From: Macrostomum lignano
Lineage: Eukaryota
NCBI GenBank assembly: GCA_002269645.1
Contig: NIVC01003443.1
Coordinates: 1-64,000, forward strand
DNA: 64,000 nt
Direction of reading: 5' to 3'
The first letter of the stretch is position 1, and the number at the start of each line of letters is the position of its first letter. Both the position numbers and the translations under genes were made by a program. Below the pieces are notes generated by a model, which saw only the letters and a list, made by a program, of their open reading frames with translations, searched no databases and was not told where the DNA came from. Shown piece by piece: positions 1 to 64,000 of this stretch.

Positions 1-1500
1 CCAATCCATCTACAACAAAGAAGAACTCTTTATTGGATTTGTTGACTATGAAAAAGCCTTCGATAGCCTTAAATAAACCAACCTTTGGCACAAAACGGAT
101 AACCAGGGTATTAAAGGTCAAATGACGGAACTTATCAAGAACATGCATAAAAATGCCTGCTTCATTCTAAAAAATGATGATGATGATGATGAAACCCAGC
201 CAATCCCAATATCTAAATAGTGTCTTCAAGGCAACCCTCTCTCTACCATCCTTTTGAACTATATATTGACGACATTGTTGAATATCTTGAACTCTCTAGC
301 GCTAGGCGCTCTCTTACGAGATCTGCTTTCCCACTCATCCTACTCTTTGCAGACGATCAAGCCATTCTAGCTAAAAACAAAGACGAACTTCAAGACACAT
401 TTACGACTATGGAAAATTACTGCAAACAAAATTACTTGAAAGTAAACGCAAGCAAAACAAAGTTCATGCCAGGGCAATACCAGACAAAAAAACGACACAG
501 AAAGCATTGCTACAAAATATACTACGACAACCAAGAAATAGAGGAAGTAAATGAATTTAATACCTGGAATTATTTTTGAACCAAAAAACAGCTTTAAAAA
601 ATGTATTGAACACCAAACTAAGCAGGGATATACAGCCATGTTTTCCCTACTCCATAGGGTAAAGAATACGTCCCTAGACATCACACTCATTCGCAGACTA
701 TTTGACGCGCTTGTTACCCCGTTATTCACTTACAATTGTGAGCTCTGGGGCCTCTGGCTACCATGTCTGATACAAAAGCTATTGATAATATTCAGCTGAA
801 ATTCTACAAATATCTCCTCAATCTACCAAAATTTGCTAGCAACAGTGTGGTATCATCAGAACTTGAGCTTACTCCAATCTCTCAACGAATCGCTAAAACC
901 TACCTCATCTACTGGCTGAAGATTAGACACAAAAAACTCTGCAAACGACTCTAGAAATTTTCTACTCAAACACAGGCCAAAAAATCCATGGAAAATGAAT
1001 GTACTAAAGAAACTAGAAAGTATAGACCTAAAAGCACTAACTGAAGATAAACTTTCCCAAAGCTTTAATCGAGAAATACCTAGTGAAAAAGCACCTCAAG
1101 ATACACAGAGAAAAGAGAACTTAGCAAAAGCTAGAGAATCAGCAACATATTAAACTCTACAAAAACGCCTATCTCTACAAAAAAATCTGCAGCCCGACCT
1201 TTCAGATTTCTTTCCATGTACATTTAGAAAACAAAAAATTCTTAACAACCCTCCTAAAACTGAAATGCGAGATTACACCCAACTTTTTTCTCAAGAACCA
1301 TGTAAAATGTGTGGAGCGCGAAATGGTTCTGACATTCTACACTACTTGACGAATGTCCACAAACTGAAGAGATCAGGAAAAAATACTTCTGTCAATACCT
1401 CTTAAATAGCAATCAAATACACAAGATAGGATATGCTACAAATGAAAAAAGAGTCAGAAAAGAGCTCACTGGTGTAGCTAAAATATATGAAGTCATGAAT
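1..1500 (+). mobile_element. Degraded non-LTR (LINE) retrotransposon, RT domain and 3' end
   Basis: Frameshifted RT motifs FVDYEKAFDSL (~40-70), QGNPLS..LF.LYIDDI (~225-275) and LLFADD (~340-357), followed by a C-terminal CxxC knuckle (CKMCG, ~1299). Many stops. Confidence 0.8.
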
Positions 1501-3269
1501 AGCTAAAACAGTTAAACAAACTGAATCAGATACATCAGCAGTGTAACAAATCCGCTTTTCAGTTGTTTATTCATTTACTGTCTTTTTTAATTTCCTATAT
1601 TTAAATCGTCGTTATTCGTTAAAAGTAAAATTCTTTCGAAGTATTGTTTATGTTCGTTTTTCACGCTTTGAAATATCACGCGCTTTCAAAAATACTACAT
1701 CTTTTTTTTTTACAAACTCGCTTACCAAAGTAATCTCGCAATTAAAGCTATACCTCGTAATTTGTACTCATTTTTGTATTAATATTTATACTCGTTAGTT
1801 GTTAGTCGTCACTTTTCGTCTAAAAATACCGTAAAAATTCTGGCGCGCTTTCAAATACTTTATCTTTTACAATAACTCAGCAAATCGTCGTCAAATCGTC
1901 TTTATAAACTTCTATATTCGAAAATTCCAAATACATAGCTCTATAATATATTGGCCAAACAGGCTAATTGCCTGAGCCAAATTCTCTTACTACTACTACT
2001 ACTACTTTCAGATCTTTGCACTACCACTTTCACTGCACCCAGCCAAAGCAATGTTCGCAACTTTAAAGCATTTCGCTCCTCAAAACCAATTACTGTACAA
2101 GGCTAGATTACTAATTCTATTGTATTAAGGAAGTAACAGCACTTGATTTTGGTAAGCAAATTCATTTAGATAAAGTTATAGAATTCAACCAACTTCTGAC
2201 ATAATTATGTTGACTCTTTGGTGGATTCTCTCTTTTCTCGTGTCGTGGAGTTACAACCCCTCCCCCCTATTAGAATTGGAATTTGTCTGCACAATCTTGA
2301 ATAGGTCTCCATGCCTCTATTCAAGTTTATGTTGATAAAACCAATCCTCATGAAGAATCTCCCCACCCTAAAACCCCGCATTCCCCATGCCCCGGTAGTT
2401 GGCTTTAAGCTACATATAATTGGGTTAAAGCTACCTAAAAATGGAGCTCAAATTTGAAATCAGCACCATCAAAAACCACTATAGAGACAAAATTATGATC
2501 CTATCAAAATTGAAACTATTTTATCAACATAAACTTGAAGAAGTCCCTTTTCTCTCCTCTCCTTTATCTCCTCTCTGCTCTCTCATCTCTCTACTTTCTC
2601 CATTATCCTCTCACTTCTCTCTTCCCTTATCTTGACATTATCTTGACTTGACATTTTAAATTTGCATTTGTTTAGCAAAATTAAATTTATTAATTAGTCA
2701 AGTTTTCTTATGGGGTTATGGCCATGGGCTGCCTGTTATAAGGGCACTAAGGATAAGGAAGTATACATTCAAAGAGAAAAAAATTGGAACATATAATTGG
2801 CTTCTTCTCATTTTATTCATTTGATATTTACAAGTCAACAATAGCCATAGGCCTAGTTAGTAAGACTTAGGTAGGACTAGGACTAGGAGTAGAATACAAA
2901 GCAGCAGAGGCTATATCGAAATATTCAACAAGCTAGGCCTATCTAGCAATAATTTTTTGATGAATCATGACTGCAGTTAAAAAAATTCTAATCTTCTAGC
3001 TTAAAGCCTCAGTATTACTGTATATATACTGTATTATCTTAAATATACTAAATATTATTCTAATATTCTTAAAATTATGTGATAAAGTACAAGTTTAAAT
3101 CTTCTTCGCTTTCTACAGAAAGTTAGGTAATAATAATTTCGAATTTACATGCCTTACCAAAATAATTTAAAAATAATTTTAGCAAATATACGCTATTCAC
3201 TGCATAATGTAATTATGAAAGACAGTTTACTTTTTATTTTGTTGTAATGCAAAATTTTGGTAATGCTTT

Positions 3270-3887
3270 TCATTTTGATAGTTTGTTGATCTGACCGCCT
3301 TGCCTGCCATCGCGTTTATCTGTATGAAATAGGCTTCAACATACTGGACTTGTGGGTCCATAAGGCCGCAGCAGACGAAGAAAATGGGTTGGTAGACTTG
3401 TAACAAGTACATACTGGTATACTTGCATTATCGAGTGTTCAATTTTACCTCGACTATATTCAAGCCATCTCGCCGAATCCGGGACTCGTATGTCAGGAGA
3501 TTATCAACGAGGCAATAACAAGGACCATTGTATATAGCTGTATAGGGTGCATTGAGCAACTAGTGCACGAATCGTTCAGCTGAGCTTGAGAGATCCTCGC
3601 TATCAATTGCATTGGAAAATGGAGCAATCAAGCTTAATTCATAAGTGCGCAACTGCATGGCTAATGAAGGTGCTGCCACCGTACTCTTAAACCCCGTTGA
3701 GAAAGCCCACTTAAGTCTCAAGGCTGCATTTAAGAGACAGCTGGCCACACCGGAGATTCAGCAAGATATTTATGGTCCTTGAGATTTGCACTTTAATAAG
3801 TGACGTGACGACCCGTCGTTAATGGATGCTATGTGGCCATCATGTATTCCATTTCCAGTGTGCATTGCAGGCGAATCAATTCTGTAA
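3270..3887 (+). mobile_element. Tc1/IS630-like transposase remnant
   Basis: Broken frames give YL.EIGFNI.W (~3320), LPPYS..LNPVEKAHLSLKAAFKRQL (~3670-3745) and a terminal FPVCIAGESIL*. No TIRs identified. Confidence 0.55.
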
Positions 3888-4721
3888 TTTTTTGGATTCC
3901 GAGAGATAATTATTTTCTGCAACTTTGCTGTGGTGGCAGCAACCTACTACTAGAAGTAACTTACTTATGCAAATACAAAAAATCTAGAAAACAGTAATTG
4001 TTCTAATCGGATTCTGAGGACTCAGCGCTGAGCAGATTTTTAGTTCTTGTTCCTGTTTCCTATACATGTATACTCGTGGTTATATGTTGCTCGCTGAAAA
4101 ATAAGACCTAATGTTGTAATAGCTCCCTTAAGTGATAAAATTCGTGCTCTCCGATGATCAATTGTATCCTGACCTTTTTGCCCGGCGGGCACTTGATCTA
4201 ACCCGCGTTAATACCATATAGACTACATGTACAGTACATTTAAGCCTGCATGAATGAAAGGAAAGTCAAAACTTGCATTTAATGCCCGCAAAATATAGCT
4301 GATTCAATCTCTTATACTGCGCTGCAACTTGTTTCTAGACTGCAGCGCACGCTGCATGACAATTAGCTTCGATCGTTTTCATCAAAAGTGTATATGCTTA
4401 AAATGTGGGGGCTTCGTGGCCATTCTTTCTCTTGCAGCCTTGCTGAGACAAAAATATTTATGGCACAAAGAAAATAATTACCTATTTGCGGGCGTAAAAT
4501 AAAAGTTATTTCCGTTTATTTATTTCTTTTGGTCTGAAGCAAATTATGCTTCGCCTCGGCTAAGAAACGAGTCTAATACATTTGCTTTAGACCATAGACT
4601 AAAATGAACGGAAATAATATATTTATCCCCCATTTGGCCAAACTAACACTGTACATTTATAACCATAGACAAATGTTGATTTGATGCAGTTCCCGAAAAC
4701 GATTGTGTTTGGTATTTCAAA

Positions 4722-7050
4722 TTGAGTGGTTGTCTACTTAATCTCTTTAATTTTAATCCGCGACACTTTCGCGTTAGTTTCAACATGAGTGATATTGATA
4801 GCGTCGGTTTTGAATCACTTAGTCTTGCTGAAGTCGAAGCAGTCTTGAGTGACTTGCCACTGGCTCCCACAACCGATTGCAACGAAGATAAGCAGAGACT
4901 CAACGAAATGATTGCGTCTGTAGTGCCAGAAGCTACAACGAAGTGTAAGTGGGTGGTAGTGTAGAGATCTCCAAGCCTAATAGCCTACTAGAAGTAGTGA
5001 GATAAAAACATGAATACTATTTAAAAACTACTCTATTTTCAGTAATACATGCAATATCACGTAAACAGCGAGTGATCATTCCATAGTCCAAAAAACGGTT
5101 TTCAAATGTCAATTTAAATGCGACCCAGGCTTCACCCCTTTTCTATGTAAAACCCCACCGGTCAAGAGACAAAGTCCATCCTTTGATTCTTATCAATAAA
5201 ACCGGTTTGAAGCTCAAGGTCGAATGAAATCGTGTATAAATACGAGCGTACAAGCGAAAAGTCCGAGCTGAAACCTCAGACTCGGAGCAGCCTTAATAAA
5301 TCTTGGGCTTAGCCAAAGCTACCAAGCAAGGCTATATCTCTGAGAGGGACAAACACCAATTGGTAAGCCTTGTTAGAGTCTTTGTTATTTGAGTCTTTGT
5401 TATTCGATTATTGAGAGCTGTCATTGCCGGCCGTTACTGATCAGTCGATTTATAGAGTTATTGAATTTGAGGCCTCCCTATTCCTAAGGGATTAGATAGG
5501 ATCTGCGGACCGATTCCGATACTCTTAGTCGATTACTGATTGATTGATTTTGGTACCCTAGAGTAACCGATAGGAGCACACGACTCAGATTCCTTCTTTA
5601 TTTCTAGAAGAAGACGCCCTTTCGGAGGACCTCGTTATTGTTATAGAGTTGACATTGTTATTAGGGCGCATCTCTGCACTCGAGGAATATATCGATTTCT
5701 GCACTCGAGGAATATATTGGTTTCTGCACTCGAGGAATATATTAACGTCGACGGACTAAGTTATTGAGCTCTCATGTTCGGCCGATTCTAGAATTCAAGA
5801 AGACTACTCCGGAGGAGGAAGATTTGAAGAGTCGAGCTCGGAAAACCTGCCCGACAAAGAAGAGGAGCCCGCACCAGTAAGTGAACACTGAACTTGTTCC
5901 CAGGCTTGAGGTCTGGAAGTGGGAGTTCGTGCGTTTAGACACTAGATTAAATTCTCTCTCTCTTCTCTTTCTCTCTCTCTCCCTTTCCCTCTCTCTAGTG
6001 TGATAAAGCGAACTCTTCAGTAGAAATCTTTCGATCGTGGCACGAAAGGAAGAAGAATCAATAAGGTAAGGCAGAACATGGACCGAGTTTGATGGTGTTG
6101 GCCGATCTATCCGTGATGAGCAAGCACGATCGCAACTACGTTCTTAAGTGATTTATCTTAGAGGTACGAAATAAGCATGGTGATCGCTATGGCGCTTCTA
6201 CATTGAATGATTTTTTCAGCATGCTGCAATACTATACTTAGTCAACGAATGCGGAAAGCTATGGAGCCTCTGGAAGGACGTCGAATTCAATGAGAGCCGA
6301 CGTGTGCTGGATGCTTCGATGAAGATGAGTACCCGTGACGGAAAGGGTAGTGGATTGCGTCATGCAGGACCTGTACCATCTAGTATCGAAGAGAAGCTCT
6401 GGTCTGAAGGTGTGCTTGGTAGTGATAGTCCACGACAGCTGGTGAGTTCCGCGGTTTGGGGTGTGGGAAAACATTTCGCACTACGCGGTGGTTCGGAGTT
6501 GCGAGACCTGGAGTACAATCGACAGATCCAGCTAGAAGCGATTGATGATGAGGTCTGTTTAGTCTATAGGGACAACAGCGGATAGAAGACCAACCAGGGT
6601 GGTTTAGACCGCCTTCGACGGGAACAGAAGATCGTCAGAGCCTTCCACATTGAAGATGATTCTAAGTGCATTGTCGGTCTCTACACCGACTACGTTTCGC
6701 ACCGGCCGAGCGGGTGTTGCGAGGCTCTTTTCTTGTCATGCAACAGGCGGTGGAAGCCTGATGGTCGCTCGGAATGGTCTACAAGGATTCCGATTCGACG
6801 GCACACGTTGGCCTCAACTGTAAAGTCGCTTGTGACGAAGGTGGCTCCAAACGACAGCACACGCTACACTAACTAGTCGTTGCACAAAACCTGTGCAACC
6901 GTTTTACGCGATGCTGGTGTACCGCGCGAGGATATTGGACGTATCACGGGCGCAGTTGCTCCGCTCTAGAGCGATACATTGACGCTTCAATGATGCAGCA
7001 GAAGCGCTTCAGCACCATTCTATCCGGTTCTGTCCAGGCGAAGGAAAGCA
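4722..7050 (+). mobile_element. Crypton/DUF3504-like tyrosine recombinase pseudogene (copy A), split by a solo LTR
   Basis: Removing 4960-6019 plus one TSD restores ...PEATTKCKWVVEIFRSW..., then FILEVRNKHGDRY, HFALRGGSELRDL (catalytic Arg), RYTN*SLHKTC, RITG and LERY. In-frame stops. CCATAGAC at 4592 and 4663 just upstream. Confidence 0.85.
4960..6019. mobile_element. Solo LTR (1060 bp), Gypsy-like
   Basis: Starts TGTAGAG, ends CTCTTCA; 4-bp TSD GTAG at 4956-4959 and 6020-6023. Contains 3 copies of CTGCACTCGAGGAATATAT (~5675-5745). Confidence 0.8.
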
Positions 7051-7232
7051 AATCAACTGATTACTGATCAGAGTCACTACGCGTGGCAACTGCTAGAACC
7101 TCTGCAGTGGTGATATCTGGAGACGTTCAGTTGCCTGGAGAGGTGCTAAGTACCTGCTAAGAAAACCTGCTAAGTTTTTCTGCTAAGTTTTTCTAAGTTT
7201 TTCTGCTTTTTCTGCTAGAAAACCTGCTAAGT

Positions 7233-7334
7233 ACAACAACACGACGGTGCTATGTCTGTGACGAAGGTCTTTGCAGATCGCACACGGCACGCGAAGTGCA
7301 TGACACCCGTTATTTTTGCTCCGACTGCTCGTAA
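7233..7334 (+). pseudogene. Possible piggyBac-like C-terminal cysteine-rich fragment
   Basis: Reads TTTRRCYVCDEGLCRSHTAREVHDTRYFCSDCS*. Short, so only suggestive. Confidence 0.3.
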
Positions 7335-9189
7335 GTGTACCGTTATAATCTGTAAACTTTTAGTGTCACTTTCTCTTACTCACTCAGACTTTTACACCAA
7401 AAGATGTACCCAGTTTTGTCCAAATTAACATTCCCAAGAAAAAAATCGGTTTAGCTGAATCGAAATGCAGAATCGATATGGAAATTAAAAGAGGATCATA
7501 ACAGTGGAAATTATGCTGAGAAAGTAGCGGATAAAAAGCAGAAATAATAGTAATCATGTTTTACTGGAAAGCTTTATGCTTAAAACTGCCGACATAAATT
7601 TGCAGTAGAAATTCGAAATGCTCTTATAACGGTTATGGTCTAATTTCGGACTGAAATTTTGATTGTTGTCACAGTGGAACAATTCTTTTACTGTGAAACT
7701 TGCACATTTAATGACAGGCACAAAGGCAGGTTTATGAGTTTCGGTGGGACAAGACATGGCAGTGAATGAAAAAAGTGGAGGCCTTGCTGTGTACACTTTT
7801 GGTTCATGCGTCGATTGCATGCTGTTTATTGTAGATCATTGCAGACTGTTTATAGTGAGTGAGTATAGTGAGTGCGACAGGGAGTCTCACGTTGCTCATT
7901 GGTGAGGCTTGATCAAGAATTTCTAGCCAAAGTATATGCTAGACTGCCAGAAGTCCGATGGACACATCCGTTGAAGGTCCCGACGTTCGTCCAGACGGTC
8001 GGGATGGTGCAGGAAGTAGGTTGAATGCAAGAAGGAGTCGTAGGTTGCTCATTGACAAGATTTCATAATAAATATTTGACCGAAATTTGTTTCGGATCTC
8101 GAATTCCAATGATGTCAGAATGTGCTCGTTGAATGTCCTGACGATGGTCGACGGTGGCCACGGGGCATTGTTGTAGCGCACTACAAGTGTTCTGGGTTAC
8201 CTCACCAATGGCTGAAATGAGGTTTGGGATCATTTTGGGCACCTTTCTGCCTGGTGTCAAGACCTAGCCACTGAATTCGACGGTTTGCCTTCAAAAACAG
8301 GGGGACCTCCTTGAGAATCGCTGAATATCTCGACGATCTCGACGTCGGAGAGAGTCGGCGATGGCTTCATCAGATTCCTCGATAAATTTTTGCCCATACT
8401 GTGAATTTTCAGACGAATCCATCGTCGGGTTCAAGAGTTATGGCGTGGATAACTTTTGGGTATTTGAAATACCCCCCCCATCGGCATCCACCTGTTAAAG
8501 GCTTTCTGGTTCATGCTCCCTAATCACTGCCGAGTTTCTAAATGGTCTTCCTGTCTGGTACAAGTATATCACGTTCCCATTTGGCCATTTTATAGTTTGA
8601 AATTTTACATTTTACACCATTTGATATAGGTGCAAACCATCGAAAATAAACATGCAAGAGTGCGTTCATTTTGTGTCGCTTGAGTTCAATATAGTGAGTT
8701 AGTTTTGTCTTTCTTAGCATACTTGATATGAGCCGGTTCTTTCCAGGTTTCCATAACTATTGATGGTTAGACGTCAAATAAACACAATGCTTCATCAGTT
8801 TCCTCTGCACTACTTCAGCGCATTCACCGAAAAAGTAGTGTGCACGCGCATGCATTTCGGAGTCATAGACAGACTTATTGAGCATTCTGTGTAATTTCTG
8901 TGGTTACAATCGTATCGCTATGATCCATAAGCCAAACAATTCGAAAGTTTAATTAGTAATCATATCTTATTTGAAACAAAGTTAAATGTCTAAGGCAAGT
9001 TACATGCTGTGTACACGAGTTGAGAACGGGCAGTCAATGAAGGGCAGCCTTCTCGGCGCGTTCGTCAACTTTACCGCTTTGTTTTATCAACTTAGCGCGA
9101 TCGCAATTTCGTTCGTATCTTTAGTTGTAGCAACCGCTACACTCTACCTATACTGCACATCCCATGTCTGGACCTATCAGTAGACACTA

Positions 9190-10430
9190 CTAATGACTTC
9201 AATTCCTGGAGAGCAACCCTGGAAGCATATATTTCGGCGCTGTCAACATCCACTGCGAAGCGTCAAATGTTTTTAAATGCATTCACATCTGCAACATTCT
9301 CCGAATATCTCAAGGTACGAGTATAAGAACCTGCCACTGACTGAAATTAGAATTCAAGGACCCACAGCATGTCATAGAAGCTATTAGAGAGTACATGCCA
9401 GGACAGACTGACATCATTTTGGAAAGGAACAGATTCTGGAGAAGCAGCTAAGCGACGGATAAAGTTTGAATGAATACGTTATGCAGCGGAGAGACTTGAT
9501 GCGGTCGTGTAAATTTTGCGAATCGTTCTAATCGTCGCAGTGGCTATAGCTTTAAAAAACAGCCGAGACTCTCTACCTTGGTTATTACGTTGGAATTGTA
9601 GCATATGTTGTATTTGTGCTTGTGTTTTATGGCTTTTTTTCTACGAGCGTACTGTATTGATTTGGCAGCGGCTAAAGACAGGTGCGGCAAAGAGGAAAAA
9701 ATAAAGCATATCGTAAATATCGGCAAGCAAGAGAGCCGAGACTTTCAGATCTATTTTCTCTGGAACCTACAACCCCAAATATAACAGTTTTAGGAAACAA
9801 TGAGCAGCTGAAAATGATGCCCGATACGGGTTATTCCGAATATCGACACAATCCGAGAGTACAGTTGCAGGAGCTGCACGTCACTGTTTCACAATTGAGG
9901 CATGACACAACTGTGCCGCAATCAGCCTATGGACGGTTCATCAGAACAAACAGTAACTTCCCCGCTACAATAGCCCTAAACGGGAAGCGCGCAACAACAA
10001 GGATTCACGTACTAAAGAACTTGATTGCACCTGACAGATATGGAAAAATTGGGTATTGTTCCCTATGACTTTTTATTTCAGCTTTCGACGAATGGTGCCG
10101 AAGAAAAGTCACGGAACTGGATTTAATCCAAGAGTTCCCAATGGTCTTCGACGAAGAAATCCGACCCATAAATATTGAGAGATTTCAGATTGCGATAAAG
10201 GACGATGGGATCCCATTTTCTGTGAAAGTTTCACGCTGATTATCACTGCCCCTCCAAGAAAAAATCAAGATCGAGCTAGATTCTTTAGAAAGGCAGCAAG
10301 AAATTTGCAGTGACGGAGCCCCGACTACTCCCAGGTGCGCCTCGATCGTTGTAGCTCCAAAGAAAGGAGATGAAAAGAAGTTTTCCAAATTTTCTGGATT
10401 CCTGGGTGGATTTCAAGAAGCCACTTGTCA
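9190..10430 (+). mobile_element. Gypsy/Ty3 gag-pol remnant
   Basis: Gag-like TDIILERNRFW (~9410) and RT N-terminus LSLPLQEKIKIELDSLERQ...CASIVVAPKKG (~10240-10370). Truncated. Confidence 0.7.
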
Positions 10431-10759
10431 GACAAATTAAAAGTTACAAGTGATAAGTGACAGCGATCTCAGTTTCATGAGAATTTAGCAACCACTTGTC
10501 AAGTTTAAAAATAGGACCCTATAGTTGCGCAGTCCAAGGGTCAACCTAGGTCTTACAATCATTCTTCCAAGGCCATAAACTTTGGCTTTGAACCATAGAA
10601 TTTTTAACTGTGAGCTTTTGCTTATAAATAATTTGTGTCTAAATGATACGAGCTAAGTGGTATTTTATTTGGTTTCTTTCATTCTGTATCTCTTTAAGCC
10701 TAAAATGAAATATACTTGTGAGGACAAACTATTTCTTCTAGAAAAAAATAAAGAAAACA

Positions 10760-10915
10760 GGAATATCCTTTTTGGAAAATTTAGTCCTTCACTGAGTGAC
10801 AAAATGAAACAGGATTAATGGAATGAGATTCTGAGCGCTTGCCTGTCAATGGGCTACCGGTTGGTACCCGAAGGCTTGTCTGGGCTGCCAACTTAAAGAG
10901 AAGAACACTGGTAAG
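10760..10915 (+). pseudogene. Myb/SANT-like (Harbinger-type) DNA-binding fragment
   Basis: NFSPSLSDKMKQD*WNEILSACLSMGYRLVPEG, followed by a GTAAG donor-like site. Confidence 0.4.
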
Positions 10916-11139
10916 TGTGTAGAGAGAGAAGCTGTATATTTCATGTCAAATCAGAATTTAACAAACAAATGAGCAACATATGTGAGTAATTATGTTTACT
11001 TTTGAAATTAAAAAACTTCAACAAAAAAATCCTTTCTAGGTTACAGAGAGATAAGGAAAACTCTCTTATCTCTCTGTTTGTCAATATATTTTGATTCAGC
11101 AAAAGCTTCGGATGCTTCGCGTGCAAGTTACGACGTAGA

Positions 11140-11520
11140 AAGTTTCACAAAGAAGGTGGCGACGTCCAGCAGCAATACGAGCCGAATGAAGAGGGCGACA
11201 TGCTGAAACTGTCTGCCTACTTCCAAGGCGGAACCGCGAACGCTGAACAGGATTGATTTCTGTTCTATCTTCTCTTCAGTCTCGGTGAGCGCGGGCAGGG
11301 ACATTTGAAATATCTGAAGAAACGCGAAATTCTCCAGCTTCACATTGATGCTAATGGTAAAGAACTACTTGTTGCCGAAGCTTTCATCAAAGAACAAACC
11401 GGTTGATCCAGTGATGGCGAAATCACGTGGCGACAACAAGCAGGCCATGAGACCGCCAACGTACGAAGGTATCTGGATCTACTGCCTCAACGAACTAAGG
11501 ACAATCATCTTTTTTTGGCT
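11140..11520 (+). mobile_element. Crypton-like recombinase fragment (copy B)
   Basis: DMLKLSAYF...FLFYLLFSLGERGQGHLKYLKK...DANGK.YLLPKLSSKN; aligns by eye with the ERGQE segments at 34750, 37600 and 39690. Confidence 0.7.
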
Positions 11521-11623
11521 ACTAGCGACGGAAACGTTACGTTCTCCGTGAAACAAAACCACGGTGATAACTACCTAAGTTTAGTAAAAAACTAAGTTTA
11601 GTTTTCACGGGAACGATTTAGTA

Positions 11624-12933
11624 CGAGGGAAAGTAAAAAAGTAATGATAATTTTGTTCTCACGAGTGTCAAACTTAAAATTAGAATCTACTTTTCTACAT
11701 AGTCCCCTTCAAGGGTCAGACACTTCTCCATGCGGTGTCGCCATCTCTCCAGGCCGTTCGCGTAGAACTCAGGAGGCTGTGCAGCAAGCCACTGTACAGT
11801 AGCCTTTTTGGCATGCCTCTTTGTCCTCATGTTGGACTCCTTTGATTGCTTCCTTCAGCTTGGGAACCAAAAAAGTCTTGGGAGACAAATCAGGGCTATA
11901 TGGAGGATGCCGGAGGATTTCCCAGTGGAAATCTCGCAGGGCTTCACGGCAGAGCCGAGAAGTGTGGGCTGGTGCATTGTCGTGGTGAAAGCGAATTCCA
12001 CGGTGCAGCTTTCCGGGTCGCTTTTTGGCCAATTCGGAGTGGAACCTTTGCAGAAGCGACTCATATTAGGTTGCATTGATGGTCTTCTGGCTTTCCAAGA
12101 AGTCCACCATCACCACTCCCTCAACATCCCAGAAGATGGTCGCCAAGACCTTCGCTGCAGACCCTTCCGCACGGAACTTCTTAGGGCCCGCTGAACATCG
12201 TGGCAGCCACTCCTTGGATTGGACCTTGGACACGGGATTGTACTGAAATATTCATGTTTCATCCTCAGTCACTAAGCGCTGGTAAAAGTTTTCTGAATCA
12301 GCGTCCAAGCAGTTCAGCAGGTTGATGGCGCACTCAGTGCGCTGAACCCAGTCTTCAGGCCGCAACAGCCGCGGGACCCAGCGGGCACTCAGCTTGCTCA
12401 GACCAAGACAGTCAATCACAATGGAACGAGCATCGCCATGAGAGATGGCCACTTGGTCAGCAATATTGTCTATGGTCACGCACCGATCCTGCTCAAGTAC
12501 CTGCTGCACAGCTGCCACATTTTCCTCTGTGCGCGATGTTGTGGGCCTTCCCGACCACTGGGCGTCTTCCATGGCCTCTCAGCCTTCCTTAAAAGCCTAA
12601 ATCCAGCAGTAAATGGTTGGATCTGGTGGAGCAGTGTCCATATAGACCTTCTATGCGTCAATGATTTCGGCTGGCTTCCAACCAAGTTTTACAGAAAATT
12701 TCAACTTAGTGCGAGCTTCGATTTTTTAATTTTCCGTTGCTGAAAGGGTATACTGTATTAGAGCGGAAGGGTATTAGAGCGTCACCATGCAGAAATCAAT
12801 CACTCTAGAAGAACCAAAACTCTGTCAAATTAAGAACAAAAGATGCTTTTTTAAACGAAACCAGTTGCATTTCAATACCTCCTATATTTTAGGCGTTACA
12901 ACAAAATTATCATTACTTTTTGACTTCCCCTCG
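11624..12933 (-). mobile_element. Full-length mariner element (1310 bp), transposase inactivated
   Basis: ~34-bp TIRs CGAGGG(A/G)AAGT(A/C)AAAAAGTAATGATAATTTTGTT and TA TSDs (11622-23, 12934-35). Motifs WVPRLL, VTEDET, HHDNAPAH and HPPYSPDLSP in ORFs 12252-12572 and 11769-12032. Confidence 0.95.
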
Positions 12934-13822
12934 TAAATGAGACTCTGAGAGACGCTTTGATTACATTTTTTTGTCAAATATTTTTAAACGTATGTTAAAA
13001 TGTTGTAAAAATACACATAATGACGGGTCATTATCTGAGTGTCATTATCTGGAAGTAATTTACCATAGACGTTTCGGACAATGGTCTTCGGCTCTATGCC
13101 AAATTCCCCATATTGATACTGCGCTATTACTTATCCATAGCGCATATCTTTAGTTGTTGGTGTTTGCTGTTATGTTCTAAAATTCATCCGTTATCCCGAG
13201 TTCAAAACCTCTATCCCGAAGTTTAAGTGAAGAAATAAATTGAATGTGTTTATGGTTTAACCATAGAAAATACGATTACCCGTCCATTATCCCAACGACT
13301 GAAGGGCCACTTCGGGATAATAAAAGGTTGTTCGTAAGTTAGACTTTTTGATAATCGCCCGACTCACAAGTTCTCGCAGAAAATAAAAATTAAAATAAAT
13401 GAATATCCACATTTTCTAATTTCAGTGTATAGCTATGCACATAAAATATAAGAGTACAGCACACAGCCCAGCACAAAATTGAAACAGGCAGGGTGTTGAG
13501 TATGTTAAGAGAAAAGAAGAGAGGAAATATTGACTACATACGAGCGTATGCTATATAGCTTGATATGAAGTACGAGAAATATTTTTCGATCAAGTAGGGC
13601 AAATCTGCCTGTCTCAAAAGCTTAGCCAACGTAACTAGCAGCAAACTCCATCGGATCTCGCGACTCTGTACATCCGAGAAGGGCAAGAATACACCGATCA
13701 CAGCATCTGGTGAGTTTAGTGGGTGGATGAAATTATATTTCACTTTCCCGATGTGTTTTTATGATTGAAAATAATTTGAATTTCCCTGATCTCGTTTCCA
13801 GTTCCGTTCTAGAGTTAGCAGA

Positions 13823-14870
13823 GTGTGCGACCGGGAATCGGAAGGGCATTTAATGAGCGAGATCATGGCTATTGCGGGTCAAAAGTCCGAGAGCACCGTC
13901 TGGCACTCTACCGTCAAGCCCGATGGTACTGCCTACAGTTGTAGCACACTTGTGTGCATAAACAGGCTGCAATGCATCGTTTCCTACTGGAAAATTGAGG
14001 CATGCCGCTCATTGGAAATCCGGATTTTGTTGAGCTGGAGAAGACCTTTAAGGCCGCCGCAGACAGCAACCGAGGTCTGTTGTTGACGGTGAGGTCGGGT
14101 ATCCGGCAATAAGCAGTGAGGAAATGTCTAAGCTGCACGCGTACTTCACCATAGCAGATACGAAGAGGCTCCAGTATGAGGTGTTGTTTCTCATTGTGTT
14201 CCATTTCGGCTTTAGAGGTCGTGAGTGGATCGGATCATTTAAGGAGGACGCTATTGAAGCGACTGCAATGGACATGTTGAATATATCGATTTAGTGAAGA
14301 ATAATGAGAAGAATGTTTCTATCAAGAGTGCTAGCACCAAGAAAATTGGTATCATTTCGGTGAGCGATTAGGCCGTACGCCCCGTTGAGGCATTCACTCT
14401 TTACTTAAAGAAGCTTCCTGTTGACAACCCAAACCTGTTCCCAAGACCGAGGGCCAACTGGACGGGCAGCGACTGGTCCTGCAAAGAGATCCTGGGTAAG
14501 AACACGCTCGCCGGATTTATGAAGGTTATCCCATCAGGAAGCTGGTCTCGGTCGGTCGTGAACCAATCACTGCATTCGTGCGGCTACAATGACTACCCTG
14601 TAGGCTTCAGTGCGGAACAAACTCAGGCCGTCTCGGGGCACAAGAGACTGGAGAACGTGTTCCGCGGTACACCAAACGAGTGACAATGGATCAAAAGCGT
14701 CGACTGTCAACTGTCATAACTTCTGGCTGTCACGGAAGCAGTAGCCGCTAGAAGTGGCAACTCCCGCCAAGCGGATCGTTGTAGAGAATGGGACATCGCA
14801 GCCAAGCGACATGACGGCCAGAGAACCCACCATTGTCCTGGAAAAAACGGGGTAAAGTGTTCTATCTACT
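13823..14870 (+). mobile_element. Crypton-like recombinase (copy D) fused behind a short C-terminal fragment of another copy (C)
   Basis: GHLMSEIMAIAGQKSESTVW (C-terminal type) runs directly into VKPDGTAYSCSTLVC (N-terminal type). Then FHFGFRGREW, LFPRP, LGKNTLAGFM, TNHCIRAAT and SGHKRLENV, with frameshifts. Confidence 0.85.
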
Positions 14871-15331
14871 TATAACGTGCTTTGTGCCTTGCCTGCGATA
14901 TTGACGGCTTTGATTTACCGACTTTTTAAAAGACTACGCTTGTTCATAGTTGTTATCGTTGAACTCAAAAGCTGTTGAAAATTTCAAAGCAAATTGAATT
15001 GTTGAACCTCAAAGCTGTCTAATCTACATTGCACTATTGTTATACAATTTCTGTCAGGAAAAATCGGGCGGATAATGAGGTTTCCGCCGTAGACACAGCT
15101 TTCTCCCACTTTTTGCTTATTCGTGCATATTTCTTTGGGCGTTAATGAGAGCTTAGAATCAAGGGGCGACATTATATGCCCGAAGAGCAAAGAGGTCATG
15201 GTAAAATCTCTATGACAAAACTGAAGCATAAACACGTCTTAATTATGTTTTTAGTAGCCTTAAATAATGATTTCAAAGCGTAAATAATTAGCGTAAAGCG
15301 TGGGACAATGAATTTGAAAATGCTATGCACG

Positions 15332-15563
15332 TACCGCACGCGAAATACCGTCTACATTTTCGTTGAGAAACGTTTAAAAATGACACCAAGTGGCGTTTAA
15401 CATCCTGAAATTTCAAGTATAACACAATTGCTCACTGCTCCCACCATCTCGTTCTACGTAGTCCCTCATCCCAACTGTTCCTCTTGTTTGATGTTTAATA
15501 CCGTTTTAAATACAAAACCGATCCAACAAAACCAGCTTGCGTGTTATTGTCACATAAAATGCT
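15332..15563 (+). repeat. ~230-bp direct repeat, second copy at 19739-19975
   Basis: Shared blocks such as TACCGCACGCGAAATACCG and CTCCCACCATCTCGTTCTACGTAGTCCCTCATCCCAACTGTTCC. Confidence 0.85.
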
Positions 15564-15929
15564 TTTCGATGGGTGGCGAAATTCTTGTCAATGGGTGGTT
15601 GCGCAAGAGTGTCTATGGCGTTGCTGAATTCAACGCATAAGCGCCTACAACCATTATCCTGAATTCTGACCTTCGTCTAGCTCCATTATCGCTCGGAAGT
15701 ATCATAGACAAAATATTTGGTTGAACTTGTATGGCCGTAGGCTGCTTATCATAGTTTTTAGCCATAGACTATGTTTTCGAAGAAGAAAGGCACAGAAGGG
15801 GAGAGAGGATGAATAAAATGAAAGCTCTCAAATAATCCTACTAGCTAAAAAGCATCATGCCAAACCAAGTACATCTGTTTAACTGGGCTAATTTGCCGAT
15901 TAGTTGTCTTTCTGGTTAGAGTCAGCAGG

Positions 15930-16299
15930 GTGTGCGAATTAGAAGCAGCTAGACATTCCATGGCCGACATCATGGCGATAACCGGCCAGAAGTGCGAAAA
16001 GACAGTTCGCCGATATCTCTCAATCAGACGTGACAAGGTGCTAGAGAAGTGCAGCGACGCCGTACGCAAGGTACTGTGACATGGAGAAAATTACTACACT
16101 GGATTTAGGTGGCCATGTTATTACAAGCGTGGGCCCATCAGCCAGTACTACAGATAGCCCAGTAGTCAACACAAGCGTCTGCCCAGTCAACATCCAGAGC
16201 TCAACGGTCCAGGAGGCGGTCAACTTCGCAAACGCTCATCCAAATGGCAAGAACATCTTCGTCATGCAAAACTGCATGTTCAACCAATGCAGTCTGTGA
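15930..16299 (+). mobile_element. Crypton-like recombinase C-terminal fragment (copy E)
   Basis: HSMADIMAITGQKCEKTVRRYL and the tail NIFVMQNCMFNQCSL*, homologous to the tail at 35520-35571. Confidence 0.75.
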
Positions 16300-16330
16300 G
16301 AATTCATATGCAACTGTCAAAACTGACAAG

Positions 16331-17423
16331 TGTAGCGGAGACATGTACTTTTGACAGAGCCAGCCACTGCTGCTCAAACTGTCTATGGCCCAAATAAACT
16401 CGAGCCGTAAAAGGCCCAGCCGCAGCACTTTATTAAAAGACAAGCGGTCTTCATCTCGCCGCACGCGAGCCGCTTCAGTGGTGAGCCCGACTATACTCAG
16501 CCGTAGCTGAGTATTTCAAGCTTTTCGCCCGCTGCCTCGTCACAGTTTCGGCCACCAGGTCTTCCGAGTCCAGCCAAAGCCATCGGCCACCTCGATCCCT
16601 GCATCCGGCTCAGCGCTTTTGACTGGAGCCGCATCAAAGTGACCATGACCGATTCCTGGTCACTGCGGTTATGCAGTAGGTGAGAAGTGCACTCCGGGTA
16701 AGGGGCTCTCGCCTGCCAAAGATTGCTTGCAACGCCCCACCCGACGCTGCGACGTCGATGCGGCTCATCTCGGCAACGTCTTGTCCCAGCAGCACAGGCG
16801 GACACGTCGGACGAAGCATCGGTGCACTTTTCTGCGCTGCAGGCCCCACCACGCTACCGACGGATCACCACAATGGCATACGTACCAGCAGCATCATCAT
16901 CAGCACAACCATCCACTGCTGCCGCTGCCCTCGGCCTCGAGGATGCTGGTTGCCTATGACCTCAACTGGCCCACAACGCCACCGGCCCGCAGCTCGATCT
17001 ATCAGCAGCAAAGTGCTCACACTTTTGGACAGTCCCTGAACACCCGCCATCGAGCCAGCCTCTGCACGCTTTCGATTTCTGTGCTACTAACAGTTTCACA
17101 TTACCAATTTAGACGCCCCAACCCGGTCATCCACTGCCGGTGACCCTTTTCTAACCCAGTCGTTTCCATTGCGTTAGTGGCAAAGTAATCGCAGCCGACC
17201 CAGCCGTTTGCCACAGCAGCTGAGCTCCCGACGAGCACAATGCAAGAACAACATTGTCTGGCTCTGGGGGGAGTTGTGTAGCGGAGACATGTACTTTTGA
17301 AAGAACCAGCCATTGCTGCTCAAGCTGTCTATGGCCCAAATAAACTCGAGCCGTAAAAGGCCCAGCCGCAGCACTTTATTAAAAGACAGGCGGTCTTCAT
17401 CTCGCCGCACGCGAGCCGCTTCA
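16331..17423 (+). mobile_element. Miniature non-autonomous LTR element (TRIM-like, 1093 bp)
   Basis: 147-bp LTRs at 16331-16477 and 17277-17423 (TG..CA, few mismatches); PBS TGGTGAGCCCGAC at 16479; purine tract before LTR2; TSD CAAG (16327-30, 17424-27). Empty site is present in the inverted copy near 19497-19510. Confidence 0.92.
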
Positions 17424-17687
17424 CAAGCCAAAATATTTCAAGAGACTTTAGGCCTCTTGAAATTTGACTGTGTTTCCTAGTGTTTCTTGTCACCTTTTTG
17501 TTACTGTGCATTGTTGTATTGTATTGTTACTGTGTGATAGGCTGTTTTTCTAAATTAATTGTGGACATTTTTCAAGTCGTGGGCATTATCCAGAAGTGAG
17601 GCTAGAACCACAGGCTATAGAGTGAATTCAAAGTTGCGATAGTTTTTACCATAGACAAAATATTATCTAAAAGCACTGACTAGTGAC

Positions 17688-18373
17688 TGTGACGATACTA
17701 GTGTGGCGGCCTCGAGAATGAGCGAAGGCAAATGAGCGCGGCGGAGGCAAATTTGTAGGCAAACTTGGCAATAATATTAGTTAACGTTAATGCGATCGAT
17801 GGCTGCAGACTTGGTTTATTGTCAACAGAAATACAAGTTGGATTCGTAACAATGCACTGGCGGCTACACAACAACGAGTTAGAATAGCTTAGGTAGTAGA
17901 AGTGGCGTGGCTGAGAGTGGCAGAGGCGTGGCTAGAACCGTTGCGGAACGAGGCGGGGAGAGAAGGCAAGTAAACAAGTAAAGGCGGCAAGAGTCTACAG
18001 GCGGGAACGCAAAGCCAGGCGGGTTCCAAGTCTAAAGGGTCGCAAGGATCGCAAGGGTGCGAGAGTCTGAACGGGTCTAAACCCCGAGCGCACGGCCAGA
18101 CAGAACTGATAAGGAGCGGGCTGGGGGTGGCGCGCGAGGAGAAATTAGTATAATTAATGCGCGGCTTTTCTATTGGCCGGCTGAGAAAAACAGAAACGGA
18201 AATTATCGATCGCGCGCTGTACGCAGGTTTTACAAATGTACGCAGCTGATTAAAATTCTTAGGGCACTACTTTAAGCAAACGTGAGAGAACTGAACTAGT
18301 AATATTAAAGATTGAATTGGTACCGTATGTCAAAACGGCCCTTGGCAGGGCTACTTAAACTGACAACGTCACA
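17688..18373. mobile_element. Solo LTR (686 bp)
   Basis: TGTGACG...CGTCACA termini with 4-bp TSD TGAC (17684-87, 18374-77). Confidence 0.75.
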
Positions 18374-18452
18374 TGACAATGGTAGATTGCATAGTAGGTA
18401 AGAACCTGAAACAATGGCCAAACAACGTCGTACGCAATGTCATTGTCTGTGT

Positions 18453-19317
18453 CCATTATTTCAGCATAGCGTAGTCTGGCGGTCATTATTTCAGTGTGTC
18501 GGAAGCGGCCATTATTTCACACTTTTTTATCACACCTCAATTGGCTGTTTCGAGAGTTATTTTACCCATAGACGACTGACTTAGCTTGTGTCTTAGTTTG
18601 ACCGTAGACAACACTGTGATGAGTGCTGATTTCGTTTGCGTCTTGCAAGAAATTTCAAGACTAGATGAAAGTCTTGACCTAATTTCAGGTCTAGAAAGTC
18701 TGATTTCAAGTCTAGAAAGTCTGAAATCAGGTCTAGAGAGTTCGAGAAAAAGCGGGTAGTACGAGAAAAAGTTATTTTTCTTGTCAAACAACTATGGCTG
18801 GTGCATCTCGTCAAACAGCCCAGCTTATTAATTAGAAAAATCTTCTTGTCGACGACTCAACGAACCGTGCGACCTATGCTTCAGTGGGGGTGACACAGGA
18901 GATGCGGGTGAAGTATGGTAAGCATAATATGTCAACATTGTAAGTAAATTAGTGGCTATACTAATGGCTATATAGAAACTGTGAATTTTTACAATGTCCA
19001 ATTATCTGCAGGTCGGATGGATTCGGAACGCGCAGTTCGCTTCTCCGAGAACTGCCACTTCAAGAATTGCACGTTTCAGTTTTAATGAGCAACTTCCGAT
19101 GAACATTCTATGACTACTGTGTTGTTTTTGTGCTTAATGTGCGCGTTTTCCATTGTTTGGTGACTAAAATGTCCTGCCTATCCTTTTTTCTTGTCAATTT
19201 ACTCCAGAATGCCATGTAGACCGTTTACGAACATTATTCTCTTATGTCAGTTAATAAATACATAGTTAACTAATCGTCTATGGTTCAAACGCCTGCTAAA
19301 AAGCTGAAATAATGGCC
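18453..19317 (+). mobile_element. Putative non-autonomous Crypton derivative with inverted bipartite ends
   Basis: Left end: CATTATTTCA x3 plus CCATAGAC (18566). Right end: GTCTATGG (19276) plus CTGAAATAATGG (19304). Internal tail VRFSENCHFKNCTFQF* (~19035-19085). Confidence 0.5.
18650..18740. repeat. Short tandem repeat, ~21-bp unit (TTTCAAGTCTAGAAAGTCTGA-like), ~4 copies
   Basis: Direct reading. Confidence 0.7.
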
Positions 19318-19400
19318 AGTTTAGTTTGTCATTACGCCAGGCTGCATCTTATGGACAATAATTGATTTTTTCACGATAGATTAGAATCTGTCACCATCTG

Positions 19401-19724
19401 CAATACAACAATGCACAGTAACAAAAAGGTGACAAGAAACACTAGGAAACACAGTCTACAATTTGTAATTTCAAGAAGGCTAAAGTCTCTTGAAATATTT
19501 TGGCTTGTCAGTTTTGACAGTTGCATATGAATTCTCACAGACTGCATTGGTTGAACATGCAGTTTTGCATGACGAAGATGTTCTTGCCATTTGGATGAGC
19601 GTTTGCGAAGTTGACCGCCTCCTGGACCGTTGAGCTCTGGATGTTGACTGGGCAGACGCTTGTGTTGACTACTGGGCTATCTGTAGTACTGGCTGATGGG
19701 CCCACGCTTGTAATAACATGGCCA
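19401..19724 (-). repeat. Inverted copy of 16110-16330 plus 17424-17521 (Crypton tail and 3' flank, lacking the TRIM)
   Basis: Near-identical reverse complement; uninterrupted ..AAAACTGACAAGCCAAAAT.. junction. Confidence 0.9.
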
Positions 19725-22304
19725 TTTGAATATACACATACCGCACGCGAAATACCGCCGACATTGCTGTTTGAGTAACTTTAAAAATTACACTTAACTG
19801 ACGCATAAAATCCTGAAATTTCAAGTCTAACACAATTACCCGATGCTCCCACCATCTCGTTCTACGTAGTCCCTCATCCCAACTGTTCCTTTTGTTCGAT
19901 GTTTAATACCGTTTTAAATATACAACACCGATACAGCAAAACCAAAATTGGTTGTTATTGTCACATGAAATGCTTGTCAATTAATATTACACCCAGTTTT
20001 ATCCTGCGAAATTTTCTATGGCACTTGAAACTGGATGTCAATGCTACATTGTTTTGTAACCTTTGTAAGCTTGTACTCTTGTATGCAGCTACAATTGCCG
20101 AGCATATCCATGAGCACGTACTCATACGAGCGTAGACTGCTATTTGCACTAGCTAGCTAAGTAAATTTACTCACTAAAGCAAAGTGGGGAGGGAGCTGGC
20201 CTAGTCTTGCAGATAAGCCGCCGGCTTTTGGTACTGCCAGGCGCTGTTATCTTTAGTTCAACTTAGAGGCACCCTAGCACTGCTAAAGAAGACTCTTGAA
20301 TGTCAGTGAATATAGCGAAAATATCAAGTCATATTAATTTAAATTTACTACTGAAACAGTAATACTGTACATCAGTAAATGTTTGCGTCCAGCAATTACC
20401 TGCTCTTACTGTAGTATTTTTTGTCGAATTCGTTTAAGCTTTTTATTTGGAGGACAGATAGTGAGACAACCCGTCTCGAATCTGAGTTATCTGATAGGGC
20501 TGGCTATCAAGCCAGCCGACTTGAGCCGTTTTGTACTGATTTAAGCGAAAGGCTGCTGTCAAGCTGTGTCTGCACGAACTGCCCGCTTAACAGCCTACGA
20601 GAGCATTTCTGAGACGAGTACAGTTTAGTGTACGGTCTCCGAATTCTGAGTCCCGATCCATGCTCGGCTCTCTCTATCGTAATCTTTCCCCAGGCTGTAA
20701 CTGCCGCTTAGCAGTCTATTCCGTAATTTTATTGCTCAGTCCCAATTAGCCTATTTCCTTCTAGTCTTCTTCTCTCACTTCCGAAAGAAGACTATAGCTA
20801 ATTCAATAGTGTACCAAGAACTTTAAAAGAATAGACGTGAATTGTATAAACACATTCACTAATCATTGAGGGCCGATCGGTTTTTCATATGCAAATTCGT
20901 ATTTAAGCCTGCATACGCCATAATGAAATAATGAAATAAAATACCATAAAATTGTTTTTGTTTTCACCATGAGTCCGAATTGGAATTAGCACAATAGGGT
21001 TGAAGTGCGTGCTGCATTGGAAATTGCTCACTTAGTCTAGTCCAGACAATCGCAGAAAATGCCCTTCGGCTGCTATTTACTAAAATAGCTGAAATTTTAC
21101 AATGTCTCAAAATCTAGGTACGAGCATAAAGGCCGCGTCGGCAGTATCAGCTCTGCGCAGAGCAAATATGGGCTGCTTTTATTGCAATTTTTGTCAATAG
21201 ACGCTCTCCGCCGTCTTTTATATAGCCCCACAAGCACCCAAAGCGTGATTGCTTCTATCGGAAGCGAAGCGCAAATTCTGTTTTTAGATTTATGAGCAAC
21301 AATAGTGGACCATCTGGAGGTCTTTCGCGTTTGACTCATACGATTCAACTGACTTGCACAGGCTTACTTTTTAGCGTTGAGCTTAAACCCAGTTAACCTG
21401 TGGAGCCAATTTAGTGTGAGCAAAAATAGTGGAAATGATTAAACTATCTTTTTTCAAGTATTGGTTGGTACAGAAACATATTGGCATCGGTGTTCTAGCA
21501 GTGGGGGACATGATTACGAGCCTTAGTTATGAGTTGCAGCACTATCCCATAGATGTACGTAATGCAAATTCAGCGGCATAGTGCATTGCTTTGTGCCGTA
21601 GCAAGATTGATGAAAAAGTTTTTTTTCAAAGAAATTCAATGCATTGTGTTTCTCCGAACTAACTGTATTCTTAAGGAACACCGCAGCACCGTTTTGATGC
21701 TCGGGTGTTGCACCGCATTACCTATTCCACTCAACTCCCGCTGCCTCATGCAGTTTCTTTATTTCTCACATTTTCTTCGAAAAGCATCAGAATGTCACTG
21801 ACAGTCTTCATTTGCCTCTCTACACGAGTCTCTCTCTCTTTCTCCGCTTCTTTTCTTATTACTCGTATTCACTATAAATCTTTTTGTGTAAAATTTAGTT
21901 TTTCTAAGGTTTCATTGGGTTTGCAACACTTTAATGCAAACTGCAGGATAGATAGGGTGGAGGAGAAAGAAAGAAAAAAGAGGGTAAGAGAGAAACGGTG
22001 CGCACAGACAGGCAAGGTAGTGGCGGTCTCGCCCCTGGGTAGGGTTAGAGTTTCTCGAGACCCCTGCGCTGGGCTTTGACTGGCTAGTATCGCCAGCATG
22101 AGAGAGATAAAAAGACAAATTCAATTGACTGGCCGCCATAGCAATGCAAGTCCCTTAGTTTTCATTTCGAGACTGTCAAAATACAATATCGCCGCATGAA
22201 ATAGGAATAAAACGTAAAACATATTTTGCAGAAGAAGATTTGGACAATAGTTTGCTTTAGCAATGAAAATCGCCAAATAGAATCTTGATAAAAAGCCCTA
22301 ATTA

Positions 22305-23291
22305 ATGGCTTATAGTCTCCTGCCGCTGCTGTTGCTGCCGATCCTGTTTCTGACAATCGTGTCGGCGGATTGCGATTTCTTCCCCTGGAAGAATCAAGAT
22401 GATTTTCTGATTGTCTACTCAAGCCAGCAGGAAAAGGATCTGCGCACCTGGCAGACGGAGCTCTTGGCGCAGTACTCGCCGGCCACCTCCCAGCTGGTCG
22501 TCCTGTTCCGAACGCCGCCATCAAGGGAAAGGCTTGGCCAAGTGAAGCTTTTGTTCGACGCTACCTGTAACTTAAACAAAGCATACTATCACCTGCTGTC
22601 GCTGAACGATACGGAGTCAATAAGCGAGAATGTCACCCTAGCAACTGTGGACCAACTCGATCTACCCCAATTGAGCGAGTTCTGCCTCTTCTTAGAGGTG
22701 TACACCTACCAAAATGGAGACAGTGTAAAGCAGCGAGCATTTAGCCCCATGGCCAGAGGCTGTCACGTGAATCTTCATGCAACAGACGCTGCTCACTTCA
22801 GCAACCGATCGGCTCTGCCTTTGCCAGTTGCTGAACTTTTGAAGCACCGATACGGTCTGTTCGTAACTGACAACTGCTGCCTGCAGTACGCCCGATCTTC
22901 AAACCATCAGATGCAGCCATCGCAAGCGTCTCCGCTAACATCGAAGACGCTGACTTCAATGCGAGTTTCGCCGCAGTTGCTAACTGGGCTATACGTTCTG
23001 GTTGCTGTGCTCAGCCTGCTGAGTCTGATGCTGCTCATCTGGCTGGCTCGATATCTAGTTGCTTTGTTAAAAAAGTTCAAAGCCGCTTGCAAAGCGCAAT
23101 ACAGAGAGCTGGCGCTACGGCAGCGTCTGCGAGCTGCACAAATGCCAGTCTGCCGAGCGCAGGAGCTGCTCCCTGCTGACCTGGCCGGACCTCCGTACCA
23201 CCACCTGCTGACCCACTGTAAGTCGGTGCGCACCCGGCAGAGAATCGCAACAATGGTACCTCCTAAGCATGAACGCCTGCCGAATGTTTAA
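22305..23291 (+). CDS. Intronless type-I single-pass membrane protein, unknown family (328 aa)
   Basis: Long open frame; signal peptide MAYSLLPLLLLPILFLTIVSA; Cys-containing ectodomain with NxS/T sites; TM LLTGLYVLVAVLSLLSLMLLIWLA followed by a basic stop-transfer segment. Confidence 0.8.
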   Translation: MAYSLLPLLLLPILFLTIVSADCDFFPWKNQDDFLIVYSSQQEKDLRTWQTELLAQYSPATSQLVVLFRTPPSRERLGQVKLLFDATCNLNKAYYHLLSLNDTESISENVTLATVDQLDLPQLSEFCLFLEVYTYQNGDSVKQRAFSPMARGCHVNLHATDAAHFSNRSALPLPVAELLKHRYGLFVTDNCCLQYARSSNHQMQPSQASPLTSKTLTSMRVSPQLLTGLYVLVAVLSLLSLMLLIWLARYLVALLKKFKAACKAQYRELALRQRLRAAQMPVCRAQELLPADLAGPPYHHLLTHCKSVRTRQRIATMVPPKHERLPNV

Positions 23292-25938
23292 ACACTATAC
23301 GCGTATGAGGTTGAGCACAGTATGATTCGTAACAACTTTTAATTCAGCTCAATCAAGAGCATCCGAAGCTGTTGCGCTTTACTTTCAGGTAGACTATACC
23401 GAAAACTTTTTGTCAGGGAAAGATGACAAAAGATTTTGCATGGCTTGTTTTAACGGACGATTTAGTGAAGTAATGCTGCTTGTAATTTAAGAATTTGTAA
23501 ATGGAATTTGTATTCTAGTGATGTTTTTATCCAAAAATCCAGGCGAAGGTTGTTGTTTATTACTAATAGAATGACCAACACCAACTAACCAACCAAACCT
23601 AAAACCAACTAAAAAGGAGCGGTATATTTAGTTGGGTGAAAGAAATACGCAGTTTAAATTTTACTTAATATAGAACTACTTGCACACCTCACAACAGAAT
23701 GCCCTTTCGCGACAAAACAACGAATTAAATGCTTGAATGTATATCTAAAATCATTATCAGTGCATGTCAGTTCGCGTATCTATATTGTTGCTTTGTAAAA
23801 GTAGAAAAAGCTTTTTGTAAAATATAACAAATCTTAGTGTTCACTAAATAATTTAGTTATTATTTTGTTATTTCTGATAAGTAATGGTTTTAGCTTTGCT
23901 AAAATTTCGTGTTCAAAACCCGTATTTTGAGCGATTTAACGCTTAAAGTTGAGCCATCTGCAAATTATTTACTGGGTGCATTGTGCTGGGTACTACCCAA
24001 TATCAGTACAATATCAACAGTATATATTGCATTCTGCGCATGACTGCACATGACTGACAGTTTATTTGATTCAACAATTAAAGCTGGTCTCGTAAGAAAG
24101 TGAAAGAACTGTTGTTTACAGATTAAAAATTCAAACTTTAAAAGGTAAGTGGTTATGGCTTTTTAAATTAAGATAAAAGTTTCTTATGATAGAACTGAAA
24201 GCACACAGTAACTTTCCTGAATTGTCAGCAATTTTAAATTAATTTTCGAATGTAAAAATGAGAGTGGCTGACAATTTGATAAAATTTAAGCGATTTGTCC
24301 TAGGGGGCACGGGTATATCAGTTTAGGAGATCTTGGCGCGGTTCGAAAAAGGGCCGGGACAGAAACTTGTGCTTTTGCAGAAACTGTCAGTAGCGGGGGG
24401 GACTGTTGGATGTTTCTTACAAATTGTTTATTCAGGCGATGTGAAATTCAAGTGTGTGTTGGAATTCTATCTAGTGAAATGCTTTTAATGCACGCACGGA
24501 ACTTGCCATTATTATTATTATTCCGTTGGATGACTAGATCACATGATTCGTTTGGTGAAATAATGGTGGTGCCGACAGTGAAGTGCCCATTGTGGGACAG
24601 TCAAGTGCTGTCTGGGAGTTTCACTATGCAAGCATATTTGTACTATTTATATCTGTTGTATTCGAATACTATTGGAGAAGCTGAGCGGTGTAGAAACTGT
24701 AAAAGTACAGCGTTTCAGTTCGCTTGCACCAACAAGCTGCCCAATGTAACTGAGAGGCATCAGGTGCAAATGGATATTAGGTTAGCTGTCACATCAATCC
24801 GAGTTTACATTCAAATGATAGGTTCATTGGCTTTAAGCAAAATAGCTGGTCTAACAGTTGACAGCAGAAAAGCAAGTTTAAATAAAAACGTTTATCGATG
24901 CTTGCGCTTTCCTTTTTATTGGGTATTTTCAACAAACAAATGTCCCAAAAGTTTGCGAAATTCTCCTCCTTTACTCTTCAATGTAAAATCGATTTTCCAG
25001 AGATACGGGGGCTAATTACAACATCGGAAATTCAAAACAGAACTGCAGATTTTAACTTGGTCAAGACAGGCCATTGAAAACAAGTTGTCAGTCTAAATGG
25101 AACGAAAGCAACGCTTGAATGTTTAATACAAATAAGCGCTTCTGTATTAAATCAACTAAATGATGGGTTTCGACCTTTCAGGCCCCTTGTGAGGAAGCCT
25201 TCGGGCCTCAGGCCTCAGAAATAAATCAATTAGAGTCCTGGCCCCCCACTCCTGTCAGATGGTCAGCCCCATGGTAGCTTGATCGTGTGGCGAGCAGTCT
25301 AGGTCCTATAGCTAAGAGAGGGACAGCGAGAGACAAGCAGGGAGAATTTTGAAGGTAGAAATTAGCTAATCCGCAGACTAAGCTAACTCGCTGCCACCAG
25401 CCCGTGCGTCCTGGCTCACCACACCGGGACTCTCGAAATCGGGCTTCCGACTAGAGGGGGCTTTGCACTTACCTGCCAACTAGTGTCTTTTTGCTGTCAA
25501 TCTCGAAGTCATAGCCGATGATAAGGGACACTGCTGGGACTAGATCGCATTGGCCATGCAGGTACAGAGGGGACTTGTGCAGGGGATTCTTGCAGTGGCG
25601 AGTCTATGGGGTAGCTACATGTACTATTACATTGCTAAATACGAAGATATGTACTTTTGGCCCTCAACGCGCCAACTAGCCTCTCATAGCGCTGATGATA
25701 GACTAACTCGAACTTCAGAGACCTCGCATTATTCATTACCCGAGCCGCTTGGCTAACCTAGAGTGCACAAAGTACATCTCTGGCGCCGATTCTGCACTTC
25801 TGGCAGTTTTGCTCACTGATTTGATAGATTGATCGACTGAGAACCGCCTTGCCATTGGTCCGCTGTGACCGGCGCCTACTAGCTTAGCCACTCATCTGAG
25901 CCATCGGCGAACAAAGAAATAAAACCGATAAAAATAAC

Positions 25939-26577
25939 TGTTAGATTTAACCTTCTCCTTAGATCACTTCACACCTCAGATTGAATTGGAGTTTCAGACT
26001 ACTAGTAGTATTATTAAGTGATTTCTGCCTCAGTAACAGCACTACTGAACAAAATGAGCAAAAGTGTGCGCCTAATTCAGCTACTGAATCAGGGGACAGA
26101 TAGGGGATCACCCAATCAAGCAAGTCTAGGTAGCCTCTCACCCAACCAATCAGAAACTCAACAGCCGGAGACCAGGAAATCCACAGTGACCGAATCGGCT
26201 TGATGCTTCGCAGCTGTAGACTCGGGATGATGCTGACACAATCTTCGCTGATAGCTAGCAGGTGATGATCTTCGCTTGATGTTCGCTGCTGACGACCGGG
26301 GGATTCGTCCTTGATGATGATGGGGGGAAGTCGCAATCCGGGGATCAAGAAACGACGGTCGCGCTCCGGGAACCAGAAGTTGCGTGCTGGGCCCGAGCAA
26401 AAGTGAGTCCGAGCGGGCCAAAAACTCCGGTTTAAATAGCCGCCAACTGGACCGCAGTTTGTTATAATGGAACACGTCGATTCTGATTGGCTGAGCCGTT
26501 TTGTTAAATGAGCGCCGAATTCTCTGATTGGCTAAGCTTGTTGCTACCCAGAATCACGTGACCGAGAGATCCTATCA
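25939..26577. mobile_element. Possible solo LTR
   Basis: TG...CA bounded, with CAAT-box-like GATTGG repeats, but I found no matching TSD. Confidence 0.3.
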
Positions 26578-28020
26578 GTTCCCACAGGGTCGTAAAAAGA
26601 TGACAGGTGCGGCCATAAATCACTCAAAATCGCAACAAAATGATTTATGACTTTTCGCGTAGGATTGACAGAAATTAATGAAAAAATATACATTAGAAAG
26701 CTCTTATTAAATAGAAAGTGAAGGTAATTAAGAGAAATTGCTAATCGCTAATCCCAAAGTACTTTTAGGGGTAAAACGCATAGCTGTCAAAGCTGTCACA
26801 CGCTTGAGTGAATCCGAACAATAGGCTCTGACCTCATAAATCTTGATGGCCTGTCAAAATGATGAGAAAAAAGCTACCGCCCGCATCCTCTCAGACCATC
26901 TGGCGCCCGTCTCAACACTGAGTGAGGCGCAGGTGGCTGTCAGACCAGCTTCGAAAGCGATGATTTATGACCCAAAAAGCAATGCCTATGTTATTATGAC
27001 TACTAGTATGGCCAGACATTATATCTAGTATAGATTCTATGACAATTTGCAGAAAAAGGATAAAAATGCCCATTGCCCACTGTTAGTAGGCTAGTAAGTT
27101 TAGAGCCCCTGTGCTAGCGCGGGATTTGGGAAAAAGTGCGTCCTCATCATAAAAGTCATCAATCAAAGTCAATCTTTTTTCTTTCTACTTCCTTCTATTC
27201 TGTCCGCTGCTCATTTTAAAGCGACCGCTTTTAGACAAAACAAACAACTGTTTTCATATCTATTTATTGAAGAGATAGTGCACGGCTTGAGATTACTGCA
27301 AGATCAAGTCGTGCATCTGTCACATTACCGACTGGTATAGCCAACTGTGGAGAAGAATTCATATTTACCATAGACGAATATCAATTAGCGTGCAATAATG
27401 CGCGATTGTCTGCACACTGATTGATCTGCCAAGTAGTTTTGTTCAAAGTATTTTAACGTCTATGGTAAAAACCATGATTATCTGTATTCACTTGTTGGCT
27501 CTACCATTCGGCAATGGTAGATCATATAGTATGTAACATAACATACTATAAAATTGCATTGTATATATAGCATACTAGTAGCCAATTATAGTCATTTTAT
27601 CTGAGTTAAGCAATGACAAAAATTGTGCCTAACTCTGCCTACAAGATCGGTCATTACTTAATGCTACTAAAATTAAGCACCCAGTCGACCATAGACAAAC
27701 TTAAAGGCCTTGGTGCAGTGGGCCATAGACAAAGATTTAGGCCTTGACGCGACTGAGAAGTGCCTTTCCATTCCAGCATCTGTTACAAAAAGCGATAGAC
27801 GGGAAAGAAATTTTACAGCAACAAAATATCAATTTCACTTAGCCAACAACTAAGCAGTTTCTACCGATCGAGGAAGCAGATCTGTGAAAAGTCAAGGCGT
27901 ACTTTGATAAAACACAGCCGAGACGCTTACAGGACGAGGTGCATGGTATTCACCATTCTCTATATTCTACGTGAGAGAGGACAAGAAGACCTTAAAAAAG
28001 TGAAGCAGCAGGACGCATTG

Positions 28021-28755
28021 TTCCCTTTTGTCTATGGTTTCCGGCATTCATACTTGCGGTAACAATTTAATTGTTTGTCGGCTTTTTTCGATTGTTGCCG
28101 GATTTCAGACGAATGTATTTGGCTATCAAAACAAGGAACAACAATAGCAACACGGCGAAAGTGTTTCATAGTCACAAAAAGTTCTTAAGAACAAACCGAT
28201 CGAATCAATTGTTTTACTTTCCGTAAAAGTTGAATGTGCAGTTGTGGAACTAACCACCACAGAGGCTTCTCGGCAGGTCTTGGCCGCCCTCGGGTGCTTT
28301 CATCAGCTCGCCTCTTTTCCAGATCTTCGCTACCTAGCTCAGGCAGCCCGTTGGAACTGGACGACGCATCCAGGTTGTCCATCTCCAGAACGTAGCGCGT
28401 GCTCGACTCTCGGGTGACAAAAGCCAACTCGTCCGTGGAGAGTCCACATATTTCTCCGCCAGGAATGTTTGCGTAGCGAATCATAGCTACTTTTCCTATT
28501 TGCACTCCGAATAGGAGAATTAATTCAAGCTCAAAATCAACTTGAGAATTAACTCATGGCAGCCAGGCTAGCTGTCTTCACTGTCCTTTAAATTTGCCAT
28601 AAACGATTAATTATCTCTACAACCCTTTCATTTAGAGAGCAACTAAATTTGCCATAGACGATTGATTATCTCTACAACCCTTTCAAAGCGCATTCCGGCA
28701 ACAATCGCATTTCATACTCAGCATCCGCACTATGTCTGGGCCATAGACAAGGGAA
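28021..28755 (-). mobile_element. Insert bounded by inverted TTCCCTT(TT)GTCTATGG / CCATAGACAAGGGAA, carrying a Crypton-like N-terminus (copy G)
   Basis: MIRYANIPGGEICGLSTDELAFV resembles MINWKLLPVDSLDGVTASEMALI (34000) and INYQHLPVDSLNGFTREELDLV (36930). Contains a ~40-bp internal duplication near 28572-28685. Confidence 0.55.
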
Positions 28756-28780
28756 GTCAAAAGGGTACAATAATGACATG

Positions 28781-28869
28781 TACCGATTTTTTTCGGCAGC
28801 AATTGCTCTACTAAGCTTCAGCCGCTACGCGGCTTTAGCTTACGCAATTGCTGCCGAAAAAAATCGGTA
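28781..28869. mobile_element. ~89-bp hairpin MITE (Tc1/pogo-like ends)
   Basis: Perfect 26-bp inverted repeat TACCGATTTTTTTCGGCAGCAATTGC including terminal TA. Confidence 0.8.
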
Positions 28870-28897
28870 TATATCGTTACATTGCTTGCTGGTATCG

Positions 28898-31390
28898 CAG
28901 GGACAACTAAAACCCTCGGGACGCGAAACGAGCCAATTCATGGCAAAAAATCTGAGGGGCTCGCTTAAAAGTATTGTTGTTCTATGGCTTTTTCAAGTCT
29001 TCTCTGCTATCAAGCAAATTAAAATTGCTTTAGCTGCGGCCAGCAGTGAAGCTAAGCTGAACTATATCAAGAGAAGCATTTTTTATTCACTTGATGAAAT
29101 GCCAAGAAAGTGCTGCGTATTTCCGTGCTCGTCAAATTACAACTCTGAAGCCGTTCGAACACGGATATTTGCGTTTCCCAGAGATCCACAGGAGCGCGAG
29201 CGATGGAGAAAGGCACTGCCAAATATTCTCCAGGTAAGAAACCAGATCATTTGCTGTCATTTCTGCTGCATTATTCCGCTTCAATTCTGCATGCCAGTCT
29301 CGTCCAAACAACTTGAAACCCAAAATTTATTATTTTAGAGAGTGACTGACAATATTATGGGTGTGTGCGTAAAGCATTGGCCAAGCGATGCTCCAATGGT
29401 CAAGAAAAACACTACCGAAAGGCCAATTAATCCTCCTTCTGTTTTTAATGGAGTTCCTAGCTCGTGTTTTGTTCAGAACCAAGGTAAGTAACTTAAAGAT
29501 TGCTCAACACTTAGCGTCTATATCGATTTTGCCGCTCACAATTATCTTACTTTTATTTTTACTCTTATTTTAGACCAGGACCGACAGGCCGAAAAGCGCG
29601 GTGTTCTTTCTGACGCGAGGTGCAGCGACATCGATGAGATGGACGCTTTTCAGCTGCTTGATTTTTTTCCGGCATGGGAAAGTTGTCGAGCTGAGGTGAA
29701 AAATTCGGATGTCGTATCTCGACATGCACTGAACACAGCTATTCTGAACGAAGACGTTTACTTGTTTACGTTAGATAAAGATGGAGACCTGTTTGTTCGA
29801 ATTTTTGTCTCACCCAACTTTCTGATTCGTGCATTCAAACTGCATACACCGACTTCGGTTCGAGACTTGTTGGGATTTCAACCGACACTCAAGCGCTGGT
29901 CGCCACTGGATGCTGTTGTCGTGCGGTGCAAAAATTCCGACGCCAATCCCCAACGTGAAGTCGAAGCGTTTATTAGTAGAATCAGTGATGATATAGATTC
30001 TGACTCTGATTTGGATCCGTCGCTTTAGTTTTTGATTCGACAACTTAGCCTTACATTAGTAAATCGGAACAATCGCCGCTATGACATTTCACTAGTGCGA
30101 CAGTCAGCATTGCTCTACTTGATCAGTAGTTCGGCTTACTCTTACCTACGGAAGCTATTGCCATTGCCTCATTCCCGAACGCTGCAGCTGCAACTAGCAG
30201 GTACAGGAGAAGTTGGCACAGAAACCGACGCAGCCAATGTGAATGTCAGTTTTTGCTAGTCTATCAGGAGCTCAGCGAAACTTTCACAGTGATCCACTTG
30301 AGGCTGAGTTTGGCGTGTATCGCCAAATGAGCGGCGGCAACTACTATGTATCTGTGGAGCAAGTGCTGCTCAGTGCTCGACTCCGACAAATGAAATTATT
30401 CGCATCCCTTGAATTAGCTGACTACAAGCACGATCGGAGCAAATGTTGCAATGAACAGCTGAATGAAATTGAACTGGCGACCATTGATAATTGTGCTGCT
30501 AAATCAGAGGAGCTTTCCATTTCGGAGATGGCTTCGCTCTACTATATCGCAGGTAAGCTGGATATTAATTAAAATTTAATTCACAACGAGGTTTTACACA
30601 ATCTCATAAAAACAATTCAAACCGTGCTTTATTGGAAATTGACAGGTTATACAGCGACTAAAGAAGGCATCAAAGGAACAGATTTGATATCAGAGACGAG
30701 CATTCCAGCCAGCGAATTCACTGAAGAGTTATCTCGCGGAAAGCTTTGTCATCCTCCACAATGGCTGTTAGACTTATCCTGTCTCTGCTACAGCAGTTTT
30801 ATTCTGCACTCTCCTACGTGCGCAACTCGCGTGCAGAAGCTGTTTTATGTTATTAAGGACTTTTACTTTCCAACTAAGACACAGTTCAGCATGGACAGTG
30901 TGTCCCGTCGGCTAGCCAACGTTTTTTTCAAAGGACTAGTAAGACGCTCGTCAAAACTCCCACCAATACCGACGACATCCCATGATAGAAAGCTTCGGAA
31001 GTTAGATGCTCAGTAGGTGAAGTTCCAGCGTTTCCTTTATGTACGAGCTACTGACTGTTTGTGTCGTCTTGTCCTTGGAGTTCCGTATTTGCTTCTATCT
31101 TCTTGCCGTTGGAGTTTCATCTTCGCTTTCATCCTTTATCTTCTTGCCGTTGGAGTTTTTTTGTTGATATGGCGGTTACTTTATTGTAAATACATTGTAA
31201 TTAGATCACTGGTTCCTATTCTTTAAATTAAATACTCGACATTGCCTCGCTTTACTATTTAATCTAACCGTTAATGCCTGATAGCAGAGAAGACTTGAAA
31301 AAGCCATAGAACAATACTTTTAAGCGAGCCCCTCAGATTTTTTGCCATGAATTGGCTCGTTTCGCGTCCCGAGGGTTTTAGTTGTCCCTG
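28898..31390 (+). mobile_element. P-superfamily (THAP) DNA transposon, internally deleted (2493 bp)
   Basis: ~120-bp TIRs CAGGGACAACTAAAACCCTCGG...; 8-bp TSD TGGTATCG/CGGTATCG. Spliced THAP MPRKCCVFPC...W...VCVKHW...PSVF; RRY..LLYLISSSAYSYLRKLLPLP; HSDPLEAEFGVYRQMSGGNY. Catalytic middle missing near 30240. Confidence 0.9.
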
Positions 31391-32263
31391 CGGTATCGAC
31401 TCCGACGGACAAGAGTACTGTGAACTACCACCACTACCAACTAAGAACCAATCGAGTGACCCAGTCAAGTGCAAAGACGACAGAACGAAGCAGGCGCGCA
31501 TCTACCGAGAGCATTGTCAACTGACTGCTCTGTATGAGAGGTCTTTACCTACATGGGTGAAAAACGGCTGCTTTTTTCCGAAGCCTCTTTTGAACGATTC
31601 AGAAGGCTGGTTCTGTTTTCTACGAATCAAGCACGCGGAGTTTTTTGTTTATTGTTTTTTTATGTTTTAAAGTTCACTAGTTATGTAATGAATAATATGA
31701 AAATAAATTGTCTATGGTCGAAATGTATTTTCAGCGTTAAACAATAGGAAAATGGTGCGTGTCATTATAACACTCTTGCGTATATGTACAATGGAGAGAA
31801 ACTGCCGTTGAGTTGCTCTGTTGGCTAGTCAATATCTGGTAAAGCGCTATGGTAAAGCGGCTCTGCATGGTAAAGCAGGTTTAGAAGAGATTCATTTTCT
31901 GCATGCGTGCATGGTAAAGCAGTATTCAAGTTGTCGAGTTCGTGTTATAGACAAAACATATTAATAGCACTGCGCCGCAGGGACGCCTAGCACTTTTTTC
32001 TAATATATATATGGAAATAGGAATTTATATTTATAGGAAATATATATGGCTCTCTATATATATATGGCTCTCTCTTCTACTGCTTGGTCAATCAAAAGGG
32101 TCTTTTAGCCATAGACAACAAAATTAACAGCGGTGCCCAGTCAATATACGAGTATGAGTATATAGTAGGAGAAAGGAAACCAAGACAACGCTTTAGTCGC
32201 TGCTTTCTCTGTTTCAGTTCTTTCAGTGCACTTTCCTATTAAAAAATTAATATTTGGTGTGAC

Positions 32264-33013
32264 ATGGACAACTACGATGCCGAAGATACCGAAGACGTCG
32301 ATGACTTGATCAAGGCGTGTGAGGAAGCCGAGCGGCAGGCAGCTCTGGAGGAGCAGCTAAGCTGTGAGGTTGCCAGCGAGCATGCTGCGGCTGCCGTCAA
32401 TCTTTTCGAAGACGACGAGATTGACGCTGACGATCTGATTGCCGCTGCCGAAGCAGCCGAAGCTGCCGAAGCTGCCGAAGCTGCTGCTGCCAAAGCTGCC
32501 AAAGCTGCTGCTGAATTTCCCGAGCGGCAGAAGCAGCACCATCAAAAGCAGCAGCAGCAGCAGAAAAGAGCATCTTTGCTAGTGACCGACTCGCAGCGAC
32601 CCGGCTCTATTGGCCCGGCGGCGGCCGACGACGACAATGATGTTATGATCACTGCGAGCGTGGTCCCGGACAGTGACGAAGAGACACCGGGCCAGCCGAT
32701 TAGCAGCTGCAGAATTAAACGAGAACTATTCGGCGACGACGACGACGACTTCCAACGCCGATTGTCGTCACCACGGACACCGCCGGTGGCCAAACGCGCC
32801 CGCGAGCAGCAGCTGGCACTGCCATCGTCGCCGCTCAATGTTGTCATATCACAAAAGCCGGCCCTGGAGCGTCAACCGCGGATCTGGACGCCCCCAACTA
32901 AGAATTCGGCGACGAATTGGACGCCACCGATGATGTCGTCGCATGCTAGGTCGTCTTTCTTCCTGTTTCTGCTACCTTGCCAGTTTGCAGTTTCGTCTTT
33001 TCTGTACTGTTGA
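32264..33013 (+). CDS. Acidic, Ala/Gln-rich low-complexity ORF (249 aa), unknown
   Basis: GC-rich open frame with ATG in AT-rich surroundings; SP/TP motifs; flanked by CCATAGAC (32109) and GTCTATGG (33552). The C-terminus may be frameshifted. Confidence 0.55.
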   Translation: MDNYDAEDTEDVDDLIKACEEAERQAALEEQLSCEVASEHAAAAVNLFEDDEIDADDLIAAAEAAEAAEAAEAAAAKAAKAAAEFPERQKQHHQKQQQQQKRASLLVTDSQRPGSIGPAAADDDNDVMITASVVPDSDEETPGQPISSCRIKRELFGDDDDDFQRRLSSPRTPPVAKRAREQQLALPSSPLNVVISQKPALERQPRIWTPPTKNSATNWTPPMMSSHARSSFFLFLLPCQFAVSSFLYC

Positions 33014-33999
33014 CAAGTATTTTGAGGTGTTTCAAGTCCGAATTGTTCAACTTATTGATGTCTTAAATGTAAGGGACTATGTTACTGCCTATTCTGCGCA
33101 AAAATAAGCATCTTACGATCAATAGCGTACACAGGAGATACATGAAAAAATCGGCCATCAATGAAATTTTCACCAATTCTGAGTCTTGCGTCCTTCTACT
33201 TACTAGTAAGTAGTCCTTGAGTCAAGAATGTACACTGTAGAATATTGTGCATATGGTTGAAAACTTCATTTCCGATCGATTTCATTTTAGTCACTGATAA
33301 GAATGTTTCTTATAATTTGCATTTACACTACCGTCCTAAGAGTAGTATCATTTTTGGTCCCCACAGCGAGATAGGGAGTGACCTATCTACACTTATATAG
33401 TATCTGTGTCTGCGACTAACGAGACGTCGGTAGCCATAGTCGAACCATGTGATGATAAGGATTCTACGGGGAACTCAATGTCTATCTCCGGTGTTGTGTA
33501 GTGATTTAATATTTTAAGTACTTTTGTTGCTGAGACAATATATGAACTAATGTCTATGGGCCGAATCTTTTCGCAATAAAAATACAGGGACTCTGTCTCG
33601 GCGTTAGACCGCTCAAGACGCGGCTGAGCTGAGCTACGCTCGCAAATAAAAACAACATTGTTAATCCAATAGATATAACATCCGGTACCTCCGTGGGCTC
33701 AAAACGTAAGGCAGTCGAAACAGCGACTTTAATACGAGTACCAAACGTCAATTGAGCATCGAATTCTCGTGTTCAATCTAGTGATTAAACGCGTTAAGAT
33801 GTAACAGTATTTGGCCTTCAAATATTACTTTGCTATTTGTGCGGTAATTTTAAGGTGCATTATTGCACACTGATTGCAAGTTGTCTATTTACCATAGATA
33901 TATTCAAATGATAGAGCCTAGAGTTCAGTAAAAGACTTAGACTTAAAAAAGATTTACTGTTAAGAAAATAGAATGATAAGATTAAGGTTATTTGGTTAA

Positions 34000-35571
34000 A
34001 TGATCAACTGGAAATTATTGCCTGTTGATTCTCTCGATGGTGTAACCGCAAGCGAAATGGCGCTGATAAGCAAGTTGAGCCATGAAGACCACAGCGAGGA
34101 TAAAGAACTGGAACGATTTGTTAAGATTATCAGCGACTTTAGCAACAATGAGGAAAACATCGCGGGAGTAGAGCTGCCAGATCTTCCGCTGTCTGAGAAA
34201 TCGAGCGCCTCGACAGACGGTGCCAGCGCCTCGACAGACGGTGCAAGCGCCTCGACAGACGGTGCCAGCGTGAATGTCATTGACAAGTGGAGTTGGATTC
34301 TCTGATCCCTAGAACTACGCTTGATCAAATGCTACAGCATGGAGAGAAGTTTGCGAGCTACATGAACTCCCTGGGCTATCCTCTGGATCTTCTACGAACG
34401 GTGGAGCTGGAGAAGCTTAAGGAGCACCTACGTCTTTACTATTTTCGGTTGGCCAAGGCCAATGGCAAACTGCATTCAGCATCAAGCCTCGTCTGCACCA
34501 GGGCCGCCATCCAGCGTTTTCAACTACATCATGAAGCAAGAAATAAACATCACGGATGCGCCTGTATTTGCCAGCTTGAATCGTATGCTGCGAATGAAAG
34601 TCCGCGATCTTCAAGCTTCAGGCGGAAGTGTGAAGCACTTCGAGCCTATAGAAACCACTGACCTCTTTAAGATTTTCAACTACTTCAATCGGCAGACTGC
34701 CGAACGTCTACAGGACGAGGTAGTGTTTGTGCTGATATACGTTCTTGGCGAAAGAGGCCAGGAAAATCTCAAGCAGTTGCGCCGAAGGGATTGCTCCTTG
34801 AAAAAACGGACAGTGAAGGTACGTCTGATGAAGAATTGCCTTTTTGGGGGTGTAATTGCATACAGATTAGTGTGACGGAATAATCAGATAATTCAAGCGA
34901 CTCGTACATTTAGTTTTTACACATTTATTAATTTTTAAACAGGCAGGCCCTACTTTGAACTGCCCCTGTTTCCGACGAAGAACCAAAGCGCTGATCCTAC
35001 GAAAGCCAAGCGTTTCAATCCCAAGCAAGCTCGAGTATACGGGAAACAGTACGATCTTCTTCCACTGTATAGATCGGCCCTTCCGTCTAGGACAAAGGAC
35101 GATTCCATGTTTCCACGACCAATGGCTAGTATTGCCTCGCGTTATCAATTCTCAAGCAAGCAAGTTCGGGGCTTTAATTGGCTAAGCACGTTTATGTAGC
35201 GGCTCAGCAAGCTGTGCAGTCTCAGTAAGGTTTATACAAACCATTGAATCCGCGTGACTCGCATCGCTGATCTAAGCGATGCAGGTCACAGTGTCGCTGA
35301 CAGCATGTGGATCACCGGCCAACAGACGGAGTCGACCGTGCGGCGATACCTTTCTAGACAGCGTGACGGCGCCATTTACAGCATGGCGACTACTGTGGGT
35401 GCTACTCTAGAGCTGCAAGCTGCAAACGTCAACGTGGGTACGAGTGTTTCCACCTCAAACGAGAGCGTCATCAGCCATGAAACGGCAACTGTGCGTGAAA
35501 ACACCCATTCGTCACTATTTTCCAAATGCCACTTTGAGAACTGCACCATCAATTTCAATAAGTGGAAGTGA
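34000..35571 (+). mobile_element. Near-full-length Crypton-like tyrosine recombinase pseudogene (copy H) with an intron
   Basis: ORFs 34000, 34287, 34462 and 35254. Motifs YVLGERGQE; intron 34819-34942 (GT..AG) restores EKTDSE/GRPYFELPLFPTKN; YTNH*IRVT; ITGQQTESTVRRY; tail KCHFENCTINF. Confidence 0.9.
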
Positions 35572-36055
35572 GAAAAGTCTAAAGTGGAAAAACCGTGCGT
35601 ACCACTAACAGTAAATCTAGTTGAACGATATTCCTTGTTTCGATTTTCAATCTCCTAAACACACTGTTTGCCTTGTTCGTGTTTTACGTGGATTTGTCGC
35701 GTTGAAGTTAGAGAGCACTGAAATAAATAAATCAGACCATTAGTCTATGGTCAAAGCATATTGAACGTGTGACAATCAGAAGCATTTCCAGTAGGCTTTG
35801 TCTATGTGACAATGTATAAATAAATAGCGGCCCCAGTGCGTGACAACGATTGTTTTGCGAGCGCCGGTAGATTCCTTCTGAAATAGGAATCAATAAAACG
35901 TAGTAGAACATTGGCTCATTTTGATGTCTATGGTAGCAATTAAAGCTAAAAGTCGTTGTCACGCACTGTAAAAAAAGCTACAACTTAAAAGCTATACTTA
36001 AGCGAGAACGTTTCATTTCACAAAGCAGAGCAGAGCGGAGAGAGCCAAACTATAA

Positions 36056-38467
36056 ATGGAGGCACCACAGGTTGTGCACTTAATAAATCAGTGTTGGGCA
36101 AGTTACTCAAAAAAAGTAACTTGCGTTACTGTAACTTAAGTTACCAATTTTTAAAAAGTAACTTACGTTAGCCTAGTAACTTTAGACAAAAACCCGGTAA
36201 CTTTTAAGTTACTGTCCGTTACTCACTTCCGTTACCCATGTTATTAACAAAATTTTCTGCTTTTTTCACATTGCACATTTTTTCACATTGTTGTTACCAA
36301 AATTTGCCATTGGGCATTGGGATTAACCGATTAACAGACAGAGACAGGAATTGGCGACACGATGTGAGGCAAGTAGAAGGACCAATGGGCAATGGCAATT
36401 AATAATTAAAATTATAAATGATAAAATAAACGAATATCAATAATTTAATAGAGTAAAATAAATAGAACTGTATAAAATGGTGTAGTGTACTGCAGTGCCA
36501 GCGGAGGGACTTGTGGAGGCTACAGATGAATTTCTTTCTTTGGTTGTTTGTTTGAATCAAACTTGAAAATTTTTAGTAACTTGAAAATGAAAGGCGAAAA
36601 TATTTTACCGAAATTAACAAAGTATAACATGTTTCAAGTTTTTCTTCATTACTTAAGCGCAATACCATATGATCTATTCACTTAATTTTGAATTTAGGAA
36701 TGAAAAATGCAAAAACATGTGATAACCGGCGTAATAGCTAAGCATTTCAGTTTTAAATTTAAATATTGCGATCGTTGCAAAGTAACTGTAACGGACTTCC
36801 GAAATTTGAGTAACTTACCGTTACTCCGTTACTAAAATAAAAAAGTAACTTGCGTAAGGAACGCTTTACGAAAAAGTAACTTGCGTTACCATTTGCAAGT
36901 TACTCGGTAACGGAAGTGCCCAACACTGTAATAAATTATCAGCATCTTCCGGTTGACAGTCTCAATGGATTCACACGCGAAGAGTTGGATCTCGTTGCCG
37001 AGTTGTCCGGGATCGACTGCCGTAGGGACGAATTAGTGAGCGATTTTATCTCCTTCATTGAACGCTCTCTGGGCGAAGATGTGTCAGCTATTCCTATTCC
37101 CGACCTACCAGCCGATTTTGATCAAGAACTCAAAGAGCTAGACGACGCAGAAATTGCTGGTCTTCCTGCGAGTAGTCGTAAGCAGATGGTTGAGCATGGA
37201 GAAAGGCTGGTTGCATTCTTGAACAGCCGTAGTTTAAACGCCAATCTTGGTAACGTTAATGACGCCACTCTGAATCAATACCTGCGCATCTATTATTTTC
37301 AACTAAAGACAGGCCACGCTTATTCACCTTCTTCGCTAGTTCACCTTCTTCGCTGGAATACAACGATACTTGAATATTGTAGTGAAACGCAGGACCAACT
37401 TAGTTGCTAGCGGAACTCTTTTCGACGGTTCCAATCGCATGTTACAGTACAAAGTCCGAGAATACATTCAGTCTGGACAATCTACACAGAGCTTCGATCC
37501 AATTGAAGAAGGCGATTTGTTGACGCTTCGGGCTTTTTTCGATCGCAGTGACGCTGAGCGGCTACAATACAAAGTTATGTTTGAGTTGCTATACCAATTG
37601 GGCGAGCGTGGTCTGGAACATTTAAAGTACTTTCTGACGAAGAGCCTCTGATTCGCCGCGTCTACATAGGCAGATCCTACGCTTGTCTGCCTCTGCTACC
37701 GTCCAAGAACCGCCGAGCTGAACTGGACTCTGCTGCAGTAGCAGACGATAAACACGCAAGGATGTATGACACCAAACTTCTGGATTTGTACGAGGCATCA
37801 ATCTATATACTAAAAATGAACCTCGTTAGTTGACCGACTTTCCTACGAATTGTGAATCGTTTTTATCGCGGCTGATAAAGTCTACGTCGGAGAAAAAGTT
37901 TAATTTCTCAACGAATGCGCATCGCGGATACAGATTTCTGCAAGAATTTATGTCCAATCTGTCTGAGAAGGCCAAGCTAAGCAAACGATACACGAATCAC
38001 TGCATCAGGTAATCTTGAACTACGATAAAATAGTACTACAGAATAGTAATAGCAGGAGTAAGCAAAAATACGGTACTAAATATATTTGCATTCAAAAACG
38101 ATTTCTTTCCAGAGTGACGCGAATTTGTGACCTGGATTCTTGTGGTCAAAGTGTTCACGACATTATGCTAGTAACTGGGCACAAATCAGAGTCTACAGTG
38201 CGACGATATTTACACAAAAGACGCGACCGAAGTCTCTACAAATCTGCTCAATGTGTTCAAGCCGCTATCAAGCGTGAGATCAATGATCCAGTCGTTGGTT
38301 CCGGAGCCAGTGTATCGGCTGCTTCGGGGTCTAGTACCTCCGGATCTGTTTGTCAGTTGCGCTTGGGTACTAAGTCTGAGCACCTCCGATTGGAATCCTC
38401 GTCTGGGAAGCGGATGCGAATCCACGTTAATGGAGACGCCAACATCATCGACTTCCTCTTCGAATAA
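36056..38467 (+). mobile_element. Near-full-length Crypton-like tyrosine recombinase pseudogene (copy I) with an intron, interrupted by a hAT MITE
   Basis: Removing 36089-36928 plus one TSD restores MEAPQVVHLIN/YQHLPVD. Then LGERGLE, YTNHCIR, intron 38009-38112, VTR..LVTGHKSESTVRRY: complete R-H-R-H-Y set, but frameshifted. Confidence 0.9.
36089..36928. mobile_element. hAT-type MITE (840 bp)
   Basis: TIR CAGTGTTGGG(CA); exact 8-bp TSD TAATAAAT (36081-88, 36929-36); subterminal GTAACTTGCGTTAC repeats. Confidence 0.9.
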
Positions 38468-38842
38468 AGTTAATCGGCTGTAATTATTTCTTTTCATTTT
38501 ATTCATTATCAGTTCACCACGATATTAACATGCGTTTCCACTAGATTGCTTTTTGTTACACTTTAGAGTATGTATGTTTGAACCTATTGATCGTTCAACT
38601 ATTTAACTATTCCCCGTTTTCTTGCAAAAATATACGGTTTCGTCTCAGTTGGAAATACCTGCGCAGACAATGCATTGTTCTGCATAAAAACCTACATACA
38701 ATGATCGTCAAATTGCTAGACAATGCAATTTATTTTTCTGACTGCCACTGTGAGCTTAGTCTGTGGCCGGTACTGCCTGCGTTGAGTGATTTAGTGGGAG
38801 ATAGACTAATTCCTTTCTTATCATTGTACATATACGCAAGAG

Positions 38843-39264
38843 TATAGTATTTGTCATGCTATCTCAGCCTAGAGACATCCAAACTCAGCCAGCCCATCTC
38901 AACAGTGCGATTTTTTACGTAAGCCAGTCAAGTTTTACCATAGACATGCTTCTTAAGGCCATGCTATCTCAGCCTGGGACATGCAATCTCAGCCACTTTT
39001 CAGATTCTTACTGACTTTTCTTGCTGCGTTCATTCATTGCTGTTTGTTGCCATTTCATGTCACGTTACAGAAATGATAGCATTGAGATCTGTTTGCAATT
39101 GAAATCTATATTGGCTGAGATTGCATGTCCCAGGCAGAGATAGCATGGCCTTAAGAAGCATGTCTATGGTAAAACTCGACTAGCTCGAGCCAAAAAACGC
39201 ATTGCGGAATGGGGCTGGCTGAGTTTGGATGTCCCTAGGCTGAGATAGCATGACAAAAGCTATA
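38843..39264. mobile_element. Foldback/MITE with ~150-bp arms, each containing TTTTACCATAGAC
   Basis: Arms TTTGTCATGCTATCTCAGCC... are reverse complements; motif copies at 38938 and 39162. Confidence 0.85.
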
Positions 39265-40171
39265 TTATAATGACACGCACCATTTTGTCATTGCTTAACG
39301 CTGAAAATACATTTCGACCATAGACAATTTATTTTCATATTATTTATTGCATAACTAGTGAACTTGAAAACATAAACAAACAATAAACAAAAAACTCCGC
39401 GTGCCTGATTCGTAGAAAAACGAAACCTGCCTTCTGAATCGTTCAAAAGAGGCTTCGGAAAAAAGCAGCCGATTTTCACCCATGTAGGTAAAGACCTCTC
39501 ATCCAGAGCAGTCAGTTGACAATGCTCTCCGTAGATGCGCGCCTGCTTCGTTCTGTCGTCTTTGCACTTGGCTGGGTCACTCGATTGGTTCTTAGTTGGT
39601 AGTGGTGGTAGTTCACAGTACTCTTGTCCGTCGGAGTCGATACCAGCAACCAATGCTCCCTGTTGTTTCAAATGTTTAAGGTGTTCTTGTCCTCTCTCAC
39701 GTAGAATATAGAGAATGGTGAATACCATGCACCTCGTCCTGTAAGCGTCTCGGCTGTGTTTTATCAAAGTACGCCTTGACTTTTTCCAGATCTGCTTCCT
39801 CGATCGGTAGAAACTGCTTAGTTGTTGACTAAGTAAAATTGATATTTTGTTGCTGTAAATTTTCTTTCCTGTCTATCGCTTTTTGTAACAGATGCTGGAA
39901 TGGCACTTTTCAGTCGCGTCAAGGCCTAAATCTTTGTCTATGGCCCACTGCACCAAGGCCTTTAAGTTTGTCTATGGTCGACTGGGTGTCTAATTTTAGT
40001 AGCATTAAGTAATGACCGATCTTGTAGGCAGAGTTAGGCACAATTTTTGTCATTGCTTAACTCAGATAAAATGATTATAATTGGCTACTAGTATGCTATA
40101 TATACAATGCAATTTTATAGTATGTTATGGCCATTATTTAACTCCGTAACATACTATATAATCTACCATTG
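39263..40171 (-). mobile_element. Uninterrupted copy (J) of the non-autonomous Crypton derivative F
   Basis: ORF 39288-39767 reads LYILRERGQEHLKHLKQQ..DSDGQEYCELPPLPTKNQ. Motif copies at 39318, 39936 and 39970. Confidence 0.85.
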
Positions 40172-40439
40172 TGTATACATTATTCCACAAAACTTACACA
40201 GAATGCTCAGTCAGCGTTTTTTTAGAATAGAACTGAGTAGAAATAGATGCGCGCTCACACTACTTTTTCGATGAAGAGGAATGAGTAGCCATAGGTTTGT
40301 CTATGGGCAAAACCTCGGGGTTTTCGCGAGCGCCTATGAAGCGAAGGCTTAATATGTTGCGAGAGTCTAAAGTTACCTATCTAGATGATATAAAATCTGT
40401 GCTTTGGACTGCGTGGTTTTGAGTTTAAAGAGAGGAAGA

Positions 40440-41520
40440 ATTGCTAAGCAAAATGCAGAGAAGCTAATTGCTTTATGACATCTGCAAAATCACGGACACA
40501 GTGATTGGAATCACGGTCTACGACTGCCTAAACTACGCTTTTGAATGTCCACCTGCAACAGATTCCACAGGTTTCCATCAGAACGTGATCGGTGAGTTGC
40601 AGATTACTAAATGACCAACTTCGTCATTCTCTCTGTAGAAGCCTTCGTACCTTTCGTACTTTTAAATACATTTAGCATCTGCGACGAATTTAATTAACAT
40701 TGCAGGTGTGAAGATTGGGCTCGCCGGATATTCCGAGCTGACCTTATGCGCAAGAAGTTCGAGCACAAATGGGCGAATGCTGTTGTATGCAGTCAGCACT
40801 TCGAGGACCACATGTACATGTGTCCGAAAAATCATCACGAGGCTCACAGTCTACGAGCAAGCCGTAACAAAACAAATACATCGGCCGCCTCCAAAGCAGA
40901 GAACTGATTCTCCAGCATCTCTGCATCAAACTCGCGTAAGTGGCAAAGTGCAAAACGAAAACGAAATTCCTGGTTTTGTCGAGACTGCAAGTGAGCGGCA
41001 TGATAAGCCAAAGGGAAGGAAACCCGTTCCAAGAGCAACTTTGGGGTTCGCCTGCTAAAAAAGCCGGAATAATGAAAAAAACTAAAGCGGCGAGTTTCTA
41101 CGCTGGAGCTTCGCTCCCGCAAGATGAAATCTGCATGGGTGGCTTCCAGTCGCAATTCTGCAAAAATTACTAAATTCTCCGGCTTGAATCATTTGGTACA
41201 GGATTTCATCGAAGATCAAAAGAAAAATGCTAAAAGGATTCGTCCAAGTTGGTCACGGTCTTCACTCCGAATTGCAACAGGTCTACTGCACTTCAGTCCT
41301 AGATGCCATTCGATAAGTCGCAACCATCGGCTCAATGTCCCCAAATTCGTAAAGGAGTTGCGAGTTGAAATTGTCAATGCAGAGACGCGCATTCAGCAGC
41401 GAGCCGCGGGGACTGTACCACCGCAGCCGAGGCTCCGAACCCGGCAACTAGCGAATGCTCTAGCGACCTTCAGAGGGTTGCAGCTACACTTTGCACGACG
41501 CGGTTGTCTAAGTTTCAACT
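40440..41520 (+). mobile_element. THAP-domain P-like transposase 5' fragment
   Basis: WARRIFRADL...VVCSQHFEDH (~40710-40815) and KRIRPSWSRSSLRIATGLLHFSPRC (~41235-41305). No TIR pair found. Confidence 0.65.
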
Positions 41521-42597
41521 GAACTGAACTCGTAATGATATTAACAGTTTAAAGTTTATTGCTAAAATGTCTGCTTCTGTGGTCTGTTATTTGACTTCTT
41601 ACTGTTTGTGTTAGGTCCAGTATGAATGAAAAATAGAAATAAAATTGATTGCGAATGTGAAATACAGAAATGCCGATTGAAATCGTTTCTGGTGGCTTTT
41701 CTGGTAAAATAAATGATTGGTTTTATTGCATTGATTTCTGAGTTGATTTCTGAGTTCGTAATGCTGGTAAGCTAACGAAATGAGGCTGCAAAAAGGCTAT
41801 GGTAGGTAAATACTCGTGCAATATTACTAATACAATACTTTATTTTTCAAGCCATAGACATCTAAATCACACTTGCACTAGTGTAGTTGTCTATGGTCTA
41901 ATGTCCAGATGGTTATGAAATCAGTGTCGGCGAAACGAGAATCGGCGAAATTAGAGGTACCCATCTCAGTGGGCCGTATGAATAAAACGTGAGAAAATCT
42001 TTAAAGATTATCTTTCGAGCCAAGAATTTCTTTAAAGAAATTCTTTTCCGGCAAGAAAATCTGTTGGAGAAAATCTTACGAGTCAAGATATTCTAGAAAA
42101 GACATGAATAAAAGTTTCTCGGCTCGTGAGATTTTCTCGGCGACTGCCACTTGGCTGAAAGTTGTCTAGGGCCCAAACCAAGATGTCGGTGACGTGGAAT
42201 CGACGGCCGTCTCCTCAGGCTTGGGCGCAGCCCATGCTGTGTCTATGGCTAAAACCACGTGAAGACCGAAAATCCGTCCAGAAAAATCCTACTAGAAAGT
42301 GGCAAAATCCATGTGGAGTTTACCTGAACATCAGGTGACAGGAAAGTCACTTTGCTTTGAAATTTTACCCTGAGATTGAGCGTCCTGGCATCGAATGGTT
42401 GCCAATTTTTTACATGTATATCGTGATTACTCTTTGCAGGAGCCCAGAAACAATGCAAAAAAAACTGCGAGCATGTTATAAGACGCTGCGTGAGGGGTAG
42501 AAATGGGAGCTGCCGTGTGTACAAAACTGTGTCCTTGGACTGTTCGCAAGCTGAGCGACGTAAATAGCTTACCAGTGAAGTATGCTACCAGATTTCA

Positions 42598-43266
42598 TTG
42601 AAACCGCGCAATCTTCTCTCGAGAAACATGTCTGCCGCATCGGATGCCGAGTCTGAAAGTCAACAGGAAGCCGAGGAGGAAGCCGACTACATTGTCAACG
42701 TACTCTCTAAGCACCCGGTTCTTTTATCAAAGAGTAGCACGCCCGTCGTGAAGAAGAAGAAGGAGGCGGCCATAGCAGCATTGTGCGCTGAGTTAGAAAT
42801 GCTGACAGGAAAGCTGTTCGAGACCGGCAAAACATCGAAGAAGATCGCCAACATGAAGACGCGTATGAAGGGCAAGGTGGATCGAAATAGGACAGGGAAT
42901 CGTCCCATAAAACTTCTTCCATGGGAATCCAGGTTGGCCCGCATAATGGACGCGGATTCGAATCCAACAATGTCGCAAACTCCAGGGGCAAGTGCGGCTG
43001 GATTCCAAGCAAGTGCAACCGTCGTCTCGCCACAGCCAGCTGATGAGAGACGTTCACCCTCCGTGCAGCCTAAGGAACCAGCGAGGAAGCGTCGCATGTC
43101 TGGCGAGACAGAGGAGACGGAGAAGTTGGGCAACGCCGATTTGCAACGACTGGTGCTGCTGGAGCAGCTGCGCTACGTCAGACTGAAAAGGCGACTGGTG
43201 ATGGAGTCTCAGGCGAGCAGACCTGCTCTTCGCCCTCCGTCGTACGGAAACGGGTACCAGGATTGA
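42598..43266 (+). CDS. PIF/Harbinger Myb/SANT-like DNA-binding protein
   Basis: LSKHPVLLSKSSTPVVKKKKEAA...KKIANMKTRMK pattern; convergent with a Harbinger transposase tail. Confidence 0.8.
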   Translation: MKPRNLLSRNMSAASDAESESQQEAEEEADYIVNVLSKHPVLLSKSSTPVVKKKKEAAIAALCAELEMLTGKLFETGKTSKKIANMKTRMKGKVDRNRTGNRPIKLLPWESRLARIMDADSNPTMSQTPGASAAGFQASATVVSPQPADERRSPSVQPKEPARKRRMSGETEETEKLGNADLQRLVLLEQLRYVRLKRRLVMESQASRPALRPPSYGNGYQD

Positions 43267-43712
43267 CGGCCCTGCAGACGTTAGTAATTGTTGTTAGTAA
43301 TTCAGACCGAAAAAATGCGACGAACAGCATATAGGTACTTGTTGTTTTGTTGATCGCTCTAAGGCTGAAAGTCGCATATATGTACCACTGTACTGTTTCT
43401 TGTTTGTTATTTAGACAGAGAAAATGTGACGAAGAGAAGACATTTGTTTATTCAAATATATATGAAAAAAGCAACTAAGAGGATATGTAACAAAGTTTGG
43501 CAATCTGAGAAAAGTGAATTATGTCAAGTGGAAGATAGTTTTCACGTCTTGTTACTGAAAATAATACCAGAATCGCTCTAATGCGGAATCGGCGAGGCGT
43601 ACATGTAAAGTGGATTACATTTTTGGACTAGTACAACGGTAACATTATGAACAATATGTTTGTAAACACCTGTCACCTTCACATGAGTTCCAATGTCCAA
43701 AGATGCAGTATA

Positions 43713-43930
43713 CTAGACCATAGCAGCGATCTCGTTTCGCCGCTGTTGTCCGCGAAGACGCAGTTGCTGAGCTCCGTCACCAGCGTTGTCATCCTCATTA
43801 GTCAGCTGGTCGTCTGCATCACCGATGTATTGCGGATCGTCTATGTCTTCTTCATTCAGAAACTTGGCGACATTGTGAAGCACGAAGCATGCCAAGATGG
43901 ATATGGCCAAGCATTCTTAAATTGCTGACA
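43713..43930 (-). pseudogene. PIF/Harbinger transposase C-terminal tail, truncated
   Basis: ILACFVLHN, an acidic stretch, then RGQQRRNEIA. Upstream homology is not recognisable beyond the GTCTATGG at 43940. Confidence 0.75.
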
Positions 43931-44039
43931 CTATTCATTGTCTATGGCCAAAATCCTTCATCAATAACGCGACTATGCAGTAAATCCCAAGCCGTGCTGT
44001 AAATTCCAACCACCGTGCTGTAAATTCCCGCACGTATTC

Positions 44040-44480
44040 AACTTAATTAAATTTATTTAAGTCTACCTGAGCTACTGGTCTAATTCTACCTGAGCTAATG
44101 AGCTAATCCTGCCTAAGCTACTGTCTCAGTACCTGAGCTACTGACCCAATTCTACCTGAGCTACTGGTCCAATTCTACCTGAGCTACTGACCCAATTCTA
44201 CCTGAGCTACTGAACCAATTCTACTAGAGCTACTGACCCAATTCTACCTGAGCTAGTGAACCAATTCTACCTGAGCTAGTGAACCAATTCTACCTGAGCA
44301 ACTGACCCAATTCTACCTGAGCTACTGAACCAATTCTGCCTGAGCTACTGAACCAATTCGGCCTGAGCTACTGAACCAATTCTGCCTGAGCTACTGAACC
44401 AATTCTACCTGAGCTACTGAACCAATTCTACCTGAGCTACTGAACCAATTCTACCTAAGCTACTGAACTAATTCTATCGA
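44040..44480. repeat. Minisatellite, 23-bp unit CTACTGAACCAATTCTACCTGAG, roughly 15-18 copies
   Basis: Direct reading. Confidence 0.95.
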
Positions 44481-47400
44481 GGTACCGAAATTTAGGACTG
44501 AAACTTACATGTTCGCAGGCAAAAATATTTTCCATTGCTGTTGTCACTTAATTAAAATGAATTATAAAGCCCTCTTATCCCTCTTATAGTCCATGCGTGC
44601 GGTAAATTCCAATCTATCTATGTCTATGGCTAAAACCAGAAGAATGCTTTGCGCATAAATCAATGAATCTATCACTAGGTTCCTTCGTGCGTAAATAGTC
44701 TATGGCACTCGTGCGCTAACGCGCAATCTAGTCTAAGTCTAGTCTAGTCTAGTCCCACCATTGAGTCTATGGGAAGCACTCCAAGAAGCGGTGATTTTCA
44801 GTTACGCTCGTAGTTTTCAGTAGTTTGTGCGCATATTTATCAGTAGCTGAAACGAGCATTAAATTACCTTTTTATTTAGCTGTGTCAGCGTCAGACTTAG
44901 GATGCCTTTGCATGACCAGTGTAAGGTTACAATCAGCAGAGTGAGTTCAGATAGAAAGAAATCGTCTATACATTTTTTCTGGGTCAGAAGGCTGTTGGAC
45001 AGCGGTGTATTTTTTAAAGAAAACTAAAAGAAGTTAGCTCAAATGAGCGGATCCACCCCTCTACACAGTTCTGCGGCAGAGCCCCTCACCGGGCTGATCC
45101 GTGTCTAGCCTGCTAAAAATTTTAAGCTGCGTCATTTTATTGCGATTCAATATATTTCTTCGTCCATTACCATAGACTATTGGCGATTAGTTTTCAGCAG
45201 TGTAAGCGAACATTTTTTCGTTAGCTGAATGGGGAGTGGCCTATCTAGTGTAAGATCTATGGCCCAATTAGTAAGGCTATTTTAGTCTGTGTGTGAAAGG
45301 ATGGAGAAAAGTTTTTTATCTATTACTTGTAGATCCCAAAAGCAAGGTCAGAATAAGCTGATTTTGCACAGATCACTTCAGCACCGTTCAGGCTTTCATT
45401 GGATTACTTTGTTACCGAATTATCCCAGGAGTAGTTGACTAAACGTGCATTGTAAAAATTGAAACAAAGTTTGGCAAAGTTGAAGCTCGATCTGTCAATA
45501 TTGATTTCAGATTTTGAGTGCCCGGCCATAGAGTGTCAAAATTGAAGAGGAGTTTGTCAACTTCAAAGTTCTCCTTGTTCAAGATCGAGGGTGTAAAGCA
45601 ATCGTATTTTTAGCTTATTTAGCTCTGGAATTCAGAAATAAAGCTAAATAAACTTTGTTTTTATAGCCTAGTCTACAATTATTTAAATTAGCTAGTAGGT
45701 TGACATAATTAGATAAAGCTAGTATATAACATTTCACATATAACAAAAAATAATAGGACTTCACACTTACCCTGTAAGTTCGTAGCTAAATCCAATTAAC
45801 AAGTTAATTCTTAGTTTTCACTTTCAGCCCCCGATCGCGTGTTGTAAGACCGACTTCTGTCTACTCTATTATATAATTTTCTTTTATCAGCTAGCCTCAA
45901 CCCCAGGCCAAAGTGTTGGATGTAAAAACGATTAATCGATAATTCTCCGTCAGCAGGGGGGTCCAAAACTGTCGGAGCAAGCTTATTGGCTGGGAGGAGG
46001 GCGGCTGCCCCCCTTCTTGACATAGACATAAGACTAGTTCGCCAAACTCCCCACGCCTAGGGGCAACGCACTGTTGTACTCGTAAGCAGCTTGTTTATCA
46101 ATTATCAGACTAAATAGGCCATAGACAGCCTGCGTGGGCCGGGTTTAGTTACTCTTAAACCACTTTAAAGCTCACTTTCAGGGAGGTTTTTGACATAGAT
46201 TTTATTTTGCGGGATTTAATCGATCACTTTCCCGGACATATTGCAAGGATTATTGTATGTATCTAAATAAGCGTGCTTCTCTCTTCTCTTCCTTCGTGAC
46301 TCGAGAAATTTCTTATTGAAATTTTGTCTATAATAAGAATGTGGGGCTTCGCCCCCACACCCCCATCCCCAACTTCAACCATAGACATACAAGTATGGCT
46401 CCAGGATTTATCTGAATACATCCCGCAAAATTAAAGTAGTTTAAATAAGATATTCTATGGGTTTGAGGTCGGTATGTGATTAAATCCCGAGAGCCGAATA
46501 TCTTATATGTACAGAACAGCAACGTTTAAATCTGGTGATGTTAGAGATAGGAGAAATGATAGGCGAGGAAATTAATAAAAGTGAAAAAAAGAAGACGAGA
46601 GGGGAGGGGAGGAGAGGAGAGAAAAGAGAAGAAAGAGAAGATGAGAGAGAATAAAGCTGAGAAAAGACACAAACCTTGAGCAGGCCAGATTGTCATTGTA
46701 AAATTTCAAAGGACCCGAGAGCTGGATAAGTCAGTGTGGCCGACTTTAGCCGACTCCTGCAGGGGATGTCAATTTTTCTATGTTAATTTTATTGGCTCTG
46801 CTAAAATAAAAAGTCCAAATTAAGTTAATTAAATTACAAATGTTTGTAAATAGACTGCAGTAATAACCTCAGCTAAATCCGATATTACCTTTATTTAGTA
46901 GATACTGGTAATATTCGACTAGCACCTTGGGAAGCAAGCTCACGCAGACCATTAGTATATTAGTAAACTATTAGTGTACAAGCGAGGCAGAGTGAAACAT
47001 TAGTAGGTTGTTTAGTAGGTACTCGTAAGCCGAGTTGAATTATGGTTAAAAGAAGCTTCAACACACTTTTGTAGCCATTATATTTCACACATGCCCTCGT
47101 ACATATTTTACACTAATGCAAAAGATAAGTAAGGTAGATAGATAATAAACGTGGGAAAGCACAAGCAGTCACGTGATGAAATAATTAAGTTTGAGGAGCA
47201 ATCTGTAGAATACGTGTGAAGTGTAGCTCGTATATACAATTGGCAGTTGTTCATTGAAGAGTGCACCTATTTGCTTATAGTGAGTTATCAGCCTATTATC
47301 AGCCTAGATAGTAAGTCAAGTTTCACATAAGTAGTGATAACGCGCATGAACGTACTAATTCACTGATCAGATACAAGAAAATCAGCACACTGTCGAAAGG

Positions 47401-47844
47401 AAATATTTACAAATATATATTAGATGGGCAATTTTTTAAAAAAATTACACGGGCTTTATGGTTTTCTACAAAACGGATAATTTATTTTTTTGTTATCAAG
47501 GCGCTATAAGGCGCTAATATCATACTATATAATCGTTTTGACTTGAATGATTTTTGTCTTAAAGGAATATTAAGCTACACATCCGGTGAAAAATATAAAC
47601 TAGGCATCTATGAATGCAGTTACTTATTTGATTATCGGAAAATGATCTACCTTTAATAGGCTTGCTTGCTAAAGTAACATTTAACTGCTTCATAAGAATT
47701 GCCATAACCTTGCTTGCATCATAACTTAGTCCGCTTACAAAATCAAAGTAATCCGGCTAATCAAAGTTAACTTTAAATAGTTTAAATAGTTTGAAGCAAG
47801 CAAGAGATTGGGCAGTGTCGCACAGTTCAAGCAAAGCACGTCAA

Positions 47845-48358
47845 TTAAAAATCAGATTTTCGTTTTCCGCCCGAAGCAGGCGAACACTTCACTCCCACAC
47901 GGTTCATTGCGTATCGATAAGGCGAATGCTGCAACAGGTGGAACTCGCGTCCCGGATGCGCCAGCATGTGATGCCGGAACACGTGACGCCTAAGGCCGTA
48001 TAACCGGCCGCACAGGGTGCACTTGTGCCCTGGGATGCTTAGGTGATGACGGACAATGTGACCGCGAATCAGGCCGGCCGAAGTGGCCGTGAGACTGCAG
48101 AGACTGCATCTGTAGGTATCCTCGGCACTTGCACCATCGACTGCCGAGGCGACGACTTTTATTACGTGGTGACTCTCGGGTATTGGAGGTCTGTCTCGGG
48201 TCGGTTTCATCTCGACTGGCTCTCCGTCGCTGTCACATTCTGGCTGTTCGGCAGCTTCAGCGCACGCAGGCGTCGGTGACTTCCCCAGAGTCGAACAGCC
48301 CTGTCGCTGTTTCCGATCAGGCTTAGACGATTCGTCCAATAGGAAACCAGAGCTGCGA
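47845..48358 (-). CDS. C2H2 zinc-finger gene, probable last coding exon
   Basis: YRCSLC..HIVRHH and HKCTLC..HMLAH; acceptor CCTTCAG at 48359-60; phase 2 matches the previous exon. Confidence 0.8.
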
Positions 48359-48499
48359 CTGAAGGTGGGCGGAACAAATGTCAGTAAACTTGATATAATT
48401 TCATCTCCACTGTTTCAGAAATAACCAAATCACTGGGCTTACTACTTTGAGTAGCTTCTTAATACTGAATTCTGGGCTTTAAAAAGCCTATTTTCTAAT

Positions 48500-48720
48500 G
48501 CATCGTCCTATCTGCTACATCATGTTTAATCATGTCTATCTGTTACATCATGTCATTGATAATCATGTCTATCTGCTACATCATGTCTAATCATGTCTAT
48601 CTGTTACATCATGTCTAATCATGTCTATCTGTTACATCATGTCATTGATAATCATGTCTATCTGCTACATCATGTCTAATCATGTCTATCTGTTACATCA
48701 TGTCATTGATAATCATGTGT
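48500..48720. repeat. Tandem repeat CATGTCTATCTG(C/T)TACATCATGT(CTAAT/CATTGATAAT), ~7 copies
   Basis: Direct reading. Confidence 0.9.
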
Positions 48721-48889
48721 CTTGCTGGGATCTTGTCTGCTACAGGGATAACCTATATACATGTAAATCAGTCTATGTCTATGCCAGCTCACGTATACCT
48801 ACGAGTAATAATAATAATAGTTGATTACACCTGCCCTAATGGACAGATGTGCAACCGACAGCTCAGCCGCAGCTATTGCGCGGCGCATC

Positions 48890-49112
48890 TGAAGGCTGCG
48901 TACGGCTGTTCAGTCCAAGGACTGGGGGGTCGCCACACACACCCTCAATTACCCCAGCTAATGCTGTCACCTCGCGGCCATTTTACAGCTGGGTGAGCTG
49001 GAGCAATGCAGAGTTAAATGTCTTGCTCAAGGACACAACTTGTTCCGAGTGAGTCAAGAATCGAACCCCCGACCTTCAACTCGTGAGTCCGACGCTCTCA
49101 CTACTAGGCGAC
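48890..49112 (-). mobile_element. tRNA-derived SINE with a CORE/Meta-like domain
   Basis: Minus strand has a tRNA-like head (B box GGTTCGATTCT), then GTGTCCTTGAGCAAGACATTTAACTCT. Confidence 0.75.
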
Positions 49113-49250
49113 AACCCCACGACTAAAACATACGCTAAAACCTACCGACCCAAGGCTAAAACCTACGAGTAGCAAGAATAGAGCGTGAAGCTAATCTCTT
49201 ATAGGAAGCGCTAAAATCCTCTGTTAACTTAATTCGATGCGTCTTGTCAC

Positions 49251-49582
49251 CTATTATTATTGGCAGTCTGTCTGCCAGTCTTTCTTCGAGTAGCTGAAGT
49301 GGTGCCCTTCCACTTCAGCCTCGCCAGATGTAGCAGCAGTTGATCCGGCAATAATCGGTTGTCGTCTCTACTTAACCTGCTCGCGTGCATGCAAGTCGTC
49401 TTGTAGCGGTCAGGCACCTTGGCATGGACTCCCAGGATGTGCTTGCGAATGTCGCCCATGCCGTGCGGACTGATGGCCGAGCAGCCGGAGCAGCGGAATG
49501 CTCGCCGATTGGAATGCCGCGTCACCGCCACTTTGTAAGTGCTATAGTAGTCCATTTTGGTGCGCAGGACAGCCAGGGTATT
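49251..49582 (-). CDS. C2H2 zinc-finger gene, internal exon
   Basis: TTCCAG acceptor and GTGACA donor; FRCSGC...IRKHILGVH; phases 0 to 2 are consistent. Confidence 0.8.
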
Positions 49583-49856
49583 CTGGAATTCGTAGAATTG
49601 CTAACCATATGCAAAACAGTTGAAGCAAATCTCATTCAACAAAAGCCATTTTTTAATTTCGGCTTTCAAATTGATTTCTCTTAAATTCAAATTTCTGCGA
49701 TAGACAGGTGTAGCCTCGCCAGGCAATCTGGTCGTTGAAGCTACATCTCACTTTGTCAAAGTTAAATCTCACTTTTTCAAAGCCACATCTCAATTGTTCT
49801 AATAAATTGACAAAGCTAAATCTCAGACCTGCTCAAAAGCTACCGGTAAACCTTAC

Positions 49857-50798
49857 CTGGTCACAAATTCCATTCATCAAAGTCTGCAGTGCACTCCAAG
49901 AATACGGCAAATCAATGACTCGCTCAAGCTCGCTCTCAGTCAGAGACATCAGTCTAGACAGTCGCTGCTCCTCAGTGGCCTCTTCGTGCGGCTGAATGGG
50001 CAGCTGCGGAAGCGGCACCACTGATGCCGGAGATGCCGGACTGTACAGCAGCGAAGGAAACTCGGCGCCGCTGTCTTCGCCATCGAAGCTCCTCAAAATG
50101 GCAGCGACTCTGCCAGGCCGTTCAGTTGCCAGCCGGAGCAGCATTTGGTCTGGGTAGAGCCGCCAGTTATTCTCCCTGGAGATTCTGCTGGCCTGACAGC
50201 AGACCGTCAGCAAGTCGTGCCCGATGCGGGCGTGCACGCCCATCACGTGACGCCTAGCGTCGGCCAGAGTGCTCGGTCGGACGGTTGCATTCGGACGTCG
50301 GATGGTGTGGAACACGCGGCCGCACTGGCATTTGTACGCCACCGTCCGTCCGCGGCGCATCTGCCGGACAAGACGGTAGTCGGAGTAGGCTCGCATCTTT
50401 CGCATGAGCTCGGCCCGCTGCTCAGGCTCGCTGCACTGATCTTTGAGCAGCAGAACCAGCGCAGACTCTGAGAATGGCAAGCTGATCTCCTCTTCCTCGT
50501 CGACACCTTCCGCTGCTTCGAAGTGGCTGGCGTTCTGACCGAAGTGCAGCTGGCTGGTTGGCGCGCTGTTGAGCTGCCGAATCTGCTGCTGGCTGCCGAT
50601 GCCGGTTCGAGAAGTTTTGTGCGCTACGCTCGCGTCCGCTCTGCCGCTGCTCGGTCGCTTCTGAGGCTCACGCAATATTTGAGACAGAGCGGAGCAGGCC
50701 GGCTTCGAGTGGCTCCGCAGAACTTTTGGCACCTTAACCGACTCGTCGATAGGAGTCACGACCCGACTGCTGGTCACTTCTTCGTGGATGCGAATGGC
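49857..50798 (-). CDS. C2H2 zinc-finger gene, internal exon (942 bp)
   Basis: ATTCAG acceptor, GTAAGG donor, phase 0-0; YKCQC...ARRHVMGVH. Confidence 0.85.
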
Positions 50799-52290
50799 CT
50801 GAATATTTTTATTGACAACAATATTTAAACCACGCTCTTTTTTTAAAGACGCAATCGAAAACGTTGAGGATCTGGTAGGATGGAAGACCAACTGAGGCAT
50901 CTTTACGAAACCAACGTGTCACGAGCAACAAATTCAGGGCTGGGGTATACAAAAACCTCGGGAAAATTACCCGGAAATCATTCGTTAATTTAAACACAGT
51001 CCCTACAGGGCGCATTGCATGCAAGCCGCAGACCCAACGAAGCTTTTCGGAGATTTGTGAAACGAAACACACCGTGCTGCATGGTCCAGGCCCTGTGGAG
51101 CGGCCGGGGCAAGCGGCAGTCAACCACTTGTTCGTCTTGGCCTGCCTTGTTTCATTTCTACTAAGCGCAGCACGAGCCATAGGCGGCATTGACGGGTAGG
51201 CCCTAGCGGTCCTGGCGAACTGATAAAGCAATATCGCCCCCCGCCCCGGCCGCGCTGCACTGCAGAGAGGCATAGTAGCCAGGCGTTGAGCTGCATGAAA
51301 GCCATACAGTCAAAGCCGAACGGATTTGTTTGTCCATGGGGCAGCTGTTCCTTCGTTCAGCACTGATTCAGAGACGCGCACGCAGCGAAGAAGGCGTGGG
51401 GGGTTGGCTACAGCCCCTTAGCCCTGGGGGTCTCTTCTCCACAGGGCTAGTTTGTCACGTCGAGACGGGCGACTTTGTGATTTCCTGATATTTCTGCTTT
51501 TACCCGGCGGTACCGCCGGCCGCTACGCCACCCCTGATACCCCCCACCACCACCGAAATTAGTGAAGCTTCTGCGCAGGGGAGGATCGCGAACGCTTCGA
51601 AATCTCGCACCAAGGTCTGTTTAGGTTCGCTCGTTGAAATTGGAGTGAATTGAGTGCTATATGCGCACCTAATTTGCTACCTTGTGTGCGTGTGGAGACA
51701 AGAGGTATTGGCTGCCAGCCACCACAACAAAATCCGCAACACACAGGTTTGAGTCGGGACTGTTTCTAAATGTTCCATTGCATCCATATACTCGAATTGT
51801 TTTATTCCCAGTGGAAAATGCGATGACGGATGTGCAGATTCCCTTATGCTAGCTTGATTATCAGAAGAGGAAGTGCAGATTCCCTTATGCTTTTCGAGTC
51901 CAGCTACGAGCGCTCTGTGAGAGGAGCTTCAGAAGCCCTTTCAAATGTATTAATTCTCAAAATGGACTACTCAGCCTAAGAATGCAGCTTCTGTTCTAAT
52001 CTAGGTAATTATTACTGCATAACAGGGGAGGATACAGGGGGACAGGGACTTCGATTGTTTTCGTTTGTTTCTGGTCTCTGCTGATTATATTCCGTCAGCT
52101 ATTGCAGTTCATAGGCTTTGCAATGGCAAACAGGTATGCATGCCTCGGGGCTTGATCGATCAGGATTGCCTTTCAAAGCCCCTTACGAACAGTCAAAGAT
52201 TTCTTCTTGTTGTTTGTTGTCTTTTCGTTGCTTTTCCGTTTTTATTATCGAACTCGCAAAATTCAGGTTTCCATCTTCTGTGCTCTGAAA

Positions 52291-52563
52291 TCCCCACGAA
52301 TTAGAATCTGAAATCCCCGCCCATTAGAATCCGAAATCCCCGCCAATTGGACTCTGAAATCCCTGCCAATTAGACTGTGAAATCCCTGCCAGTTAGACTC
52401 TGAAATGCCTGCCAATTAGACTCTGAAATCCCTGTCAATTAGAATCCGGAATCCCCGCCAATTAGAATCCAGAATCCCCGCCAATTAGAAACTGAAATCC
52501 CCGCCAATTAGAATTCGGAATCCCCGCCAATTAGAATCCGGAATCCCCGCCAATTAGAATCCG
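52291..52563. repeat. Minisatellite, 23-bp unit TTAGAATCCGAAATCCCCGCCAA, ~12 copies
   Basis: Direct reading. Confidence 0.95.
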
Positions 52564-53087
52564 AAGCCTCAGTAATGAGAATCAGAAATGAAAAAGCATA
52601 TCGTTAGCTGTCCAGCTTGTTAACCTAAAAGCTTAACAAACATCCAGCAACTACAAAACCACAGTGCAACGCACCCATAAGTCAAAGCAGAAACGAGAAA
52701 GGCAGGTAGTGAGGGCCAAGCAACAGCTCAGAAAGATGAGATCTGTGTATAGACCTATGCTACGGAAGCAGGCGAGGACTATAAAGCCAGAGGGTCCGAG
52801 CGACTGGGAGTGTCACCGACCGTGTGTGTGACAGGAAATCAGAGAGACCGGGCTCGCTTGTTGGTACGCACGCCAGGGGGGGGGGAGGGGCGATCCAGCT
52901 GTACCCGCCTGACTGCCTCACCCACCCGAGAGCCGACTGCAGGCTTGTATCGTCGAGGTGAGAGAGAGAGACAGGCAGACCGACGGAGAATCAGAATTAA
53001 GAGCGCGAGGGGTTGCTTGGGCTGTTGGGTTGTGAATAGGCCAGGGGTCACAGCTTGAGAGCCCGGCCAACCTGCTATTGACTACTG

Positions 53088-53722
53088 AGTCAGTCAGTCA
53101 GTCAGTCAGTCAGTCAGTCAGTCAGTCAGTCACCCACTCACTCAAGTCAGTCAGTCAGTCAGTCAGTCAGTCAGTCAGTCAGTCAGTCAGTCAGTCACCC
53201 ACTCACTCAAGTCAGTCAGTCAGTCAGTCACCCACTCACTCAAGTCAGTCAGTCAGTCAGTCAGTCAGTCAGTCAGTCAGTCAGTCAGTCAGTCAGTCAG
53301 TCAGTCAGTCAGTCAGTCACCCACTCACTCAAGTCAGTCAGTCAGTCAGTCAGTCAGTCAGTCAGTCAGTCAGTCAGTCAGTCAGTCAGTCAGTCAGTCA
53401 GTCAGTCAGTCAGTCAGTCAGTCAGTCAGTCAGTCAGTCAGTCAGTCAGTCAGTCAGTCAGTCAGTCAGTCAGTCAGTCAGTCAGTCAGTCAGTCAGTCA
53501 GTCAGTCAGTCAGTCAGTCAGTCAGTCAGTCAGTCAGTCAGTCAGTCAGTCAGTCAGTCAGTCAGTCAGTCAGTCAGTCAGTCAGTCAGTCAGTCAGTCA
53601 GTCAGTCAGTCAGTCAGTCAGTCAGTCAGTCAGTCAGTCAGTCAGTCAGTCAGTCAGTCAGTCAGTCAGTCAGTCAGTCAGTCAGTCAGTCAGTCAGTCA
53701 GTCAGTCAGTCAGTCAGTCAGA
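53088..53722. repeat. (AGTC)n microsatellite, ~630 bp, with four CCCACTCACTCA interruptions
   Basis: Direct reading. Confidence 0.98.
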
Positions 53723-53727
53723 CTCAC

Positions 53728-54378
53728 CCCACTCAGGGGATGCTCAGAAACAATATGCTCATCAATTCTGGCGGCGTCAGTGGACGCCAAGCCGCACTCT
53801 GAGCAGTGGTTCAGCCCGAATCTTAGACAGCCTTCCTCGCCGTCCTTGCCGCTGCATTCAGCCTGATGACTGACAAAGGCCTTCCAGCTCATCGCGCAGA
53901 ACTGGCAGTTTGGACAGGTGAGCGATGAAGCGCCCGAGTGGCGGTTGGCGCTGACTAATAAGCCGCTGGCGAAGCTGTCCGCATCGCTGTGGCATCGGTC
54001 GACATGCTGCTGAACAGCCAGCTGGGAGGGACTCTTTACTAGGCAGCCGGGCACTCGGCAGTGGTGCAGCAGCCCAGATGAAGCCGACGAGTCAGTTGAG
54101 AAATGTCCAACTAGATGTGCTGCTATGTCGGAGAGCGCTAGGTCAGCGAAACAGTAGGGGCAGGGCATTGGCACCGCCTCCGGGCCTTCGCTGTGGTGCT
54201 GCGATTTCAAGTGCTGGATGAGTTGATCCGGCTGCCAGGCGGAGAAGGCCAAGCAGTGTCCGCAGACGAAGCAGCCGCTAGCGGATTCGAGAGCGCAGAC
54301 TGTGTTGAAAAGGCGGGTCTGACGTTCCTGCTGCGAGAACAAGATGGCGCGGTGGCGCCTTAGTTTGGCTATGAGGAC
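53728..54378 (-). CDS. C2H2 zinc-finger gene, internal exon (651 bp, ~5 fingers)
   Basis: TTGCAG acceptor, GTGAGT donor, phase 0-0; repeated CxxC..H..H motifs. Confidence 0.85.
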
Positions 54379-57189
54379 CTGCAATTAGGATAAGAATGTT
54401 GCATAGCGCAGATTTTATTAAAGACAAATAAACTTTCACAAATTAAAAAAATGCACGTCATTTTCTTGTCACATCAAAAAACACATTGTATACACATGCT
54501 GCAGTACAGAATAATCTAGCTAAAATGTTTCAAAATTCTTAGTGTGTAAAAATATTTTTAGCTGATCACATACTACAATTTATATAGTCCTATATAACAA
54601 AAGTCTTATAAATAATAATATATTATAAACACAGATAAATATGAATATTGCTTTCTCACAAGCAAAAATTTAATTAATTTAGTGGTATGTAAAACTTAAT
54701 AACTTAATATAAAATATTTTAAGCACAATTAAAAAGCTTAAAAAAACATCTAAAATTTTAGAAGACAACTGTAAAGTAAAACTGATTTAAAAATCAAATA
54801 ATTTAAAAAACTAATAATATGTTGTAAAAAGACTTACAATAGCTGATAATGTATCGACTTGTTTGGTTTGAGAAGAAGTGCAGTTTAATTCACTTAAACC
54901 TTTAATAGTCTGGTAATTCATGTTTGTAGAAAATAGCAAACCAGATACAACTACGAACTAATATTAAAGTAGCACTAGCTATCTATAAGCCAGATTTCTC
55001 ATAGCTGAAACAGCGTATTAAAACGGTTCCACCGAAGCATGCTCAAATCTGCGCAAGCTTTATTTCCACAACAATATTAACAAATATACACGAGCTTTAT
55101 GTATAAAATAAATCCCACCATTAAATATTGTTACCCAGAAGATTATCTTAAGCTATTGTGTTTATGCCCTCTTAACTGAGCAATAAAAAGTAGTTAGGCG
55201 TTATTTTAATATTATATAGTTCTTTCCGCCCAGCTTACCATTTTCAGGAAGTTACTTTTACACTTAATAGAGATGAGAATATTAATAAAAACCCTAATTA
55301 GAATGTTCGTTTTTTCTAGCATGCTTTTCTTTGCTCCATTGAATTTTTAAAAGCCTTGCTGGCAAAGTAAGAAATCCGATCGTGTTATAAAATGCGAATT
55401 AACAGAGCCGTCAACATGCAGACTCCGTCAAACTGATTTATGTGTACAGTACTTTTTGGTTACTATATTCGAATTCGTTGATATTTTCCAGCAATCCATT
55501 TAGTTAACTGTTGGGATTTGTATTATATGGCATGTAGTATTCGTTATGATTACTTTCCAAATAATTACTTGACTTTTTCGTTCCAAAATAAAAAAAATAT
55601 ATTATAAATTTTGTAACTATAATAATTTGTTAGAATGTTATTCCTTTGCATGTAAATACTGTTGAAACATGGTAGAACCCTCTGTAATTGGATATTAAAA
55701 ATATTTGTTCGTTGGACTCAATTGGAGTGATACGCGTTGCTATGCCACTGCCGCTGTGAGTTAGCATCGCAAATTCGTCCTATAGCTCCTGTATTTCTAA
55801 AGTGCGGCCATCCCCGTTTTTTTCTCGTGTTTTGATCAAAAACATTTAAAGTGCATTTATCGCGTGCTTCTTCTTCAGAATATATATTTGCATCGCACGT
55901 CACACACTATCCATTTTAATGTGACGTGCGATCACCACTAGCTATTGCTCAACATTTTTCCAATATTCATTCTTAATCTATCTCACCGTAATAAAATCAA
56001 CCGAACTATTAATACAAAGTTCAGAGCATTAGCCATTCAAATCTCTGTCTGTCTCTGCCTATTTTCTCATTTGCCATGAACCGTGGCATGAATTAAGTGT
56101 GAAATAGAGAGTGCGCCTGTCGCAGGGAATGGATAGAAGCTGAGGACCCTCGTACACCGAGTATGAGGCGAATCCAACCTAATAATCATAGCACCATGAG
56201 CTCTCTCTGGGACCTGCACTTCCCCATCCGAGCCCATCTAGGAGGAATTGTAGCCTAAGGCCTAGCATCACCAACCAACTAAAGATCCCCCTATTCAAAA
56301 GTCCTCGTTTCCAGCACTGACTAGACTGTCCCTTGTATGCCTCGCATAGAGTCCCTTAATCGGCCATTTCTAGCACAGTTGTTGGGGTCAAGAACCTTAT
56401 AGTCTGCTACAGACCGGGATTCCCGTCTCGATTCCCGTGGGATTTTAATTTCACCGGGTGTACTCCTGCACAGGTGACTGCATGGTGGCGGCCACGCGCC
56501 TTTGGCATGTTACTTCAAACAACCCGGGCTCGCGCTGTCTAGATAAATGGGATCTTGGCCGCAACGTCATCTACCACACCATCCAGAGGCGGACAAAAAG
56601 TCTAGGGGACGAGGTCTGGCGGCTGTAACTTTCAGCGCCAGAGCTCAGGGGTTTGCAGAGGTATTCTCAGCATGCAACCCAGCAGGTTACGTCAAAAAAA
56701 GTAATTTTGAACTTTGAAAACATTCAGAATATTAATGATTAGTTTTATTAAACTTTTCTACTAAGACTACTGCGGACTTTCCTTCCGCAGTAGTATTCAG
56801 GGTGTATATGTCTTAGTTTTGTTTATTTATTTGTCTCATTTGGATAACTTTTAATTTTCTTGAAAATAAGTGAAAAACTTGCAGCATGAGTTGACCGTTC
56901 ATGGGGTTGCAAAAGAAATCAAAAGTTGTTAGTTAGTTCTGAGCTTTTTTTAGCCACCCGAGAGATACTGTCTGTGGTAAATCCTTCACTTCACGCTGTG
57001 CCAACTGCATTGCAGCTTTGCCTTAATGGCCATAGACTGTCAATTGCCACAGACAGCCAGCGACATTCTTTTTCTATAGTTTATATCTTATCTGCAAAGT
57101 TTAATTCGTTCAAGAATAAAATAGTCTATGGTAAAAACCCAAACTCTAGCTTCCCTTTTCAACCCCTACTAGACTGGCATTAAACTATA

Positions 57190-57790
57190 CTGTCCGTCAA
57201 AAGTTCCGGAACCCTTGCTACGATGTCTTCTAGCGGACATAATTTCAGTCCGTTTCAATTGTAACTTAATTCAAATGAAAGCTGCGGATCTCAGCTCCAT
57301 GATGTGGTCAAGAAAAAGTTTATTCGAAGGAGCGCGTGTGAACAGGCCAGTGTTATGTACATAAAGGTTAGAGAAAAAAAGTGAGGAAAAGACAGACAAG
57401 CAATTGTTTTTTACTCTTTTACTCTCCCATGAAAGCCGACTGCACAAGAATCCATAAGAGCCTGTTGATTTCAACACAAGTTTTGGCCATAGACTAATGT
57501 TAGCCAGGCTGAACACTGCGCGCAAACCGATTCCTTCCCATGTGTGTTTGCTCCATAGACTCAGCAACCATAGACAATTGCTTGTTTGTCTTTTCCTCAC
57601 TTTTTTCTCTAACCTTTATGTACATAACACTGGCCTGTTCACACGCGCTCCTTCGAATAAACTTTTTCTTGACCACATCATGGAGCTGAGATCCGCAGCT
57701 TTCATTTGAATTAAGTTACAATTGAAACGGACTGAAATTATGTCCGCTAGAAGACATCGTAGCAAGGGTTCCGGAACTTTTGACGGACAG
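57190..57790. mobile_element. Tc1/mariner-type foldback MITE (601 bp, ~220-bp arms)
   Basis: Termini CTGTCCGTCAAAAGTTCCGGAAC, TA TSDs (57188-89, 57791-92). The loop carries CCATAGAC at 57487, 57553 and 57568. Confidence 0.9.
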
Positions 57791-59379
57791 TATAGGATTA
57801 GGATTTTAAATACCATTATTTACAAATTTGAAGTTCAGAAGATAAAAAATATACAGGGTATACAAAGTCTTAGCGCTGGCATAACAGGCATATTACGGAT
57901 TCCTATCTGTGCATTTTTGCATTTTTGCATTTTGCAGTGCATTTTGAAACCAAAATATAATATATCAAATATATACAAGCGGTCCTTGCTGGAGTATGAA
58001 TACAATTTCCTGTGCTAATCCAGTCCAGATGTCAACTTTAAATGTCCACGGTTATGTACCAGTGAGTTTTGGACTTTCTTTTATCAACTACATGTATTAT
58101 GATGTGCATTTGCATATCGAAGTGCTGGGGTGGCATCATGGTCTTAACTGCGATTTTACAATGTACACCCAGCAGCAGAACACCCATGACACAGAAGTTA
58201 AGCAACGTCGCTTCATTGATACACAGTGATTGCATTTTAGTGGGCGCTAGCGTCTTGGGCGCTGGCACCAGAGGCGCAAAGCACCGAACAATTTGAAGCA
58301 ATCGATGTCGCAGTATTCCACAATATACCTGCAGGCAAAGGTTGAAATTCCTACACAGAAGAAGAGAGTTTGAGGCTGCCAAGCTTTCGGAGGCTTTGGG
58401 TAAGAGACAGACAGGCAGACAGAACCGGGGGACCCCCAAGTCATGTGATTCGGTTCTGCACGCTCACGCGCTCTCCCCGTGACTTGGCTCGGCGATACGA
58501 GCTCCCTACTGCCTGCCTGTTAGTCATAGTTAGTGATTACGCAATAACTCTCAAGGTCAACCTGTCTGGGCCACCAGTGCCCACCACACACACACTCTCT
58601 CTCTTCTCTAGCTTCGTCCTTTCCTCCGATTGCGAAGTTCTTTCATTATTTTCCATCGCAATAGGGGGGGTCTGACAGTCGGTTATGCAACAGCTCTCTG
58701 CGCACACGTCACAGATGGACAGTCTGGGTAGGAGAGACAGAAAAGGTCATGCCGACCAATGAGATTCGCCTATACGAATATGACAAAACGAATGGCCCCA
58801 ACCTCAGCCTCCTCCGCCCAACTCCAAGCTTATATTCGAGGGCCCCAGGAAGAAAATGGGTCCCTCCAAGCAGAGCCCCCACTCGCACCGACCTCTCTTT
58901 CTGTGCTTTCCCTGTTCGCGCCCTCTGCCACGGTCTTCTTCTTGTCTGTTTTATTTTCCAAATTCTCGCAGGCGCTTCAAATGTCCACGATGGATTGATC
59001 AATATGCATTATTGACACGATCGGCACTTTTTAAGCTGACGCATCATCGTGGCCAGATGGAGCACCAGCAGAGAGTTGGAATCAGCATCGACTGTCAAAT
59101 ATGCCCTACAGTCTAAGACTTGTCTGTTGTATTTGATACTACGGTATATAACCGGTCGTGTAGACTCGAGGGACCTTCACGTGTTCACTGCAAGATACGC
59201 AGTGCGCTCCTGCCGCTGCCGCCACTGCTGCTGTGTACACGTGAAGCGCCCTAACCGATCTACGATAATCAGCTGCTAATCCGAATTAGTGTATTTTATT
59301 AATCTTACCTATTTTTAATAAGGACTTATTTTAATGCGATTGTGATTTAATGTCTGCAGTTTGCTAGTTAGTGCACCAG

Positions 59380-59830
59380 GTGGCGCCAGCAAGGGTACCG
59401 GAGTGGCGCCAGTAAGGGTACCGAGGGGGCGCCAGTAGGGTACCAGGGGCCCCAGTAAGGCACCAGGTGGCGCCAGTAAGGGTACCAGGGGTCGCCATTA
59501 AAGGCACCAGGGGGCGCCAGTAAGGGTACCAGGGGTCGCCATTAAAGGCACCAGGGGGCGCCAGTAAGGGTACCAGGGGTCGCCATTAAAGGCACCAGGG
59601 GGCGCCAGTAAGGGTACCAGGGGTCGCCATTAAAGGCACCAGGGGGCGCCAGTAAGGGTACCAGGGGTCGCCATTAAAGGCACCAGGGGGCCCGAGTAGG
59701 GTACCAGGGGTCGCCAATAAAGGCACCAGGGGGCGCCAGTAGGGTACCAGGGGTCGCAATAAAGGCACCAGGGGGCGCCAGTAGGGTACCAGGGGTCGCA
59801 ATAAAGGTATCAGGGGGCGCCAGTAAGGGC
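59380..59830. repeat. GC-rich minisatellite, 44-bp unit made of two ~22-bp subunits
   Basis: CGCCAGTAAGGGTACCAGGGGTCGCCATTAAAGGCACCAGGGGG repeated. Confidence 0.95.
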
Positions 59831-60040
59831 ATGGGGGCCGTTTTATTGGCTTGGATGGATTAAGCTGTTACGTTGAATATTTAGCTTAAAATAAAACATG
59901 AAACTCATCGTATCGCTAGTCAAATAAGATATAAAGAAACTTTCTTATAATCCATTCTTGGTTATTATAAGATTTTTTTTTAAATTAGAGTTCTGAAAAA
60001 GAAATCAGTGATCTAAACTAGATAGACAATGTGAATTCAG

Positions 60041-61160
60041 CTATATTCCAACAAAACGATAGGGCAGAGTTGCTCCAGCGAAGGACATGGCGATAGCGTC
60101 GAGCCAAGAACCTCTGGCCACCGAGTTGACGCAGTCACACGAATCGATGTACGAGGAGGCGAAGACCGCCAGCAAAATGATGTAGCACAGTACTGGAAAT
60201 ATAATAAACGAAAATATAAGTTCGTGATGTCCTTTTTAGCTACTGTTAGTAGAAATGCATGCAAATCAACGTATAAAGTAAATGTAAATTATAAAAACGG
60301 TTTTATCACCGGCGATGAGGACGGAGACGCTGGCGCTCAGAATCACTGGGCGACTTCTTGCCGCACCGAGAACGAGAGCTGCGACATCTGCGGCCGCGGC
60401 AACCACCAAAGACAGGCAGGCAATGACAGTCAGGGCAGTCATAGCGTTGAACTTCGTCTCTGGATTTGGGGTGGAATGGGGTTGGTTCTTGTGAAATTGA
60501 GTGGCTAACAGAATTTCAATGGCGTTGTTTTGGTTTAGCAAATTTGTGATGTGAGGAGAGCTGCATGAGTGTCAGGAGAGCTGCATGAGTGTCAGGAGAG
60601 CTGCATGAGTGTCAGGAGAGCTGCATGAGTGTCAGGAGAGCTGCATGAGTGTCAGGAGAGCTGCATGAGTGTCAGGAGAGCTGCATGAGTGTCAGGAGAG
60701 CTGCATGAGTGTCAGGAGAGCTGCATGAGTGTCAGGAGAGCTGCATGAGTGTCAGGAGAGCTGCATGAGTGTCAGGAGAGCTGCATGAGTGTCAGGAGAG
60801 CTGCATGAGTGTCAGGAGAGCCAGATGAGTGTCAGGAGAGCCAGATGAGTGTCAGGAGAGCTTAAATGAGTGTATCCAGGTTGGCAGAAATATAAAATTT
60901 TCTTTATCCCTTTTCACTACTCAGAAAAACAATGTTGAGTAGTAACTTACGGCCGTAAACGTTCTTCATTTCTGAGAATCGATCTGTAAAGTTATACAGG
61001 ATTTTATTGAAAACTAACATTTTGTTTCGATTGACAATTGACAACTGTTATAATTGGAGCACTCACTGGGCCAAATAGTGAAACAGGGTGACGCAATGCT
61101 AAGCAGCAGGGCCAGGAAGGTGAAGAAAGCGATTGACGTTGCTGTTAGGTTGAACTGCAT
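60041..61160 (-). CDS. Four-exon tetraspan membrane protein, claudin/PMP22-like topology (173 aa)
   Basis: Exons 61160-61019, 60983-60951, 60504-60310 and 60192-60041; all GT-AG with matching phases, 522 nt ending in TAG. Four hydrophobic segments, Cys pairs in both loops. Confidence 0.75.
60555..60870. repeat. Minisatellite, 20-bp unit GTGTCAGGAGAGCTGCATGA, ~15 copies, in intron 2 of the tetraspan gene
   Basis: Direct reading. Confidence 0.95.
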
Positions 61161-61429
61161 TTTGGTTTCAGAAAAATAAATCCAGTACATCTGTGGCCTG
61201 TTTAACTGGATTTTATACTGGGCATTTTCAGACTTTGTTATTACGAAGTTTTGGACAATTCTCAGCAAATAAATCAGTTGAAATTCCGCATATGTTGGAC
61301 CGAAATTGTCGGCATAAAAAATGAAGGCAGTGAAGAAGGACTTTTGCTTGATTTGTGCTTTGACAGGAAATTCGCTGTTTGGCATGAATGACCATTCACT
61401 TCAGATGTTTTTTAAAGGAGTTTAGTGCT

Positions 61430-61990
61430 GCATTGTTGGCGCCTCTGTTTTGGCGCCTTTGTTTTGGCGCCTCTGTTTTGGCGCCTTTGTTTTGGCGTCT
61501 CTGTTTTGGCGCCTCTGGTGCTTCATTTTAGCGCCTTTAATGCTTCAGTTTTTGGCGCCTTTTTTGCTTAATTATTGGCGCCTTTAATGCTTCACTTTTG
61601 GCGCCTTTTTTGCTTAATTATTGGCGCCTTTAATGCTTCACTTTTGGCGCCTTTTTTGCTTAATTATTGGCGCCTTTAATGCTTCACTTTTGGCGCCTTT
61701 TTTGTGCTTCATTTTTGGCACCTTTGTTTTGGCGCCTTTGTTTTGGCGCCTTTGTTTTGGCGCCTTTTGTGCTTTATTTTTAGCGCCTTTTGTGCTTCAT
61801 TTTTGGCGCCTCTTGTGCTTCATTTTTGGCACCTTTGTTTTGGCGCCTTTGTTTTGGCGCCTTTTGTGCTTTATTTTTAGCGCCTTTTGTGCTTCATTTT
61901 TGGCGCCTCTTGTGCTTCATTTTTAGTGCCTCTGGTGTTTCATTTTTTGCGCCTTTAATGCTTCATTTTTGGCGCCTCTTGTGCCTCATT
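61430..61990. repeat. Degenerate TTTTGGCGCC(T/C) repeat with T-rich variable linkers
   Basis: Direct reading; many GGCGCC cores. Confidence 0.9.
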
Positions 61991-62367
61991 TCTTGGCTTT
62001 TCATTTTACTTCCGCGCGAGTTCAAAGTATTCCAGATTTTTCATGCTTAAAAAATGAATTCAAAGCCTCCCAGCTTGAAGAAATCTCCAATTCCGTGTGC
62101 CGTTTATTTACTCTATCGATAGACCGAGAGCTCCCAGTAATGCCCAGCCATGCATTAACATTTATAAGTTATGGCCTGTTTTTGGTCCTCTGATAAAGAG
62201 GTTTTTTGATTCAATAATTTTTTTGCCAGTAGGTAACAAATTTATGTAAAAAAGTTAAAATATAAAATTAGCATTTGAAAAAATTACAAATTACTTCAAG
62301 ACGTGTAATTTTGCAATTTTTTTAGAAAACAAACTTTGTTATAAAAATAGACTTTTTGTTAAAAATA

Positions 62368-62651
62368 TTAGGCGTAGTTGAAGGTTAAGCAAAAATATGG
62401 GGCAGCCGAGCCACGCTGATTGTTCAGGAGCGGCAGTCGCGGTGCGGCGGTGCGGAGTCCACATCGGAGCAGATGGACGGCAGGCTCTCGGTCGGCTGCA
62501 GCAGGTGGTGCACCGCGGCCTCCCGACGGGCGCTTCCGCCGGCTCGGCCGGTGCCGCCGCTGCAGTCCCAGTTCAGCACCCGGTTGATGCTGCAGCGGAT
62601 CCTGTGGTGTCCTCGGTGCCGGCCTGACGAGTTGCAATTGGCGAAGTTCGA

Positions 62652-62687
<36 letters not shown>

Positions 62688-64000
62688 TCGCTTTTTCGAT
62701 TTCTGACACCTGCGCGATGCCGAGGTTGCGCAATTCGACTTCGCGCCAATTCGTTGGGCCTTTGAGCAGAACTGAACCTGCGGCTGACAGGAGGTTATCA
62801 AAGCGTTCTGCGTCAGGCAGGCCGTTGTCACTGACGCTGCTGCTGCTGCAGCGGACGCTGAGGCGGCGGAAACGGCGGCTACGGACTGTTGAAGCAGCAC
62901 GAGCACCGACTGCACCGGGACCGGGTTGACGCACTGGCACTGACCGGGCGGAATCTCCGCTGCCGGCTTGTGCTGCGACTCGTTCTTCGGCCCGAATGCA
63001 ACTGCTGCTTCTTCTGGTCGGCCGCGGCGGCGTGGAAGATCCGGCTCTGCGCCGAGGTCAGGCTGTCGTAGGAGCCGATGCGGACCATCACGGACTCGGC
63101 CGTGGACGAGGTGACGGTCGATGAATCACACAGCGCCGCCTCCTCCGGATCGGCGGCGCTCGGGCCAGTTTGATTGATGAACTGCTTCAAATCTGTTTCC
63201 TTCGGGCCGTGCGAGTCGTCTTGGCTGCCGGCACCGTCAGTGAGAATTGTGGCCGCCGTGGTTGGGGTCGTCACTTCCCAGTATTTTTCCGATTCATGCG
63301 GCTGCGACGGCATGCTTGTGTGGTTTTTTAGCGTGGCGCCTTTTGCCCGGCTTGTATCCTCTGCTTTCTGCTGCTGCTGCTGGACTGGGGATTCCACAAT
63401 CTGATAATTGACCGAGTAAATCTCGTTGAAGGGGTACTGCTGATAAACCACTGCCACTGCCGGCTGGTGCAGCTGCCGGGCCCTGCAGTCTGAGCGGCCC
63501 GTGGCGCTGTTCTGGCTGCTGTCGAACTCGCCGCCGCCTTCGCCGAAGTCCTTCATCCGGTCCCTCTCCGGCGAGCCGTCCTCGGTCATCTTGTCGCTGT
63601 TCGAGTCAGCCAGTTCCAGGCTGCTGTACTCCCGCTTCGCTCGCTCCTCCACCGCCTTCACCGCCGCCTCAGCTTCGGCAGCGTCGTCAGACTGAGGCGC
63701 TCCGCCAGCCCCGGCTGGTTCGCTCCCGCTCTGCTTCACCTGATTTGAGCCGGTCTGCTGCGCCTCCACTGCAGTGCTGTCCGCGTCTACCTGCTGCCCG
63801 GTCTCCAGCTCGATGGCCTGCTCCGACATCCCCCGCTGCTGGCATGGATCATGGCGGTAGAGCAGCTGCTGGGCTGGCTTCACCGAGCCGCTGCTCAAAT
63901 CATCATCATCGTCTTCCTCCTCCTGCTTCGCTTCCTCGGGTTCCGGCGGCAGGGCCGCGTCCTGCGGCTGTTCACTGGCCGGCTCAGCGTTCTGGCCGTC
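62368..64000 (-). CDS. Large GC-rich, Ser/Gln/Ala-rich coding exon(s), continuing beyond the window; frame change near 62900
   Basis: ORF 62879-63898 (339 aa) overlaps ORFs 62368-62940 and 62424-62915 in the other two frames. Its link to the zinc-finger gene is unproven. Confidence 0.6.

Follow-up and report, generated by a model that had tools for sequence, protein, structure and literature searches.

Background

Cryptons are, to our knowledge, the least understood class of eukaryotic DNA transposons, and we know of no biochemical demonstration of their mechanism, a circle plus site-specific recombination. The source named for Crypton DNA transposons is reportedly Goodwin 2003, and animal Cryptons, for which we know of no terminal structure found before, gave rise to vertebrate genes, e.g. 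ZMYM2-4 and QRICH1. Kojima and Jurka (2011; PMC3212892) did not find terminal repeats in animal Cryptons, element ends are described as variable for Glomhopper (2026; PMC13465315), and the CryptonS elements of oomycetes and diatoms have TATGG termini (PMC3212892).

In the 64-kb stretch of Macrostomum lignano contig NIVC01003443.1 analysed here (the window), Crypton-type DNA transposons form a nest; their sole gene is a DUF3504 tyrosine recombinase, and at least nine remnants of such genes, from several families, are present. Like CryptonA/DUF3504 Cryptons (PMC3212892, PMC13465315), these elements have a single DUF3504 and tyrosine-recombinase gene, no reverse transcriptase, no LTRs, and 5-6 bp direct repeats common to the target; many copies are truncated or intron-bearing, and they gather in repeat-rich compartments. 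Unlike described animal Cryptons, the M. lignano elements have precise ends, with CAATG repeats and imperfect inverted termini (16/21), and a 16-bp motif repeated within elements and common to several families with recombinases only 28-42% identical at the amino acid level. With CryptonS they share a constant word in terminal direct repeats of 5-6 bp, and TATGG resembles CAATGG and the end of GTCTATGG, which may be coincidence; CryptonS has a different recombinase group and a different host kingdom, and is not known to contain a dispersed internal 8-mer.

Results and Discussion

The preliminary description of this stretch spoke of a swarm of tyrosine-recombinase genes, and profile searches show that they are truly of Crypton type. 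Positions 6211-6873 match Pfam DUF3504 with 61.1 bits (E=1.7e-16), and the 506-aa protein P0150 matches both DUF3504 (39.3 bits) and Phage_integrase (33.2 bits; cut-off 27.1) above the Pfam cut-offs, with a catalytic set, judged by eye, of RGRE…HCVR…GHK…ERY against the expected R…HxxR…H/W…Y. The copies in the window are decayed and gave only a weak Phage_integrase match (6.6e-5); their homologs include M. lignano 'Tyr recombinase' proteins, and PDB matches (QRICH1, Tn1549 Int, XerA) were weak. The recombinase has the DUF3504 domain that defines the CryptonA subgroup, and the 1970-bp unit described below has no reverse transcriptase, LTRs or split direct repeats, which separates it from DIRS, Ngaro and PAT elements. 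Exact look-ups of the window ORFs gave nothing new, and no RNA families or tRNAs were found in the window. A homology search with the 328-aa host gene returned only the gene itself; its paralogs were found through a cluster look-up.

The 8-mer CCATAGAC/GTCTATGG occurs in 45 exact copies in the window (22 plus, 23 minus), spanning 4592-57575, whereas dinucleotide-preserving shuffles of the window average 1.18 and never exceed 4. The excess first reported, from a tally of about 44 that was slightly short and whose coordinates all fall among the 45 matches, is confirmed by this count (about 1.2 expected). The reported extension TTTT(A/G)(G) is also real: positions -6 to -4 are 59-70% T, and a purine (A or G) stands at -1 in 40 of 46 contexts. 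In the same 46 contexts C never occurs at +1 and A stands at +2 in 27; the 16-bp consensus is TTTTRR-CCATAGAC-AA. The 8-mer is sharply bounded, all 24 of its single-mismatch variants being at background (0-6 each), and its orientation is random (20/44 neighbours co-oriented). A single multi-copy transposon was rejected as the source of the motif because flanks are mostly unrelated to one another and internal duplications of the window account for only about 8 copies. MITE or TIR ends were rejected because an inverted-repeat scan put no motifs at TIRs, and a start-of-gene signal because nearby ATGs and ORFs are not in excess. Window-wide k-mer enrichment revealed nothing strong as a second co-occurring motif; the 12-mer ATTCCTGCACG, unlike CCATAGAC, is private to one family and was dismissed as such a motif for that reason. 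The literature gave no relevant match for the 8-mer or the 12-mers, and a motif of this kind is missing from the Crypton papers. Coordinates are given in Table 1.

Table 1. Motif copies, recombinase remnants and element boundaries in the window
Feature	Position	Strand	Evidence or remarks
Motif cluster, 2 copies (4592+, 4663+)	4592..4670	+	exact matches
Crypton recombinase remnant, DUF3504 type	6193..6951	+	Pfam DUF3504 E=1.7e-16; tblastn
Recombinase remnant	11125..11580	+	tblastn with YR homologs
Motif copy within mariner ORF remnant	12468..12475	-	conserved in L009/L010
Motif, then N8-CAATGG	13063..13084	+	79% homolog of the end of the 1043-bp L011 element
Recombinase remnant	13811..14644	+	contains annotated 56-aa gene 14124-14294
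Motif pair (15611-, 15762+)	15611..15769	.	
Recombinase C-terminal remnant	15915..16076	+	…AITGQKCEKTVRRYL…
Motif copies 16381-, 17327- in 946-bp tandem duplication	16381..17334	-	missing in L011
Motif copy	17649..17656	+	L011 ortholog CCATGGAC
Element terminus CAATGGTAGAT	18377..18609	+	motif at +189 (18566); layout as copy-C-type element; CCGTAGAC at +225, where L011 has CCATAGAC
Motif copy	19276..19283	-	GTCTATGA in three paralogous loci
Motif copy in non-Crypton TE (25161-27149, TSD TAAA)	25602..25609	-	L012 TE copy GACTATGG
Convergent motif pair (27368+, 27458-)	27368..27465	.	target DNA common to L009/L011; 27458 is 52 nt left of the 8.3-kb insertion junction
Copy-C-type non-autonomous Crypton, starts CAATGG/TAGAT	27512..31770	+	interrupted by 28021-31391 insertion; motif pair +177/+211 (27689, 27723); 31710- is 53 nt from right homology end
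8292-bp insertion, no TIRs	27518..35809	+	missing in L009/L011
3.4-kb insertion into recombinase ORF	28021..31391	.	holds THAP/P-like element 28896-31392; motif 28030- is 9 nt inside left end; more motifs 28652+, 28741+
Motif copy	32109..32116	+	
Motif copy	33552..33559	-	
Recombinase copy A, frame-shifted or intron-split	34000..35559	+	42% aa identity to P0002
Two motif copies, 35743 and 35926	35743..35933	-	35743 is 59 nt inside right end of 8.3-kb insertion; 35926 is 55 nt inside left end of next variable segment
4370-bp segment, GTAGA flanks	35871..40240	.	L009/L011 have another, 4.8-kb recombinase-bearing segment there
Recombinase copy B	36880..38290	+	weak Phage_integrase match; best relative M. 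lignano Tyr recombinase P0002, 41%
Palindrome, 153-nt arms, 88%	38843..39264	.	one motif per arm (38938+, 39162-)
Copy-C-type element, uninterrupted	39265..40171	-	terminus CAATGGTAGAT at 40171; recombinase fragment 39384-39825; motifs 39318+, 39936-, 39970-
Motif 58 nt outside right junction of 4.4-kb segment	40299..40306	-	L009/L011 GTCTTTAG
Motif cluster 41852+, 41889-, 42241-	41852..42248	.	recombinase coding absent nearby
7 motif copies (43940-, 44622-, 44698-, 44765-, 45170+, 46119+, 46379+)	43940..46386	.	without recombinase coding; 44765 then CAATGG
Convergent motif pair (57030+, 57124-)	57030..57131	.	57124 is 53 nt outside foldback
Foldback, 223-bp arms, 99% identity, 166-bp loop	57185..57795	.	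3 motifs in loop (57487+, 57553+, 57568+); right arm's inner end falls within motif 57568

The motif lies in the non-coding terminal and subterminal parts of several Crypton families and is rare elsewhere. No copy falls within the recombinase-homologous coding intervals of the window (6.1 kb) or, as first claimed for the exons, in its host-gene regions (19.3-25.6, 46.4-57.0 and 57.6-64 kb). Across 150 kb of five non-homologous loci, the density of the motif was 0/kb inside recombinase coding, 2.2/kb (2.19) at 1-500 bp from the coding remnants, 0.75, 0.50 and 0.50/kb in the next three distance bins and 0.17/kb beyond 5 kb, against a composition-based expectation of 0.03/kb. In L012 and L015 the DNA more than 2 kb from elements (16.4 kb each) has no motif, and since these 33 kb are empty, the motif is not genome-wide; the claim that it travels with the recombinase genes thus holds over loci, whereas the 22 clusters inside the window, taken alone, were not significantly close to recombinase remnants (P=0.09 and 0.40). 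The seven loci sampled were all reached through window genes or recombinase genes and are not a random sample of the genome; mariner copies, tried as random samples, gave no M. lignano long-contig matches. In L003-L007, recombinase homologs on short contigs from other sources (10.7 kb), there is no motif, so that it is not universal in the recombinase family, though these contigs may be transcripts.

A sharp 8-mer found on both strands and missing from exons could also be a genome-wide host signal such as an insulator, a Ruby-like small-RNA promoter or a trans-splicing signal. We find this hardly credible, given the 33 motif-free kilobases and the empty host-gene parts of the window and L002; orthologous motif copies are not conserved above their own flanks (15 of 21 intact, 17.5 expected from flank identity), and no fixed-distance signal follows them. 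A promoter of the Ruby-motif type (nematode 21U-RNA) was rejected, with only one marginal column off background beyond -6 to +9 in 46 unique contexts, and a spliced leader or YTNCAG acceptor was rejected because the published M. lignano spliced leader and acceptor sequences (PMC8629364) are without the motif.

The ends of a young Crypton family give the clearest view of motif placement. The unit is 1970 bp long, has at least 12 annotated copies, and is 97.5–99.6% identical in L012/13, L014, L015, L009 and L011, with unrelated flanks; it contains a 1597-bp recombinase gene and nothing else. Direct repeats of 5 bp (CAATG) bound the elements; L012 and L014 have the word at either end, and every right end has it. 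Reading inwards from the flank, the left end is CAATG-TCTTTTGA-CCATAGAC, with the motif 8 nt inside CAATG and 99 nt upstream of the start codon; the right end is CCATAGAC-61 nt-CAATG and then flank, with the motif downstream of the stop codon in every copy. Both motifs are perfect and on the gene strand. Long TIRs are absent and the termini are imperfect inverted repeats (16/21 identical, P~8e-5), the right terminus being a degenerate inverted copy of the extended motif; as sequences, these 21-nt termini would suit a recombinase core site and not a TIR of the DDE type. A long variant of the family starts with CAATG followed directly by TAATATTCC, with no motif adjoining CAATG, and one young copy lies head-to-tail at the terminal CAATG of an older, diverged copy.

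This placement also invites the reading that the motif is a transcription-factor or core-promoter site driving the recombinase gene, perhaps with enhancer-like copies elsewhere and with no recombination role. The gene-strand motif at 99 nt from the ATG has a counterpart at 107 nt in L002 and at 64 and 98 nt upstream of the copy-C ORF, and a host factor would explain one 8-mer across families whose recombinases are so diverged. Such a site is, however, at odds with the second motif beyond the stop codon in every 1970-bp copy, with the inclusion of the motif in the inverted-repeat termini, with its occurrence on either strand and in clusters that have no ORF, with downstream ATGs and ORFs that are unrelated, with the absence of a fixed-distance downstream signal, and with the clustering of structural-variant junctions close to motifs. 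We consider it unlikely.

Those junctions have a median distance to the motif of 76 vs 422 bp, and 14 of 30 lie within 65 bp (4.0 expected, P<5e-5); within 20 bp there are 3 of 30, which is not significant (1.6 expected). The two big insertions show paired inside and outside motif copies at 52/59 and 55/58 nt. The 8.3-kb insertion has CAATGG…CAATGT at its filled site, where the empty site shows a single CAATGG; as in Cryptons, terminal direct repeats of 4-6 bp (CAATG) match the target site. AACAATGG flanks the 1043-bp element of L011. Among 84 unique motif contexts CA(A/T)TG follows within 12 nt downstream in 7 (2.9 expected, P=0.03) and is not enriched upstream, and about 90% of motif copies have none within 12 nt. 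At X1-type ends the motif is directed towards the crossover, not away.

The preliminary description had gone further and proposed that the 8-mer is itself the attachment or crossover site, at which elements or cargo join existing copies to build an integron-like cassette array. Most motif copies do have unrelated flanks, elements do pile up, two haplotypes hold different recombinase-bearing segments at one position, and one young copy has integrated at a resident element's end. However, the sequence common to both junctions is CAATG(G) or GTAGA and never the motif, the motif stands at the empty-site junction in 0 of 8 filled/empty comparisons, and neither the count of junctions within 20 bp nor the random orientation favours the model. 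As in integrons (attI/attC), a tyrosine recombinase occurs with a short conserved word between unrelated DNA segments; unlike in integrons, no one integrase is resident, cassette orientation is not uniform, insertions do not fall at the conserved word, and the units are autonomous or decayed transposons. Because every unit carries its own recombinase, the array is a transposon nest rather than an integron-like cassette array. The attachment-site model is already largely refuted and, in our judgement, very improbable, and the landing-pad reading is only partly supported: the young element does sit exactly at an older one's terminal site; multi-copy alignment puts the motif near element ends (8 nt and 61 nt inside), but the boundary itself is CAATG; and an arm adjoining the crossover at the left end, with a degenerate inverted copy at the right, is seen in one family, but the motif is not the crossover site.

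Other transposons in the nest could have supplied the motif as a subterminal transposase-binding repeat of P-like/THAP, hAT-like or Harbinger-like elements, the Crypton link then being mere co-location. THAP ORFs and a P-like element with 121-bp TIRs do lie inside the nest, one motif-bearing insertion has an 8-bp flanking repeat, and the clusters at 40-46 kb and 57 kb are without recombinase coding. The P-like TIRs, however, have only the variant TTCTATGG, the 8-bp repeat includes CAATGG, the Crypton junction word, and the 1970-bp unit that contains the motif has a recombinase gene as its only content. A 2-kb element with TAAA target-site duplications has the motif in one copy only, through a point change, and as the L012 copy reads GACTATGG, the motif at 25602 is probably fortuitous. 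We hold this origin to be exceedingly improbable. The arrangement does recall the subterminal repeats of plant Ac (AAACGG) and En/Spm (12-bp), where a short word recurs many times on either strand over the few hundred bp next to the ends and is kept in non-autonomous derivatives, but those are DDE transposons with TIRs and TSDs, whereas the M. lignano enzyme is a tyrosine recombinase.

From the sequence comparisons, CCATAGAC is a Crypton cis-element, probably a recombinase-binding arm or accessory site near the ends, and CAATG is probably the cut-and-join point, separate from it. The account that we favour as a whole, and regard as rather likely, is a Crypton nest with the motif in terminal and subterminal non-coding parts and a core site of the form arm-CAATG-arm. 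The element would be excised as a circle, as proposed for Cryptons, which would join the ends into a lox/FRT/dif-like core site whose right arm is the extended motif and whose left arm is its degenerate inverted copy (predicted junction …GGTCAAACGA-CAATG-TCTTTTGACCATAGAC…). In one family only, the joined ends would read CTGTGGTCAAACGA-CAATG-TCTTTTGACCATAG, the arms agreeing at 12/14 positions around a 5-bp centre. The recombinase would bind the motif, with strand exchange in or beside CAATG, and additional motif copies may be accessory binding sites. Elements would integrate into CAATG(G) targets, whose consensus is roughly AAACAATGGAAA, and would often land either right at the motif-bearing end of a resident element or about 55-60 bp away from it, so that they would pile up into nests. 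After insertion, single motif copies would drift neutrally, and the sharpness of the motif would reflect youth plus selection on transposition rather than a function for the host.

The predicted circle junction resembles loxP, FRT and dif in having two inverted arms of 14-16 nt around a short asymmetric centre, and the extra copies of the arm word nearby resemble the lambda attP arm sites and the third FRT repeat. Unlike in loxP, FRT and dif, the Crypton arms match each other imperfectly (12/14 to 16/21), the centre spans 5 bp instead of 6-8 bp, and the extra copy stands 61 nt off in direct orientation. Several points count against the account: the core-site picture comes from one family, whose long variant has no motif beside CAATG; in three families the left motif precedes recombinase ORFs by 64-107 nt, a position that a promoter role fits equally; and a CAATG of 5 bp is below the usual 6-8 bp spacer.

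Conclusions

A young, apparently intact multi-copy Crypton family has now been identified in a transgenesis-capable laboratory flatworm. Its ends are exact (CAATG), TTTTRRCCATAGAC is a candidate binding word and a circle junction is predicted, a combination that makes the Crypton mechanism directly testable and would explain accumulation in nests. Annotators can use the 8-mer as an inexpensive marker for Crypton-derived DNA in M. lignano, non-coding derivatives included. A bolder reading, which we put forward tentatively and think doubtful, is that one 16-bp word serves as a common recombinase-binding arm for several deeply diverged Crypton families within a single animal genome, with resident ends as preferred docking sites for circles of the same or other families, building self-extending landing pads. 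If true, this would be a metazoan counterpart of att-site arrays and the first defined cis-site for animal Crypton transposition.

Recombinase remnants and a sharp motif

An exact-protein look-up assigned the window to positions 1–64000 of NIVC01003443.1 in assembly GCA_002269645.1, that is Mlig_3_7 of the free-living flatworm Macrostomum lignano (PMC5730564). Searches with retrieved homologs (tblastn) recovered nine recombinase remnants between 6.2 and 39.8 kb, one of them with a match to DUF3504 (E = 1.7e-16), so that the swarm of tyrosine-recombinase (YR) genes noticed in the preliminary description is real. A stitched recombinase copy matched M. lignano proteins named "Tyr recombinase domain-containing" and, at greater distance, proteins combining DUF3504 with Phage_integrase.

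The motif CCATAGAC/GTCTATGG occurs in 45 exact copies in the window, 22 on the plus and 23 on the minus strand, against 1.18 on average and at most 4 in dinucleotide-preserving shuffles, and every position listed for it earlier was recovered by exact matching. The 8-mer is unusually sharp, each of its 24 single-mismatch variants occurring at a background level of 0–6 times; this scarcity fits both a young age of the copies (paralogs are 93–99.6% identical) and selection acting only at element transposition. Aligning the oriented flanks yielded a 16-bp consensus with T at −6 to −4 and mostly purines at −2 and −1, as the previously proposed extension of the 8-mer had it, then the invariant 8-mer, A or T and never C at +1, and A at +2. 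Outside this consensus, most copies have unrelated flanks, and duplications within the window explain only about eight of them. The motif is missing from the host-gene ORF regions at 19.3–25.6, 46.4–57.0 and 57.6–64 kb, in line with its reported absence from host-gene exons, and from all recombinase-homologous coding sequence of the window.

Motif density and recombinase elements

Eight further M. lignano loci, reached via proteins and thus not a random genome sample, were compared with the window: the locus of a 41%-identical recombinase gene (L002), three loci that are paralogs or alleles of window 9–41 kb (L009, L010, L011), and the surroundings of copies of a young recombinase family (L012 to L015). 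Across 150 kb from five mutually non-homologous loci, motif density was strongly tied to distance from recombinase coding remnants, with 0/kb inside coding sequence, 2.19/kb at 1–500 bp, 0.75/kb at 0.5–1 kb, 0.50/kb at both 1–2 kb and 2–5 kb, and 0.17/kb beyond 5 kb; base composition predicts 0.03/kb. The motif had been said to travel with the recombinases, and equal enrichment away from YR genes was not found. In the window alone, the closeness of 22 motif clusters to recombinase remnants was not significant (P = 0.09 and 0.40). L012 and L015 each contained no copies in 16.4 kb lying more than 2 kb from the element, and all six copies in L002 were intergenic, around the recombinase gene, with none in two host genes. 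The fall-off with distance and the empty outer parts of L012 and L015 indicate that the motif is not genome-wide, and a genome-wide host signal is extremely improbable.

Clusters of the motif at 40.3–46.4 kb, at 57.0–57.6 kb and in parts of L014 have no recombinase coding sequence nearby and may be non-autonomous derivatives. Short contigs of other origin that encode homologous recombinases, 10.7 kb in all, contained no motif, which suggests that the 8-mer is specific to the genome or genus and not to the protein family. Within M. lignano it is common to families with recombinase identities of 28–42%, and the 12-mer ATTCCTGCACG occurs in one family alone; the sharing of the 8-mer across diverged families points to reading by a conserved part of the recombinase or by a host factor.

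Several other roles for the motif were ruled out: it is not part of a spliced leader or a trans-splice acceptor, has no link to a downstream ATG or ORF as a start-of-gene signal would, is not accompanied at a fixed distance by another signal, as it would be in a Ruby-type small-RNA promoter, and belongs to no Rfam family or tRNA. We found no description of it in the searchable literature.

Ends of the young Crypton family

The annotated recombinase gene of L009 falls in a 90% cluster whose annotated M. lignano members, at least 12, lie on different contigs. The full-length protein of this cluster, of 506 aa (BOX15_Mlig013821/005367), contains DUF3504 and Phage_integrase, both over the Pfam cut-offs. 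All-versus-all alignment defined a 1970-bp unit, 97.5–99.6% identical between loci and set in unrelated flanks. In all copies the right end reads …GGTCAAACGA-CAATG/flank; the left end of the short form reads flank/CAATG-TCTTTTGA-CCATAGAC-AAAGTCATTCCTGCACGG, and a long form of 2082 bp starts directly after a 5-mer that reads CAATG in L014 and CACTG in L015. At base level, these ends define an element with a constant direct repeat of 5 bp on either side, and a constant short direct repeat at the ends is a signature of Cryptons (Goodwin, Kojima & Jurka, PMC3212892).

Both motif copies of this family lie on the gene strand, and 99 nt separate the left one from the ATG downstream. Over the outermost 21 nt, one end matches the other in inverted orientation at 16/21 positions (P ≈ 8e-5). 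When the ends are joined as in a circle they give CTGTGGTCAAACGA-CAATG-TCTTTTGACCATAG, in which the right arm is exactly the previously described extended motif and the left arm an inverted, degenerate version of it (CCACAGCG). Tyrosine-recombinase core sites have the same layout, a short centre between inverted arms; this picture is drawn here from a single family. The earlier identification of the motif with the recombinase arm thus agrees with the right arm of the joined ends, but the motif is not the element boundary, as its copies lie 8 nt inside the left and 61 nt inside the right CAATG. Separately, just left of the young Crypton, at about 14808-14836 of L009 and at the equivalent place in L011, is a perfect palindrome, TCTATGG-ATTTTG-CCATAGA (7-nt arms, 6-nt spacer); nowhere else did we see two motif arms spaced as in a core site.

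Insertion junctions and nesting

Comparison of the window with its paralogous loci revealed insertions on the kb scale (see table). For the 8.3-kb insertion, the empty site in L009 and L011 reads …TTCGG-CAATGG-ATAAAT… and the filled site CAATGG/TAGAT……GTGA/CAATGT. A 1043-bp recombinase-bearing element of L011 is flanked by AACAATGG, and CAATGGTAGAT recurs as an element end beside differing flanks. The preliminary description held that elements integrate at existing motif sites and so build an integron-like array. The motif was at the empty-site junction in none of eight filled/empty comparisons, so this strong form of a landing pad fails, and we regard integron-like attachment at the motif as very unlikely.

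Junctions are nevertheless much closer to the motif than random positions in the same motif-rich regions, at a median of 76 bp vs 422 bp. Fourteen of 30 lie within 65 bp of a motif vs 4.0 expected (P < 5e-5), only three within 20 bp vs 1.6 expected, and nine distances fall within 52–62 bp. Both large insertions have one motif outside one junction and another inside the other, alike in orientation and spacing (52 and 59 nt in the first, 55 and 58 nt in the second); recombination of two sites, each with a motif at such a distance from the crossover, would yield exactly this paired pattern. The main competing explanation is that the motif is a promoter or transcription-factor site, a reading favored by its location, which in three families is constantly 64–107 nt ahead of the ORF. 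A motif copy past the stop codon, the inverted termini and these junction statistics all speak against a promoter, which we consider unlikely.

In L012 the young element is preceded on its left by a diverged version of its own right end, with the same 12-mers and motif, 59 nt, and then CGA-CAATG. An older copy was thus already resident there, and the young one joins it head-to-tail, exactly at its terminal site. This is direct evidence that resident element ends can serve as targets, and insertion at such ends is a simple explanation for the nests. In L014 and L015, a bare CAATG in A-rich DNA was also used.

Other elements and repeats in the nest

Features of the window and compared loci (window coordinates unless a locus is named)
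Feature	Position	Strand	Details
LINE fragment	within window		
Mariner transposase remnant (Transposase_1, DDE_3)	11772-12578	−	
690-bp insertion	~17688-18376		(C)TGTGACG inverted termini, TGA duplication
328-aa gene	22305-23291; L009, L010, L011 10001-10987		
1989-bp (2-kb) transposon	25161-27149; L012 18141-20134		TAAA target duplication, TGATGRG termini
8.3-kb insertion	27518–35809		two recombinase copies
P-like element, THAP finger ORF	28896-31392		121-bp terminal inverted repeats at 97-99%
20-nt inverted repeats (85%)	33943-33962 and 35606-35625		exactly bracket recombinase copy A; no motif inside
Insertion segment	35871–40240		GTAGA on both flanks; L009/L011 with a different 4.8-kb recombinase-bearing segment instead
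Five minisatellites, 20-46 bp units	44062-44476, 52284-52565, 59373-59829, 60550-60862, 61421-61997		60550-60862: 15.6 units at 98% identity
Several paralogous ORFs	47845-54384	−	common block …RHxxGVHAxxxxxxxxxCxxASRxSRxxNxxLxPDQxLLxLA…; weak C2H2/Di19 zinc-finger matches
(AGTC)n microsatellite	53088-53721		~157 units, 96% purity; reads as long VSQS repeat ORF; among zinc-finger-like host ORFs, 47.8-54.4 kb
50-bp minisatellite	L014 20854-21597		at least 15 units, TTTGGCCATAGACTAA in each; inside range of DEAD/TUDOR-domain gene

The mariner remnant has database relatives no closer than 73% identity, none of them on a long M. lignano contig. The P-like element, with 875 bp more, is inserted into a Crypton recombinase ORF, and its terminal inverted repeats carry the one-mismatch variant TTCTATGG. 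The TAAA transposon is missing from L009 and L011 and recurs on another contig at 93% identity; the 690-bp insertion, which L011 does not have, directly adjoins the Crypton terminus CAATGGTAGAT. One non-Crypton transposon contains a motif copy, which originated by a single substitution, and it is most improbable that the motif is part of other transposons in the nest.

The 328-aa gene has no Pfam match and no homologs beyond M. lignano; it is found on four contigs with at least 90% identity, which indicates that the region is duplicated or was retained as haplotypes in the assembly. The paralogous ORFs may form a lineage-specific host gene family.

A putative recombinase-binding word

Given the association, motif positions, direct repeats, inverted termini, junction statistics and head-to-tail insertion observed here, the reading we favor, and think rather likely to be correct, is that, in M. 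lignano Cryptons, the extended motif is the putative recombinase-binding word. Its copy beside the CAATG crossover would be the arm, and further copies would be accessory sites. Circles with the predicted junction GGTCAAACGA-CAATG-TCTTTTGACCATAGAC would integrate at CAATG(G), with AAACAATGGAAAAC as a candidate target, often at or near motif-bearing resident ends. No CA(A/T)TG occurs within 12 nt of about 90% of the motif copies, some ends carry the motif in the orientation opposite to the crossover, and the 52–62 bp junction spacing has no explanation in this mechanism.

Orthologous copies of the motif vary by ordinary point changes (CCATGGAC, GTCTATGA, CCATAAAC, CCGTAGAC, GTCTTTAG), and 15 of 21 are intact vs 17.5 expected from flank identity, indicating no host-level purifying selection on individual copies.

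As expected of Cryptons, these elements encode nothing but the recombinase, lack a reverse transcriptase and end in short direct repeats that they have in common with the target; DUF3504 assigns them to CryptonA. No terminal repeats were found in published animal Cryptons (Kojima & Jurka, PMC3212892), and the ends of fungal DUF3504 Cryptons are described as variable (PMC13465315). In contrast to both, the M. lignano elements end precisely and in short inverted termini, and a conserved word recurs in multiple copies across their families, some of which may already be deposited in Repbase or Dfam. These features make the mechanism of Cryptons testable in a tractable animal, which is of moderate interest for transposon biology.
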